NCBI GenBank assembly: GCA_002269645.1
Contig: NIVC01001753.1
Span: forward strand, 124,001-188,000
From: Macrostomum lignano
Taxonomy: Eukaryota
Length of the DNA stretch: 64,000 bases
Direction of reading: 5' to 3'
The first letter of the stretch is position 1, and each line of letters opens with the position of its first letter. The notes beneath the pieces were generated by a model, which saw only the letters and a program-made list of their open reading frames with translations, did no database searches and was not told the DNA's origin. Shown piece by piece: positions 1-64,000 of this stretch. The translations under genes were made by a program, and so were the position numbers.

Positions 1-225
1 ATTTTCGTTCTCGCACAGATTGTAATTGGATCTGAGTGCATCTAGCCAACCGGTAGTGTTGTAGGAACAAAAAATGCAGACCGCAGCCTCACCTCCTCAG
101 AGTACAGTCGCTTTCGCGGGTATATAGAGGACCACGCTGGAGCTGAGAAATTTATCAGAACTCTCGCTCCGACACTCAGCATCAGCAGCATCAGTCGCTC
201 TCTTTCTCCGTGAAACTCTGTTAAA

Positions 226-560
226 ATGTCTATTCCACTTGTTGAAAATTACGTGCTGCGCAAGCCTACATTCGATACTGATCGAGAACTGATTGAGATT
301 CGGCGACAAGAAAGGCAAGTATAAGAAAGGTTTCCCCGGCGTGTTTCTAACTCGCATGGAGTGGCAGCAGCTCAAGCAGGCGCGCGGGATTATTGAGTCT
401 CTGCGCATCCTCGACTGCTCTCGTCATGAACGGTTTCAGCTGGGCGAGGGCCGTAAGATCCTGGAAGTAAAAAACAGCCAGATTTGGCTGCATCGCAACC
501 CGGCCGACTCCGACAACGGATGCTGCGATGAGGGCGAGCGCTGGAAATACTCATTAAATT
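226..560 (+). pseudogene. Tandem PC4/Sub1-like protein, decayed copy (11-bp deletion, then interrupted by LINE stubs)
   Basis: ATG at 226 gives MSIPLVENYVLRKPTFDTDRELIEIRR. DNA is closely similar to 15520-15855. ATTCGGCGACAAG versus ATTCGGCGTTTCTACACCGACAAG in the intact copy is an 11-nt deletion causing a frameshift. Confidence 0.75.
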
Positions 561-561
561 G

Positions 562-1286
<725 letters not shown>

Positions 1287-1289
1287 GCC

Positions 1290-1678
1290 GCTATCCGCCG
1301 CGATCGCCGACGCCGCGACGCAGAGCCTACCAACCAGCCGTCACCCACCGACACCACCCGCAATCGACGCGAGCAGGTGTTGGTTAATCAACTCAGAGCG
1401 GGCGTCTCTACCATCTGCGCCGCCACCCGCCAACGTCTCGGTCTCCAAGAGGACGACAAGTGTAGTGACTGCGGCGCGGTGGACACGGCCGACCACCTCC
1501 TCCGCCGCTGCCCAAGAGGTGACGCCGCCAGAGCCCGCTACTTCGGCGTCGAGGACCCCCTATCGGCGCCGACTGGCCGGATCATTGCGTTCGTACGTGC
1601 TGTGGGGCGCCTGAGCCCCCGCCAATATTGACGCCGAAGCGTCAACGGCGTGCCGGGAAACAGAAGAAGAAGAAGAAG
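1290..1678 (+). mobile_element. Second, related LINE 3' stub (CCHC finger, 3' hairpin, (GAA)n tail)
   Basis: VLVNQLRAG...CSDCGAVDTADHLLRRC, stop at 1631. Perfect hairpin TTGACGC-CGAA-GCGTCAA at 1628-1645. Tail GAAACAGAAGAAGAAGAAGAAG at 1657-1678. Confidence 0.8.
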
Positions 1679-2652
1679 CAGCAGCAACAGCAGCAGCAAC
1701 CGCAGCAGCACCAATGATGACGACTTCGTAGGCTGGTGCGGCGGCAGTTATTGCGGTAATAAGTTTTGCCAGCCCAGCAACGGCTGTGGGCTACTGGGGT
1801 CAAGCACTAAAGACTGGGAAGCTGCCACCGCAGCAGCCGCTGCCGTTACCGCCTCCGCAGCCGCCGCCGCCGCACCTATTGTCGAGTCGGACAACAGCAG
1901 CGGCCTGAAGCAGCAGAAGAAAAGCAACGGATTGGGAATCAATCTAGCCCCGCCGCAGCTGAGCACGCCGACGACGACGAAGCAGCCTGCCAAAAATTTT
2001 TGCAACGTTGGTGCCGCGAAACAGATCTGGATGTGGTAAATATTATGACTGCTTGCTGAAAACTTTTTAGCTAATTACATGCAGATTCGAAAACTTTCAA
2101 TGAATTATAGCCGGAAACCTTTTCACCCATTCCCCTTTCTAGCTAGCCGACTATTGTTTTGGCACTCCCTCTGAGGAGAGAGCTTATTACACGGTTGTGC
2201 AGGAGCGGCGTGAGCATGAGGCGGAGCTCCATGAGGAGGTCGCCGAAGAGCTAGATAGACTGTTCCCGGTTCGGGGCTTTGTTAATATTGACAAATTATT
2301 GTTGTGTCTGCACGCATTTTTATTTTCATGCACCTTGTACATATCTTGTTTTTATCTAGTGTTGTGTCTGCACTCAACTTAATTACATGCACCTCGTACT
2401 ATATCTCAACTTTATTATTAAATGTTGTGTATGCACACATACGTTATCTATGCACCTCGTGTTAGTTTTCAAATAAATTGTTTTGTAAAATTTGGACTGT
2501 TAATTGAACATGGTGTTGAGTTTTTACCATTTTTTATTTCGAGCAATGATATTTAGAATGAATGCAAAACTATAACATTCTGTGTGTGTGTAAACACTGC
2601 GACTGATTATAACCAAAAACTCACCAATTCCAGCTACATCAACCTCATCATC

Positions 2653-3110
2653 ATGGTTGCTTTAAAGGTGTCGCTGCTGACTGAAGGTGCTCGCCCGCCG
2701 GTCCGCCAGACGATCGGCTCTGTTGGCTATGATCTCTTTGCCTCTGAGGACGCTGTTGTCCGGGCCCGGTCGGTTGCGCAAGTGCGTCTCGGAATTTCAA
2801 TCCAACCGCCTGATGGGACCTACGCTCGGATTGCCGGCCGGTCTGGGCTGGTGTTGCGCAAGTCAATACAAGTGGGCGCCGGCGTGATCGACCCTGACTA
2901 TACTGGAGAATTGACTGTGGTGATATTTAATCATGGTAGTGCGGACTGGTTTATAACTCGGGGCTACGGTATCGCTCAATTAGTTTTGTAGCGTGTAATG
3001 ATTGCTCCCGTAGTTGCAAGGGATCTCTATAGGGGGAATGGCGAAGAGGAGGAGGCTCCTTCCAGCAGCAACAACTCAACTCGGCTGGGGGGTTTGGGAG
3101 TACAGGCTAT
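2653..3110 (+). pseudogene. dut: Intronless dUTPase with premature stop and frameshift
   Basis: Motifs GYDL, RIAGRSGL, GVIDPDYTGE and IAQLV are present. TAG at 2989-2991 sits where E of L-E-R is expected. Motif V GGFGSTG (3087-3107) lies in a shifted frame. Confidence 0.9.
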
Positions 3111-3644
3111 AATCAAGCCTCAACTGTCCCCAGGCTGTTCTGTTCTCTGTTTCAACTATTGAAATGAAAATATACGTGATCTCCACTTTTCAAATGTAAA
3201 ACTATGACTGCAATCTTTTTCAGTGAGTATCTTGACTCGAAACTCTACTAAAGGTAGTATAGTGTCAGTAATCAGATACATTTAGTTTTGAGTAATTGAA
3301 CATATATATAGAAATATGCATATAGCGTGCTTTGTAAAACTTTAGGTTAATTGACTCATTTGGTAGTAGTAGATGATGGGATTGTACAGCGCGCGCGCGC
3401 ACCGACCCACCTCTGCGCATATACAACTGTACACGTAACAATAAGGGTTTCGAGGGGAATTGTACATATAATCTTGTGGGGTTGACGATTCAAATACGCA
3501 GAGCGGAGGCCGTCGTGTAGATTGGGGATTAATGTATACACTGTACATATAGAAATTGTCATAGAAGTAGATTAGTGCGCAAGTGTACATATAGAAGTAT
3601 GTACTGTACAAGTAGACAATGTAAATATAGAATCTGAGATAGAT

Positions 3645-3720
3645 AGGAATTAATGTACATATGTGAGTACATGGGATTAATGTACATATGCAAGTACATG
3701 GATTAATGTACATATACGAG
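3645..3720. repeat. Short tandem repeat, ~26-bp unit ATTAATGTACATATG..., 3 copies
   Basis: ATTAATGTACATAT at about 3649, 3676 and 3702. Confidence 0.7.
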
Positions 3721-4185
3721 TGCATATTGAAGTATACCATGTATATCACGCTTAGGATAGCGTTTTCATATACTACTTACTTGATTTTCAGATAGTAGTA
3801 TAATTTGCGTTTTTTTGCGTCAAAACATCTAAAAACCCAACAGTTCCTGCACATTACGTAGTGTAATCCCTCTTGAATTTTTTATATTTTCTCTTTCCAA
3901 ATCACTTACAGCAAGTGATTTTCGAAGCCAGAAAGTGTCCACAGATGACATTTGCATGCGCTAATACATTTACTTATAGTGGTTAAAATGCGCATTAACT
4001 CAGTATTAATTCTTGTTGTAGGGGAAATGTGGACTCTGCTGCAGAAATTTCCGTGGGAAAACCACGGGCCTATAGTGTGTTAACATTAGTGGACCTGCAA
4101 AATTGACAACCATACACTACAAGGCTTTTGTTTCAGTGTTGCATGCTAAATAAATGTAAATATTTTTTTAATTTTCCCGTAAATC

Positions 4186-4588
4186 ATGTCTTCTATCTCT
4201 CTATACGAAAACTTTGTGGCGCGGAAGCCCACATTTGAAACCGAGCACGACTTAATTGAGATTCAAAGGCTCCACACAGACGAGGCCGGAGTGTGGAAGG
4301 ACGGCTTCCCTGCAATCTACTTGAGCGAACCAGAGTGGAAGAAGCTCGAGGGTGCGCGCCCTGACCTGGAGGCTGCTGCACGTCTTCACGTGGACAAGCG
4401 GGTCGTGCAGGGCAATTTCAAGGCAGTCGAAGCTTCGCGAGGACGGCGGCTACACAATCGAGTTTACGCCTGAACTGTGGCGCAGGATGTTTGCCTCCCG
4501 TTTGGACAAGCTCTTTAAGCCTGCTCTCGCGCTCCGCCACCTATTAAGCGAGCCAAGACTGAGCCTGGCGCTCTTGATGCCCCTCTAA
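4186..4588 (+). pseudogene. Diverged tandem PC4-like paralogue with frameshift near 4437
   Basis: ENFVARKPTFETEHDLIEIQRLHTDEAGVWKDGFPAIYLSEPEWKKL aligns to the 15512 ORF. The second frame (GGYTIEFTPELWRRMFASRLDKLF) aligns to that ORF's KYSIKLSIKLWTALMDADVDSLF. Confidence 0.65.
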
Positions 4589-5076
4589 TTGCCAATACTG
4601 GGGGAACAATCTGCAGGACGTTCTCGAGGTTGTGGTCTCAAACCCTACCCATCCCCGCCCTGGGAAAATCTGTTTGACCAGCGTTGGTAGTTTCATATTG
4701 GCCCACATCACCTGCCGGGTTTGCCTATGTAACTAATCTGTCCCCTCTCGAGAGAGGTAAACCCATCCTAGCTCTGATACTATACTCTCAATCTCTCTTT
4801 ATCTCTCTCTCTCTCTAAATTAACCTAAATTATTATGATTTACGTTTAGATTATATGCCAATATATATGTTTTTACAATGTGTTTTGCCTACTTTGTGTA
4901 AATATTTATATAAGCAATTTCACCTACTATAAGTAGTTTTCACTAGCCTAATTTTGTGTTAATACGTATCGATGGCTACATATCAGGCATATCAGGGCAG
5001 ATACATATCGGGAGGGTGCGCCAGCGGCATACACATCTATCTATCTATCTATTTATATCTCTCTATCATATCTTAG

Positions 5077-5273
5077 CATGGGCGTAGCCAGGAATTTCCT
5101 ACGGGGGGATACACCAAGGTGAATTTTCTATGGGGGGGATACACCAAGGTAAAAGTGCTATGACAGAGTCACATAGTAGCATGTATGGCAACAAAAGGCA
5201 ACAAAAAAGTTTTGGTCAGGCTCTTCGGGGGGGATACATGATACATCTCCCCTATCCCCTCCCTACGCCCCTG
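5077..5273. mobile_element. hAT-like MITE, 197 bp
   Basis: TIRs CATGGGCGTAG and CTACGCCCCTG match at 10/11. Flanking 8-mers TATCTTAG (5069-5076) and GATCTTAG (5274-5281) are consistent with an 8-bp TSD (7/8). Confidence 0.65.
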
Positions 5274-5462
5274 GATCTTAGATCTATCTATCTATCTATC
5301 TATCTAATCCTACACCTTAAACCTTTATTTCAGTGAGCCTTAACCGCCGACGCCGCCGGCTCGGCACGGAAATCGGACAATGGGGATGCAATTTTTTGTA
5401 TTATAGCCGTCGCAGCTGCGGCCGCAGGTGCAGGTTATTTACTCCGCTGCAATCTCCAAATG

Positions 5463-6953
5463 ATTTCCCCCCCCTGACATTTTTTTTTGCTGCGCCGGAA
5501 CGGAGCAACGCAGGCACACGAAATTCAAGAACACGGGCTAACTTTTTGTTGCGCACCTTCTCAAACAAGAATCAAGTCGCCAGCCCTTCGGACCGTCGAG
5601 ATATTCGACGATTCTGCCAGAAGGTCGGATTTTTCCCATAAGTGCTAGTGTATTCAGTGCACCCCTGTGCGCCAATTAGCACTACGCCTCAGTGCAGCCT
5701 TGCCAAGTCTCCAAATTTCATCAGCACGTTGAACACATGTGTCTGCATCAGCTGTGACTTCGTTGGTCACTAGCCTTCACCCAAGTGGAGCTTCTGGACC
5801 CTCAAAAGCTGTGGCACCAGGTGACTATGGACACTCTGATGCGGATTTCTCTAGTTTCGCCGATCAAGCCTCGACAGTGGGCAAGAATCAACCGCCAGAC
5901 ATTCTCAGCTAGTCTCTCAAGCATTCCGTCATCACCCCGACGCCGTCGGCACCTTCAACAGGTGGCACCAGGGGAGTAAGGACACCTGAGTGTGATTTTT
6001 CATCATGCTCTTAACATTTCTGAATCATTAAAAAAAAGATTGAATTTACTGGCTTCTTAAAAGCATAACCCTTTCTGGATAAAAATTGGGTTCAATATTA
6101 TAGTTGAATAAACTAAACAGCTTTTAGAATAAAATATGTATGTAGCTCGTATGCATAAAAGTATGTGTAATAATAATATAAATATACAGCAACATACGTT
6201 CAAGCTTAACTACAGCAATGTCCGTGCTTTAAAAATTTTGAGAGCTTCAGAAATGTTCAGATGAAAAATCACGCTCAGGTGTCCTTACTCCCCTGGTGCC
6301 ACCTGTTGAAGGTGCCGACGGCGTCGGGGTGATGACTGAATGCTTGACTGACTAGCTGAGGATGTCCAGCAGTTGAGGTTTGCCCATTATTGAAGCTTGA
6401 TAAGAAAAACCTGACATATTTGCAACAGGATGTTCATAGTCACCTGTTGTAATCTGTTGAAGGAGCCGACGGCGTCGGGATGATGACGGAATGCTTGAGA
6501 GACTAGCTGAGAATGTCTGGCGGTTGATTCTTGCCCACTGTCGAGGCTTGATCGGCGAAACTAGAGAAATCCGCATCAGAGTGTCCATAGTCACCTGGTG
6601 CCACAGCTGTTGAGGGTCCAGAAGCTCCACTTGGGTGAAGGCTAGTGACCAACGAAGTCACAGCTGATGCAGACACATGTGTTCAACGTGCTGATGAAAT
6701 TTGGAGACTTGGCAAGGCTGCACTGAGGCGTAGTGCTAATTGGCGCATAGGGGTGCACTGAATACACTAGCACTTATGGGAAAAATCCGATCTTCTGGCA
6801 GAATCGTCGAATATCTCGACGGTCCGAAGGGCTGGCGACTTGATTCTTGTTTGAGAAGGTGCGCAACAAAAAGTTAGCCCGTGTTCTTGAATTTCGTGTG
6901 CCTGCGTTGCTCCGTTCCGGCGCAGCGAAAAAAATTGTCGGGGGGGGGAATTT
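5463..6953. repeat. Foldback: ~560-bp inverted arms, ~220-bp AT-rich spacer, right arm with an extra diverged ~155-bp unit
   Basis: 5480-6024 is the reverse complement of 6247-6935. Mirror ORFs 5785+ and 6352- share the first 50 aa. Confidence 0.9.
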
Positions 6954-8235
6954 CCCCCCCCCCTCTTGGTAGTTCTACTGTTAAATAACCTCAAAAAGAC
7001 TCAGAAAATTTTAACTTGGAGTGTTGTCAATTAAGCTCCCAGCCAAACATTGGCTACACAAAACTGAAAAAAATATTTGTACTCAATTGTGCGGCGCTAT
7101 GACGGTCCTGCAGCCAGGCTCCAGCTTCACCTGCATAAAATTCTTTTTACTTTGATAAAAAGTATTGTATTGTTTGTATTGTTTGTAATTTTCAATGTTC
7201 TTTTCTCGAAAATTAAAAAAATTGGGGTCTTGAATGACTCCTGATACGAAAGGCAGTATGGGGAGCAAGTATAACGCGCAGCAGGTGGCCTTTTTACTGC
7301 CTGTATCCTATTATTCTGAATTGGGTTTTGCTTGCAAGGGGGGATTGTGTCACGGTTAGACTTCTGCAATTTATTAAGATCTTTTCTTTTGTTCTTTGTG
7401 GGTGCCTGGTTCTTCTTTCTTGTAATGCAGAAATAGTTAGATCGAGAAAGAGTTTTTCAGCAACTTGGTTGATCGGTGTGGGGTTTTTTCTTTCTCGTTC
7501 TTTGTGGGTGCGCTGCAGTTGGAATTCCCGTAGAATACCCTACCATTTGGTTCGGTACCTTAGTATTTGATTTTTAATAGAAAAATAGGGTACGTGCGTA
7601 ATACAATTTCTGACGGGTACCTTATTACGTATTTTGCAATGAAAAAATGGGGTATGGACGTAATTTTCCATTACTACTCTCTATCAGTCGTGACTAAGGG
7701 GTAGCGGGCATCCAAGGTTACAAGGTAGCTGGCGTAAGAGGCCTTCAGAAGCCACCAAAAATGACCAGTTACAGTTGGGCTAGAACCAAATATTATCCTT
7801 GGGGTAGACGCTAAGGCTGCACTATTATAAAATCATGTATAAGCATGACCAATCTATTTCAAATATCTAGGCATTGCAAGAGATGGCGCAAGACTAGCAA
7901 GAGCTCTAGCTAGCTATTGCCATCTAACTTTTATTCGCTAATCGATTTAACGATTATTGTGCTATTGCAATGCAGAGTTGCAAAAGGTTGATCCCAAATA
8001 AGAAAAGCATAACTCAAGAAAACGCAAAAGTGAGGAAGGAAGTCCGTTAGATAAATGGATGCAACTTATGACATGAGACCTGTACCAGCAGTATAGGCCT
8101 AGTTCAAACTTGTGTGCAACATATGTAAGCAGTATCTTATTGACTACACAACTAAAATTGGTAGTCCTAAAATTAGGACACTTGGGAATAGGATAACATT
8201 TCTAATTCTACAGTAGTATAGGGCGAATGGGTCCC

Positions 8236-8362
8236 TGGACATTTCGGTGACAAGACGTTTCGGTGACAGCCTTTTCGGTGACAATTTAGGACATTTCGGT
8301 GACAGCCTTTTCGGTGACAATTTAGGACATTTCGGTGACAAATTTAGACAATTCGGTGACAC
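8236..8362. repeat. Cluster of about 8 TTCGGTGACA motifs
   Basis: Directly visible with irregular 14-21-bp spacing. Confidence 0.85.
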
Positions 8363-8715
8363 TTTTGAAAAATATAGGTCAATTGTCTGTAAGATAATAT
8401 ACTCATGAACAGGAGTTAATACTAAAAACTCGTCATATTTTATTGTTTAATGTTGATTTCGTCACTGACATACTGACTTTGTTATATCTATACACTTAAT
8501 TGGGTCCTGCACTTGTTCAGATAAAAGGTCAGTCGGCCGAGGCGACACACGGCAAGCCGCTTATTTTACACACTGCATCATTATGCGACATAATATACAT
8601 TGATATACCTGTATCCAGGGCAACATGTAGCATATTTTTACTGCACGATTGATGCAAACAAAAGTTGTGGTTGTAAAAGTTGTTGTCTATGATGATGACT
8701 ATGGCTATGATCACG

Positions 8716-9526
8716 TTATGACGACGCGGGTTTACATGTAAATGGGCTACTAAAAAGCAAAGCAGCGGCATTTCCGCGATTTTCCTCCGGGGCGGGCCGA
8801 ATACGGATACTCACCGAATACAGATTGGCAGCAATCTGAAGCTCCCCAGTCAGCTTTGTCTGCATTGGGGAGTCGGCCTTGATCGTTTGCCACGTATGCT
8901 TAGTAATGACCTTGACCTGCAGATCCGCGTAGACCTTGGCCACCACAAGCGCCCGAATTAAACAGCGCTTGTCTTTGTTGGCGATGACAACGTAATTGCG
9001 TCCCCCAATCGAATGGCGGGTCTGAATGTGCTTTTCCACCGCATCTAGGCTGCCGCAGCCGCCCCGTGGGACCCAGGCCTTGAGCAAAAAAAATTTAAAG
9101 TTGTTGCCCAAGACACTGGAGTCCGACTGCAGAACCTTGTTAATATGCTTGAATATTAACTCAGCTGTGAAGCGGGCGGCGCGGACCGGCGGGACATTGA
9201 CGGTCAACATCATGTTGTCCGCCGTCAGCTTAGCTGAGATGAAATCGTTTGCGTGCAAGTCACTGCAGAGTGCCGAAATTATATCCGCAAACGTGGTGCG
9301 AATATCGGTAGTATTTGTGAAGGCTACAACATATTCGTAGCCTTTAGCTTTAAATTTAGGCAGGGTCTTTGCCCCGCCAAGGTGCGCAATGAAGCCTGAA
9401 AAAATTGAGGGTTTTGAACTTAGAATTGCGAGAGGCGGCGGGTGAATGACTCATTAAATAAAATAAACTCCTTACCATCGCCTTCGACAGTGTCGGGCCG
9501 GGGCGGGGGTTGAAATTGAGCCAAAT
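8716..9526 (-). CDS. Polinton/Maverick-type protein-primed PolB N-terminal (terminal-protein-region) domain; no polymerase core seen; apparently spliced
   Basis: Frame is open from about 9450: KFKAKGYEY...TAELIFKHINKVLQSDS...VPRGG...IANKDKRCLIRALVVAK, matching the VLQS / P-x-GG / I-x-N-x-D-x-x-CL-x-RALVVAK pattern of Polinton pPolB N-termini. Candidate 80-nt GTAAGG...TTTTTTCAG intron at 9475-9396 keeps the frame. Confidence 0.62.
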
Positions 9527-10420
9527 CTGCAATAGAAATGTGCATAGCGACTAAAATTCTGACCGCTTTGAATTTTTAAAACGGTCAAAAACTTGATTTA
9601 TTGCCCTGCAGCAGCAGCAACTTAATCGCCCACCCCCAAGCAACAAAAATCGGCAAGTTGTAAAAACCCCAACTCGCAAAAGAAACAAAAGGAATGTGGG
9701 GTTGATTGACCCCGCTTTGAATTTTAGGCTGTCAAAAATGTTTGATGACCCTCTTGATGACACAGATCCTGCTGCAGCCGCCATTGTAAAATTTAAGAAA
9801 ACCCCCTATCAGCACGGTCTCTATTGTTTCGTACCCCTCCTTGACACCTAGCAACGATACCACGCGGCCGCTTTTGGATTTTTAAAGCTGTCATAAATGT
9901 CTGATTAATAACCCTCACTGTAGCAGCCAAGTTTTATTGCTGCCAAACCCCTACTATTAATTGCAGCGGTGATTACATTATCATGCTGAGCCCAGAAAAT
10001 CGGGGTTGATTTTTTTACTGCCAGAAAGCCTGCATGCTCGCTGAGTCACGTTTGCGCCAGCCACCGCAGGATTGCTGTTTTTGCTTCTCTTTCTCTAGTT
10101 CAAGGATTAGTCATATAGAATTTTTTGACTATCCTCTACAGGCATTATCCAATTATACGATTCCTATACTGCGGATATTCTCCAAAACTCTGTTATTTCA
10201 ATGGGACTGAATTGAGAAATTCAGATAAATCTAAAGCAAAAGCAGTTTCTTCCCTTTACTTCAATACGATATCTATGTCAGGAGGACGGCCTGACTTTAG
10301 AAATTTTAAGCCAAAAGGAATGTTAAAGATGAAAAGCAGTGGTTTCAAAGAAAGCCCATATTTCAATAAGCGTGAAGTTTGCAAATCACATCCAATATAC
10401 TAAAAATCAAAACTTCCTTC

Positions 10421-11168
10421 CTATATACTAAAAATGAAAATCTTGCTTGCTTGCTTGCTTGTAATCGATTAGAGAAAAAATGGCTTAACCGATTTTCATG
10501 AGACTTGCACTGTTCGATCAGAAATTTTCCCGTGACGGTACATGCATCGTGGCTAAGAAATTGCTCGATGCTAAAGGCATTAAATATTCGAAAAACATGC
10601 TTTTTTGCAAAGGTCAAGCAAACTTTTCGACTTGAAATGCATTGTAAGAATGCTAGAGAAAAAACTGACTCGTTGAATTCTGATTCTGAAATAGATTGCA
10701 TCATAACTGAATTGTAACTCCAACTTGAATTTCGTCACAGTATTGAAAATGCAGTGTGGAAGCGTAGCACCAGACTTGATTTAGATTGCGTAATCCTATA
10801 TACTAAAAATGAAAATCTTGCTTGCTTGCTTGCTTGTAATCGATTAGAGAAAAAATGGCTTAACCGATTTTCATGAGACTTGCACTGTTCGATCAGAAAT
10901 TTTCCCGTGACGGTACATGCATCGTGGCTAAGAAATTGCTCGATGCTAAAGGCATTAAATATTCGAAAAACATGCTTTTTTGCAAAGGTCAAGCAAACTT
11001 TTCGACTTGAAATGCATTGTAAGAATGCTAGAGAAAAAACTGACTCGTTGAATTCTGATTCTGAAATAGATTGCATCATAACTGAATTGTAACTCCAACT
11101 TGAATTTCGTCACAGTATTGAAAATGCAGTGTGGAAGCGTAGCACCAGACTTGATTTAGATTGCGTAA
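10421..11168. repeat. Exact tandem duplication, 375-bp unit x2
   Basis: Identical ORFs 10505 and 10880 are offset by 375 bp. Confidence 0.95.
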
Positions 11169-11349
11169 CCATATTGTCAACTTTAATTGAGACTGATACT
11201 TAAGTGCTACAATTTCATTTATAAATTCGATAATAGCTAGCCTAGATGTGAACAGACTGGACTGCAAATGCAGCGACCTGGGTTCGAATCATAGTAGTGA
11301 AAAGTTTTTTTATTAAAAGCTTTTATTAAAGGACAAATAAAGGACAAAA

Positions 11350-12580
11350 GGCGTCATGTAAAAAAGCATAGAAGCGTCATGTAAAAAATCATGGAAGCGT
11401 CATGTAAAAAATCATAGAAGCGTCATGTAAACAATCATAGAAGCGTCATGTAAACAATCATAGAAGCGTCATGTAAAAAATCATAGAAGCGTCATGTAAA
11501 CAATCATAGAAGCGTCATGTAAACAATCATAGAATCGTCATGTAAACAATCATAGAAGCGTCATGTAAAAATCATAGAAGCGTCATGTAAACAATCATAG
11601 AAGCGTCATGTAAGCAATCATAGAAGCGTCATGGAAAAAATCATAAAAGCGTCATGGAAAAAATCATAGAATCGTCATGGAAAAAATCATAGAAGCGTCA
11701 TGTAAAAAATCATAGAAGCGTCTTGTAAACAATTATAGAATCGTCATGTAAAAAATCATAGAAGCGTCATGTAAAAAATCTTAGAAGCGTCATGTAAACA
11801 ATCATAGAATCGTCATGTAAACAATCATAGAAGCGTCATGTAAAAAATCATAGAAGCGTCATGTAAACAATCATAGAAGCGTCATGTAAAAATCATAGAA
11901 GCGTCATGTAAACAATCATAGAAGCATCATGTAAACAATCATAGAAGCGTCATGCAAACAATCATAGAAGCGTCATGTAAAAAATCATAGAAGCGTCATG
12001 TAAACAATCATAGAAGCGTCATGTAAACAATCATAGAAGCGTCATGTAAACAATCATAGAAGAGTCATGTAAACAATCATAGAAGCGTCATGTAAACAAT
12101 CATAGAAGCGTCATGTAAAAAAATCATAGAAGCGTCATGTAAAAATCAAAGAAGCGTCATGTAAACAATCATAGAAGCGTCATGTAAACAATCATAGAAG
12201 CGTCATGTAAAAAATCATAGAAGCGTCATGTAAACAATCATAGAAGCATCATGTAAAAATCATAGAAGCGTCATGTAAACAATCATAGAAGCGTCATGTA
12301 AACAAGCATAGAAGCGTCATGTAAAAAATCATAAAAGCGTCATGTAAAAAATCATAAAAGCGTCATTTAAAAAATCATAGTTGCGTCATGTAAAAATCAT
12401 AGAAGCGTCATGCAAACAATAATAGAAGCGTCATGGTAAAATCATAGAAGCGTCATGCAGACAATCATAGAAGCCTCATATAAAAACTAATGAAAGTGTC
12501 ATTTAAAAAATTAAGAAGAATAATGGAAGAATAAAAGAAGCGTCATGTAAAAATCAAAAGAAGCGCCATGTCAGACATGA
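11350..12580. repeat. 23-bp satellite (GCGTCATGTAAACAATCATAGAA)n, about 50 copies
   Basis: Directly visible. A few more units occur at 13910-13990. Confidence 0.97.
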
Positions 12581-12619
12581 AAGGTGTCATATAAAAATTA
12601 AATGAAGCTATAGTACAGT

Positions 12620-14019
12620 GCTGTGCTGGGGAGAATTACTGAGACGTCAAGGCTCACAGAGAATAACTGAGATTACAGGTGGGGGGGGGTTTCTGAGATG
12701 TCAAAGCAAAAGTCAGAAGCTACTTCAAAGTTCATGTACTTTACTCAATTTTTATTACATTCATTGTTGGCTCGCCACAGGGGGGGGGGCGCTGATAGAA
12801 GCAGAGTCATGTAAAAAATAAAAGTAGCACTATGTATACATATAAGAAAAGTCATGTCGAAGTTAAAAGATTCATTTGGGAATTGCTACAATGTCAAAGC
12901 TTGGTGGAAATCGTTATAGTGCTGGTGATTCTTAAAGAAGGAAACACTAAAATTCCAAGGCTTAGGGGAGAAGAATTGCTGAGATTTCAAGGCTTAAGGT
13001 TGGGTTAAAGTTAGGTTTAGGTCAGGTGTGGGTTGAGGGTTATATTTTATCGGGTTTCAAGGTTAACAGGGGATTTTTTTAGATTTCAAGATTTATGGGG
13101 GGCATCGCTGACATGTCAATGCTTACGGGGGGAATAGCTGAGATGTCAAGGCTCACGGGGGTATAAATGAGATTTCAAGGCTAAAGTCAGAAGCTACATG
13201 TAGTTTATTGAAAACTTTTTATTACATTTTTTTGTTGGCTCCTCAGGGCTCACTGATAGAAAAAGCATAATGTAAAAAATAAAAGAAGCTTCATGTCGAA
13301 GTTAAGAGATTCATTTGGGAATCCCTACGATGTCGAGGCTTGCAGGGAATCGCTATAACGCTGTAGTAGTGCTGTAATGACTCAGAATTACTGAAATTTC
13401 AATGCTTTAGGGTTAGGTTAGGGTTAGGGTTAGGGTTAGGGTTAGGCTAGGGTTAGGGTTAGGGTTAGGGTTAGGCTAGGGTTAGGGTTAGGGTTAGGCT
13501 AGGGTTAGGGTTAGAAGGTTGACAGATTTTTTTAGACTTCAAGGCTTATTTGGGGCATCGCTGAGATGTCAAGGGAGGAGTTGATTTGTTAAAGCTTGTG
13601 GGGGGAATTACTGACATTTCAAGGCTTACAAGGGACTTCTGAGGTATATTGCAAAGAGATGCTACATGTAGTTTATTACAAAACTTGTACTGTATTTTTG
13701 GCTCCCTAACGCTAAGATACTAAGCTAAAAAATAATACTAGCTCTTCACAAACTTATGCAGATGTCAGGCTGTAGGGTTAGTGTTAGGGTTGGTATTAGG
13801 GTTTAGGTTTAGGGTTAGGTTCAGGGTTATTGCGTTAAGATTCGGGTTAGGGTTAGGGTTAGGGTAGCTTATAACTTGGCTCATTTAGCTTATTAAAAAT
13901 GTTTATGATGGAAGCATCATGCAAAAATAATGGAAGCGTCATGCAAAAACAATGGAAGCGTCATGCCAAAAATCATAGAAGCATCGATCATGCAAAAACC
14001 CATGGACAAAATATTGAAT
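12620..14019. repeat. Subtelomere-like degenerate repeats (CTGAGATGTCAAGGCT motif) with interstitial (TTAGGG)n at 13406-13513 and degenerate tracts at 13005-13045 and 13770-13865
   Basis: GGGTTA arrays are directly visible, with GGCTA variants. Confidence 0.9.
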
Positions 14020-14259
14020 TTAGGGTTTTGGTTAGGGTTAGAATTTTGACAGGAGATTTTTTAAGATTTCAAGGCTACATGTAGCTTATTAAAAATACGT
14101 GTATTGCATTTCTTTGGCTCCCCAACGGGGGGCGTAGATTGCTAGTAAATGCTAAAGCTGAAAAGCAGTTATACAGCCCTATTTTTCTGAATTTAGAGTT
14201 TGCGAATGCTTAGGATGAAAAGCATAGTTTAACACGCAGAGACTTGCAACAAGACTCAC

Positions 14260-14473
14260 CTAGCTGTCGTCCCCTCTTTGCGGCCGGAGGCTGAGACTGC
14301 TGCTGCTGCTGCTGTGAGGGGCCTGCTCGCCCCCACAAAGCTGAAATAGCGGCTTCAGCGGCTGGGCGTTTTGATGCCATTCTTTGCTTCTGCTTCTTCT
14401 TCTGCGGCTGCTGCTGCTGCGATTGCGGCTGATGCTGCTGTGATTGCGGCTGTGACTGCTGATGCCGATACTC
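14260..14473 (-). CDS. Gln-rich exon with basic NLS-like segments, from a spliced gene running toward the repeat boundary (copy 2 at 58723-58936)
   Basis: Acceptor TTGCAG and donor GTGAGT flank EYRHQQSQPQ...KKKQKQRMASKRPAAE...AKRGRQL. Confidence 0.45.
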
Positions 14474-14758
14474 CTGCAATCTCCTTTATGTACCCCTGTA
14501 GGAAGGGATGCCGCAAACAGAATGCGCGCGGTGTGCATTATTTCTCTTTCCCCTGTACTGCATTTGCAAATTAGTGTACAATTGTACACTCAGACCCCAA
14601 CTTGGTATAGAAAAGTTGGGGTCTGAAAATACCCCATCATTTTCGTTCTCGCACAGATTGTAATTGGATCTCAGTGTATCTAGCCAACCGGTAGTGCTGT
14701 AGGAACGAAAAATGCAGACTGCAGTCTCACCTCCTCAGAGTACAGTCGCTTTCGCAGG

Positions 14759-14766
14759 TATATAAA
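14759..14766 (+). promoter_or_regulatory. TATA box (TATATAAA)
   Basis: GGTATATAAAGG upstream of an AAAATG start. Conserved as GGTATATAGAGG at about 119-130 and repeated at about 59222. Confidence 0.45.
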
Positions 14767-15511
14767 GGACGACGCTGGAGTTGAAATTTTTCAGAATTCT
14801 CGCTCTGACACTCTCAGCATCAGCAGCAGCATCAGTCGCTCTCTTTCTCCGTGAAACTCTGTTAAAATGTCTATTCCACTTGTTGATGAAATATTTTAAA
14901 ATTGTTCTTCTTCTGGTCTCTCACTTCTATGGCTCTGTCTATTTCAAATATCAATGTGAGAGCCAAATAACTGAGGCGGCGGATTCAACTGACTTTTCCT
15001 GATGATGCAAAACACTTGATAGTAACTTACAGACCGTTGTATTTGATGGTCACAATCTCGAGATGTTATCTTACAAAATATGATGTCTAAGATGGAATTC
15101 CAAATAAGAAGCTCGTTTTGTTCGAGTTCCAAGGGGTTTCCAAGTTTTCGGGTGAACCGAAGGTTCAGTCTATTGTGGAACGTGGGTTGGTTGTTGTTTT
15201 GGTTTTAGTGAGTCAATTTATCAGTTTTAGTATTTGGGTTGAGACCCTAACTGTGTCAATCAAAAGTAGTCAGAGTAGGTATGTTAGAATAGCGAGAAGA
15301 GAGAAGAGAGGCGAAAGAGAGGCGAGGCAAGGCGAGCTCCTTGCTTGGTTAAAATGGGCTTTTATAGTACTTTTCAGTCTTGATCGCATTGGATAGTACA
15401 TAGCTGCTTTTCATTGGTTGAGGTTGGGGTCGTGTCCCCAGCTTTTGCTAGTTGGAGCGCATTCATTGGTTAAAATACATTCAATCTGGATGGGAACTTT
15501 CTAGAGCCAAA

Positions 15512-16222
15512 ATGTGTCACTTCATTGAAAATTACGTGGTGCGCAAGCCCACATTCGATACTGATCGAGAACTGATTAAGATTCGGCGTTTCTACACCGA
15601 CAAGAAAGGCAACTACAAGCACGGTTTCCAAGGCGTGTTTCTGACTCGCATCGAGTGGCAGCATCTTAAGCGGGCGCGCTGGATTATTGAGTCTCTGCGG
15701 ATCCGTGACTACTCTCGTCATGAACGGTTTCAGCTGGGCGAGAGCGGTCGCAAGATTCTGGAAGTGAAAAACAACCAGATTTGGCTGCATCGCAACAACC
15801 CGGCCGACTCCGACAACGGATGCTGCGATGAGGGCGAGCGCTGGAAATACTCAATCAAGTTGAGCATTAAATTGTGGACTGCTCTAATGGATGCTGACGT
15901 TGATTCGCTGTTTGTCTCGCAGTCGCCGCCACCGCTGCCAAGACGACGGCTTCAGAGCCAGCATCGTGGTTCAACGGCAGCAGCAGCAGCAGCAATGATG
16001 ATAGACGGTAAGGGTAGCCGCTGCCGCCGCAGTGCTGACACCCCGCCGCCGATTGAACTGCAGCCGCCGCCGGTGAAGAAGCTTCCCACTACGGCTACGG
16101 CTGGCAGCGAAGGCGACGGCAGCAGCGGCAACGGCAGCTACAAGTGGTGGTACTCGTTTCCTCCGGACTCGACTGAGGAATTCCAAGCTATGCCTGGGAG
16201 GCGGGGCGCATATATTGGTTAA
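15512..16222 (+). CDS. Tandem PC4/Sub1-like domain protein with Pro/Ala-rich tail, 236 aa, intronless
   Basis: IKIRRFYTDKKGNYKHGFQGVFLTRIEWQHLK resembles the PC4 core [32 protein letters not shown]. A second unit is RFQLGESGRKILEV...SIKLSIKLWTALMD. Three ATTGG (CCAAT) boxes lie upstream. Confidence 0.7.
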   Translation: MCHFIENYVVRKPTFDTDRELIKIRRFYTDKKGNYKHGFQGVFLTRIEWQHLKRARWIIESLRIRDYSRHERFQLGESGRKILEVKNNQIWLHRNNPADSDNGCCDEGERWKYSIKLSIKLWTALMDADVDSLFVSQSPPPLPRRRLQSQHRGSTAAAAAAMMIDGKGSRCRRSADTPPPIELQPPPVKKLPTTATAGSEGDGSSGNGSYKWWYSFPPDSTEEFQAMPGRRGAYIG

Positions 16223-16309
16223 ACTAAAGGGGAACGGATAAGGCTTGCTACTCCTACGCGACTCTGTCAATTCAACCATTCCCGAACCGCGACTGCTCGA
16301 CAACCCATT

Positions 16310-16498
16310 ATGGCTATGCAAGCCCAACTCGAAAGGACGAGGAAGACGGCGGATCAATGGTGGTGGCTCTGTCGGCGGTTGTGGGAACTCGAGTTGCTGC
16401 TGGAGGACGGCTGGCCCCGTGACACGAAGCGGGGTGCTCGGCGGGGTTCACGGCTCCTGTCAGCGTTCAGACGGCTAATCACACCCGTCCGCAAGTGA
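16310..16498 (+). CDS. Small hypothetical protein, 62 aa (copy at 60773-60961)
   Basis: ATG-initiated, GC-rich ORF directly after the PC4-like gene. No motif recognised. Confidence 0.3.
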   Translation: MAMQAQLERTRKTADQWWWLCRRLWELELLLEDGWPRDTKRGARRGSRLLSAFRRLITPVRK

Positions 16499-16816
16499 CC
16501 TCAGTGCCAAATCAAGGAATCAGTGACCCAAGTCACTGAGCCGGTCTCTGAGCTCGGTTTCAATGATAACCTTAGAGAACAACTCACAGAAGCAGTGACA
16601 ATTTAGGTCATTCATTCAAACTACTGGGCTAAAAAACTCGGCTATATTTTGCAGTCATCTGGAATATTGCATTCGATCTGAAAATTTTAAACTGAGTTTG
16701 AATACTCGTAAATAAAGCATTTACAGAAATGCAATTAGCTTGTATTTAGTTTTTTTAAAACAAAGAAGCAAACGGATTGTTCGGGTTCTTCTCGATAGCC
16801 ACAGTCACGTGCATTC

Positions 16817-16987
16817 TCATCGAGCCTTGGTGAAGTAGCACCTCAGCAGCCTCTCTATGATCTCGACAGCCGAGTTGTACAAGTCCATGTCGAAGCTGGA
16901 GCTCTGCGAGTCGGAGAACACCGTGGCCGACTCTGTGACTCGGATCTGCGGACTGTGGGGCAGAGGCGGCAGGGGCTGATGAACTGG
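16817..16987 (-). CDS. Probable terminal exon (PVHQPLPP...FDMDLYNSAVEIIERLLRCYFTKAR*), not the frame in the ORF track
   Basis: CTTAG acceptor, 57 codons to TGA, strong G/C bias at third positions in this frame. Confidence 0.4.
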   Translation of the reverse strand, partial: PVHQPLPPLPHSPQIRVTESATVFSDSQSSSFDMDLYNSAVEIIERLLRCYFTKAR

Positions 16988-17011
16988 CTAAGCTGGGATA
17001 GATGGGCTTAT

Positions 17012-17302
17012 GGGATCTGGGAGGCTGGCCCAGCAACTGAGCATCTGGGAGGCTGGCCCAGCAACTGAGGATCTGGGAGGCTGGCCCAGCAACTGAGGAT
17101 CTAGGAGGCTGGCCCAGCAACTGAGGATCTGGGAGGCTGGCCCAGCAACTGAGGATCTGGGAGGCTGGCCTAGTAACTGAGGATCTAGGAGGCTGGCCCA
17201 GCAACTGAGGATCTGGGAGGCTGGCCTAGCAACTGAGGATCTGAGAGGCTGGCCCAGCAACTGAGGATCTGCGAAGCTGGCCCAGCAACTGAGGATCTGG
17301 GA
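17012..17302. repeat. 28-bp minisatellite (GAGGATCTGGGAGGCTGGCCCAGCAACT) x ~10 (copy at 61475-61765)
   Basis: Directly visible. It produces a 28-aa period in the spurious ORFs. Confidence 0.95.
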
Positions 17303-18798
17303 GACTGTAAGTGTAAAACAAACATGTTTTATTAATAAAGAAACTTTATAAGGGTTCACAGGAACAAGAGCTTTATGAGCTACTCAATTTATGATAATTG
17401 AGTAAATTGTAAGTTTTTCTGCAATATAATTGTAAGAATGCCAAGTACAAAAATGTCCTATCACTCTACTGACACAAGTAGCATTTGAAGCTTTTATATC
17501 TTGCTTATATATCTAGCTTATAATCCTAGACAAGCCTAGAATTACATGCATGGGAACTATATATGTTATATATACAGCAAGTCATAATTCATACAATAAG
17601 TCATAAGCCAAGTCATTTTAAGCCTCAGTTTTTGTGCCAAATTGAACTTTGTAGGGCTTAGATTCCGCATTGCCGCGAGGTTCAAACATTATTTGGCAGC
17701 TAGGGGGTGGGGTATCCCAATATAGCAAATTGAAATTGTCATGCAAAATTAGATTGTAAGAATTGTCACTCCATAAATGTATACTACCCTACTTATACAA
17801 GTAGCACTAGAGCGCATCATAATTGAATAAATTGTAAGTTTTTCTGCAATATAGTTGTAAGAATGTCAAGTACAAAAATGTCCTATCATTCTACTGACAG
17901 AATTAGCATTTGAAGCTTATAAAAATTAAACAAATTGTAATTTTCCACCAAATAAAATTGCAATTTGAGTCAATTGCCTCAAGAAAATTGCAAGGTTTAA
18001 AATTTTTGCACAATTTGGGGGGTCATGTGAACAATGCACACCTGCCTGCCTGACCTGTCGGTGTCGGCAATAGCAAATTTGCCAGCAACGTCATTGACTT
18101 GTATTGACTTGGCGTGAAGGAATCCACAAGTTCCATCAGAGTCTCCCCAGTGTTCCGTGTGCCAGAATGATATATTTTTGGTAGCTATGATAGCTATGCC
18201 ATGATAAATTGGTATGGCTATATTTAGTACATTACTAAAACTTTTAGAGCTACAATTTAGCTGATATTTGGTCTTCTCTTTGCTTTAGCTTTATTTAAAA
18301 TTTTAGCTTTCCCTTACTAATATAGTGTAGTTTTCAGAAAATTCTAGATTTTTTAAAACAAAAAGCTGCGCAAGTTTGCAAGCATAGGGCCTATGAATAT
18401 TTTATTATTTTATACACAAAATGCTTTTTATACAAAAAATTGTCTTTGAGTATTATAACCTAATATTAGCTCAATTTTTATACCAAAGAGCTTGCTTGCA
18501 CAATAGCCATGCACATATACCTATTATTGAATTGCATGCATGGCACAGCAGCTAGCAATTGATTTAATCAATTTTAATCAATTGAGAATTGGGGTCCTTG
18601 AATCAATGCATTGGCATTGGCAAACCTAATTAAAAATTATTGTTATTAGATTGTTTTATAATGTTATATCGCACATAAAGAATAAAACTAAAATTATAAC
18701 TATTATTATAAATATAAACCTACAATAGGTGTAATCTGTGCTAATTCCATCAATGGGACATTGGCCTAGAATAACTAGTAGAAAGAAGTAGAAAGATA

Positions 18799-18945
18799 CT
18801 GCTGAGGGGCAGAATAGGCTGAGGGGCTTTTCGCTCCACGAGGGGCTTCTCGCCCCTCCCGCGAAAAGCCCCTCCCAAGGTGCCATGAGCCCCTCGCAAA
18901 GTGCGAGAAGCCCCTCGCCATAAGAATATATGTATTTTGAAAAAA
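18799..18945 (+). repeat. Left imperfect terminal inverted repeat rich in GAGGGGC/GCCCCTC
   Basis: 18901-18938 is the reverse complement of 58324-58361 with 2 mismatches in 38. Ends read CTGCTGAGGGGC versus CTGCATCCGAGGGGC. Confidence 0.75.
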
Positions 18946-19220
18946 AATTTTAACTGAGATTTCTTCTTTTTATTTTGTTTCTTTTCTTACTAAAGCGCTT
19001 TAAATGTGGTGCTTTCACATTTTAAGGATGTCAGTAAGGTGTCTATAATCAAACGATAAGTTTTTTAATTTTTATGTTTGCTTGAGTTTATATACGCTAC
19101 AGACATGCTATTAAATAACTAAATAATAAATTAAACTAAATAATCTAACTAACTAAACTAACTAAACTAAACTAACTAAATTAAATAAAATATTAAATAA
19201 CATGTTACAGACATGCTATT

Positions 19221-21650
19221 TATTACAGACATGCTATTTGGACTACTATATAAGTAGCTCCATTTGCGCATGCAAATGTCGTATCCGTTTTTTACAAAAA
19301 TCTAAAGAAAATATTTTCTAAATATGTGCTCTTAAATGTGCTTTTAAATGTCCGAACTATTAGTCGGGGCCTAAAGAAGTATAATTTACTGGTCAAAGTA
19401 ATTTATTTAGTTTCAGAAACAAAACTTTGGGGCTTTAAGTCAAGCCATCAATATGTGCGACTTCTGGCACACTGAAAGATGGACTTGTTATGACTTGCTC
19501 TCGACTACTTATATAGCCAATGTTTGAAACAAGATTTGCTTTATACTTAAAGCGCACAATATCCTAGTAGTTGTCAAACAGTTTCATGCAGCCAAGTGAA
19601 TCTCGACTTGGCTGTTATGTGCTCTATGATGTTTGCCTATACAGTGAGTCGTAAGGGTTTCAACTCAGAGGTTAGGTACTATTGGGGCATTCAAGTGCAT
19701 GCGCTTGTTCTTAACCATAGAAATCCATATCATACACTTTATTATGAGTAGCGCAATGAACGTTTGAGAGTCCTGAAGGTAACTCTTACCCTCGTCAGAT
19801 CCACCGACGAATGCCTATGTCGAAGTAGTAAGTTTTTCAGGGGACATGCAATATCTGCAATATGTGCGACTTCTGGCACGCTAAAAGATGAAGTTGTTCT
19901 GAGTTGCTCTCGACTGCTTATATGGCCAATATTTGGAACAAGAGTTGCTTTATTCTTCAGAAGCTGAAAGTGAGAGTCGAAGCCATCTACCTAACAGTCT
20001 CTTATTAAAAGTTCTGGCCATATTCTATCACTAGGTCTCTACATAGCTAATGTGTCACTTTTGGCAGCTTTTTAGTCCTGCATTTTTATGCTCAATAAAG
20101 CTGGAAATTATTTTCAGTGATAAATAAACAGATTTACTAACCTTTAAGCTGTTTTCCTGTGAATAGTTTTACATGGCTAAGAAATATTTCGGATAAAAAA
20201 ACTTTATTACAGACATGCTATTTGGACTACTATATAAGTAGCTCCATTTGCGCATGCAAATGTCGTATCCGTTTTTTACAAAAATCTAAAGAAAATATTT
20301 TCTAAATATGTGCTCTTAAATGTGCTTTTAAATGTCCGAACTATTAGTCGGGGCCTAAAGAAGTATAATTTACTGGTCAAAGTAATTTATTTAGTTTCAG
20401 AAACAAAACTTTGGGGCTTTAAGTCAAGCCATCAATATGTGCGACTTCTGGCACACTGAAAGATGGACTTGTTATGACTTGCTCTCGACTACTTATATAG
20501 CCAATGTTTGAAACAAGATTTGCTTTATACTTAAAGCGCACAATATCCTAGTAGTTGTCAAACAGTTTTCATGCAGCCCAGTGAATCTCGACTTGGCTGT
20601 TATGTGCTCTATGATGTTTGCCTATACAGTGAGTAGTAAGTTTTTCAGCTCAAAGGTTAGGTACTATTGGGGCATTCGAGTGCATGCGCTTGTTCTTAAC
20701 CATAGAAATCCATATCATACACTTTATTATGAGTAGCGCAATGAACGTTTGAGAGTCCTGAAGGTAACTCTTACCCTCGTCAGATCCACCGACGAATGCC
20801 TATGTCGAAGTAGTAAGTTTTTCAGGGGACATGCAATATCTGCAATATGTGCGACTTCTGGCACGCTAAAAGATGAAGTTGTTCTGAGTTGCTCTCGACT
20901 GCTTATATGGCCAATGTTTGGAACAAGAGTTGCTTTATTCTTCAGAAGCTGAAAGTGAGAGTCGAAGCCATCTACCTAACAGTCTCTTATTAAAAGTTCT
21001 GGCCATATTCTATCACTAGGTCTCTACATAGCTAATGTGTCACTTTTGGCAGCTTTTTAGTCCTGCATTTTTATGCTCAATAAAGCTGGAAATTATTTTC
21101 AGTGATAAATAAACAGATTTACTAACCTTTAAGCTGTTTTCCTGTGAATAGTTTTACATGGCTAAGAAATATTTCGGATAAAAAAACTTTATTACAGACA
21201 TGCTATTTGGACTACTATATAAGTAGCTCCATTTGCGCATGCAAATGTCGTATCCGTTTTTTACAAAAATCTAAAGAAAATATTTTCTAAATATGTGCTC
21301 TTAAATGTGCTTTTAAATGTCCGAACTATTAGTCGGGGCCTAAAGAAGTATAATTTACTGGTCAAAGTAATTTATTTAGTTTCAGAAACAAAACTTTGGG
21401 GCTTTAAGTCAAGCCATCAATATGTGCGACTTCTGGCACACTGAAAGATGGACTTGTTATGACTTGCTCTCGACTACTTATATAGCCAATGTTTGAAACA
21501 AGATTTGCTTTATACTTAAAGCGCACAATATCCTAGTAGTTGTCAAACAGTTTTCATGCAGCCCAGTGAATCTCGACTTGGCTGTTATGTGCTCTATGAT
21601 GTTTGCCTATACAGTGAGTAGTAAGTTTTTCAGCTCAAAGGTTAGGTACT
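19221..21650. repeat. 985-bp tandem array, about 2.5 copies, containing satellite module A
   Basis: Unit starts at 19221, 20205 and 21190. Duplicate ORFs at 19764 and 20749. Confidence 0.95.
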
Positions 21651-21767
21651 AGACAGACAGACAGACATATATAGATAGACAGACAGATAGAGATAGACAG
21701 ACGGATAGAGAAGAGATAGACAGACAGATAAAGATAGACTCCCGGAACCCGTCTGGACTGCGTCCTC

Positions 21768-21854
21768 ATTGGCTGGCTACACTAGTTGCTCTGGCTGCTC
21801 CTATTGGCTAGCGTCTTGCACCATTTAAACTCACTCTTAATTTATTCTATAAAA
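21768..21854 (+). promoter_or_regulatory. Pol II promoter: two inverted CCAAT boxes and TATAAAA
   Basis: ATTGG at 21768 and 21803, TATAAAA at 21848, about 100 bp upstream of ATG 21955. Confidence 0.5.
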
Positions 21855-21954
21855 GCCACTACTTGAGAGGGAGCAAACTTAAGGAGAGTTCTCGCAGCAC
21901 AACATTATATATATTTTTTATTGACTCCTGCATCTGCTCTATTCGACTCAAATC

Positions 21955-22637
21955 ATGGTGCGACAACTACCTGCAATCGAAGGGTGAGTAAATTTCCACT
22001 CGGCCCAACTCAGGCCGGCTAATAATAATATTAGTTATATTAAATAATTATGTCGACTCCCACCAAAATTGTCCGATCCAATTACGCTTTCACACTTAAA
22101 CCTCTTTCGCAGGCTGAGGGTGACACAGAGATAGACGCACCTAAATCTAAGTTCCTCCTGATTACTAGTATACCCATTTGTGAATGTAAGCTAAAATTTT
22201 AGCTTCCTTGCACAATTGCCCCCCTCAATATATATTTGACACTCTAATTCCTCTCCTTTGAAGAGCCTGGGCTGACCTGCCCGCTGCACGTCCTCCTCCG
22301 ACGCAAGTCGCCGATGATGTCGCACCAGTAGCGGCAGTCGCCAACCCGCCTTGCCAGCCGTGGCGAATTATGATTCATATCGGTAAGTCCTGCACCTGGT
22401 TTTATTTCGATGACTACTCCACCACTATTCTGAGCTCACCTCTAGTACCTCTAGACTTCTACAGACTTCACGTAACCTCTCCTCTACACCCCTCATTTCT
22501 TCACAGAGTTTGATGGTTTCGGCCGCCCGGCCCTGATTGAAAATATACAGCAGGCCCTGCAGGAGCCGCTGGCCCTGACCGTTGCCACAGGCGCCCTCGT
22601 CGGCGTGGCAACGTTTCTATTTAGACTTTTCCGATAA
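21955..22637 (+). CDS. Three-exon 92-aa protein with C-terminal hydrophobic (tail-anchor-like) segment; absent from the ORF track
   Basis: Exons 21955-21983, 22264-22382 and 22507-22637 with GTGAGT/GTAAGT donors and AG acceptors join in frame. Ends LALTVATGALVGVATFLFRLFR*. Confidence 0.5.
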
Positions 22638-23459
22638 AAAATATGTTAACCACCACATGGACACATTTTTAGACATGTGCAATTGTAAAAATAGGCCTAC
22701 ACATCATACAAAACATGTAAATATGTAAATGTAAATATGTTTAAAAATGTAAAAAGTTGCACGAAATATACATATCGCTTTTACAGCTTCAATACGTTCA
22801 GTTCTCAAAAACTTTCGTACCTTACAGCTTTGCTTTTTTGCAGCTTGTAGTAAGTGAGATCTCAGGGTGAGTTTTTATGATGGGGTGAGATTCACATTTA
22901 GACACATGAAATCTACGTTAGGTAGACAGGCAGACAAGCAGACAGATAGGCAGCAGATAGGCAGCAGATAGGCAGACAGACAGACAGATACTGTTAGGGT
23001 TAGGGTAGACCATAAATACTTACCTAAGTACTCGGTGAAGACGCTAGCAATGAAAATATATAGCAGGAAATAGCAGCGCATGCTTTAGTTTTTAGTAATG
23101 TTTGGGATTAAAAATTTTTTCGAGTGACTATTAGTGCAGAGGTCTTGAGTTTTCTGCGAGTATAAATAGTTTGATGGTGTATGTATATATATATATATTG
23201 GACTCGTGCTTGAAGGACCAGTTTGTGGCTGTGTTGGACTTGTGCTTGATGATAATATAATATATATAATATAACCAGCACTCATGTACATACAGGGCCC
23301 GCAGAGTAATGTGCATTCACCTCTTTTCCTGAAAGGTGATTGGTCTAAAAACAATAGGAAACTGTAAATAGCAAACCTTCTCCGGGGCGCCAACACAAAA
23401 CAGAAATAAGATGTTACGTAATCGGGGTTTCTGGCCGCTCGTCTCTGTCTATCTCTATC

Positions 23460-23875
23460 TGTAACGGCATTTTCGAGCGGCCTGAGCAGTTTCGCCGACA
23501 GCTGGAACCATCTGCAGCAACCCTAATGGTCGACGCCGCGCTGCGTAGCAACAGGCTGAACGAGAATTCGGCCCCTGGACCTGCCTAAACACCTGGGCAC
23601 GCGGTTAATCTGAAAGAAGAACAAAAGCGAGACTGCTAGGCAACCGGCACTGGGCATACTCCCGGCCAGTACGCGTCGCGCCCACCTGTGTGCACACGGC
23701 CCTAGCGACTCCCAGACCTGGAGAGAACGAGTAGCAACAACTGACTCGGCGATCCGAGGTAAATTTCAGCAGATAAGCGACTGGCAAGCAACGGCATTTT
23801 CGAGCGGCCTGAGCAGTCTCGCCGACAGCTGGAACCATCTGGAGCACCCCTAATGGTCGACGCCGCGCCCTGTGA
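23460..23875. repeat. GC-rich ~330-bp repeat family C (further copies at 26413-27025)
   Basis: Near-identical mirror ORFs at 23605, 26430 and 26788. Confidence 0.9.
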
Positions 23876-23877
23876 AG

Positions 23878-26800
23878 TAACGCTCACCCTCGTCAGGCCT
23901 ACCGACGTATGCCTATGTCAGAGTAGTAAGTTTTTCAGGTGACATGCAATATCTGCCATGTCATGACTACACTGTCTTTCATGTCTCTTATAAGAATGTT
24001 TAAAGTCAATTGTTACTCGGAGAATGTATCAAAGGAACTTATAAAAGTATTTTAGTAGAGATATGAGGGGCTGTTCGCCCCTTACGAGGGGCATTTCGCC
24101 CCTCATGATTATGAGCCTATCTTGACTACTTAATATCGTCGCTCAGTAGAGTGATAAGCGTAATAAAATGACTGAGCGCACTCTTGCGATAAAGCAAAGA
24201 TATGATGTAAATTTCCCTGTCTTTTTATATTATTTCTGGAATCTGAAGAGAGAATAATGCTCCAGGCATCTACTCTAGAAAATCAGTACACTTTCTTAGA
24301 AGGTCGGTATACTGATATGAAGTTTCTTCACTTTAGCTTCTGGCCATCCTAGGTTTTGGTAGTCGGACTTTCAGTTGTGTAAACATTCTGAAATCGTGTA
24401 TAGACCTCCTAAAGCGAAAAATATCTTAAGTAGTTGTCAAACATTTTTCTATGCGGCCAAGTGAATCTCGACTTGGCTGTTGTGCGCTCTATTATGCTTG
24501 CCCATACAGTTAAGTAGTAAGTTTTTCAGCTCAAAGGTTAGGTACTATTGGGGCATTCAACTGCATGCTCTTGTTCTTAACCATACAAGTCCATGTTATA
24601 CACTTTATTATGAGTAGCGCAATGAACGTTTGAGAGTCCTGAAGGTAACTCTCACCCTCGTCAGGAGAACCGACGTATGCCTATGTCAGAGTAGTAAGTT
24701 TTTCAGGGGACATGCAATATCTGCCGTGTCTTGACCATACTGTCTTTAATGCCTCGTATAAGAATGTTTAAAGTCAATTGTTACTCTGAGAATATATCAA
24801 GGAACTTATAAAAGTATTTTAGTAGAAATATGAGGGGCTATTCGCCCCTTACGAGGGGCATTTCGCCCCTCATAATTATAAGCCCATCTTGACTACTAAA
24901 TATCGTCGCTCAGTAGAGTGATAAGCGCATCAAAATGACTGAGCGGACTCGGTCATACTGATATGACGTTACTTCACTTTAGCTTCTGGCCATCCTAGGT
25001 TTTGGTAGTCGGACTTTCAGTTGTGTAAAAATTCTGAAATCGTGTATAGACCTCCTAAAGCGAAAAAATATCCTAAGTAGTTGTCAAACATTTTTCTATG
25101 CGGCCAAGTGAATCTCGACTTGGCTTTTATTTGCTCTTTGATGTTTGCCAATATAGTGAGGAGTAAGATTTTTAACTCAGAGGTTAGGTACTATTGGGGC
25201 ATTCAACTGCATGCTCTTGTTCTTAACCATACAAGTCCATGTTATACACTTTATTATGAGTAGCGCAATGAACGTTTGAGAGTCCTGAAGGTAACTCTCA
25301 CCCTCGTCAGGAGAACCGACGTATGCCTATGTCAGAGTAGTAAGTTTTTCAGGGGACATGCAATATCTGCCGTGTCTTGACCATACTGTCTTTAATGCCT
25401 CGTATAAGAATGTTTAAAGTCAATTGTTACTCTGAGAATATATCAAGGAACTTATAAAAGTATTTTAGTAGAAATATGAGGGGCTATTCGCCCCTTACGA
25501 GGGGCATTTCGCCCCTCATAATTATAAGCCCATCTTGACTACTAAATATCGTCGCTCAGTAGAGTGATAAGCGCATCAAAATGACTGAGCGGACTCTTGC
25601 AATAAAGCAAAGATATGATATAAATTTCCCTGTCTTTTTATATTATTTCTGGAATCTGAAGAGAGAATAATGCTCCAGACCTATACTCTAGAAAATCAGT
25701 ACACTTTCTAAGAAGGTCGATATACTGATATGAAGTTTCTTCACTTTAGCTTCTGGCCATCCTAGGTTTGTGTATTCGGACTTTCAGTTGTGTAAATATT
25801 CTGAAATCGTGTATAGACCTCCTAAAGCGAAAAATATCCTAAGTAGTTGTCAAACATTTTTCTATGCGGCCAAGTGAATCTCGACTTGGCTGTTGTGTGC
25901 TCTATTATGCTTGCCAATACAGTTAAGTAGTAAGTTTTTCAGCTCAAAGGTTAGGTACTATTGGGGCATTCAACTGCATGCTCTTGTTCTTAACCATACA
26001 AGTCCATGTTATACACTTTATTATGAGTAGCGCAATGAACGTTTGAGAGTCCTGAAGGTAACTCTCACCCTCGTCAGGAGAACCGACGTATGCCTATGTC
26101 AGAGTAGTAAGTTTTTCAGGGGACATGCAATATCTGGCATGTTATGACTATACTGTCTTTATTGCCTCTTATAAGAAGGTTTAAAGTCAATTGTTACTCT
26201 GAGAATATATCAAGGAACTTATAAAAGTATTTTAGTAGAAATATGAGGGGCTATTCGCCCCTTACGAGGGGCATTTCGCCCCTCATAATTATAAGCCCAT
26301 CTTGACTACTAAATATCGTCGCTCAGTAGAGTGATAAGCGTAATAAAAAGACTGAGCGCACTCTTGCGATAAAGCAAAGATATGATATAAATTTCCCTGT
26401 CTTTTTATATTAAACACCTGGGCACGCGGTTAATCTGAAAGAAGAACAAAAGCGAGACTGCTAGGCAACCGGCACTGGGCATACTCCCGGCCAGTACGCG
26501 TCGCGCCCACCTGTGTGCACACGGCCCTAGCGACTCCCAGACCTGGGGAGAACGAGTAGCAACAACTGACTCGGCGATCCGAGGTAAATTTCAGCAGATA
26601 AGCGACTGGCAAGCAACGGCATTTTCGAGCGGCCTGACCAGTCTCGCCGACAGCTGGAACCATCTGCAGCAACCCTAATGGTCGACGCCGCGCCGCGTAG
26701 CAACAGGCCGAGCGAGAAGTTTGGCCCCGGAACTCCCTAAACACCTGGGCACGCGGTTAATCTGAAAGAAGAACAAAAGCGAGACTGCTAGGCAACCGGC

Positions 26801-27770
26801 ACTGGAGCATACTCCCAGCCAGTACACGTTGCGCCCACCTGTGTGCACAAGGCCCTAGCGGCTCCCAGACCTGGAGAGAACGAGTAGCAACAACTGACTC
26901 GGCGGTCCGAGGTAAATGTCAGCAGATCACCGACCGGCCAGCAACGGCATTTTCGAGCGGCCTGAGCAGTCTCGCCGACAGCTGGAACCATCTGGAGCAC
27001 CCCTAATGGTCGACGCCGCGCCCTGTGAAGTAACGCTCACCCTCGTCAGGCCTACCGACGTATGCCTATGTCAGAGTAGTAAGTTTTTCAGGTGACATGC
27101 AATATCTGCCATGTCATGACTACACTGTCTTTCATGTCTCTTATAAGAATGTTTAAAGTCAATTGTTACTCGGAGAATGTATCAAAGGAACTTATAAAAG
27201 TATTTTAGTAGAGATATGAGGGGCTGTTCGCCCCTTACGAGGGGCATTTCGCCCCTCATGATTATAAGCCTATCTTGACTACTTAATATCGTCGCTCAGT
27301 AGAGTGATAAGCGTAATAAAATGACTGAGCGCACTCTTGTGATAAAGCAAAGATATGATGTAAATTTCCCTGTCTTTTTATATTATTTCTGGAATCTGAA
27401 GAGAGAATAATGCTCCAGGCATCTACTCTAGAAAATCAGTACACTTTCTTAGAAAGTCGATATACTGATATGACGTTTCTTCAATTTAGCTTCTGGCCAT
27501 CCTAGGTTTTGGTATTCGGACTTTCTGTTGTGTAAATATCCTAAAATCGTGTACAGACCTCCTAAAGCGCACAATATCATAAGTAGTTGTCAAACAGTTT
27601 TCATGCGGCCAAGTGAATCTCGACTTGGCTGTTATGTGCTCTATGATGTTTGCCTATACAGTGAGTAGTAAGTTTTTCAACTCAGAGGTTAGGTACTATT
27701 GGGGCATTCAAGTGCATGCGCTTGCTCTTAACCATAGAAATCCATATCATACACTTTATTATGAGTAGAG
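23878..27770. repeat. Mosaic array of satellite module A (~640-770-bp units with double GAGGGGC-N5-GCCCCT hairpin and two TAGTAAGTTTTTCAG motifs)
   Basis: Repeated GTGAATCTCGACTTGGCT...GTAACTCTCACCCTCGTCAGG blocks. Confidence 0.9.
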
Positions 27771-28204
27771 GCAAAAAAGCAAAGCTGTAAGAACGTTCAG
27801 TGTAAGCGAAGCTATAAGAGAAATACTTGTACTTATTAAGGTATACTTGAGAAATACTTGTACTTACAGAGTTTGCATACAAATTATAAACATTTTAGTT
27901 GCCTTGACGTGAGTTGCATAGATCGGCAAAAAAGCAAAGCTGTAAGAACGTTCAGTGTAAGCGAAGCTATAAGAGAAATACTTGTACTTATTGAAGTATA
28001 CTTAAGAAATACTTGTACTTACAGAGTTTGCATACAAATTATAAACATTTTAGTTGCATAGACGTGAGCACAGTATTTAATTGCGTAAAAGTATACAGGA
28101 ATAAAAATAGAAAATTAGAAAAAGATGAAAAGTAAACTTGGAAGAAATACAAGCAAGAATAATAGGTGCAAATACACATTTTCGGATGAAGATCGCGACA
28201 ATAA

Positions 28205-28483
28205 TTAGTGACAAGCATTTTTGTTATATCGTAATTTTTCATCTAAAGCAGCTGCTTTTTTTTCAGCGGCGTAGCGTGACTTCCATCTATTAATGAAGCA
28301 GCTCGCCAAATTTGTAAGTTCCAGCCGTTCAATCGGGCTGATGTGATTCAGCGAGTCGTGTGCCATGGCATGGCTTCGGTATGCCTTTAGCGACGGTGGG
28401 ATCGGATGTGAAGATGCCGGACCGTGCAGCCGTAGCATCTCATCCAATACTTGGTACATCCTTCTCCCGGCGCTCGAATTCAT
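28205..28483 (-). CDS. Hypothetical protein domain, paralogous to 36320-36631
   Basis: SAGRRMYQVLDEMLRLHGPASSHPIPPS aligns with TAGRLLAQLVVETVQTNGPYSSQPIPPS, and INRWKSRY with VNKWKNAY. Confidence 0.5.
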   Translation of the reverse strand: MNSSAGRRMYQVLDEMLRLHGPASSHPIPPSLKAYRSHAMAHDSLNHISPIERLELTNLASCFINRWKSRYAAEKKAAALDEKLRYNKNACH

Positions 28484-30248
28484 CGATTCTATTGATGCGC
28501 GGCGCTTGACAACGACTTCGCTGTATCTCGAAATTGTCGTATCGTTTCGAGATCGGTCAACTGTTTCTTGTGGCGGCGTGACGCTGCTGTTTTGAGTTGA
28601 AGGTTGAAATCTGGCTTGATTATAAAAGCTTAAATTCCACTCACTAGAATGTATAATACAATCAAAGTCTTACCTTAAATTAAAACTGGTGGCAACATTA
28701 TTACCACTGCTGACGCGACGCCGCTTTGGGTGCGGAACGATGCTGAATGGTTGAAATAAAAATTACGACTAGTAAGTTTTTCAGCACAAAGTCATCACTT
28801 ATAACATAACATTTTCTGACACATGTTGCTAATCTAAGCTCATAAAAATAATCAGAAGAATAAAACAATCACAACGTACTTTTCGCTTAAAAAATCTTCA
28901 GCTTCAGCTTGAGCTTCAATCGCGGGTGCGGAAGCTCCAGTTGCGGAAGCCGAATCCGCAGTAGTCAAAGCGGTATCCTCTTGCCAAATTCGCTTACGGC
29001 AAGAATGCTTCTGAACGCCCCTGTGAGGGTATGCATTGAAATTATTACTATGTTGAGTTGAAACTTTCAAATTGATTTTATCTAGCTATATAATTTTTTT
29101 AAAACGAAGTTGCGTTTAATGTTTAAGTTTGTAAAAGTTGACAAAGTACTACAAAATTAAAAATTATTATTAGCATATAGCTTCTTACGTTTGATTCTCA
29201 GGAGCAGAGCCCACGTTGACTTTGTTTTCGTGGATGAGCCACTGCGCAATGCTAACAGCTTCGGATCTGTGAATTGTAGGACATTAAAAAATTAGAGAGA
29301 AGTGTGTACAATTACTGCAGATATACTAAAAGCGCAGCTAATCACTAATTCTAAACGGACAAAAATATGCGCAGCTTTCGAACTTACGTAGAGAGCAAGA
29401 TGTACTCCGATGCATCATCGGAGCAAATAGTTAAGTCCACCACAAGATTAGCATTCTCAATGGCAGTGATAGGCAGCGGCATGTTAGCTGAAAAATATGC
29501 GTTTGGAGCGTTTGAAAAATATGCGTATACACATGTAAAATGCCAGTTAGAAATTTCTTCAAAGTCACAGAGTAAATTAAAGAGTAACCCAAATATTGGC
29601 TTCTGTAGGTTGTAGGTACTACAATTCTTACTCCTACCTACTCCTACTAATACTACTGCCTGCAACTACATACTATTATCTACCTACTACTAGTACAAAC
29701 CAACTACTGTGTACTATTACCTACTACCGCACGCGAAGGCGTATTCAGCATGCCAGTGAAGTATGAGACAGACTAGGCCCATGGGCTAAGGTCTGCGATG
29801 CTTCACGCCTGCCCCTATCTTCAGCAGGTCAAGGCTGGTGGGAGGTCTGCACCCTCTATTTGCCTTTGGCAGCCGCAGACCCCCCCCCCCACGCTGTCTC
29901 GCAAGTCGACCCAGGGTACTCGTCCCCGCGTGTGTTCAAGGCAGTCCCTAGGGCTGCTGGACAGACTGGGCTCCGGCGCTGGCGACCCTATCCAGTGGCT
30001 TCGGCCGAATTTGGGTATGCGGGTCTGGCTCGCCAACCTGCAGGCCGTGGTACTGCTCAACGTACTCTCTAATGCCTAAGGTGTTGACCGTGCCGATGGG
30101 CTGGAAGGCCGGGGAGTAGTCCGGTCGCAAGCGGTCCCCCTCCTGGTGTCGGGCCAGCCTTGAGGGTGCTATTGGCCTACTGCCCGGTCAGGTGGAGCAG
30201 CCGGGTGGGTACCGCGCCCCTTTGAGGGTAGCCCACCAACCTTTTATC

Positions 30249-31754
30249 ATGGCCTTCGAGCCGACTATGGATAAACAAGCTATTTCTAGGGACGGGGACC
30301 CTTCTAAACCCCAACCTCAGTCCGAAGGACCGGCCGGCCCTGCTGGCAGATCCCAACCGACTGATTCAACTGTGGCAAAGGAAGGACCGGCTGGCTCTGC
30401 TGGCAGATCCGACCAGAGCTACCAAACTCAAAATACCCTAAGACCTGCCAGCTCCGCTGGTGGATCTAAGGGAACCGCGAGCTCTGAGCCTAAAGGACCG
30501 GCCAAATCTGGCAGATCCGATGAAGCTCAGCGGGCTCGGCTTGAGCGCAAACGCGCTAAACAACGCGCCAAAAGGCAGGCCAAGAAGGGAGCTGCGGGGG
30601 CCAAAGCGGCGGCGTCCACCATGGATGCTGAAGCGACTGGAGTCCCAAGGCAACCAGGCGGGCCGGCCGGTGGAAGCTCCAGTAGTTCAGCGGCGGCGCT
30701 CCCTGGAGCTGCTGCCGCGGCTGCTGAGGCCGAAACCACGGCGCAACAAATGGCCACTGCCAACAAGGAGGTTCCTTCGGGAGCTACCTTTGCGGCGAAG
30801 GCCAAGGCCAAAATCCCGGGAGTGATCATCCAAGGTCGCGACCAGGACTGGACCACTGATCAGCTTCAAAAAGTGTGGAGTGCTGTTGACTCCTATCTGA
30901 TTGAGCTGACTGTCGAGGAGGGAATCTCCATCGGCGTTGAGCGGATGGTGCTGCGAAGCACATTCGTTCTTATTGCTCCTAGCAGCGAGGAGGACGCTCG
31001 GCGGCTGCTCCAGCGGCTACCGACGGTCTCCTTGGATGCTGACCTTGGTGGAGCTCTTTTTCTTCGCGAGGGCCAGCGTCCAAAGACGATACCCTATGTG
31101 GTTTTCGTCCCTGCTAAGAGCACCGCAGCTGGACCAGACGTTATTCGCCGGGTCCTACTGCGTCTGAACCCCGACCTCCCTGCTAGTGGACTGGTGTATC
31201 ACCGCAAAGTCCGCAGGGGGGAGACGGGCAACTCAATTGTCCTCGGCCTTTCCAGCACTTGGGCGAGTCGGTACCCTAATGGATCCTCTTTCCAGCTGGG
31301 TGCCCTCAAGCTCAAGTTGCGCCGAGGAAAGTCTGCCAAAGGGAAGGCTACTGCCAACCCCGGCATCTCCGGCAAGAGCGGGGCGCAGTCTAAGGCCCAA
31401 GGAAAGGCGCAAGCCGATCCCAAAGCCAAAGCTGCATCTCGCCCCTCTGCTAGCAGCAGTTCGGCGACCGCGGTAACGGCTCCGGCCGAGCCCCGGGAAC
31501 CAAACCTGCCAGTCGGAGAAGGAGTTGAGGACGAGGCCGGGTCTTCGGAATCCGAGCTCTCCTCGGCCACCTTGGTGGGGTCTGAAGGTAAAGATGCAGG
31601 TGAGGAAGCTTCCTCCATCCTGTCATCGGAGCCTGAGGACTCTGCTGGGGGGGCCGGTGGGGGTGAGGAGGCCATGGACGTCGACCAACTCCCATCTCCC
31701 AGTCAAGCCCCAGCGGCCTGGGACGAGGACGATCTGTTGTCCAAGTCTCCTTGA
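30249..31754 (+). CDS. LINE ORF1 (gag-like nucleic-acid-binding protein)
   Basis: About 500-aa ORF directly upstream of ORF2 (first ATG at 30249). Basic and acidic low-complexity ends surround a folded core. Confidence 0.85.
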   Translation: MAFEPTMDKQAISRDGDPSKPQPQSEGPAGPAGRSQPTDSTVAKEGPAGSAGRSDQSYQTQNTLRPASSAGGSKGTASSEPKGPAKSGRSDEAQRARLERKRAKQRAKRQAKKGAAGAKAAASTMDAEATGVPRQPGGPAGGSSSSSAAALPGAAAAAAEAETTAQQMATANKEVPSGATFAAKAKAKIPGVIIQGRDQDWTTDQLQKVWSAVDSYLIELTVEEGISIGVERMVLRSTFVLIAPSSEEDARRLLQRLPTVSLDADLGGALFLREGQRPKTIPYVVFVPAKSTAAGPDVIRRVLLRLNPDLPASGLVYHRKVRRGETGNSIVLGLSSTWASRYPNGSSFQLGALKLKLRRGKSAKGKATANPGISGKSGAQSKAQGKAQADPKAKAASRPSASSSSATAVTAPAEPREPNLPVGEGVEDEAGSSESELSSATLVGSEGKDAGEEASSILSSEPEDSAGGAGGGEEAMDVDQLPSPSQAPAAWDEDDLLSKSP

Positions 31755-31793
31755 TGGCCCTGGGCTCTAGCCAGATATTGCATTTAATACAGT

Positions 31794-34700
31794 ATGACTA
31801 AGCTCCACGCTGCCAAAGGAGCGACATTCTGTCTGCAAATAAATTTACAGCATTGCGTATCTGCGTCAGTAAATCTGATGAAGATTGCTGAGCTGTACAG
31901 GCCAGGCCTCATCCTGATCCAGGAACCCTGGATGCGCAACGGTAAGTTGCCCAACATTCCCTCTGGCTACTCTGATTTTTATGTGTGTGGCCCGGGGAAC
32001 AGCCGCCCTAGAGCGGCTATCCTCGCTGCTAGCCATCTCCAGGCTTGGCTGAGGACTGATCTCTCTGATGGAGACCTTTGCGTCATCCAATCTAATCATT
32101 TCTCTCCGCGTACGTGTCTTGTTGCCTCGGTTTATATCCCAGGCGACAGAGACCCTGCTCCCGAGAGTTTACTGCGCCTTGCGCAGTACTGCGAGTCCCA
32201 GAACGCTGAGCTGTGCTTAGGGGGCGACCTCAACGCGCACCACAAGCACTGGGGCAGCAAAGATACCAACACTAGAGGAGAGGAGCTTCTGGCCCTCATC
32301 TCTAACACAAACCTCATGCTCTGCAACCGCGGCAGCACTCCTACCTTTAATAATGGCAGATGGACCGAGGTCCTCGACGCCACACTCGTCACCCCAAGAC
32401 TCTTTGACAGAGTCAAGGAGTGGAGAGTCTGGTCTGAGGAGCCCTCCCTGTCTGACCACTGCTTTATCGCCTTTAATATCGCGGACACTAAAACCCAGTC
32501 TCCGATCACTTGGAGACGCAATATCCGCAACACTGATTGGGCGGCCTACAAGGCTGCCCTTGATCTGCACCTGCAGGAACTCACGGACTTACGTCCGATT
32601 GAGACCTGCGAGGATGTGGATCATATGGCTGAGACGCTGACAGGTTGCATTATTGCAGCCTACGAAGCGGCTTGTCCTGCTCGCGCCTACAGAGGCAAGA
32701 CCTCGGCGCCGTGGTGGAACCCGGAGCTGGGGAAACTCAGGCGGAAGGCCAAAAGCCTTCATCGCCGTGCCATGAAGACCGGAAACCCGGAGGACATGGA
32801 GCTTTTCCGGCAAGCCTCCCGCAATTTCAAATCTGAAGTGCGCAAGGCCAAGGAATGTAAGTGGCGCCAATTCTGCAATGAATTGGATCAAGACAGACCT
32901 ACTTCTAGGCTTGTCAAGGCCCTTACAATGGACAAAATGTCCAAATTAGCCATGATCAAAAAAGATGATGGCTCTCTTACTAAAGACCCTGAAGAAGTGC
33001 TTCAGCATATGCTTAGCACATTCTTCCCGAGGGTACCTACTGCTAGACCGGAGCCCAACCATTCGATGGATGGAGCCACCCTAGCGGCGGGCATTGTCAC
33101 TGAAGACCTAATCGCTCGTGCGGTCAGAACCTTCAAACCCTTTAAATCTCCTGGACCTGATGGTATCTACCCTGTTCTCCTTCGTGAAGCAGCCAAGATA
33201 CCCTCGTTCCTGAGACTCACCCGCAATCTTATGCGGGCCTCTATCCAGCTGGGATACGTTCCCAAAAGCTGGACTGAAGCTCGAGTAGTCTTTATTCCCA
33301 AACCTGGGAAGGGTGACTACCAAAGCGTCAAGGCCTTCCGGCCAATTAGCTTAACGTCAGCAATGCTTAAGCTCACTGAGAGGCTTATTCTCTGGCGGCT
33401 GCTCTCCTGCGAGCTGACAGCGATGCCCCTCAGCAATAATCAGCACGCCTTCCGTACCGGGAGGTCGACTGACAGCGCCCTGCATGCGATTGTCGAAAAG
33501 ATTGAACGGGCGGTACTGGGTGACGGTTACGCCCTGGCTCTCTTTCTTGACATTGTTGGCGCCTTCGACAACGTTATCTTTGAAGCGTTTCAGAGGGCCC
33601 TTCAAAATCGCAAAGCTCATGCTACCCTCATACGGTGGATCATGTACATGATCTCCAACCGTACGGTCACTGCCCAACTTCTTGGGCAAACTGCCTCCAC
33701 CAGAGTCTGTAAGGGTGGACCCCAAGGCGGAGTCCTCACCCCGACGCTCTGGAACCTGGTCATGGACGCTCTTCTGAGTGACTCCCGACCTGACCCCGTC
33801 TTCAAAGTCGGGTATGCTGATGACGTCACGGCCATTGTGGCAGGACCGTCTCCCAGCACGCTCAGGGATCTGATGCAGAGCTTTATCCGCAAAGCAGAAT
33901 CCTGGGCCAATGACAATGGTTTGGAACTCTCTGAGCCCAAAACCGTTGCCATTATGTTTACCAGCAGACTACGCTGGAACATACGTCCTCTGCAGCTCTA
34001 CGGCAGAGATATTGCCTTCGCGCACCAGACCAGATGTCTCGGGGTCACACTTGACCACCGGCTCAACTGGTCCTTCCACGTGAAAGCAAAAGCTAAGCGT
34101 GCCTCAGCCATCCTGGCCCAGCTCCGACGAGCACTTGGCACTTCTTGGGGTCTATCCCCAAAGCGGCTTTGGTGGATCTATACTTCCGTAGTTAGACCTG
34201 CCATTACGTACGCCTCTGTTGTCTGGGTTAGCGCTACCCAGGTCAAAAGCCATGCAGACCTGCTCAACACGATCCAAGGCAGAGCGTGTAGGCTCATCTG
34301 CAACGCCACCAGGTCCACGCCCTTTGCTGGCATGGGGGCCTTTCTTAATCTTCCGCCTCTTGACCTCTTCATCAGGGGTGAGGCGGCTAGAACGACGCGG
34401 CGTCTAATTGATGCCGGCGTCAAATTCATTTACATGAGAGCACCTGCTAAGCGGAACCTTGTCCCGCATAGCGATCTGTGCCTCAACTTTCTCAACGAGT
34501 GTCAGGCCAATCGCGTCTTCACCGATGGCATTGCCTCAACGCTCAACCTGAGACAGCGCTACTCCGTAGCTATCGACTCGCGCGATAACATCAATGACCA
34601 TTGGAACCCTGGTGAGCTTCATTGCTACACCGACGGTTCTAAGCAGTCAGCCAACACCGGCTTTGGTGTTGGAATCTTTCTGAACGGGAGGGTCATCGCT

Positions 34701-35534
34701 ACCCACGCTCAATACACTGGGGTCAACTCCAGTGTTTTCCAAAATGAAGTTCTGGCCATCAGCTCCTGCACTGCAGAGCTTCTCGCCACTGGCGTTACTG
34801 GTAAGAACATCATTTTCCATTCGGACAGCCAAGCTGCCTTGCACGCCATCAGTGGCTGCAGCACCAACTCTGCTACAGTCCTTGACTGTATCAAACTCCT
34901 CAATGTGTTGGGTTCCGCCAACAAAATTACCCTTAAGTGGGTTCCGGGGCATGTGGGGATCCGAGGAAATGAGTTGGCTGACACCCTTGCAAAATTTGGT
35001 GCCTCCGGCTCCTCTCTCGGCCCCGAACCTCTTGTCCCGATTCCTGGCTGTGTCATCGACTCGCGCATCAAAGCGTGGATCAGGACTCAGCACCGCTCGA
35101 CTTGGGCGAACCGCACGAACTGCAGGCAATCCAGAGGCGCTGTCCCTCAGCCCTCTCACCAGCTCCGGAAGCTCCTCTTGCGCCTCTCGCGCAGAGACAT
35201 CCGGGCTGCCACCATGACCCTCTCTGGTCACGGCTGCTTCTCCAGGCACCAGTACCTGCAGGGCAACGCCACCAACGCCACCTGTAGTTTCTGCAACTCA
35301 GGTGACGAAACCGCTGAGCATTTCGTCAGCATCTGTCCCGCCTTCACGCGGGCCAGACTCACTTACCTCGGGCCACACACATCTATTACTGAAGCGTGCA
35401 AACCCGAAAACTTTAATCAGCTCATGCGCTACCTTCGGGCCACCCGCAGGGCTGAACTCTCCTTTCCAGAGAGCACCATAGCTGCTGGCGACACTGGGGG
35501 ACCTCCCTGGGCGGCGCCAACCCTCCGTCCATAG
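31794..35534 (+). CDS. LINE ORF2: AP endonuclease + reverse transcriptase + RNase H + CCHC
   Basis: QINLQH, QEPW, GDLNAHH and SDH (APE). PGPDG, FRPISL, QGGVLTP and YADD (RT). YTDGSK and WVPGHVGIRGNELAD (RNase H). CSFCNSGDETAEHFVSIC (finger). Confidence 0.98.
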   Translation: MTKLHAAKGATFCLQINLQHCVSASVNLMKIAELYRPGLILIQEPWMRNGKLPNIPSGYSDFYVCGPGNSRPRAAILAASHLQAWLRTDLSDGDLCVIQSNHFSPRTCLVASVYIPGDRDPAPESLLRLAQYCESQNAELCLGGDLNAHHKHWGSKDTNTRGEELLALISNTNLMLCNRGSTPTFNNGRWTEVLDATLVTPRLFDRVKEWRVWSEEPSLSDHCFIAFNIADTKTQSPITWRRNIRNTDWAAYKAALDLHLQELTDLRPIETCEDVDHMAETLTGCIIAAYEAACPARAYRGKTSAPWWNPELGKLRRKAKSLHRRAMKTGNPEDMELFRQASRNFKSEVRKAKECKWRQFCNELDQDRPTSRLVKALTMDKMSKLAMIKKDDGSLTKDPEEVLQHMLSTFFPRVPTARPEPNHSMDGATLAAGIVTEDLIARAVRTFKPFKSPGPDGIYPVLLREAAKIPSFLRLTRNLMRASIQLGYVPKSWTEARVVFIPKPGKGDYQSVKAFRPISLTSAMLKLTERLILWRLLSCELTAMPLSNNQHAFRTGRSTDSALHAIVEKIERAVLGDGYALALFLDIVGAFDNVIFEAFQRALQNRKAHATLIRWIMYMISNRTVTAQLLGQTASTRVCKGGPQGGVLTPTLWNLVMDALLSDSRPDPVFKVGYADDVTAIVAGPSPSTLRDLMQSFIRKAESWANDNGLELSEPKTVAIMFTSRLRWNIRPLQLYGRDIAFAHQTRCLGVTLDHRLNWSFHVKAKAKRASAILAQLRRALGTSWGLSPKRLWWIYTSVVRPAITYASVVWVSATQVKSHADLLNTIQGRACRLICNATRSTPFAGMGAFLNLPPLDLFIRGEAARTTRRLIDAGVKFIYMRAPAKRNLVPHSDLCLNFLNECQANRVFTDGIASTLNLRQRYSVAIDSRDNINDHWNPGELHCYTDGSKQSANTGFGVGIFLNGRVIATHAQYTGVNSSVFQNEVLAISSCTAELLATGVTGKNIIFHSDSQAALHAISGCSTNSATVLDCIKLLNVLGSANKITLKWVPGHVGIRGNELADTLAKFGASGSSLGPEPLVPIPGCVIDSRIKAWIRTQHRSTWANRTNCRQSRGAVPQPSHQLRKLLLRLSRRDIRAATMTLSGHGCFSRHQYLQGNATNATCSFCNSGDETAEHFVSICPAFTRARLTYLGPHTSITEACKPENFNQLMRYLRATRRAELSFPESTIAAGDTGGPPWAAPTLRP

Positions 35535-36319
35535 CGACGCGTCGGCCGTTCAGGGACTAGCGGAATGGGCGCCCGCGCCTTCCCGCTGTGTCCCCTCCGG
35601 GACAGCCCTGCAGCTAAGTCAAGTAAGTCAAATTACCTACTACCTACCTACCTCCACTGCTACTACTACTACTCGTGCTATCATCAAGCCCCTCTATCAG
35701 ATTTGACTGTCAGACGAAAAACGAGCAAAGCTGTAAGAACGGTAAGTGTAAGCGAAGCTATAAGAGAAATGCTTGTACTTATTGAAATAGTGCGAATGCA
35801 CATTTTCGCATTTAATTGCGTAAAAGTATACAGGAATAAAAATAGAAAATTAGAAAAAGATGAAAAGTAAACTTGGAAGAAATACAAGCAAGAATAATAG
35901 GTGCAAATACACATTTTCGGATGAAGATCGCGGCAATAATTAGTGACAATAATTTTTTTTCAGCGGCGTAGCGTGACTTCCATCTATTAATGAAGCAGCT
36001 CGCCAAATTTGTAAGCTCCAGCTTACAAAGTGATAGAAGTGGGAAAAGGGATAAATAGAGACAAAAGTGATAAAAGTGCTAGATAAAACTTTGAAAATAA
36101 CTGAAACGACAGATAAATAAGAGTATTAATAGTTTAAGAAAAGTTATGGTTTAAATGTAATACATAATGCAATACGCGCATACAAAATATAAATTAAGAA
36201 CAACAAAAATAGAACTCCTAAAAACATAAGTAAAAGTTTAGTTGTGAAAACTAAACAGAATTAGTAAATAGTAAAAAGTGATACACATTCAAATCACAAC
36301 ACTAACGCTTGTCCAAAAC

Positions 36320-39300
36320 TTACAAAAGTAAATTTGTAAATAGGAAATAGGTTATAGGTAAATAGGTTACGCTGTCAATAAATAGGTAAGGCCTACTGTT
36401 TGCCTTTTTTTTCATTTGGAAGTAGGCGTTCTTCCATTTGTTGACGGTGCTTTCTGAAAGAGGCTTCAGAGCTTCGTCGCTCATATGGCGAAGCTGCGTG
36501 TGCTGAGCTATAATAATCTGCAGCGCCGTCTTGCTCGGTGGAATTGGCTGGCTGCTGTAGGGCCCGTTAGTCTGGACGGTTTCAACTACGAGTTGAGCCA
36601 GCAAGCGGCCGGCTGTCGACTCCTGCGCCAACTTGATCGATTCCTGGCGCTTTTCCGCTCGGGATTTGGCTACTGCTGACTGCTGACTGCTGACTGTTGA
36701 CTGGTTTAAAACCGAGCTTAAATTGCAGTCAGGTACTTTAGTGCTTCTCGGGGTCGACTGGATTGGAGCTGATGTCGTTGAGTTCAGTCCTAAGTTTTCT
36801 CGTGACCTTGATATGGATTAATGTGTGAAAAAAGTATGCATACATATTTCTCTAATTTTTAATTTTTAGATAATAGCTTTGTCGAAACGTAAGTTTTATT
36901 AAACTGCTGTCACTGCTGCATATTCTAAAGTGTCTCTAAAAAGCTGCAGAAAAACTTACTCCAAAAACCATTAGATAATAAGGTATTTAGGTAACTAGGT
37001 AATTGTAAGGGAATAAAATAGCATTAATTACTGGTTGAATGCAAGCTAAAAACTTACTACATTATATTGGTTGACTACAAGCTGTTTAAAACTTACTACA
37101 CCAATTTAAAGGGCCGTGCTTAAGAGAATAATTAACCACAATATTCTTTGAGGAAGACTCTGAAAAACTTACTGATCGAAAACGTGGAAGCTGTCAGCAG
37201 TCTTTGGATCGTTTTGCGTAACCAGTTCTAGCGCTGTCGCCCTGTTAATGATGGTTAGCGTTTTGGTAGGGCTTAATGGCTCATAGCAACTTATAATTTG
37301 ACTTGTTTGCATTCTATATTCTCATAAAATCTAAAAGTACACTGGTCAAGGCAATTCCTCTTTCTCTTACCATGAATTTGAGCTTTGCTTAGCTTCAGAG
37401 TCGAGGCGAAGCCGCTTTTCGCAAGGCTGCTGGTCGGTGCCCCCGATCCTTTTTGATGAAATTCAAGAATTTTTGAGAAGCAATCTGATAATTAAATATT
37501 TATTCAAAGAGCTTTTGTTCCCTTTATGCTGTAAAAAGTGCACATAAAATCATTACCTGTTATCTGGCTGGCAATTAGAAGCCCAGGCTCGCTTTCTTGG
37601 CGCGATGTCGCTGTTGCTGCTGCTGCTGCTGCTTTTGCGTCTGCGTCTGATTTTGTGATCCGAGCTAGTATTTCAAAGTTTGAAATCATTAGGGGAATCA
37701 TTAGAGGAATATTGACCCTAACCCTAACCCTAAATCATTACCTGTTATCTGGCTGGCAATTAGAAGCCCAGGCTCGCTTTCTTGGCGCGATGTCGCTGTT
37801 GCTGCTGCTGCTGCTTATGCTTCTGCGTCTGATTTTGTGATCCGAGCTAGTATTTCAAAGTTTGAAATCATTAGGGGAATCATTAGAGGAATATTGATAG
37901 TGAATAAATTAAGCAAAAAAACTGGGTTAACTTCTTCCCTTGTAGATTGTTTTGTTGATGAAATGAATTGGATTATAATTTGTGTGATATATTTATATGA
38001 GCAGTAATTCATAGACAATATTTAAAGAAAAATTCAACCTAAAAATGACAAGTATCTTCTTACCTTTTTCCTTCGACAACAGTTCGATAACAGTGGCTTA
38101 TTGTCGTTTGCTCAGCGGTCGCTTCGTCGATCGGGGAAAGGCATGCATCGTGCCTAAGTAGACAGTAAGCAGAAAGGATATGTGTTCGTTTTTTATTCAA
38201 CATTTTTCTCTGTATGATTTATTTGAACAATTGTTTTAAATAGTTTTCTTATTTCCATCAGACAAGCATAATATGCCTCTTACTTGATAGCCTCGAGGAA
38301 GACAGGTTGTTGTGGCTGGCTTACATTGCTCTCGATCTCGCTCTCGCTCTCGCTCTCGCCCTCACTATCTTCTTCAATGATAGGTGCAAGTTCTGCGCTT
38401 CCTTGAATCGGCAATGGCATCGAACGGACAGAGCAGCACATGGCTTGCAGCGAAGTCAGCGTGATTTGAAAATCGTGTGCTTTGTAAAATTTGCTGACGG
38501 TCTGCTCGGAGTGACGCCGGCCTAGGTGAGTGACCATTCGATTCTGCTCTGTACTTAAAAGAGCCTCAGACAGCGTCGAATGGGCTCGGCGAAGGTGAGT
38601 AGGCGTTACCTTCGTGTGCGGCGTTAATGTGTTTTCTGTATGCGTATGTGTACTAGATGTTGCATCTATGATAAATAAATAATTTTCTACAGTCACTCGC
38701 TGTGTCCAACAACAAAATTTCCTAACAGCTAGAGCTAGAAAAAGTTACTAAAAATTAAATAAAGTTTTGGTAATGGAAAATATATAACTCACATTATTGT
38801 CTCCAGTGACTTTTTTTAACAGAGTGGCGAGTGTTGCTTGTCCACTAGACCGATTGAGATAAGGCAAAAACCCTTTCTCCGAATCAAAGTTTGCTGGAAA
38901 AAGAGGCTGATGCTCAATAAAATCAGCCGTAGCCTCGCCAGTGAAGTTGCTTCTCAGGAATTCACGAAGCAGATTTGCGAACTTGTGAAATAGTATCACA
39001 AGTTCGCTAGATAAGAACAGCACTGGTTCGCCCTTGTAGTTAACAACTTTGTCTTTTACGTGTTTACACATGATATAGCTGGAGCCATCTTCTTGACGCC
39101 GAAAAAATAGCGGATCGAATAGATGGTAAAGACGAAGAAACCTAAGGTTAAAAGGATAGCGTGTTTTAAGACACTAAATATGTTAATTGCCTATTTCCAA
39201 AACAATTTCTTACCGGTATGAGTCGTAGCGCATATGCTGAAACCGCATGTGCGCTAGCTTTAGTACGGCGCCGAATGACCTGATCTCGTTAATTGTCAGC

Positions 39301-42300
39301 GTTGATATTTGGTCGCATTGGAGTATCTCCATGATCTTGTCATTGACTACTGGAGACAAATAAACAGTAGCCATCAGATTACGACACCACACGGGACCTT
39401 GGTCCCTACGCCGGTCGTCTTGTCGAAAGCAGCGGCTTGCGATGTTAGCCCGCTTACTAGCACGGGAAATTGGATTTTTCAACAGCGTAAGAGTGTTCTC
39501 TAATAGCTCCTTGCTGACACGCAGCTCGTGAAACAACTGCTTCGAGCTGCTTGAATGAAGAACCTCAGCTTCTAGCAGCGTCTGAGCGAGCCAGCGAAGC
39601 GCTAGCAGTTGTAGTTGTGAGCTTTTGCCTCCAACCCACCACAACGCGGTCGCTTCAAGGATATCGAGATCAAATATATCCGTTAAATAAACGTCCCTGC
39701 CGAGACCTGACACGGTGCGCCGCCATATCATGTCCAGTATGGACAGCTTTGATTCCAACGCCTCGTAGGCCGCAACACCCTCAGAAGTTTCCGGTTCATC
39801 TTTCCTAACCGGATCCGTTCGGATGTTGCGGGCGACTCCGAAGTCGCTTCTGTAGCAACCGACGTCTCGTTTCAGAAAGCGAAAAAGCTTTTCTCGACGA
39901 CCTGAATCCACCACAGTTGCAAGCCTCATCGGGTGAATAGCAGTAAACGGCCTCAGCCAATAAGGAGCATTGACTTGGCTACGCCTAGGGATGCTGAACA
40001 TAGGCTCCCTCATCTTAACGTCATAAGCAATGTCGTATGAGGGTACATCCAAGTAATGATACTTGACACCGTGGCTTCCCACAACGACAGGTAGACTCTC
40101 TTTAAGATGACGAAAATCCTGCTCACTAAGACTAAATGGTTCTGGCCAGGACTCAAAGAACGGAACGGAAGTTTCAGGAGCCAATGACGTTTCCTAAAAA
40201 AGGCAATAAAAGCATGAAACCTCATTAACCTCATATCCTTAGTTACTACATCAATATCTATATCAATCACTGCGGAAGTCCTACTCATGACTACAGACCC
40301 TTTTACAACTTATTGGCAAATATGTCGTCTTTCGTAACGTTATATTACCTTTAGTGTATGATCATCCTATATTAGGCGTGTCATTCCGGTGTATGAATGT
40401 CTTAAAATGTGTGCAGCCCTCCTAAAGAATAGATTATACTGACTAGCACTGAGCAGTTTACACGCGCTTAATTGAATCTCGACTTGGCTTTCATGTGCTC
40501 TATGATACTTGCCTATACAGTGAGTAGTAAGTATTTCAGATCAGATGTTAGGTAAGATTGGGGCATTCATGTGCATGTTCTTGTTCGCAACCGTAGAAAT
40601 CCATATCATAAACTTTATTATGAGTAGCGCAATGATCGTTTGAGAGTCCTGAAGGTAACTCTCACCCTCGTCAGGAGCACCGCCGCATGCCTATGTCAGA
40701 GTAGTAAGTTTTTCAGGGGTCATGCAATATCTGCCGTGTCTTGACCATACTGTCTTTAATGCCTCGTATAAGAATGTTGAAAGTCAATTGTTACTCGGAG
40801 AATATATCAAAGGAACTTATAAAAGTATTTTAGTAGAAATATGAGGGGCTGTTCGCCCCTTACGAGGGGCACTTCGCCCCTCATAATTGTAAGCCCGTCT
40901 TGTTTACTAAATATCGTCGCTCAGTAGAGTGATAAGCGTATCAAAATGACTGAGCGGACTCTTGCGATAAAGCAAAGATACGATATGAATTTCCCTGTCT
41001 TTTTATATTATTTCTTGAATCTGAAGAGAGAATAATGCTCCAGACATCTACTCTAGAAAATCAGTACACTTTCTTAGAAGGTCGATGTACTGATATGACG
41101 TTACTTTACTTTAGCTTCTGGCCATCCTAGATTTTGGTATTCGGACTTTCTGTTGTGTAAATATTCTGAAATCGTGTAGAGACCTCCTAAAGCGAAAAAT
41201 ATCCTAAGTAGTTGTCAAACATTTTTCTATGCGGCCAAGTGATTCTCGACTTGGCTGTTATGTGCTCTTTGATTTTTGCCAATATAGCGAGTAGTAAGTT
41301 TTTCAACTCAGAGGTTAGGTACTATTGGGGCATTCAAGTGCATGCGCTTGTTCCTAACCATAGAAATCCATATCATAAACTTTATTATGAGTAGCGCAAT
41401 GAACGTTTGAGAGTCCTAAAGTAGCTCTCACCCTCGTCAGGAGAACCGACGTATGCCTATGTCAGAGTAGTAAGTTTTTCAGGGGACGTGCAATATCTGC
41501 CATGTCATGACTATTCTGTCTTTAATGCCTCGTATAAGAAAGTTTAAAGTCATTTGTTACTTCGAGAATATATCAAGGAAGTTATAAAAGTATCTTAGTA
41601 GAAATATGAGGGGCTATTCGCCCCGTACGAGGGGCTTTTCGCTTATAAAATTATAAGCCTAGCTTGACTACTAAACATAGTCGCTCAGTAGAGTGATTAG
41701 TGTATAAAAATGACTGAACACACTCTTGAATAAAAAAGCAAAAAAATATAATAATGTTTCTGTACTATTCATAATTGAACCATAAATTGATCCCTTGCTC
41801 AAAAACTTATTACGCGAAATAATATTTGACTTTCTGACATACTAATACATCGAATTTACTGTCTGATAAATTCTCTTGGAATGACGTAAATATTGAGAAA
41901 CACTCACCGTTTGAAGATCCGGTACAAGGCCGGTTGTACTATTTGAGGCCGAACGCGGTGGTGGGAGAGGCACATACTTTGTTGGCCGCTGGGAAAGCAT
42001 TTCAGCCTGATTGAGGAAAAATTTAGATTTTGGATGACACTTTTATACTCAAGAAAAGTTACTTATGCTTACAGAGAAGACCAATTACAATATTAATTTA
42101 TTTAGACTCTAAAAAGAGTTACGTACTACAGGCTTTCAGAAAATTATCTAGAGCATAAAACTCGCTAAGACTTGCTAGTTACTGAAAATAAATTTGTAAC
42201 GAAAATCTTAGTAAATGTTGGGTTTGCGGTTGCACTTTTATGCTTTAGACCTCGTTTACTTTCTATGTTATCTTACTCCCTTTCTCTCGTGCGCTGTCTC

Positions 42301-45060
42301 ACTCTAGCAGTGGTTACTCATATGAACCTGCGTGTTAGTGCACGTTGTAGCCCTCGACCTATCAAATAGTTTCAATAATCAATGTACATTTATCGACCAG
42401 TCTGTGCATAATAAATAGATCGCAAATTTTGGCTCTGGCCCTCAACTGTTCATTTGTCAGCTAACATGACCTGACTAGTGTTATTCTGCTTACAGTAGTA
42501 AACTATCCTAATAGCTAATATTTTAAAGCAATAACTGACAGCTACCCTTCTTGTCTGATTATACATCATTATAGATAACAAGTAAAAACGACAAGCAAAG
42601 ATGAGAAGATTATTGTGAACCATGAATTGTTCCCTTCCTGAAAAACTTACTACGCGAAATAATGTTTGACTTTCTGACACAAAAATACATTGAATTTACT
42701 GTCTGATAAATTCTTTAGGAATGACGTGAATATTGTGACACACTCACCGCTTCATGAGAATTTCCGGTCGGTTGGACCGTTGAAGAACGGCCGGTTGGAC
42801 CGTTGTGGCACTTCGGCACCGTTGTGGCACTGCTGGCACTGGCCGAGGCCGAATGCGGTGGCCGCTGAGGTGAGGCCGAGCCACGCTGAGGCACCAGAGG
42901 CACCAGAGGCTCGCAAGGTGAGGCCGAAAGGTGAGGCTCGCAAGGCACATCATCATCAGTCGTTTGCCACTGGGAAAGCAATTCAACCAGATTGAGGAAA
43001 AAATTAGATTTTGGATGACACTTTTATAGTCTAGAAAACCCTAACCACTTTTATAGTCTAGAAAAAGTTACCTAATGCTTACAGAAAACCAATTACAATA
43101 TTCATTTATTTTGATTCTAAAAAGTGTGACTACAGGCTTTCAGAAAATTATATAAAGTATAAATAGAAATCAAGTTCTTGCCCTTGAAAATCTTAATGAT
43201 CGCGTTCTGAATACTTTTTATTAAAAACTTCCGGTTACAAGTATTGATCTGAACGTGATTACTAAAAGAATTGTGCCCTTCCTGAAAAACTTACTACGCG
43301 AAATAATGTTTGACTTTCTGACACAAAAATACATTGAATTTACTGTCTGCTAAATTCTTTAGGAATGACGTGAATATTGTGACACACTCACCGCTTCATG
43401 AGAATGTCCACGGCCGGTTGTACTATTTGAGGCCGTACGCGGTGGTGGGAGAGGCACATCATTATTTTGCTGCTTTGGCGCCATCGAACGCTGCTCTGGG
43501 TGAGGCATTGTTCTTATCCGCGGCCGAGGCTTATGATCCTGTAAATAAAATAAAAAGTAAAGAGGTAAAAATTAATGAAACGAAAACTGTTTTCATCTTT
43601 TATGCTAAAGTTTTTTATATGCTTCGATTCAAAATTTACCCGCCATGACGAAGGATCAACAATGAGATCTTCTAATTTGCAAAGGTCCTCCGTTCTGGCA
43701 GGTGCTGATGAGGCTCCGGACGGGTTTCGTAGCCTTGGTGCCGGGATCGGACGGAACGCTGGTTGGCTACTCGATCGCTGTGTAAATTAACGTTTGGGTT
43801 GCTTCAAAACTCGTAGTTAAGAAATAAAAATTCATAAGAATAATTTTCGTTGTATGCTTTCATTTAATAATTATTTTCTCCCTTATGTTTTGTACATAAC
43901 ATTTTACATAGCATGTACAGCCATGACTCGCACGTTGTATACCTTCATGTATTTTAACTTACCACTAGAGGCACTCTGCAGTTAACTGTTAAGTTCTGAA
44001 GAAAACTCTCCATTTTCGCAGCCTTGGCAGCCTCGTCGAATGCGCTGCCCAGAATAAGTTCACGAGGAGGTTCGGGCCGAAGCTTTTTAGATGGCCCGGA
44101 CGGGCCGGATGTAATCGACGAGGGCGTTGATGCTGGTCTTGTCGCTGAAGCCTGTCAGGAAAAATGTAACATTTGAGCTTGATTGAGAAAGCTGTGGTAG
44201 ACATTTATTTTTCCAGAACGCAATCTTTTTTCTTCAAAATAGGCATCAAGTAAAGAGGAAATTTTAGCTATTGATAGATATTTATGCAATTAATAACATA
44301 TCTACTGTTCTATTCATTGTTTCATAAGTTACCCGTTTACCATACAAAAAAGATAGGTCCTTACGAAAAAGTTACTACCTATGATCAACGAGATTGAAGT
44401 CTACTGTCGACAGCCGAGCATATTGATGGCTCTACAAATCTTAAAATAAGGAAGAAGGGCCCTAACCATGAGCACCACAGGATTAGGCCCAAATCCTAAC
44501 CCTGGACCCTGATCAAACACCTGATCTATCAATGTTGTCTATCTATTCATAAGAGTAATCACAAATTATAGCAAATAAAAATTATTTAACCTTAGCTCAA
44601 ACAAAATAAAATATGTAAATCATAGCAGACGAAACGAAAAACTTACCACTCTTACGGTTGGAACCGTTAGCCGATTCTCAAACCGCTTCCAACATTTTGG
44701 ATGCGGCGGTAATGGCCGATCTTGTTGTAGAGCTTGCCTGGCGGAATGCGCGTACTCTACGGCGAATTCTCTGCACAGCTGATTATGCGCGATGTGATCA
44801 TAAGTCTGCTCTGAGGACTGAAACTGATGAGCCGCTCTGTAGTGGTCTCTTAGGTGCATATATGCTTCAAAGCATAATGAGCACATGGAAGCATTATGCC
44901 GCACCTTTTCCTCAAACTTTGCGAACCATCGAAGGTCTTCTAATCGATGCACGTACTCCTTGTGCACAACATTGATGTGTCTTTTGAGGTTGTCTAACCT
45001 CATTTGCTGTAGGCAAATCGCACATTCTTTCAATTTCTCGGAATGGTGACTTCTACGCAT
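36320..45060 (-). CDS. Multi-exon C2H2 zinc finger - linker - tyrosine-recombinase-like protein (~1200 aa, hand-spliced)
   Basis: Exons 45060-44647, 44151-43963, 43777-43640, 43538-43392, 42969-42748, 41988-41908, 40193-39214 and 39141-38793 join in frame with GT-AG (840 codons). These are followed by ~38635-38284, 38153-38064, 37846-37742, 37664-37557 and 36806-~36390. Candidate catalytic residues: QHMR, HVK, TPTHLRR, RRHS, KFY. The exon 8-9 junction phase is unresolved. Confidence 0.65.
40460..41730. repeat. Two copies of satellite module A inside an intron of the recombinase-like gene; another copy at 45340-45890
   Basis: Same blocks as in 23878-27770. Confidence 0.9.
42630..43400 (-). 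repeat. Exon+intron cassette B, inverted relative to the copies at 50330-52080
   Basis: ORF 42715- is almost identical to ORF 50473+. Confidence 0.92.
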
Positions 45061-47100
45061 TCCTTCTTGGCTCTAAATTAAGTCTCTCGAGACTCTTAAG
45101 AAAAAGAGCCTTGTTTGTCTTGTTCAGCTGGACTAATATAATCTATCAGGTGGAGGAGGGGATGTTGTCGAATTGAGGGGTGTCTTGCTGTGTCCTGTGT
45201 ACATGATTGGTTGAGGGGTACCGAATTTCGCCTAAAGAGCTGTCCCTGTTCGGCTTAATACTACTTACGACCAGTAGTAAAGTTCGATTAAGAAATCTTA
45301 CGCTAACCCATATCCCGATTTGCATCATGATTTAAAAGCAGCGGCTCTGTTGTACACAACTTTCTGTTGTATATCCTAAAATCGTTTATAGACCTCCTAA
45401 GGCGCACAATAACCTGAGTAGTTCTCAAACAGTTTTCATGCGGCTAAGTGAATCTCGACTTGGCTGTCATGTGCTCTAAGATACTTGCCTATACAGTGAG
45501 TAGTAAGTTTTTCAACTCAGAGGTTAGGTACTATTGGGGCATTCAAGTGCATGCTCTTGTTCTTACCTGTAGAAGTCCATGTCATACACTTTATTGTGAG
45601 TTTCGCTATGAAAGTTTTAGAGTCCTGAAGTAACTCTCACCCTCGGCAGGAGCACCGACGTATGCCTATGTCAGAGTAGTAAGTTTTTCACGGGACATGC
45701 AATATCTGCAATGTCCTAACCATACTCAGTCTTTAGTGTTTCTTATAAGAATGTTTAGAGTCGTTTGTTACTTGGAGAATATATCAAAGGAACTTTTGAA
45801 AGCATTTTAGTAGAAATATGAGGGGCTCTTCGCCCCTCTCGAGGGGCATTTCGCCCCTCAATATTATAAGCCTTTGCACAGCTTAATCGGCTTAACGCCT
45901 ACGAGGTTCAGGATGATTAACAGTTACATCGTTATTTCTTTAGTTTCTAGTTAATAAAGTGACAGAACTTTTTGATCGTCCCTCGTACCTCGTCCCTCGT
46001 ACTACGACCAGTAGTAAAGTTTGATTAAGAAATCTTACGCTAACCCATACACTTTACCCTAACCCATATCCTGATTTACATCATGATTTAAAAGTAGCGG
46101 GTCTGTTGTAGGGCCCACATGTTGCAAACTAAAACTAAAATTAATAAGAACCCAATAATGTTTAAAAATGCCTACCACTTTTATAAGAAAGGTAGCCATT
46201 TTTTGAAAAGGTAAGCTAGCAGAAAATTCATGACAATCAAACTGTCGCTGTCACTGCATACTAACTGATAACACTTACTCTTTGTATGCACACAATAACT
46301 GTTATGAAAAACTTACTTTCTATAAGGACTATAATACCTTTTACAATATTAATTGTTTCTGAAGACGCAGATTTATGAAAGCAAGATAATATCATTTGCT
46401 TTGAAAAATTGCGTAATGGTGTAGCTAGCGGAGATTTGTTTCTGTGGAAACTCTATACAATACAATACAATACAATATAATTACAAATAAACCGAGACAT
46501 TTTATCGCCATTATTCAAGGCTCCATGAATTGAAAAATTCTCTTACAATTTTAACTGTACACAAAGTTCAGCGGAACCACCAAAGTAAACAAACTATTGG
46601 CAAGCCCTGACCACCTAGGCGTAGCGCACGAGTGCATCAATGATTATTCAATAATTTAAGAAGCTATTCTGAACTTTAGGCCCATGACAGAACGGACCCT
46701 AGCAACCGTGGGACAGAAAGTTAAATTATTTTAAACTACTCGCTCGTTTCAAATATTTTGTCGCCATTGTAAGTAACAAGCCGTTACTGGTATTGTTCTA
46801 TTGTTTCTACTGTTGGTGAAGTCTTAAAAGTCAAAGTCTTTGAAACTCTTGTATCCATGCCAATAATCTGGCATCCGCGTGTGGCCTAACAAAATATGAG
46901 GACTTCCTCACTCCCACTCTGATGACGTCTGATGACGACCAAATCAGGTTTACCTCCATTCCGATTGGACAACTGGGTCCAGACTGTCTAATTGGAGGTA
47001 ACTGGCTAAAACTAAACAATAAAACGACTACCATAGAGTTCAAAATGCCAACTCAGCACAATTATTACTTTTAGCTAAGGTCTTCTAAAAGCACGAAAAA

Positions 47101-47334
47101 ATGGAACGACCGGTCCGTCGCATTGTAAAGAATGAAATCATCCACCTCGTTCTTTACCAAGGACCAGGAAGCCGGAAGCCCGTCTACCCGAGCCCGAAGA
47201 CGTACCGGCAGTACATTGTCGACGGCCTAAAGTTTGGTCCAATTTCAAGGAAGCAGGCCATTCAAATGGCGCCTGTTATGCTCGCCTTTTGGAAGTGTTC
47301 CTTTCAAGAGAGGCGACAAAACGCCTTCCAGTGA
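47101..47334 (+). CDS. Small hypothetical protein, 77 aa, head-to-head with another small ORF (46831-47043, minus)
   Basis: ATG start in a GC-richer island within AT-rich DNA. No motif confirmed. Confidence 0.3.
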   Translation: MERPVRRIVKNEIIHLVLYQGPGSRKPVYPSPKTYRQYIVDGLKFGPISRKQAIQMAPVMLAFWKCSFQERRQNAFQ

Positions 47335-48857
47335 ATTGACCGATTGTCAAAGACTTAACAGTAGAAGTAATCGCTTTTTACTTACAATGCTTTTTTATTC
47401 TATTCTTTTCTATTCGTATCGCTTCCATGCTTCTAATGTTTTTTGTATTTTTACTTTTATTTGAACACTGTATGTGCTACATTGTGCTAACAGAACGGAA
47501 ATAATAATGCTAATCGTTAATTGCTTTTCATAATAAAATGTCTATATGTAATAAGTCATTGTATTTTACAGGCTAATAAAATGTTTGAGTCGCAAACGAA
47601 AATAAACTATCATGTGTGTACTTGTGCAATTGTCTAATAGTCACTTTTCATCGATAGTCACCGATGCATAAAAATTCAAATGAGAATTTGCAAGATTTGA
47701 AATCTTAAGACAAAGACAGCAGTTTGTGTGCCGTATTATGCCATTTGTGCAACATACTACGAAAAACTTACTACCTATTGCAAAGCTATGTATAGAAGCT
47801 CTAGGTGAGGATGAGGGTTGCTCAAACACATGCATCATGCAACCTAAAACTCCGGACAAGGACAAGGTGGGGATTAGGGTTAACCGGTGCTAAGACATGA
47901 AAGTGTAACTTTTGGTAAAATAATGGTGTGGCATAATAGAATTCCAAATGTGCAACATACTATGAAAAACTTACTATCTATTGCAAAACTATGTATAGAA
48001 GCTCTAGGTGAGGATAAGGGTTGCTCAAACATATGCCACATGCAACCTAAAACTCCCTGCTGAGGGCTGATTAGCACCATTATACAATTCAGCCTGTCAA
48101 CGGACAGGGTGGGGATTAGGGTTAGCCGGTGCTAATAAATGAGAGTGTATAACCTCTGGTAAAAATAAAGGTGCACGGGATAATTTATAAATGTTAACAC
48201 AGTTCCCTTTAGTAGCAATTGATCTAAAATTTATCTAAACTTTATTAAAATTTATCTAAAAGGAAACCGCGAGATTTTTTAAATCTCACTATCAAATGAT
48301 CTCACATTTTGGCATAATACGCTTTAATCATTTTCGAAACGTAAAAAACTTACGGATTTTCAGATAAGAATTTATAAAGGTAAAACAAAAACTGCGCATT
48401 CGAAATAGCGCAAGTAACGAATAAAAAGACTGAAATTAGAAAAGTCTGGTATTATTTAAAACATTTCTGTCAAAACGCTAATTAAAAACTCTAACTAGTT
48501 CTACATTATTTTTATTTTAAATTATGCCTACATGCACGTGCATTTTTATTCGTGAAATCGAAGAAGCAACCGCTTATTACTTTTCAATACTTTTTAAACA
48601 AGCACAAAGGTCTGGCTTAGGTCTGACTTGGAGTAAAAATCACATTAAAATGTTCGCTTATAAGTTTGTATCAGCAATTAATTATCTATTTGGCCCCTTT
48701 GTGCTCTTTTCATTAGGTCAAACTTTACTATACTTGATTTAGGAGATTTTTTGACCATGCTTATTTTGTTCCAATTTAATCTGTGAGTTAAATGTGAGTT
48801 AAAGGTCCAGCTGGGTTAGGGTTGTAGCTTTAGCTTTGCTTTCCACTGCACAAATTG

Positions 48858-49370
48858 CAAAGCTACAGCTTTTTTTGCAGCTTAATATTTTTTAGTACAA
48901 AGTAATAAGCTTTTTATCCAAATATACATTTTTATTAAAGTGCAAAATAGCTGTAGCTTGGCACTTTAAACTTTTTCAATGTAGCTACTGTCTTCTTGTG
49001 TGACAATAATTTATAAATTATAAATATAATTACTGAAAAAGTTACTGAAAAGCTACAGCTTTTCGCAGCTTAATATTTTTTTGTAAAAATGATATCATTT
49101 TTTTAAATATCCATTTTTAAGAATGTGTAAAAAAAGCTGTAGCTTGGCACTTTGGACTTTTTCAATGTAGCTACTGTCTTCTTATGTGACAATAATTTAT
49201 AAATTATAAATATAATTACTGAAAAAGTTACTGAAAAGCTACAGCTTTTTGCAGCTTAATATTTTTTTGTAAAAAATGATAATTTTTTTAAATATACATT
49301 TTTAATAATGTGTAAAAAAGCTGTAGCTTGGCACTTTGCACTTTTGCAATGTAGCTACTGTGGCAATAAT
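48858..49370. repeat. AT-rich ~186-bp tandem repeat x ~3, each with an internal inverted pair AAGCTACAGCTTTT / AAAAGCTGTAGCTT
   Basis: Directly visible at about 48858, 49051 and 49237. Confidence 0.85.
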
Positions 49371-49652
49371 TTAAAAATGATTAATTTTTTTATTGTTTAT
49401 TGTTTAAAACAAACTATTATTTTTTGTTTGAGGTATACCTATGTAGAATAAATAATTTTAATTTATATGATTATAAATAAAAATAATAATTCTGAAAATG
49501 AAAAATAAATATATAAACTGCTTAAACGTTTGGAGCTTCTTCTAGATTCTTTTAATAAATATTTTAGCCTGGTGATTAGATTCATTAGGTATAAATTGGA
49601 TATACAAAGAATGAGTATTTAGATAACTATAATTTCAATTTTTTTTCAGATT

Positions 49653-52475
49653 ATGGCTGAATTCCTCAGCTGCCCCATATGTTTTTTAACAAAATATATG
49701 CATGTTGCTAGGTCATACAACATGAGGAAACATATTATCAATGTCCATAAATTGAACACCGACTCTACGGAGTTGGCAATAAAATTTGCCAAACTAAAAA
49801 AATATAAAGCAACCGAGCTTTACATGTGCCCCACATGTGTCCATGTAGGCACAAAAGACTCGTTGCGAATGCATATGAAGGCGAAACATAATGAAGGGAT
49901 GCCAAAGAATACGCTGGACGAGGCACAAAACAACGCACAGAGTTATCTCTCAATGTGCACTGAGTTTTTTCGCAGTGGATGCATGGGCCAGGTGCCTGGG
50001 CATCCCAGGAACAGGGCAAGTATTGCTAAATATACTTTGCTAAATATTACCGTGTTTACGAGAAGTGCATATATTTTAACAGTGATGTATATAAAGTACC
50101 AATTTTATTTTACGAACTACGTACAAGAAGCGTGGAGGCAACTAAGATTAAGGAGTAGTCTTTGTAACAAAAATTCAAACAACTTCCCCCGTATCCAGGC
50201 TGCGAAACGTCCACTCGTCAACTCGTCAAGTGACCAACCCAGCAAACGGACAAAGGTAAGTATTTCGGTTCTGCAAACCACTTTTCTAATGATTTTTATA
50301 CTTTATATAATTTTCTGAAAGCCTGTAGTAACACTTTTTAGAATCAAAATGAATATTGTAATTGGTTTTCTGTAAGCATTAAGTAACTTTTTCTAGACTA
50401 TAAAAGTGGTTAGGGTTTTCTAGACTATAAAAGTGGCATCCAAAATCTAATTTTTTCCTCAATCTGGTTGAATTGCTTTCCCAGTGGCAAACGACTGATG
50501 ATGATGATGTGCCTTGCGAGCCTCACCTTTCGGCCTCACCTTGCGAGCCTCTGGTGCCTCTGGTGCCTCAGCGTGGCTCGGCCTCACCTCAGCGGCCACC
50601 GCATTCGGCCTCGGCCAGTGCCAGCAGTGCCACAACGGTGCCGAAGTGCCACAGCGGTCCAACCGGCCGTTCTTCAACGGTCCAACCGACCGGAAATTCT
50701 CATGAAGCGGTGAGTGTGTCACAATATTCACGTCATTCCTAAAGAATTTAGCAGACAGTAAATTCAATGTATTTTTGTGTCAGAAAGTCAAACATTATTT
50801 CGCGTAGTAAGTTTTTCAGGAAGGGCACAATTCTTTTAGTAATCACGTTCAGATCAATACTTGTAACCGGAAGTTTTTAATAAAAAGTATTCAGAACGCG
50901 ATCATTAAGATTTTCAAGGGCAAGAACTTGATTTCTATTTATACTTTATATAATTTTCTGAAAGCCTGTAGTCACACTTTTTAGAATCAAAATAAATGAA
51001 TATTGTAATTGGTTTTCTGTAAGCATTAAGTAACTTTTTCTAGACTATAAAAGTGGTTAGGGTTTTCTAGACTATAAAAGTGTCATCCAAAATCTAAATT
51101 TTTCCTCAATCTTGCTGAAATGCTTTCCCAGTGGCAAACCAATGATGATGTGCCCTGCGAGCCTGTGGTGCCTCTGGTGCCTCAGGTCTCCGGTGACTCG
51201 GCCTCACCTCAGCTGCCATCACATTCCGCCTCGGCCAGTGCCACAACGGTGCCAAGGAATTGTCCAACCGACCGGAAATTCTCATGAAGCGGTGAGTGTG
51301 TCACAATATTCACGTCATTCCTAAAGAATTTAGCAGACAGTAAATTCAATGTATTTTTGTGTCAGAAAGTCAAACATTATTTCGCGTAGTAAGTTTTTCA
51401 GGAAGGGCACAATTCTTTTAGTAATCACGTTCAGATCAATACTTGTAACCGGAAGTTTTTAATAAAAAGTATTCAGAACGCGATCATTAAGATTTTCAAG
51501 GGCAAGAACTTGATTTCTATTTATACTTTATATAATTTTCTGAAAGCCTGTAGTCACACTTTTTAGAATCAAAATAAATGAATATTGTAATTGGTTTTCT
51601 GTAAGCATTAAGTAACTTTTTCTAGACTATAAAAGTGGTTAGGGTTTTCTAGACTATAAAAGTGTCATCCAAAATCTAAATTTTTCCTCAATCTTGCTGA
51701 AATGCTTTCCCAGTGGCAAACCAATGATGATGTGCCCTGCGAGCCTGTGGTGCCTCTGGTGCCTCAGGTCTCCGGTGACTCGGCCTCACCTCAGCTGCCA
51801 TCACATTCCGCCTCGGCCAGTGCCACAACGGTGCCAAGGAATTGTCCAACCGGCCGTGGACATTCACATGAAGCGGTGAGTGTGTCACAATATTCACGTC
51901 ATTCCTAAAGAATTTAGCAGACAGTAAATTCAATGTATTTTTGTGTCAGAAAGTCAAACATTATTTCGCGTAGTAAGTTTTTCAGGAAGGGCACAATTCT
52001 TTTAGTAATCACGTTCTGATCAATACTTGTAACCGGAAGTTTGAAAGTATTCAGAACGCGATCATTAAGATTTTCAAGGGCAAGAACTTGTAACTTGATC
52101 TTGATCTTAAAATTGGTTTCTTATATTGGTTTCTTTTCCGTATTGGTTCGTGCATTTAATGTTCAATTTTGTTTCATTTAGGATTTGAAGACGCTTACGT
52201 GTAGAACGCACTTTAATTTACTGAATTCTGCGCAAAGTGATCTGGCGCGCAGGATTCAGTACGCTTCAAGCGAATTCGCAAATTGGACAGAAGACGAGAA
52301 GGGCCAGTTTTTACAAGCGTTTAAAAAATTCGGCAAAGAGTTTTCGAAGATCGCCGCCGCCATCCATAGCAAGACTATTGCACAATGTGTGGCATTTTAT
52401 TATAGCTCAAAGTATGAGCCTAAATTTAAGAATATGTACGCCGCCAAGAAGCGAGCAGCCAGGCGGAAGCGTTGA
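49653..52475 (+). CDS. Multi-exon two-C2H2 zinc finger protein ending in a SANT/Myb domain
   Basis: CPIC...HIINVH and CPTC...HMKAKH fingers. Phase-0 exons 49653-50255, 50485-50709, 51714-51875 and 52182-52475 (middle copy 51132-51291 is frameshifted). Last exon WTEDEKGQFLQAFKKFGKEFSKIAAAIHSKTIAQCVAFYY is a typical SANT. Confidence 0.72.
50330..52080. repeat. Tandem triplication of exon+intron cassette B (~580-640 bp)
   Basis: ORFs at 50468, 51112 and 51694 (offsets 644 and 582). Confidence 0.92.
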
Positions 52476-52754
52476 TGAATTACATAATAATTATAATATT
52501 ATTTCTTTAAGACAATTTATTTGTGCAAATAATTCAGGTTCAGGCATTATCTTATTTGAAAAACTTTTCTTTCTTTTTATTATATTCTTTCTGATTTTAT
52601 CTGATTTGTGAGTTTGAGAAATAAATAAACCGTTTAAAAGTATTGTTTTTGATTTTGAGAAAAAAATAAGCTGTTTAAAAATATTTAACGATGCGTAATT
52701 TTCTCGATTTCCCCTATTTTAAATATATAATTTAACTAGAATCGAGAAAAGCAG

Positions 52755-54444
52755 ATGCGAGCTTTGGAATCAGAAAACGCCTGGCTAAAAGAAATGCTGC
52801 GAATTCAGCACGTCCTCATTATAAGCCAACGCAGGACCCTAGAATCGGTTCAAGGTTCTCCAAACCCAAAAATGCCTAGTGTAAGCCGTAAAATTTTAGA
52901 TACCAATTCTTAATTCCATATTTTAACTAAGCATTCATAGTCTTTCTGCGAAAGCTTTAAATAAAAAAAGTAGTCAATTTACAAACTTATAAAAAAGTTT
53001 ATAAGCACAATCAAGTCGTTTAGTGTTCAGTGTCCAATAATCTTTTTATTATCCAACACGCTTTTTCCAAGTAAGTTTTCCATGCTTTTAAGGGCAAATG
53101 AATCAAAATTACATGATAACTTTAGCTAAATATATTTATATAACCTCAAATATAACCTGTCCAGCCAGCTGAAGGTGCCGGTGCCGGTGCTGCCGGTGCC
53201 ACTATGACGGCCGCCTACACTGCCACATCCGCTGCTACCGCCACCTCCGCTGCTACTTCCACCACCGCCACCTCCGCTGCTACCTCCACCACCACCAGCT
53301 CCGCTGCTGCCGCTGTAAGTATTTTGTATCTGCTAGTATTCACGTTTACTTACTTGTAGCAGATCTATATAAGCGGTATTCAGCACGCTATGCAGAAAGA
53401 TAGCATAGAAACCCTGGCGCAAATTTTACGAGCTCGTAGTATAGTATAGCATGGCATAGCATGATACCTTGCCCCAGATTCTACACAGGCCTACGATATC
53501 GTATAGATGTAAATTAGCAAGATGTACATTAATGTTCATTCGATCTAAATACTACTCAATATAGACACCGGACGCGCGTCGGTCCGTTATTAATGGATCC
53601 TTGCCTGGAGGGCCATTATTCGATGTATGTAATAAATATTTATTGTCTGGTTTAATTGTTATTTTTCGTCTTTTATCTACTACTTTTAAAGTACTTTTAC
53701 TTATACCCGTATTATTTTCTTTTATACCTTTTGTATTTTGAGTCCTAAATCGTAAGTCCATAAGCTCTTAACCTCGTAGTTGAGGTTATACTTTAAGTCT
53801 CTACATGCTCATACAAGCCTCATACATACTTTAATTGAAAAAATATAGGTAGACCTCGATGCCTCATTCGGCAGTGGCGACGTCGGCAGTGGCAGTGGCA
53901 ACGACGAAGGCCCTGCCGACGTCACTATCCGCGGCCCTACGCGGGGAGCTAGCTTAAAGGGTGCCCGAAAGGCAGCAGGACAAGCAGAAGTCCTCCGGCG
54001 GCTCCTTAACAACGATGACTCAGCAGTAACTGTTAGTGCTACCCGGAGCAAAGGCCGCGGAGCTTTTGCTGCGTGTGCCCTCGCCAGAGGAGCATACGTA
54101 TGCGAGTATGCAGGTAAGCTTCTTAGCAAGACGGAATCCGACACTCGCTACGTCGAGCTCGCCGAGGCCGACAAAGACACGTTTTTTTTATTTAACTTTG
54201 ATTTCAATGGCCGGGAATATGCTATCGACGCCACGGACACCGATCGCGTCGGTTCTTAAATCATTCTCGGACAAAAAAAAACTGCCGAGTAGTCACCACC
54301 GGTGTCCAATGTCCGGGAGGCGTGATTCGACCGGCCCTATATTTCCAGACTACAAAATATGTTCCGAAGGGACGTGAACTTTTATTCGACTACGGCCCTA
54401 GGGACGCGGAAACTCTGGAGAGTTGTAAGTGGCTGAACGATTAA
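52755..54444 (+). pseudogene. SET8/PR-Set7 (H4K20 methyltransferase)-like SET domain gene, frameshifted just before NHS; missed by the ORF track
   Basis: Phase-0 exons 52740/52755-52880, 53165-53314 and 53849-54444. SKGRGAFA...VCEYAGKLL...FLFNF...YAIDAT, then a frameshift at ~54254-54258, then LNHS...ELLFDYG...WL*. AATAAA at 54445. Confidence 0.85.
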
Positions 54445-54903
54445 AATAAAACTCGTTCTAAAAATATTCCCGTCAGAAATCAATACAAGATAAAGCTTAA
54501 ACATACTTAAAAAATCGATTTAGATCACTTACAATTCTTTACTTAATAGCTTAATTGCTTAGTTGCTTAATACTTAATTACTTCATGGCTGATTTATTGC
54601 TCATAATTTTTTTCATTGACCTCCTTATATTTTCTTTTTTAATTTTTGGTTTGCTTAGTACTTCGTATTTTACTTTGCTTACAATTTTGTGTTGCTTTGC
54701 TTATCATTTTGCTTATTGGCTTGCTTTCCGCATTATTTTGCTTATTATTTTGCTTTTTGGTTTGATAATTGAAGATTTTCTTTCCCTAGTGTGCCATGCT
54801 TCGAAAAAAATAACATGGTCAATAATGAGATAAGAATGTCGCAGCATTTCCAAGAAATAAATTCGATTACTTAATTCGAAACTAATTAATGTAAAGTTCC
54901 CGG

Positions 54904-57415
54904 TCTTTTTATATTATTTCTAGAACCTGAAGGGAGAATAATGCTCCAGACATATACTCTAGAAAATCAGTACACTTTCTAAGAAGGTCGGTATACTGAT
55001 ATGAAGTTTCTTCACTTTAGCTTCTGGCCATCCTAGGTTTTGGTAGTCGGACTTTCAGTTGTGTAAACATTCTGAAATCGTGTATAGACCTCCTAAAGCG
55101 AAAAATATCTTAAGTAGTTGTCAAACATTTTTCTATGCGGCCAAGTGAATCTCGACTTGGCTGTTGTGCGCTCTATTATGCTTGCCCATACAGTTAAGTA
55201 GTAAGTTTTTCAGCTCAAAGGTTAGGTACTATTGGGGCATTCAACTGCATGCTCTTGTTCTTAACCATACAAGTCCATATTATACACTTTATTATGAGTA
55301 GCGCAATGAACGTTTGAGAGTCCTGAAGGTAACTCTCACCCTCGTCAGGAGAACCGACGTATGCCTATGTCAGAGTAGTAAGTTTTTCAGGGGACATGCA
55401 ATATCTGTCGTGTCTTGACCATACTGTCTTTAATGCCTCGTATAAGAATGTTTAAAGTCAATTGTTACTCTGAGAATATATCAAGGAACTTATAAAAGTA
55501 TTTTAGTAGAAATATGAGGGGCTATTCGCCCCTTACGAGGGGCATTTCGCCCCTCATAATTATAAGCCCATCTTGACTACTAAATATCGTCGCTCAGTAG
55601 AGTGATAAGCGTATCAAAATGACTGAGCGGACTCGGTCATACTGATATGACGTTACTTCACTTTAGCTTCTGGCCATCCTAGGTTTTGGTAGTCGGACTT
55701 TCAGTTGTGTAAAAATTCTGAAATCGTGTATAGACCTCCTAAAGCGAAAAAATATCCTAAGTAGTTGTCAAACATTTTTCTATGCGGCCAAGTGAATCTC
55801 GACTTGGCTTTTATTTGCTCTTTGATGTTTGCCAATATAGTGAGGAGTAAGATTTTCAACTCAGAGGTTAGGTACTATTGGGGCATTCAACTGCATGCTC
55901 TTGTTCTTAACCATACAAGTCCATGTTATACACTTTATTATGAGTAGCGCAATGAACGTTTGAGAGTCCTGAAGGTAACTCTCACCCTCGTCAGGAGAAC
56001 CGACGTATGCCTATGTCAGAGTAGTAAGTTTTTCAGGGGACATGCAATATCTGCCGTGTCTTGACCATACTGTCTTTAATGCCTCGTATAAGAATGTTTA
56101 AAGTCAATTGTTACTCTGAGAATATATCAAGGAACTTATAAAAGTATTTTAGTAGAAATATGAGGGGCTATTCGCCCCTTACGAGGGGCATTTCGCCCCT
56201 CATAATTATAAGCCTATCTTGACTACTTAATATCGTCGCTCAGTAGAGTGATAAGCGTAATAAAATGACTGAGCGCACTCTTGCGATAAAGCAAAGATAT
56301 GATATAAATTTCCCTGTCTTTTTATATTATTTCTGGAATCTGAAGAGAGAATAATGCTCCAGACCTATACTCTAGAAAATCAGTACACTTTCTAAGAAGG
56401 TCGATATACTGATATGAAGTTTCTTCACTTTAGCTTCTGGCCATCCTAGGTTTGTGTATTCGGACTTTCAGTTGTGTAAACATTCTGAAATCGTGTATAG
56501 ACCTCCTAAAGCGAAAAATATCCTAAGTAGTTGTCAAACATTTTTCTATGCGGCCAAGTGAATCTCGACTTGGCTGTTGTGCGCTCTATTATGCTTGCCC
56601 ATACAGTTAAGTAGTAAGTTTTTCAGCTCAAAGGTTAGGTACTATTGTGGCATTCAACTGCATGCTCTTGTTCTTAACCATACAAGTCCATGTTATACAC
56701 TTTATTATGAGTAGCGCAATGAACGTTTGAGAGTCCTGAAGGTAACTCTCACCCTCGTCAGGAGAACCGACGTATGCCTATGTCAGAGTAGTAAGTTTTT
56801 CAGGGGACATGCAATATCTGGCATGTCATGACTATACTGTCTTTATTGCCTCTTATAAGAAGGTTTAAAGTCAATTGTTACTCTGAGAATATATCAAGGA
56901 ACTTATAAAAGTATTTTAGTAGAAATATGAGGGGCTATTCGCCCCTTACGAGGGGCATTTCGCCCCTCATAATTATAAGCCCATCTTGACTACTAAATAT
57001 CGTCGCTCAGTAGAGTGATAAGCGTAATAAAAGGACTGAGCGCACTCTTGCGATAAAGCAAAGATATGATATAAATTTCCCTGTCTTTTTATATTATTTC
57101 TGGAGTCTGAAGAGAGAATAATGCTCCAGACATCTACTCTAGAAAATCAGTACACTTTCTAAGAAGGTCGATATACTGATATGACGTTACTTCACTTTAG
57201 CTTCTGGCCATCCTAGGTTTTGGTAGTCGGACTTTCAGTTATGTAAATGTGTTCAAAGTCAATTGTTACTCAGAGAATATAGGAAAGGAACTTATAAAAG
57301 TGTTTTAGTAGAGATAGGAGGGGCTATTTGCCCCTCAAGAGGGGCATTTCGCCCCTCATAATTTTAAGCCCATCTTGACTACTAAATATCGTCGCTCAGT
57401 AGAGTGATAAGCGGA
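54904..57415. repeat. Right array of satellite module A; 54904-57095 is a near-identical direct copy of 24220-26411
   Basis: Identical ORFs at 25081 and 55765 (offset 30684). Confidence 0.92.
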
Positions 57416-58400
57416 TAATTCAGATCTAAATCTGAATCTCACCCTATTGGAAAAGAGGCACCCTGAGATCTCACTGTAGGATTGTAAGATTAGATAGTCC
57501 GTATAATATATGTTAGATGTGACCCCTATCTCATACCCGAAAAACGTATCTAAAGGTAAATCTCACCTAATCGGAAAAGTCTCACCCTGAGATCTCGGAT
57601 TAGGATGGTATAGAAAATCCTAATGACAAGGTGACCTCTATCTCATACCTTGGAAAAGCGTCGAAAGTAAATGTCACTCTATTAAGCTTTTTGGGTTAAT
57701 TCCCCTCCTGACCGCCTACGGAGGTCAATGGACCTCAAATAGTGGCTTAGGTTGATAGAGAAACGAAAGGATTTATAGATTGTATTGCGGAAAAAAAAGA
57801 AAAAAATACATGTATTCTTATGGTGAGGGGCTTCTCGCACATGGCGAGGGGCTTCTCGCGCCCCCTGGAGGGTTTAATAATTTTAAGCCCATCTTGACTA
57901 CTAAATATCGTCGCTCAGTAGAGTGATAAGCGGATAATTCAGATCTAAATCTGAATCTCACCCTATTGGAAAAGAGGCACCCTGAGATCTCACTGTAGGA
58001 TTGTAAGATTAGATAGTCCGTATAATATATGTTAGATGTGACCCCTATCTCATACCCGAAAAACGTATCTAAAGGTAAATCTCACCTAATCGGAAAAGTC
58101 TCACCCTGAGATCTCGGATTAGGATGGTATAGAAAATCCTAATGACAAGGTGACCTCTATCTCATACCTTGGAAAAGCGTCAAAAGTAAATGTCACTCTA
58201 TTAAGCTTTTTTGGGTTAATTCCCCCCCTGACCGCCTACGGAGGTCAAGGGACCTCAAATAGTGGCTTAGGTTGATAGAGAAACGAAAGGATTTATAGAT
58301 TGTATTGCGGAAAAAAAAAGAAAAAAATACATGTATTCTTATGGTGAGGGGCTTCTCGCACATGGCGAGGGGCTTCTCGCGCCCCCTGGAGGGGCGTTTC
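57361..58400. repeat. ~519-bp tandem duplication of the right subterminal region, including part of the inverted end
   Basis: CAGATCTAAATCTGAATCTC at 57421 and 57940. Confidence 0.92.
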
Positions 58401-58481
58401 GCAAGGTAAGGGGCGAAGAGCCCCTCGCCGCGAGAACCCCCTCGTGAGGGGGTTAGTCCGCCAGGAGCCCCTCGGATGCAG
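58324..58481 (-). repeat. Right imperfect terminal inverted repeat
   Basis: See the left repeat. It ends ...GCCCCTCGGATGCAG one base before direct-repeat copy 2. Confidence 0.75.
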
Positions 58482-58482
58482 A

Positions 58483-61400
58483 TTAGGGTTTTGGTTAGGG
58501 TTAGAATTTTGACAGGAGATTTTTTAAGATTTCAAGGCTACATGTAGCTTATTAAAAATACGTGTATTGCATTTCTTTGGCTCCCCAACGGGGGGCGTAG
58601 ATTGCTAGTAAATGCTAAAGCTGAAAAGCAGTTATACAGCCCTATTTTTCTGAATTTAGAGTTTGCGAATGCTTAGGATGAAAAGCATAGTTTAACACGC
58701 AGAGACTTGCAACAAGACTCACCTAGCTGTCGTCCCCTCTTTGCGGCCGGAGGCTGAGACTGCTGCTGCTGCTGCTGTGAGGGGCCTGCTCGCCCCCACA
58801 AAGCTGAAATAGCGGCTTCAGCGGCTGGGCGTTTTGATGCCATTCTTTGCTTCTGCTTCTTCTTCTGCGGCTGCTGCTGCTGCGATTGCGGCTGATGCTG
58901 CTGTGATTGCGGCTGTGACTGCTGATGCCGATACTCCTGCAATCTCCTTTATGTACCCCTGTAGGAAGGGATGCCGCAAACAGAATGCGCGCGGTGTGCA
59001 TTATTTCTCTTTCCCCTGTACTGCATTTGCAAATTAGTGTACAATTGTACACTCAGACCCCAACTTGGTATAGAAAAGTTGGGGTCTGAAAATACCCCAT
59101 CATTTTCGTTCTCGCACAGATTGTAATTGGATCTTAGTGTATCTAGCCAACCGGTAGTGCTGTAGGAACGAAAAATGCAGACTGCAGTCTCACCTCCTCA
59201 GAGTACAGTCGCTTTCGCAGGTATATAAAGGACGACGCTGGAGTTGAAATTTTTCAGAATTCTCGCTCTGACACTCTCAGCATCAGCAGCAGCATCAGTC
59301 GCTCTCTTTCTCCGTGAAACTCTGTTAAAATGTCTATTCCACTTGTTGATGAAATATTTTAAAATTGTTCTTCTTCTGGTCTCTCACTTCTATGGCTCTG
59401 TCTATTTCAAATATCAATGTGAGAGCCAAATAACTGAGGCGGCGGATTCAACTGACTTTTCCTGATGATGCAAAACACTTGATAGTAACTTACAGACCGT
59501 TGTATTTGATGGTCACAATCTCGAGATGTTATCTTACAAAATATGATGTCTAAGATGGAATTCCAAATAAGAAGCTCGTTTTGTTCGAGTTCCAAGGGGT
59601 TTCCAAGTTTTCGGGTGAACCGAAGGTTCAGTCTATTGTGGAACGTGGGTTGGTTGTTGTTTTGGTTTTAGTGAGTCAATTTATCAGTTTTAGTATTTGG
59701 GTTGAGACCCTAACTGTGTCAATCAAAAGTAGTCAGAGTAGGTATGTTAGAATAGCGAGAAGAGAGAAGAGAGGCGAAAGAGAGGCGAGGCAAGGCGAGC
59801 TCCTTGCTTGGTTAAAATGGGCTTTTATAGTACTTTTCAGTCTTGATCGCATTGGATAGTACATAGCTGCTTTTCATTGGTTGAGGTTGGGGTCGTGTCC
59901 CCAGCTTTTGCTAGTTGGAGCGCATTCATTGGTTAAAATACATTCAATCTGGATGGGAACTTTCTAGAGCCAAAATGTGTCACTTCATTGAAAATTACGT
60001 GGTGCGCAAGCCCACATTCGATACTGATCGAGAACTGATTAAGATTCGGCGTTTCTACACCGACAAGAAAGGCAACTACAAGCACGGTTTCCAAGGCGTG
60101 TTTCTGACTCGCATCGAGTGGCAGCATCTTAAGCGGGCGCGCTGGATTATTGAGTCTCTGCGGATCCGTGACTACTCTCGTCATGAAAGGTTTCAGCTGG
60201 GCGAGAGCGGTCGCAAGATTCTGGAAGTGAAAAACAACCAGATTTGGCTGCATCGCAACAACCCGGCCGACTCCGACAACGGATGCTGCGATGAGGGCGA
60301 GCGCTGGAAATACTCAATCAAGTTGAGCATTAAATTGTGGACTGCTCTAATGGATGCTGACGTTGATTCGCTGTTTGTCTCGCAGTCGCCGCCACCGCTG
60401 CCAAGACGACGGCTTCAGAGCCAGCATCGTGGTTCAACGGCAGCAGCAGCAACAGCAATGATGATAGACGGTAAGGGTAGCCGCTGCCGCCGCAGTGCTG
60501 ACACCCCGCCGCCGATTGAACTGCAGCCGCCGCCGGTGAAGAAGCTTCCCACTACGGCTACGGCTGGCAGCGAAGGCGACGGCAGCAGCGGCAACGGCAG
60601 CTACAAGTGGTGGTACTCGTTTCCTCCGGACTCGACTGAGGAATTCCAAGCTATGCCTGGGAGGCGGGGCGCATATATTGGTTAAACTAAAGGGGAACGG
60701 ATAAGGCTTGCTACTCCTACGCGACTCTGTCAATTCAACCATTCCCGAACCGCGACTGCTCGACAACCCATTATGGCTATGCAAGCCCAACTCGAAAGGA
60801 CGAGGAAGACGGCGGATCAATGGTGGTGGCTCTGTCGGCGGTTGTGGGAACTCGAGTTGCTGCTGGAGGACGGCTGGCCCCGTGACACGAAGCGGGGTGC
60901 TCGGCGGGGTTCACGGCTCCTGTCAGCGTTCAGACGGCTAATCACACCCGTCCGCAAGTGACCTCAGTGCCAAATCAAGGAATCAGTGATCCAAGTCACT
61001 GAGCCGGTCTCTGAGCTCGGTTTCAATGATAACCTTAGAGAACAACTCACAGAAGCAGTGACAATTTAGGTCATTCATTCAAACTACTGGGCTAAAAAAC
61101 TCGGCTATATTTTGCAGTCATCTGGAATATTGCATTCGATCTGAAAATTTTAAACTGAGTTTGAATACTCGTAAATAAAGCATTTACAGAAATGCAATTA
61201 GCTTGTATTTAGTTTTTTTAAAACAAAGAAGCAAACAGATTGTTCGGGTTCTTCTCGATAGCCACAGTCACGTGCATTCTCATCGAGCCTTGGTGAAGTA
61301 GCACCTCAGCAGCCTCTCTATGATCTCGACAGCCGAGTTGTACAAGTCCATGTCGAAGCTGGAGCTCTGCGAGTCGGAGAACACCGTGGCCGACTCTGTG

Positions 61401-63262
61401 ACTCGGATCTGCGGACTGTGGGGCAGAGGCGGCAGGGGCTGATGAACTGGCTAAGCTGGGATAGATGGGCTTATGGGATCTGGGAGGCTGGCCCAGCAAC
61501 TGAGCATCTGGGAGGCTGGCCCAGCAACTGAGGATCTGGGAGGCTGGCCCAGCAACTGAGGATCTATGAGGCTGGCCCAGCAACTGAGGATCTGGGAGGC
61601 TGGCCCAGCAACTGAGGATCTGGGAGGCTGGCCTAGTAACTGAGGATCTAGGAGGCTGGCCCAGCAACTGAGGATCTGGGAGGCTGGCCTAGCAACTGAG
61701 GATCTGAGAGGCTGGCCCAGCAACTGAGGATCTGCGAAGCTGGCCCAGCAACTGAGGATCTGGGAGACTGTAAGTGTAAAACAAACATGTTTTATTAATA
61801 AAGAAACTTTATAAGGGTTCACAGGAACAAGAGCTTTATGAGCTACTCAATTTATGATAATTGAGTAAATTGTAAGTTTTTCTGCAATATAATTGTAAGA
61901 ATGCCAAGTACAAAAATGTCCTATCACTCTACTGACACAAGTAGCATTTGAAGCTTTTATATCTTGCTTATATATCTAGCTTATAATCCTAGACAAGCCT
62001 AGAATTACATGCATGGGAACTATATATGTTATATATACAGCAAGTCATAATTCATACAATAAGTCATAAGCCAAGTCATTTTAAGCCTCAGTTTTTGTGC
62101 CAAATTGAACTTTGTAGGGCTTAGATTCCGCATTGCCGCGAGGTTCAAACATTATTTGGCAGCTAGGGGGGTGGGGTATCCCAATATAGCAAATTGAAAT
62201 TGTCATGCAAAATTAGATTGTAAGAATTGTCACTCCATAAATGTATACTACCCTACTTATACAAGTAGCACTAGAGCGCATCATAATTGAATAAATTGTA
62301 AGTTTTTCTGCAATATAGTTGTAAGAATGTCAAGTACAAAAATGTCCTATCATTCTACTGACAGAATTAGCATTTGAAGCTTATAAAAATTAAACAAATT
62401 GTAATTTTCCACCAAATAAAATTGCAATTTGAGTCAATTGCCTCAAGAAAATTGCAAGGTTTAAAATTTTTGCACAATTTGGGGGGTCATGTGAACAATG
62501 CACACCTGCCTGCCTGACCTGTCGGTGTCGGCAATAGCAAATTTGCCAGCAACGTCATTGACTTGTATTGACTTGGCGTGAAGGAATCCACAAGTTCCAT
62601 CAGAGTCTCCCCAGTGTTCCGTGTGCCAGAATGATATATGTTTGGTAGCTATGATAGCTATGCCATGATAAATTGGTATGGCTATATTTAGTACATTACT
62701 AAAACTTTTAGAGCTACAATTTAGCTGATATTTGGTCTTCTCTTTGCTTTAGCTTTATTTAAAATTTTAGCTTTCCCTTACTAATATAGTGTAGTTTTCA
62801 GAAAATTCTAGATTTTTTAAAACAAAAAGCTGCGCAAGTTTGCAAGCATAGGGCCTATGAATATTTTATTATTTTATACACAAAATGCTTTTTATACAAA
62901 AAATTGTCTTTGAGTATTATAACCTAATATTAGCTCAATTTTTATACCAAAGAGCTTGCTTGCACAATAGCCATGCACATATACCTATTATTGAATTGCA
63001 TGCATGGCACAGCAGCTAGCAATTGATTTAATCAATTTTAATCAATTGAGAATTGGGGTCCTTGAATCAATGCATTGGCATTGGCAAACCTAATTAAAAA
63101 TTATTGTTATTAGATTGTTTTATAATGTTATATCGCACATAAAGAATAAAACTAAAATTATAACTATTATTATAAATATAAACCTACAATAGGTGTAATC
63201 TGTGCTAATTCCATCAATGGGACATTGGCCTAGAATAACTAGTAGAAAGAAGTAGAAAGATA
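58483..63262 (+). repeat. 4.78-kb direct repeat, copy 2
   Basis: Near-identical to 14020-18798. Confidence 0.97.
59975..60685 (+). CDS. Tandem PC4-like protein, copy 2
   Basis: Identical to 15512-16222 except one A->T residue and one synonymous change. Confidence 0.7.
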   Translation: MCHFIENYVVRKPTFDTDRELIKIRRFYTDKKGNYKHGFQGVFLTRIEWQHLKRARWIIESLRIRDYSRHERFQLGESGRKILEVKNNQIWLHRNNPADSDNGCCDEGERWKYSIKLSIKLWTALMDADVDSLFVSQSPPPLPRRRLQSQHRGSTAAAATAMMIDGKGSRCRRSADTPPPIELQPPPVKKLPTTATAGSEGDGSSGNGSYKWWYSFPPDSTEEFQAMPGRRGAYIG

Positions 63263-63538
63263 GGCATAGATAAGCATAATAGGCTTACTTAAAAGTCAAA
63301 GCCCTTAGCTAAAAGTTAGTCATAAAGCCTAAGTTGTAAGACCCACCAGGTCCAGGCCTAATATTGGAGATAGACTAGAGATTAGAGCCAATGAATAAAG
63401 AATTAAAGCATTAACAAAAATGCAATAGTTAAGTTTCAAAACAGAAGTAAATGAGTTCTTGTATATATTGTATAGATTCAAATCTCATTTAATCTTGATG
63501 TATTAACACTTTAACACTTTCAACAATTATTAAGGAGT

Positions 63539-63866
63539 ATGCCGCCGAAACGACCTGGAAGGAAGCCTAAACGCGCTACCTACGGGCGTCCATTCGAGTC
63601 TAAAACGAAGCCGCCAGCCGTCGCTATTGATTGCAAGACAGGCGAACCTGCTGCTGCTGCTGCTGCTGCTGCTACTGCTCTTGAGCCTGAATCAAGCACA
63701 CCTGCTGTCGCTACTGTTGTATCGGAAGTTACGAATTTCGCAGTTGCTGCTGCTGCTTCTGGTGGTTCTGACAATGTTGTTGCTGCTGAAGATGCGACTG
63801 TAGACTATGAATTGCGCAATGCTGCTGCTGCTTTGAAGGAGAGTGGATTGTGTGACGAAACTCGTG
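63539..63866 (+). CDS. First exon of a gene running out of the window (basic N-terminus, poly-Ala)
   Basis: MPPKRPGRKPKR...; GTAAGC donor at 63867. Product unknown. Confidence 0.45.
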
Positions 63867-64000
63867 GTAAGCTTGTGTTACTCCTTGCCATTGCCAACTT
63901 TCACATACGAATAGATTGTAACGGAACTGGAATAGTTGGATTCAGATGTCATGAAAGTTGGATGATAAAGTTTAGAATGCTGTTTTATGTATATGCTTGA

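Follow-up and report, generated by a model that had tools for sequence, protein, structure and literature searches.

In the 64,000-nt stretch of Macrostomum lignano DNA analysed here (the window), the ends of a large transposon-like element most likely underwent a recent break-and-join accident. Two near-identical direct repeats, A1 and A2, lie on either side of a 39,684-nt block, B, which occurs once and carries inverted, hairpin-forming ends. Together with the left flank x and the right flank y, this gives the order x-A-B-A-y. For this single locus, we tentatively favour an aberrant hybrid-end transposition between sister chromatids as the origin of that order.

Direct repeats and their junctions

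A1 (14020..18798, 4.78 kb, + strand) and A2 (58483..63262, + strand) were delimited by BLAST self-comparison. They form a single alignment of 4,780 columns at 99.83% identity, with 7 mismatches and 1 gap, the latter a G5/G6 run. The preliminary description had counted about eight differences, which is what was found, and its suggestion of a very recent event is supported by the 7 substitutions in 4,779 nt. Each copy contains a PC4-like ORF (15452-16219 in A1, 59915-60682 in A2) that differs by one amino acid between the two, and A1 has a 28-bp minisatellite at 17013-17307. A1 opens with a short TTAGGG-like tract and A terminates in a short simple repeat. Similarity between the copies ends abruptly on both sides, where the immediately outer bases differ.

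The flank x (11351..14019, + strand) consists of a 23-bp satellite (11351-12571, recurring at 13905-14006) and two TTAGGG-headed units (12627-13096 and 13096-13686, with a pure tract at 13409-13515). A further TTAGGG-headed unit of this type makes up the initial 110 nt of A1, so the junction between x and A1 looks ancestral, and therefore both novel junctions border A2. A simple tandem concatemer, one of the origins suggested at first, is unsupported: the sequence after A2 (y, 63263 onward) differs from B, and the hairpin word described below is confined to 18821-58473.

Two short patches adjoin the copies. Patch P1 (18799-18812, 14 nt, + strand), next to A1, is an imperfect inverted copy of 58465-58481, and patch P2 (63263-63277, 15 nt, + strand), next to A2, has no homology to P1; each is followed by the 8-mer AATAGGCT. 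The window has exactly two copies of this 8-mer, one at 18813-18820 and the other at 63278-63285, 15 nt past A1 and 16 nt past A2 (chance about 6e-4). P2 resembles filler: it includes a copy of A's last 5 nt and two occurrences of GCAT. No short target duplication surrounds B, whose left flank ends in ...GAAAGATA and whose right flank starts with ATTAGGG, and none surrounds either copy of A. The repeats had been described as exactly bracketing the segment. The A copies do flank B, but AATAGGCT is shared beyond the right boundary, base 58482 falls outside both the repeat and the symmetric tip, and the tips of B align poorly.

Two independent events, either a plain A-A tandem followed by insertion of B or the movement or retro-copying of A itself to sites beside both ends of B, are the least likely of the origins weighed here. 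A is indeed one member of a small family with several copies in this region: an older partial paralogue at 1..553 (+ strand), 88-92% identical to positions 620-867 and 1506-1834 of A, is cut off by a LINE RNase H fragment (558-1127), and a protein-level relative lies at 4207-4374. The telomere-like tract and the simple repeat at the limits of A would also fit. However, a random hit within ~20 nt of an A|A junction in 9.6 kb has a probability of ~0.004, the target duplications are missing, and A lacks a reverse transcriptase, a transposase and terminal repeats. The earlier statement that the repeats show no LTR hallmarks was upheld.

Inverted ends and contents of the block

Inverted alignment of the left end of B (18799..18940, + strand) with the right end (58324..58482, - strand) gave a local score of 116, whereas 500 shuffles averaged 15.9 (sd 2.2, max 30). 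The robust match pairs 18821-18938 with 58324-58443 at ~79% identity, with indels, and within the whole window the right end is the left end's best inverted partner. The same two ends scored 61 in direct orientation, so part of the apparent inverted similarity is due to a palindromic motif. The inverted ends of the preliminary description are genuine and far above chance, but the robust alignment stops short of the very junctions. The outermost 22 nt on the left and 39 nt on the right have in common only CTGC and one hairpin word, with a 3-nt indel, and those 39 nt (58444-58482) are motif-like.

The computed single-strand folds are multi-arm hairpins for both the left end (18799..18940; dG -39.4 kcal/mol, z -6.65) and the right end (58340-58482; dG -45.7 kcal/mol, z -5.47). 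Strong self-folding was seen in both end blocks and not in the flanks. All of the window's 35 copies of the hairpin word, 15-21 nt long, lie between 18821 and 58473; apart from this word, the terminal ~90 nt of the B ends are unique within the window. Both breakpoints of the duplication thus coincide with the two distinctive termini of one block.

B (18799..58482) is a composite of arrays, a LINE, an inverted duplication and gene pieces. The arrays are built from 0.5-1 kb units bearing the hairpin word: a 985-bp unit in ~2.5 tandem copies (19219..21651, + strand; 98.5-99.4% identity by pairwise BLAST), 767/646-bp units with a pair of hairpin words per unit (23463..27768, + strand), and the right-hand arrays (54889..58393, + strand), in which 767/646-bp units (54889-57430) are followed by two 521-bp units (57358-57872 and 57877-58393, 99% identity). 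The 985-bp and 767-bp units have 310 bp in common, and an isolated stretch of the 767/646-bp family (40470..41734, + strand) is ~91% identical to 25106-26373. One copy of the hairpin word, at 32280, sits outside any repeat unit.

A full-length non-LTR retrotransposon (LINE) is nested in B at 29729..35631 (+ strand), with a 13-bp target duplication (29716-29728 and 35632-35644). Both of its reading frames are open: ORF1 (30192-31754) and ORF2 (31794-35534), which has endonuclease, RT and RNase H domains. The inverted duplication (41785..52145) has arms at 42624-43427 and 50295-51150 with 97-99% identity, the right one enlarged by a 582-bp tandem, and older arm pieces from 41785; within it lie C2H2-like ORFs on opposite strands (44623-45072, - strand; 49623-50315, + strand). 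To its right are a Myb/SANT-domain reading frame (52182..52472, + strand; Pfam E 3.5e-10) and a SET-domain gene piece (53849..54441, + strand), whose nearest solved structures are KMT5A/SETD8 (E 5e-7) and whose frame is broken by one frameshift. Among the 150 ORFs of B, there was no DDE transposase, Rep/helicase, integrase family, polymerase or capsid, and B has no LTR features. The protein collections searched contain neither the ORFs of this window nor close relatives of them.

An orphan gene at 38283..40193 (- strand) has three same-frame exons (40193-39214, 39141-38789 and 38665-38283) separated by GT..AG introns of 72 and 123 nt, with no break under this splice model. The C-terminal part of its product shows the tyrosine-recombinase spacing H-x-x-R…H…Y, and the product found no match in Pfam, NCBIfam, PHROGs, PDB sequence and profile searches or by hhalign. 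A recombinase-like gene had been proposed for B; a candidate is present, and what points to a tyrosine recombinase is its catalytic-residue spacing, but the profiles are silent.

We consider it quite unlikely that the arrangement is an assembly artefact, with two alleles or subgenome copies of A placed in series or loci joined through the arrays of B. Passages of PMC10733133 describe the Macrostomum lignano genome as a recent polyploid that is hard to assemble, and the best named matches of the nested LINE are proteins of this species. The 2.2-kb direct repeats inside B (24205-26412 and 54889-57096, 98.9% identity) could mislead an assembler, and the sole A1/A2 indel is a homopolymer length difference. 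Against this, the window has zero N gaps, the B|A2 and A2|y junctions have no common repeat able to cause a false overlap, and even a chimeric B would leave copies of A at the left and right ends of one end family. Since A1 and A2 have different neighbouring sequence on either side, they are not simple alleles, and 7 substitutions with no random indels speak for two real sequences, not one sequence placed twice.

Origin of the A-B-A arrangement

In the hybrid-end transposition that we prefer, the starting order would have been x-A-B-y, with B directly to the right of A. On the replicated chromosome, the left end of B from one sister and the right end from the other would be cut as a 'hybrid element', which would be joined to a site 4.8 kb upstream, where the TTAGGG tract at the head of A begins. 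End-joining would then unite the two donor flanks left free, namely the end of A and y. One product would be x-A-B-A-y, with a single B that meets a copy of A directly at each end and has no target duplication around it, and the reciprocal product would be x-B-y. The enzyme may have been supplied in trans, or by the recombinase-like gene.

B is bordered on its left by A1 and on its right by A2, in the predicted orientation, it occurs once, and y is not B; all of this favours the model. Exchange of one original flank would account for the missing target duplication around B. The A2|y junction corresponds to the predicted repaired donor site, and its 15-nt non-homologous patch and AATAGGCT fit and also favour the model. 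Aberrant transposition was among the origins first proposed; A-B-A is its formal product, and the inverted ends and flush junctions make it the preferred explanation. Orphan base 58482 and the P1/P2 mismatch run counter to a clean strand transfer, which does not predict them. Counting against the model are also the ~79% identity of the ends, the weak tip alignment, and the finding of no transposase-type family in B's ORFs. As origins of the A-B-A structure, viruses, LTR elements and simple tandem duplication are disfavoured.

Break-repair copying without a transposase (SDSA or an MMBIR-type dispersed duplication) appears unlikely. The hairpin or cruciform at the right end of B would break and prime synthesis at the TTAGGG tract of A1, either within one molecule or on the sister chromatid; A would be copied for 4.8 kb until a stall in the left-end hairpin block, followed by end-joining to y. 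The strong structure-forming sequences at both B ends, the G-rich telomere-like start of A, the filler-like A2|y patch with its short copies of neighbouring sequence, the orphan base at B|A2 and the failure to find a transposase in B all suit this course, and AATAGGCT lies 15-22 nt inside the left B end, as if copying had briefly entered B. But copying 22 nt into B predicts that P2 equals P1, and P2 differs; microhomology is absent at either junction; and copying needs no inverted relation of the B ends, yet they are inverted copies.

Campbell-type integration, also suggested at first, would have a postulated 44.46-kb circle (B and a copy of A) recombine homologously with a chromosomal A, and seems very unlikely. 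A-B-A is its formal product too, a P1/P2 difference set between shared sequence on both sides would fit slightly different copies of A and its right flank on circle and chromosome, and the candidate tyrosine-recombinase-like gene lies inside B. However, it needs an unexplained earlier circle with A exactly between the inverted tips of B, the junctions have no short att-like core and no tRNA or other usual target, and the recombinase assignment failed all profile tests. If this reading were true, recombination between the A copies would regenerate the circle.

Related systems and the nature of the block

An A-TE-A product follows from established P-element work, and Gray et al. 1996 and Preston et al. 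1996 reportedly observed flanking duplications and deletions beside a retained P element. Like this locus, P-element hybrid insertion leaves one element between two direct copies of one flank, element ends flush with the copies and no target duplication around the element, and one distal junction made by end-joining. Passages of PMC2775673 and PMC3887531 present hybrid element insertion between sister chromatids as an established route to such flanking duplications and deletions. In contrast to the P element, B measures 39.7 kb, has no transposase that could be recognised and ends in imperfect multi-hairpin blocks of ~140 nt, not in 31-bp inverted repeats; the event is inferred from one sequence, with the reciprocal deletion not seen. 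Ac/Ds reversed-ends transposition makes tandem direct duplications (Zhang, Zuo and Peterson 2013, PMC3744419), with a class II element, a kilobase-to-megabase direct duplication and breakpoints exactly at element ends, as here. Its model predicts TE-A-TE-A, whereas here one B lies between the copies and x and y have no B-type sequence.

Crypton-type tyrosine-recombinase elements (Kojima and Jurka 2011, PMC3212892) share with B an intron-containing gene with C-terminal R…H-x-x-R…H…Y spacing. The many short inverted-arm words of B resemble recombinase-site architecture, and a circle is conceivable as an intermediate. Unlike B, Cryptons are a few kb long, with 4-6-bp terminal direct repeats and without terminal inverted or long direct repeats (PMC3212892), and neither a tyrosine-recombinase nor a DUF3504 profile matches the orphan gene product. 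Foldback/Galileo-type transposons, which passages of PMC2775673 associate with rearrangements, also have ends of short repeated self-complementary words and internal tandem arrays that stem from subterminal sequence. Their inverted repeats are long and symmetric, whereas the arrays of B are direct on both sides and only ~120-140 nt are inverted. Fungal Starships and Mavericks/Polintons resemble B in their size of tens of kb, defined ends and host-like cargo genes. B, however, yielded no polymerase, no capsid, no DDE integrase and no DUF3435-type recombinase family, and the candidate recombinase gene lies mid-element, not at an end.

Given its patchwork contents, B could be ordinary repeat-rich chromatin between two hairpin blocks. 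We infer that B as a whole is mobile and that sister chromatids were involved. B would be a discrete large mobile-type element of Macrostomum lignano, non-autonomous or unconventional, with imperfect inverted hairpin ends of ~140 nt.

The duplicated segment and its left flank

The preliminary description reported 4.78-kb near-identical direct repeats with a period of 44.46 kb, and a BLAST comparison of the window with itself agrees on both counts. The two copies of the repeat, A1 (14020-18798) and A2 (58483-63262), align over 4,780 columns at 99.83% identity, with 7 mismatches and 1 gap, and form the dominant direct repeat of the window. The period was measured at 44,463 nt, and the block between the copies, B (18799-58482), is 39,684 nt long. 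The differences between A1 and A2 are scattered across 14672-18176; the lone gap is a length difference in a G run (G5/G6), and one of the substitutions alters the protein encoded by the main ORF of A at one amino acid. On either side the homology breaks off abruptly, and the immediately outer bases differ. A begins with TTAGGG and finishes with GATA, and its outer flanks (..TTGAAT on the left, GGCATA.. on the right) have nothing in common.

Misassembly was considered as a source of this arrangement, and M. lignano is described (PMC10733133) as recently polyploid, with a genome that is rich in repeats and difficult to assemble. It seems an unlikely explanation here: the copies of A differ by substitutions and not by random indels, their flanks differ on both sides, the sequence has no gaps, and the novel junctions have no repeat in common. 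A tandem concatemer of the 44.46-kb unit, which had been proposed earlier, is not supported by the right flank, as the 738 nt visible beyond A2 (63263-64000) have no similarity to B.

The main ORF of A resembles PC4 marginally (Pfam E 9e-6; PDB E 0.02) and has no homologue in the word-indexed protein collection. A, and with it the duplicated PC4-like gene, is a member of a small local family, which includes an older partial copy of A at 1-553 (88-92% identity), truncated by a LINE RNase H fragment at 558-1127, and a protein-level relative at 4207-4374. After the RNase H fragment come long CAG/poly-Q coding-like tracts (1173-1300 and 1660-1710). Each copy of A also carries a 28-bp minisatellite of 10.5 copies (17013-17307 and 61476-61770), equal in copy number and one substitution apart.

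The left flank between 11351 and 14019 consists of a 23-bp satellite (11351-12571, and again at 13905-14006; about 53 copies, 89% matches) and of units each headed by a TTAGGG tract, with a pure tract at 13409-13515. One further unit of this type makes up the first 110 nt of A, and A starts at the first base of its TTAGGG-like tract. Since A opens with another unit of the flank, the left flank and A1 look as if they had been contiguous from the start, so that the two novel junctions would be those on either side of A2.

Several other repeats were seen outside B. Interstitial TTAGGG arrays at 13409-13515 and 13770-13870 head a repeated unit of about 470 bp, and the tracts at which the two copies of A start lie at 14020-14041 and 58483-58504. 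The region may be subtelomere-like, or events at a chromosome end may have left it behind. At 10419-11168, two tandem copies of a 375-bp unit match at 100% and form a second, smaller and very fresh duplication within the window. A 520-nt inverted repeat (5465-5984 / 6431-6950, 97% complementary, arms 446 nt apart) has no relation to B and is of the foldback or long-TIR type. The window also shows CAG/poly-Q tracts, satellites and short GT..AG introns, which mark it as eukaryotic. Searches of the whole window found no tRNA genes and no Rfam families, and a tRNA or structured-RNA integration target was therefore rejected.

The inverted ends of B and the junction patches

The core finding of the analysis, which holds with corrections, is that the duplication has both its breakpoints at the inverted termini of a single block. 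The left 200 nt of B were aligned with the reverse complement of the right 200 nt, giving a local score of 116 (shuffles: mean 15.9, sd 2.2, maximum 30), and the best inverted partner of the left end in the entire window is the right end. The alignment pairs 18821-18938 with 58324-58443 at about 79% identity with several indels, and its best 51-60 nt reach 87-92%. It stops short of the junctions: the outer 22 nt on the left and 39 nt on the right align poorly, and what the outer tips have in common is limited to CTGC and a single 7-nt stem word, with a 3-nt indel. The earlier statement that the repeats exactly bracket a segment with inverted ends is thus right about where the breakpoints lie and too strict about the ends, as the robust inverted match starts at 18821 and stops at 58443.

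The two ends are rich in structure. A short self-complementary word, which we call the hairpin word, has in its 14-nt form (18840-18853) 35 matches with at most 2 mismatches, against 0.19 expected, and all 35 lie within 18821-58473. Because this word is palindromic, the ends of B also score 61 in direct orientation. As single strands, the left end (142 nt) and the right end (143 nt) are both predicted to fold into multi-arm hairpins, at -39.4 kcal/mol (z -6.65) and -45.7 kcal/mol (z -5.47), and no such folding was found for the start of A, the end of A or the right flank (z -0.6, -0.75 and -1.7). The terminal 90 nt or so of each end are unique in the window apart from a 15-21-nt word, and searching metagenome and viral contigs with a DNA pattern made from the end sequence gave no match. 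Taken together, the alignment, the folding and the uniqueness of the ends indicate that both breakpoints fall at two special, mutually inverted termini. We consider it highly improbable that the arrangement arose by two independent events, or that A itself is mobile.

The junctions themselves are not clean. Directly after A1 and A2 come two non-homologous patches, P1 (18799-18812, 14 nt) and P2 (63263-63277, 15 nt), and behind each lies the 8-mer AATAGGCT. With both strands of the 64 kb counted, this 8-mer has just two occurrences, 18813-18820 and 63278-63285, which lie 15 nt past the end of A1 and 16 nt past the end of A2. By shuffling, the chance of an 8-mer at matching offsets is about 6e-4, and its position suggests that the homology of A1 and A2 resumes past a non-homologous patch. 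P1 is an imperfect inverted copy of 58465-58481. P2 contains the last 5 nt of A, copied, plus GCAT twice, and resembles templated filler. The robust inverted repeat of B starts right behind the 8-mer, at 18821.

Two readings of the 8-mer were considered. In the first, the 8-mer would be ancestral flank; the duplication would then comprise A, the patch and the 8-mer, and 18821 would be the true start of B. In the second, the copy at the junction of A2 with the right flank would have been made during repair, with a short piece of the left end of B as its template. Both readings imply processing of DNA ends at this junction, where there is no clean duplicated target and where the filler-like 15-nt patch, the 5-nt copy of the end of A and the 8-mer in common with the left end of B are found. 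Copying during repair, triggered by the hairpin block and involving no transposase, would fit this filler, the structure-forming ends and the G-rich start of A; it does not require that the ends of B be inverted copies of each other, and as an account of the whole locus we hold it to be unlikely.

Contents and classification of B

Between its left inverted end (18799-18940) and its right inverted end (58324-58482), B is a mosaic of repeats and genes. A 985-bp unit in about 2.5 tandem copies (19219-21651) is followed by arrays of 767/646-bp units with a pair of hairpin words in each (23463-27768). Further stretches of this unit family lie at 40470-41734 and 54889-57430, and 24205-26412 is 98.9% identical to 54889-57096 in direct orientation. 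Two 521-bp units (57358-58393) complete the right side. The arrays on both sides have one orientation throughout, and inversion is limited to the terminal 120-140 nt.

B also holds a full-length 5.9-kb non-LTR retrotransposon (29729-35631), with ORF1 and ORF2 (endonuclease, RT, RNase H) both open. It is flanked by a perfect 13-bp target duplication (29716-35644 with the duplication included), which marks it as a later nested insertion, and it looks like a very recent one. The best named relatives of its ORF2 among UniRef entries are from Macrostomum lignano (55-77% identity over 29-37% of the query), and two unnamed partial matches reach 96-97% identity, which points to Macrostomum or a close relative as the probable source of the window. 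Paralogous modules flank the LINE at 27773-28325 and 35717-36022. To the right lies an inverted duplication (41785-52145), whose arms at 42624-43427 and 50295-51150 are 97-99% identical; the right arm is enlarged by a 582-bp tandem, and its C2H2-like ORFs at 44623-45072 and 49623-50315 are paralogous and opposite in strand. A Myb/SANT reading frame (52182-52472, E 3.5e-10) and a SET-domain piece (53849-54441, closest to KMT5A/SETD8, E 5e-7), its frame interrupted by one frameshift, come after it.

For a comparison of B with known types of element, 150 stop-to-stop ORFs (55 aa or longer, outside the LINE) were scanned against Pfam. No transposase, integrase, Rep/helicase, polymerase or capsid family was found in these ORFs. 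The lack of LTR hallmarks noted earlier was confirmed, as there are no TG…CA ends, no outer target duplication and no gag/pol outside the nested LINE. An LTR retrotransposon with the copies of A as its LTRs was rejected on the termini of A and on the absence of a 4-6-bp outer duplication, and also because the sole RT/RNase H is that of the nested LINE and the 150 other ORFs contain no integrase or gag family. Among the features of cut-and-paste TIR transposons, B has the inverted repeats only (116 against 16±2, imperfect at about 79%, with poorly aligned tips). The same ORFs contain no cut-and-paste transposase family, and there is no short target-site duplication around B, whose flanks differ; flanks of this kind are expected only if an aberrant event exchanged one of them.

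The remaining types were rejected as well. Cryptons lack TIRs, have 4-6-bp terminal direct repeats, are a few kb long and carry a recombinase as their main gene (PMC3212892); B has inverted ends, lacks short terminal direct repeats and is 39.7 kb long. For a Helitron or Helentron, no Rep or helicase family is present in B, and its minus strand starts with TC after an A and ends in ..GCAG, not in CTRR. For a virus or Polinton/Maverick, the 150 ORFs held no polymerase, capsid, packaging ATPase or integrase, and PHROGs gave nothing for the orphan gene described below. B is not classifiable among known element types. Exact-protein look-ups of the window's ORFs for other loci found nothing.

A gene at 38283-40193 (-) is the one that the preliminary description called recombinase-like. 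Its three ORFs (40193-39214, 39141-38789 and 38665-38283) share one frame, and the introns between them, 72 and 123 nt long, have GT..AG borders. When 1.84 billion cluster representatives were searched exhaustively by HMMER with the first ORF (327 aa) as the query, just three relatives turned up. The best-scoring one, P0121, has 780 aa (E 7.5e-29, 30% identity) and is encoded on a 2.6-kb contig from a public sequencing run, where the gene is one uninterrupted ORF. All three relatives come from unannotated public sequencing runs (SRR24204725, SRR31628392 and SRR31628394). A tblastn search with P0121 spans the first intron at exactly the predicted place, which supports the splice model, and the family is shown to be expressed, or at least intact, outside the window.

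The assignment of this gene is divided. The spliced protein has no homologue in the word-indexed protein collection, the family members matched no Pfam model, the window protein had no NCBIfam match, and the family had no meaningful PHROGs match; PDB sequence and profile searches were empty. Against an alignment of lambda Int, Cre and four other phage recombinases, with sequences taken from annotated records, hhalign gave a probability of 0.15%; with an Neff of 1.5 the family profile is shallow, which makes this negative a weak one. The model that AlphaFold gave for P0121 from a single sequence was too poor (pLDDT 42.8) for a fold search. The one positive test is purely a motif test, on a spacing pattern, [HK]xxR, 20-28 residues, [HW], 8 residues, Y, which in lambda Int and Cre lands on the residues known to be catalytic and which matches 4 of the 6 reference recombinases. 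It falls on conserved columns in all 3 members of the orphan family, with H at the first position in 2 and K in 1, against a background of 1 match among the 14,993 residues of the window's ORFs and a match in 2.3% of shuffles. The earlier label thus survives as a candidate with the catalytic spacing and finds no echo in the other searches; as the pattern is the only positive test, we call the gene tyrosine-recombinase-like and not a demonstrated recombinase, and give that reading about an even chance.

Possible origin of the duplication

Duplication of flanking sequence in association with transposon ends is already a known kind of event. In work by Gray et al. and Preston et al., both of 1996 and cited in PMC2775673 and PMC3887531, hybrid element insertion of P elements reportedly produced flanking duplications and deletions beside a retained element. 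The present locus is similar, with a flanking duplication next to one retained element: a single B lies between direct copies of one flank, and its ends are flush with the copies of A. In such a model, B would originally have been located between A and the right flank. After replication, one sister chromatid would have contributed the left end of B and the other the right end; acting together, the two ends would have been joined into a site at the boundary of the left flank and A. The two donor flanks, the end of A and the right flank, would then have been end-joined.

Hybrid-end transposition between sister chromatids, a mechanism drawn from one locus, is our preferred account and a tentative one, with a chance somewhat below even. 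It would explain why the breakpoints lie at both inverted termini, why a target duplication is absent and why the junction of A2 with the right flank is messy. It leaves base 58482 and the difference between P1 and P2 unaccounted for, and it names no enzyme. The reversed-ends route of Ac/Ds is better documented than hybrid element insertion, and in it every repeat copy begins with a transposon copy (PMC3744419). That route was rejected, as only one B is present and no B-type word occurs outside 18821-58473.

The preliminary description had left circle integration and aberrant transposition side by side. Both yield A-B-A, and we favour aberrant transposition. If a circle with A and B had integrated by Campbell-type homologous recombination, the product would be the right one and the difference between P1 and P2 could be accounted for, but this route needs an unexplained prior step that set A exactly between the tips of B, and we judge it very unlikely. 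A bolder version of the transposition reading seems quite unlikely to us: B would be an intact cargo-carrying element of about 40 kb, of an undescribed flatworm class with multi-hairpin inverted ends of about 140 nt, moved by the orphan tyrosine-recombinase-like protein, with the hairpin words as recombination or binding sites and the 4.8-kb duplication as a by-product of mobilisation.

Under either hybrid-end transposition or repair, the exact junctions at this locus can be tested with existing long-read data. The host belongs to a genus of model flatworms, with highly repetitive genomes that are difficult to assemble. If the event was one of repair, hairpin blocks would act as breakpoints of duplication. 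If hybrid-end transposition is the true reading, the locus would be a natural, very recent duplication of a neighbouring gene-bearing segment by a transposon-like element, in an animal outside the flies and plants, and it would flag an unclassified type of element with hairpin-structured ends and an orphan recombinase-like gene.

Follow-up and report, generated by a model that had tools for sequence, protein, structure and literature searches.

Gene organisation at the locus

The window analysed here is the whole 64,000-nt stretch NIVC01001753.1:124001-188000 of the Macrostomum lignano assembly GCA_002269645.1, given as one strand, 5' to 3'. It carries on its minus strand an intact multi-exon protein-coding animal gene that was previously unannotated. 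Splice-site reconstruction joined 15 GC-rich exons at canonical GT-AG sites, from position 45060 to position 36323. The full chain comprises 3819 nt, i.e. 1273 stop-free codons, and ends on a TAA at 36322-36320. All exons stand out as GC islands (0.42-0.63) from their AT-rich flanks (0.20-0.42), the pooled GC content being 0.506 for exons versus 0.334 for introns, and the introns contain 108-128 stops per frame. The locus extends over 8.7 kb, with a single copy in the window. Satellite-like repeats have invaded the introns: two members of a ~765-bp repeat family lie in intron 6, and introns 4 and 5 are themselves tandem units. Transposons and repeats abound in the surrounding region.

The first-pass annotation had proposed a hidden intact gene with repeat-filled introns, made of eight exons joined in frame for 840 codons and of five further exons. 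The GT-AG chain, its 1273 open codons, the GC islands and an E7/E8 junction crossed by homologues (see below) bear out such a gene, as do the intron contents listed above. Exons E1 to E8 sum to 837 codons, and to exactly 840 with an alternative donor of E1. The exon counts had to be revised, seven pieces (E9, E10, E11a, E11b, E12, E13 and E14) being found after E8, and 15 pieces in all instead of 13.

The following coordinates all refer to the minus strand. E1 (45060-44656, or down to 44647 with the alternative donor) is an ORF beginning with the start codon, immediately preceded by an in-frame stop, and contains two C2H2-like zinc fingers. E2 (44151-43963; sites cag and gtaagt) is Ser/Pro-rich with a basic patch and has a GC content of 0.54, versus 0.33-0.37 in its flanks. 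E3 (43777-43640; canonical sites) is Pro/Ser-rich, with 0.57 versus 0.25-0.28. E4 (43538-43392), E5 (42969-42748) and E6 (41988-41908) are Pro/Ser-rich and paralogous to one another, use the same sites (cccag and gtgagt) and are each contained in one of the 640-980-bp units of a tandem array (repeat family D2). E2 to E6 are all of phase 0-0. E7 (40193-39214; 327 open codons) encodes a conserved N-terminal helical domain, then the start of a recombinase-like domain with a candidate Arg I. E8 (39141-38793) encodes a beta-hairpin with a candidate Lys, a helix and a PLFPA motif (38906-38892). From E1 to E8 the junctions are in phase 0 throughout, except E7/E8, which is in phase 2.

E9 (38609-38284, with an alternative in-frame acceptor at 38699) contains the candidate Arg II, His III and Tyr and, after these, an acidic tail; its donor ATCAA/gtaaga is in phase 2 and overlaps an apparent TAA. 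The remaining exons are all of phase 2-2: the short E10 (38153-38064), which contains CLSPIDEATAEQ; the Arg/Ser-rich E11a (37846-37742) and E11b (37664-37557), which form a 182-bp tandem duplicate; E12 (37448-37371) and E13 (37289-37173); and E14 (36806-36323), located inside a 165-codon open stretch. E11a to E14, all GC islands with canonical sites, constitute a putative C-terminal tail.

A micro-exon or a frameshift had been thought necessary between E8 and E9. Neither is needed: E8 ends in phase 0 and can be joined directly and in frame to either of two E9 acceptors. The acceptor aag/GTA at 38609 agrees with the exon start in two homologues (ITVTHVRR in species B, and P0001), and cag/CGA at 38699 has a better polypyrimidine tract.

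Homologues of the conserved core

An exhaustive HMMER search among 1.84 billion representative proteins recovered only four relatives, which are singletons in a collection of 15 billion proteins. The identity of E7 to three of them (P0001, P0002 and P0004) is 28-40%. P0001 is a 780-aa ORF on a 2.6-kb contig and probably represents a transcript, since this contig is intronless. The E7/E8 junction is spanned colinearly by P0001 and P0002. The species B contigs L002-L004, which are genomic, agree with the gene in the intron position at E8/E9, in the phase-2 donor of E9 and in the next exon. The latter (LSPIAEAAIER) is homologous to E10, which is the top-scoring piece downstream of E9 in the comparison with species B, its score being reached by 4 of 2000 shuffles. 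As the phase-2 donor after E9 is conserved, the gene runs beyond the apparent TAA. Among the 70 columns identical between two other homologues, 52 are retained in this gene, in agreement with the functional appearance noted in the first-pass annotation. The exon structure of E7-E10 is established, and this conserved core of ~560 residues belongs to a very small, lineage-restricted protein family.

Outside the core, no similarity could be detected between E11-E14 and the C-terminus of P0001, and neither E1-E6 nor E11-E14 found homologue support in the relatives' sequences compared. The recovered part of P0001 contains no zinc finger, and its reading frame stays open up to the 5' limit of the contig.

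Zinc fingers and predicted extent of the transcript

The two units of E1, CAIC...HINVVH and CSLC...HYRAAH (CxxC parts at 45024-45013 and 44883-44872), both conform to the CxxC-x(9-12)-HxxxxH pattern of C2H2-type zinc fingers. A paralogous exon (BLASTP E-value of 2e-6 to E1) lies at 49653 on the plus strand, in a neighbouring head-to-head gene, and retains all eight Cys/His residues. The zinc-finger part of the initial reading is supported, with two fingers in the N-terminal exon that are conserved in the paralogue. The Pfam zinc-finger models gave sub-threshold matches only, with E-values of 0.09-0.17 for E1 and 0.0016 for its paralogue. Inverted copies of the repeat units of E4-E6 also occur in the neighbouring gene, at 50295-52090, with 92-98% identity; one of these copies is frameshifted. 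Exon-bearing tandem repeats are thus common to two head-to-head genes.

E1-E6 and E11-E14 are predicted to belong to the same transcript as E7-E10, and E4-E6 to be included in the mRNA; phase, strand and composition form the basis on which we infer that the zinc-finger exon is joined to the recombinase-like core. The chain could otherwise correspond to two or three adjacent genes on the same strand (E1-E6, E7-E10 and E11-E14), in frame on paper only. Such a partition would account for a homologue support limited to E7-E10 and for the recovered P0001 sequence devoid of zinc finger, although the ORF of P0001 is open at the 5' end of its contig and its N-terminus lies beyond the recovered part. 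Short symmetric exons chain easily through the choice of sites, and E4-E6 sit in tandem repeat units, a frameshifted copy of which occurs in the neighbouring gene; yet all junctions are phase-compatible without adjustment, and every piece is a GC island with canonical sites, all on the same strand. From one block to the next there is no evident stop codon or new start, and the conserved phase-2 donor of E9 shows continuation past the apparent TAA. We consider separate genes somewhat unlikely.

Candidate catalytic motifs of tyrosine-recombinase type

Five motifs lie in the core, on the minus strand, where the first-pass annotation had placed them: QHMR with the candidate Arg I (39239-39228, in E7), KHVKDK with the candidate Lys (39065-39048, in E8; initially read as HVK), and, in E9, TPTHLRR with Arg II (38606-38586), GRRHS with His III (38522-38508; initially RRHS) and KFY with the Tyr (38492-38484). 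The R of HMR, the K of CKH or DK, the R of LRR, the H of RRHS and the Y of FY are invariant in three homologues sharing 29-40% identity. Their succession is that of tyrosine recombinases (Arg I-Lys-Arg II-His/Trp III-Tyr). Within the family, 31-36 residues separate Arg I from Lys, 26 Arg II from His III and 9 His III from Tyr. The corresponding spacings in XerD are 24, 23 and 9 in the residue numbering of the E. coli protein; the XerD sequence used is 99.7% identical to an E. coli record. The R...K...R...H...Y pattern is thus present in the conserved core with the order and spacing of a tyrosine recombinase.

The family lacks the canonical His II (HxxR, 3 residues before Arg II), position -3 being Thr, Thr and Lys when the register is read without gaps. 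A His is found at -2 from the conserved Arg in two homologues, and an Asp in P0001. The HxxR formerly read in HLRR depends on the second Arg, which is missing in P0001. The conserved Arg being the first of LRR, a Thr or a Lys takes the place of the canonical His. Residues other than His also occur there in topoisomerase IB and in telomere resolvases.

Profile and structure comparisons

Searches against Pfam, including Phage_integrase and DUF3504, returned no match even at E-values up to 10, and the sequence and profile searches of the protein against the PDB returned none either. Using hhalign, a marginal score of 21.4 (P of 0.019) was obtained with the CryptonI+A profile, versus 13.1 +/- 2.4 for a column-shuffle null, in which none of 120 shuffles reached the observed value. 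Over all recombinase profiles, P ranged from 0.019 to 0.35 (0.26 for bacterial recombinases), with HH-suite probabilities of 0.2-2.5%. The recognised recombinase groups, compared pairwise with the same tool, score between 22 and 83, which places the best score of the family at about the level of the weakest true pair. Recognised Crypton groups reach 28-83 among themselves. For each of the four profiles (CryptonI+A, CryptonA, DIRS and bacterial recombinases), the local alignment keeps the motifs colinear from Arg I to Tyr. The divergence from Crypton and DIRS enzymes, which had been anticipated, is clear, and that between the core family and the recognised Crypton groups is too great for a tree.

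Two AlphaFold models were built from an alignment of 4-5 sequences and are of low confidence (pLDDT of 49.5 and 52.5), with values of 70-86 over the helical part of E7 and below 50 over box II. A Foldseek search among 350,542 PDB chains ranked Cre first for both models, with E-values of 0.05-0.06 and TM-scores of at most 0.30, and Cre made up all of the top matches (18 of 18 for the first model, 3 of 3 for the second). No integrase match was returned from a viral structure library. The predicted secondary structure, consisting of a helix, a beta-hairpin, a long helix and further helices, fits a catalytic domain. The tyrosine recombinase match claimed at the outset thus stands as regards residue order and spacing, but finds no counterpart in Pfam or the PDB sequence searches. 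Cre ranks first among structures, with values (E-value of about 0.05, TM-score of at most 0.30, pLDDT of about 50) that fall short of establishing the fold.

These formal measures of similarity are all under the accepted thresholds. Together with hhalign scores at the floor of true recombinase pairs and an unconserved His II, they would be expected if the core family were a lineage-specific nuclear protein of another fold, the R-K-R-H-Y residues and the Cre matches having arisen by chance in a helical, basic protein. Chance would then have to explain why four recombinase profiles yield the same colinear Arg I-Tyr register with a score that no shuffle reached, why two separate models both select Cre among all PDB chains, why the five catalytic positions fall within the few columns that stay invariant in so divergent a family, and why the His-Tyr spacing is exactly 9. 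We regard this explanation as unlikely. A recombinase fold of the core is plausible, and is suggested by the above data short of proof.

Proposed function and origin

The best reading of the locus, to which we assign a probability of roughly 0.6, is a Crypton-like recombinase gene that is restricted to one lineage and probably domesticated. The ~200 C-terminal residues of the core most likely form an extremely divergent Crypton-type tyrosine-recombinase catalytic domain. This domain would start with a helix closing with Arg I, followed by the Lys-bearing beta-hairpin and the 'LFP' segment, and would end with the P-x-x-L-R-x-A-x-x-T helix carrying Arg II and the L-G-x-x-H-S-x7-F-Y segment, in which His III and the nucleophilic Tyr lie. 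The helical region N-terminal to it would act as a core-binding domain. The upstream GC-island exons most likely contribute the two C2H2 zinc fingers together with a linker rich in Pro and Ser, and the downstream exons would add an acidic, Arg/Ser-rich tail. The product may be a nuclear DNA-binding protein, with DNA held by the zinc fingers and by the helical/catalytic clamp, and the Tyr of KFY may remain able to make a 3'-phosphotyrosyl link.

In appearance, the gene is closer to a Crypton-type recombinase that has been domesticated or immobilised than to a currently mobile element, because its intron positions are shared with a 40%-identical relative, because one copy is present in the window and because the 8.7-kb locus has repeat-invaded introns. 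These observations also count against the locus being, instead of a host gene, a Crypton-like DNA transposon copy, either old and immobilised or still mobile, whose zinc-finger and tail exons would be its own or captured neighbouring sequence. Such a copy would agree with animal Cryptons as top profile match, with a strand lacking reverse transcriptase in a region so rich in transposons and repeats, and with the Crypton traits listed in Kojima & Jurka 2011 (PMC3212892), namely a tyrosine recombinase only, no terminal repeats and occurrence in animals. However, the relatives are singletons among 15 billion proteins, unlike a proliferating family, and the family-specific residues are kept; a transposon copy is in our opinion improbable. 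The boldest version of the favoured domesticated-gene reading, i.e. a host-encoded, catalytically competent, zinc-finger-guided tyrosine recombinase from an unrecognised deep eukaryotic branch, possibly acting in programmed DNA rearrangement or resolution and maintained by the cell in contrast to the catalytically dead DUF3504 cases, also appears quite improbable.

Should both the fold and the active site prove real, the gene would represent a new, very divergent eukaryotic lineage of tyrosine recombinases, found in an intron-rich cellular gene with zinc fingers, and one more candidate in the small set of eukaryotic site-specific recombinases. Since all known Crypton domestications, the DUF3504 genes, have lost catalytic residues, one that retains them would raise the question of a cellular DNA transaction carried out by a tyrosine recombinase in animals. 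Even on a modest reading, the locus reveals an unannotated gene family almost free of relatives among 15 billion proteins.

Comparison with known systems

In Kojima & Jurka 2011 (PMC3212892), Cryptons are described as encoding a tyrosine recombinase only, without terminal repeats, and as present in animals including insects; animal Cryptons have no extra C-terminal domain. CryptonA and CryptonI give the best hhalign match of the core family, and resemble the gene in combining a eukaryotic domain of tyrosine-recombinase type, putative in the present case, with the lack of a reverse transcriptase. In box II, 'LRRAHSTL' and GRRHSEQTVSKFY here are similar to 'FRRTSATL' and GGWKSSTVAEGY in CryptonI. 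The resemblance is far below that seen between any pair of recognised recombinase groups. Compared with animal Cryptons, the gene has additional parts, namely a long tail, probable zinc fingers and, N-terminally, a large conserved domain; it has a non-canonical His II, is intron-rich, spans 8.7 kb and is single-copy in the window.

DIRS-like recombinases share a marginal colinear alignment, with 'GRRHSeeT..FY' here versus 'GRWkS..T...FY'. Unlike in DIRS-like retrotransposons, no reverse transcriptase, RNase H or methyltransferase is found on the same strand, the sole nearby reverse transcriptase belonging to a separate LINE on the plus strand (31794-35534).

The DUF3504 genes WOC/ZMYM2-4, QRICH1, KIAA1958 and KCTD1 are domesticated Cryptons according to the same paper (PMC3212892), and, as is proposed for the present gene, they are conserved multi-exon host genes combining a Crypton-derived recombinase-like domain with zinc-finger DNA-binding modules. 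The gene described here gives no Pfam match to DUF3504 and, whereas DUF3504 proteins have lost most of the catalytic tetrad, its family retains Arg I, Lys, Arg II, His III and Tyr. Its zinc fingers are C2H2-like instead of MYM-type, and its family is tiny and lineage-restricted whereas DUF3504 genes are bilaterian-wide.

Finally, Cre, XerD and lambda Int are about half the length of the protein, which is eukaryotic and encoded by an intron-containing gene, and their sequence and profile similarity to it is not significant. The protein nevertheless shares with them the catalytic order and a similar spacing, Cre providing the top Foldseek matches in the PDB and XerD having the 'LFP' and 'P-x-x-L-R-x-A-x-x-T' segments also seen in this family.

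Exon chain of the minus-strand gene

On the minus strand between positions 45060 and 36320, open stretches ranging from short to long appear only as fragments in a bacterial-style ORF list. Rebuilding the chain from canonical splice sites yielded 15 exons, which join into 3819 nt, or 1273 stop-free codons, in the order: E1 (45060-44656, with a second donor at 44647), E2 (44151-43963), E3 (43777-43640), E4 (43538-43392), E5 (42969-42748), E6 (41988-41908), E7 (40193-39214), E8 (39141-38793), E9 (38609-38284, with an alternative in-frame acceptor at 38699), E10 (38153-38064), E11a (37846-37742), E11b (37664-37557), E12 (37448-37371), E13 (37289-37173) and E14 (36806-36323). The length of 840 codons proposed for E1 to E8 in the first-pass annotation was reproduced with the E1 donor at 44647, and becomes 837 with the donor at 44656. 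Two measures are independent of the reading frame. All exons form GC islands (0.42-0.63) within AT-rich flanks (0.20-0.42), the pooled GC content being 0.506 for exons versus 0.334 for introns, and the introns contain 108 to 128 stops per frame.

The micro-exon or frameshift formerly thought necessary to join E8 to E9 can be dispensed with because two in-frame acceptors are present, at 38609 and 38699. The latter has the better polypyrimidine tract and would give 30 extra residues. The intron found at the E8/E9 position in a related species, together with the direct joining of the same residues in another homologue (both described below), would place the start of E9 most likely at 38609 (VTPTHLRR). 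The suggestion that the gene continues downstream of E9 held up, since the apparent stop after E9 falls within a GTAAG donor of phase 2, here and in the related species, and the next exon is homologous. That E1-E6 belong with the conserved core (E7-E10) is inferred solely from strand, phase, splice signals and composition.

Relatives and conservation of the core

When 1.84 billion representative proteins were searched exhaustively with HMMER, only 4 relatives emerged, all of them singletons originating from SRA assemblies. Three word-indexed homology searches, using the core protein and two alignments, gave zero matches, low-complexity words having probably swamped the candidate list, and no relatives turned up when metagenome and viral contigs were scanned for conserved peptide patterns. 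The first relative, P0001, is a 780-aa ORF on a 2.6-kb contig which is probably a transcript because it is intronless. The three others, P0002-P0004, are exon ORFs from a further species, termed here species B, and lie on short genomic contigs (L002-L004).

The E7/E8 junction (...YDSY-R-FLRLYH...) is crossed colinearly by P0001 and P0002. Species B has an intron exactly at the E8/E9 position (...TGVEK/gtgaga ... cag/ITVTHVRRAH...), and P0001 joins the flanking residues directly. E10 also has a homologous counterpart in species B (LSPIDEATAEQ versus LSPIAEAAIER), with a score reached by 4 of 2000 shuffles. No support from homologues was found for E1-E6 and E11-E14: the comparisons of the E11-E14 tail with the P0001 C-terminus and of E5-type exons with the N-terminal exons of the homologues gave only low-complexity matches, none above shuffles. 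The two other species agree in 70 alignment columns, of which the present gene retains 52, and this speaks against a decaying pseudogene.

Recombinase-like signature of the core

In favour of a tyrosine recombinase, all three homologues share five catalytic-type residues without variation and in the expected order: the R of HMR, the K of CKH or DK, the first R of LRR, the H of RRHS and the Y of FY. Their spacings match those of XerD, with exactly 9 residues from His III to Tyr, and the segments "LFP" and "P-x-x-L-R-x-A-x-x-T" are common to XerD and this family. It counts against this reading that conservation does not extend to the canonical His of HxxR, the residue 3 positions before the conserved Arg being Thr, Thr and Lys; the H-L-R-R reading of the first-pass annotation depends on an Arg absent from P0001.

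Profiles were compared using hhalign in local mode, global mode having given a meaningless alignment, with the Crypton and DIRS recombinase-domain sequences of Additional file 4 of Kojima & Jurka 2011 and a bacterial set of six recombinases. Every recombinase profile inspected aligned colinearly from Arg I to Tyr. The top score, 21.4 against CryptonI+A (P 0.019), was reached in none of 120 column shuffles (null of 13.1 +/- 2.4); pairs of recognised recombinase groups compared by hhalign reach 22-83, which leaves this family at the very bottom of the range. HH-suite probabilities were 2.5% or less. When two AlphaFold models, of 503 aa and 243 aa, were compared with 350,542 PDB chains, Cre recombinase came first both times, taking the top 18 of 18 and the top 3 of 3 places, respectively. 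On the opposing side, these matches have an E-value of about 0.05 and a TM score of 0.30 or less, and the models themselves have a pLDDT of about 50, falling below 50 across box II.

Also against a recombinase assignment, neither individual exons nor the joined core matched any real family in Pfam, and Phage_integrase and DUF3504 were not matched even at E-values of 10 or less. The matches to U71, OSTMP1 and TrkH were dismissed as noise. Sequence and profile searches of the PDB gave no match, and a viral structure library no informative match. On balance, we consider a very divergent recombinase-like domain in the core more probable than not.

Zinc fingers and the head-to-head neighbour

E1 encodes two CxxC...HxxxxH units, for which Pfam zinc-finger models gave only below-threshold matches. 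A paralogue of E1 (49653-50068, plus strand) forms the first exon of a head-to-head gene and keeps all 8 ligands (BLASTP E-value 2e-6). The zinc-finger exons of the two divergent genes are only 28% identical. Downstream of this exon on the plus strand come repeat exons of the E5 type, a Myb/SANT exon (52185-52475, Pfam 3e-10), an ORF resembling a coiled coil (52740-52910) and, at 53849-54441, a SET domain of the KMT5A/SETD8 type (PDB E-value 1e-14). Given the distribution of that enzyme, the SET domain assigns the window to an animal genome. The neighbour continues into the Myb/SANT exon; that the whole set from 49653 to 54441 forms a single gene is only putative.

Repeat units of the E4/E5 type recur in the neighbouring gene in inverted orientation, 92-98% identical, with one copy frameshifted (51078-51321). 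Set beside the 28% identity of the zinc-finger exons, this suggests that gene conversion or duplication took place recently, or that a mobile unit has been exonised. The exon-bearing units, in which cccag/ and /gtgagt flank a Pro/Ser-rich ORF, lie at 42624-43427 (minus) and 50295-52090 (plus).

Repeats and other features of the window

The window is rich in repeats, and an Rfam search of it gave no match. The repeat-filled introns reported initially were confirmed by two copies of a ~765-bp repeat in intron 6, arrays of which occur elsewhere in the window. The corresponding ~650-765-bp family, 85-99% identical, is both dispersed and arranged in tandem arrays (19548-27768, 40454-41734, 45373-45873, 54889-57248), with one copy immediately upstream of E1. 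E4, E5 and E6 each lie within one tandem repeat unit, and the E11 duplication is a 182-bp tandem repeat, at the junction of which TTAGGG occurs three times (37716-37733, minus). Introns and repeat units contain numerous minus-strand copies of the motif (G)TAGTAAGTTTTT(CAG) (36900-37175, 42640-42660, 43280-43300), which may form a series of decoy 5' splice sites or belong to a repeat consensus.

An apparently intact non-LTR retrotransposon (30192-35534, plus) lies tail-to-tail with the gene. Its ORF1 (520 aa) has no Pfam match, its ORF2 (1246 aa) carries endonuclease, reverse transcriptase and RNase H domains, and its GC content is 0.53-0.60 in AT-rich surroundings. A direct segmental duplication of 4.8 kb (14020-18798 and 58483-63262, 99.8% identity) contains a 256-aa ORF in each copy (15452-16222 and 59915-60685), the former with a weak match to the PC4 transcriptional coactivator (Pfam E-value 9e-6). 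A long tandem array (11351-12608) shows self-BLAST offset steps of ~23 bp.

Transposon or host gene

PMC3212892 describes Cryptons as encoding a tyrosine recombinase only, without terminal repeats, and as present in animals. A DIRS-type element was rejected, there being no reverse transcriptase on the minus strand. A domesticated or long-immobile gene fits better than an active element, because a single copy is found within the 64-kb window, the locus extends over 8.7 kb with introns invaded by repeats, intron positions are common to a relative with 40% identity, and the relatives are singletons. DUF3504 genes are known Crypton domestications in which the domain is joined to zinc fingers and most of the catalytic tetrad is lost (PMC3212892). 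The pairing with zinc fingers would be alike in the present gene, whereas the tetrad is kept in this family.
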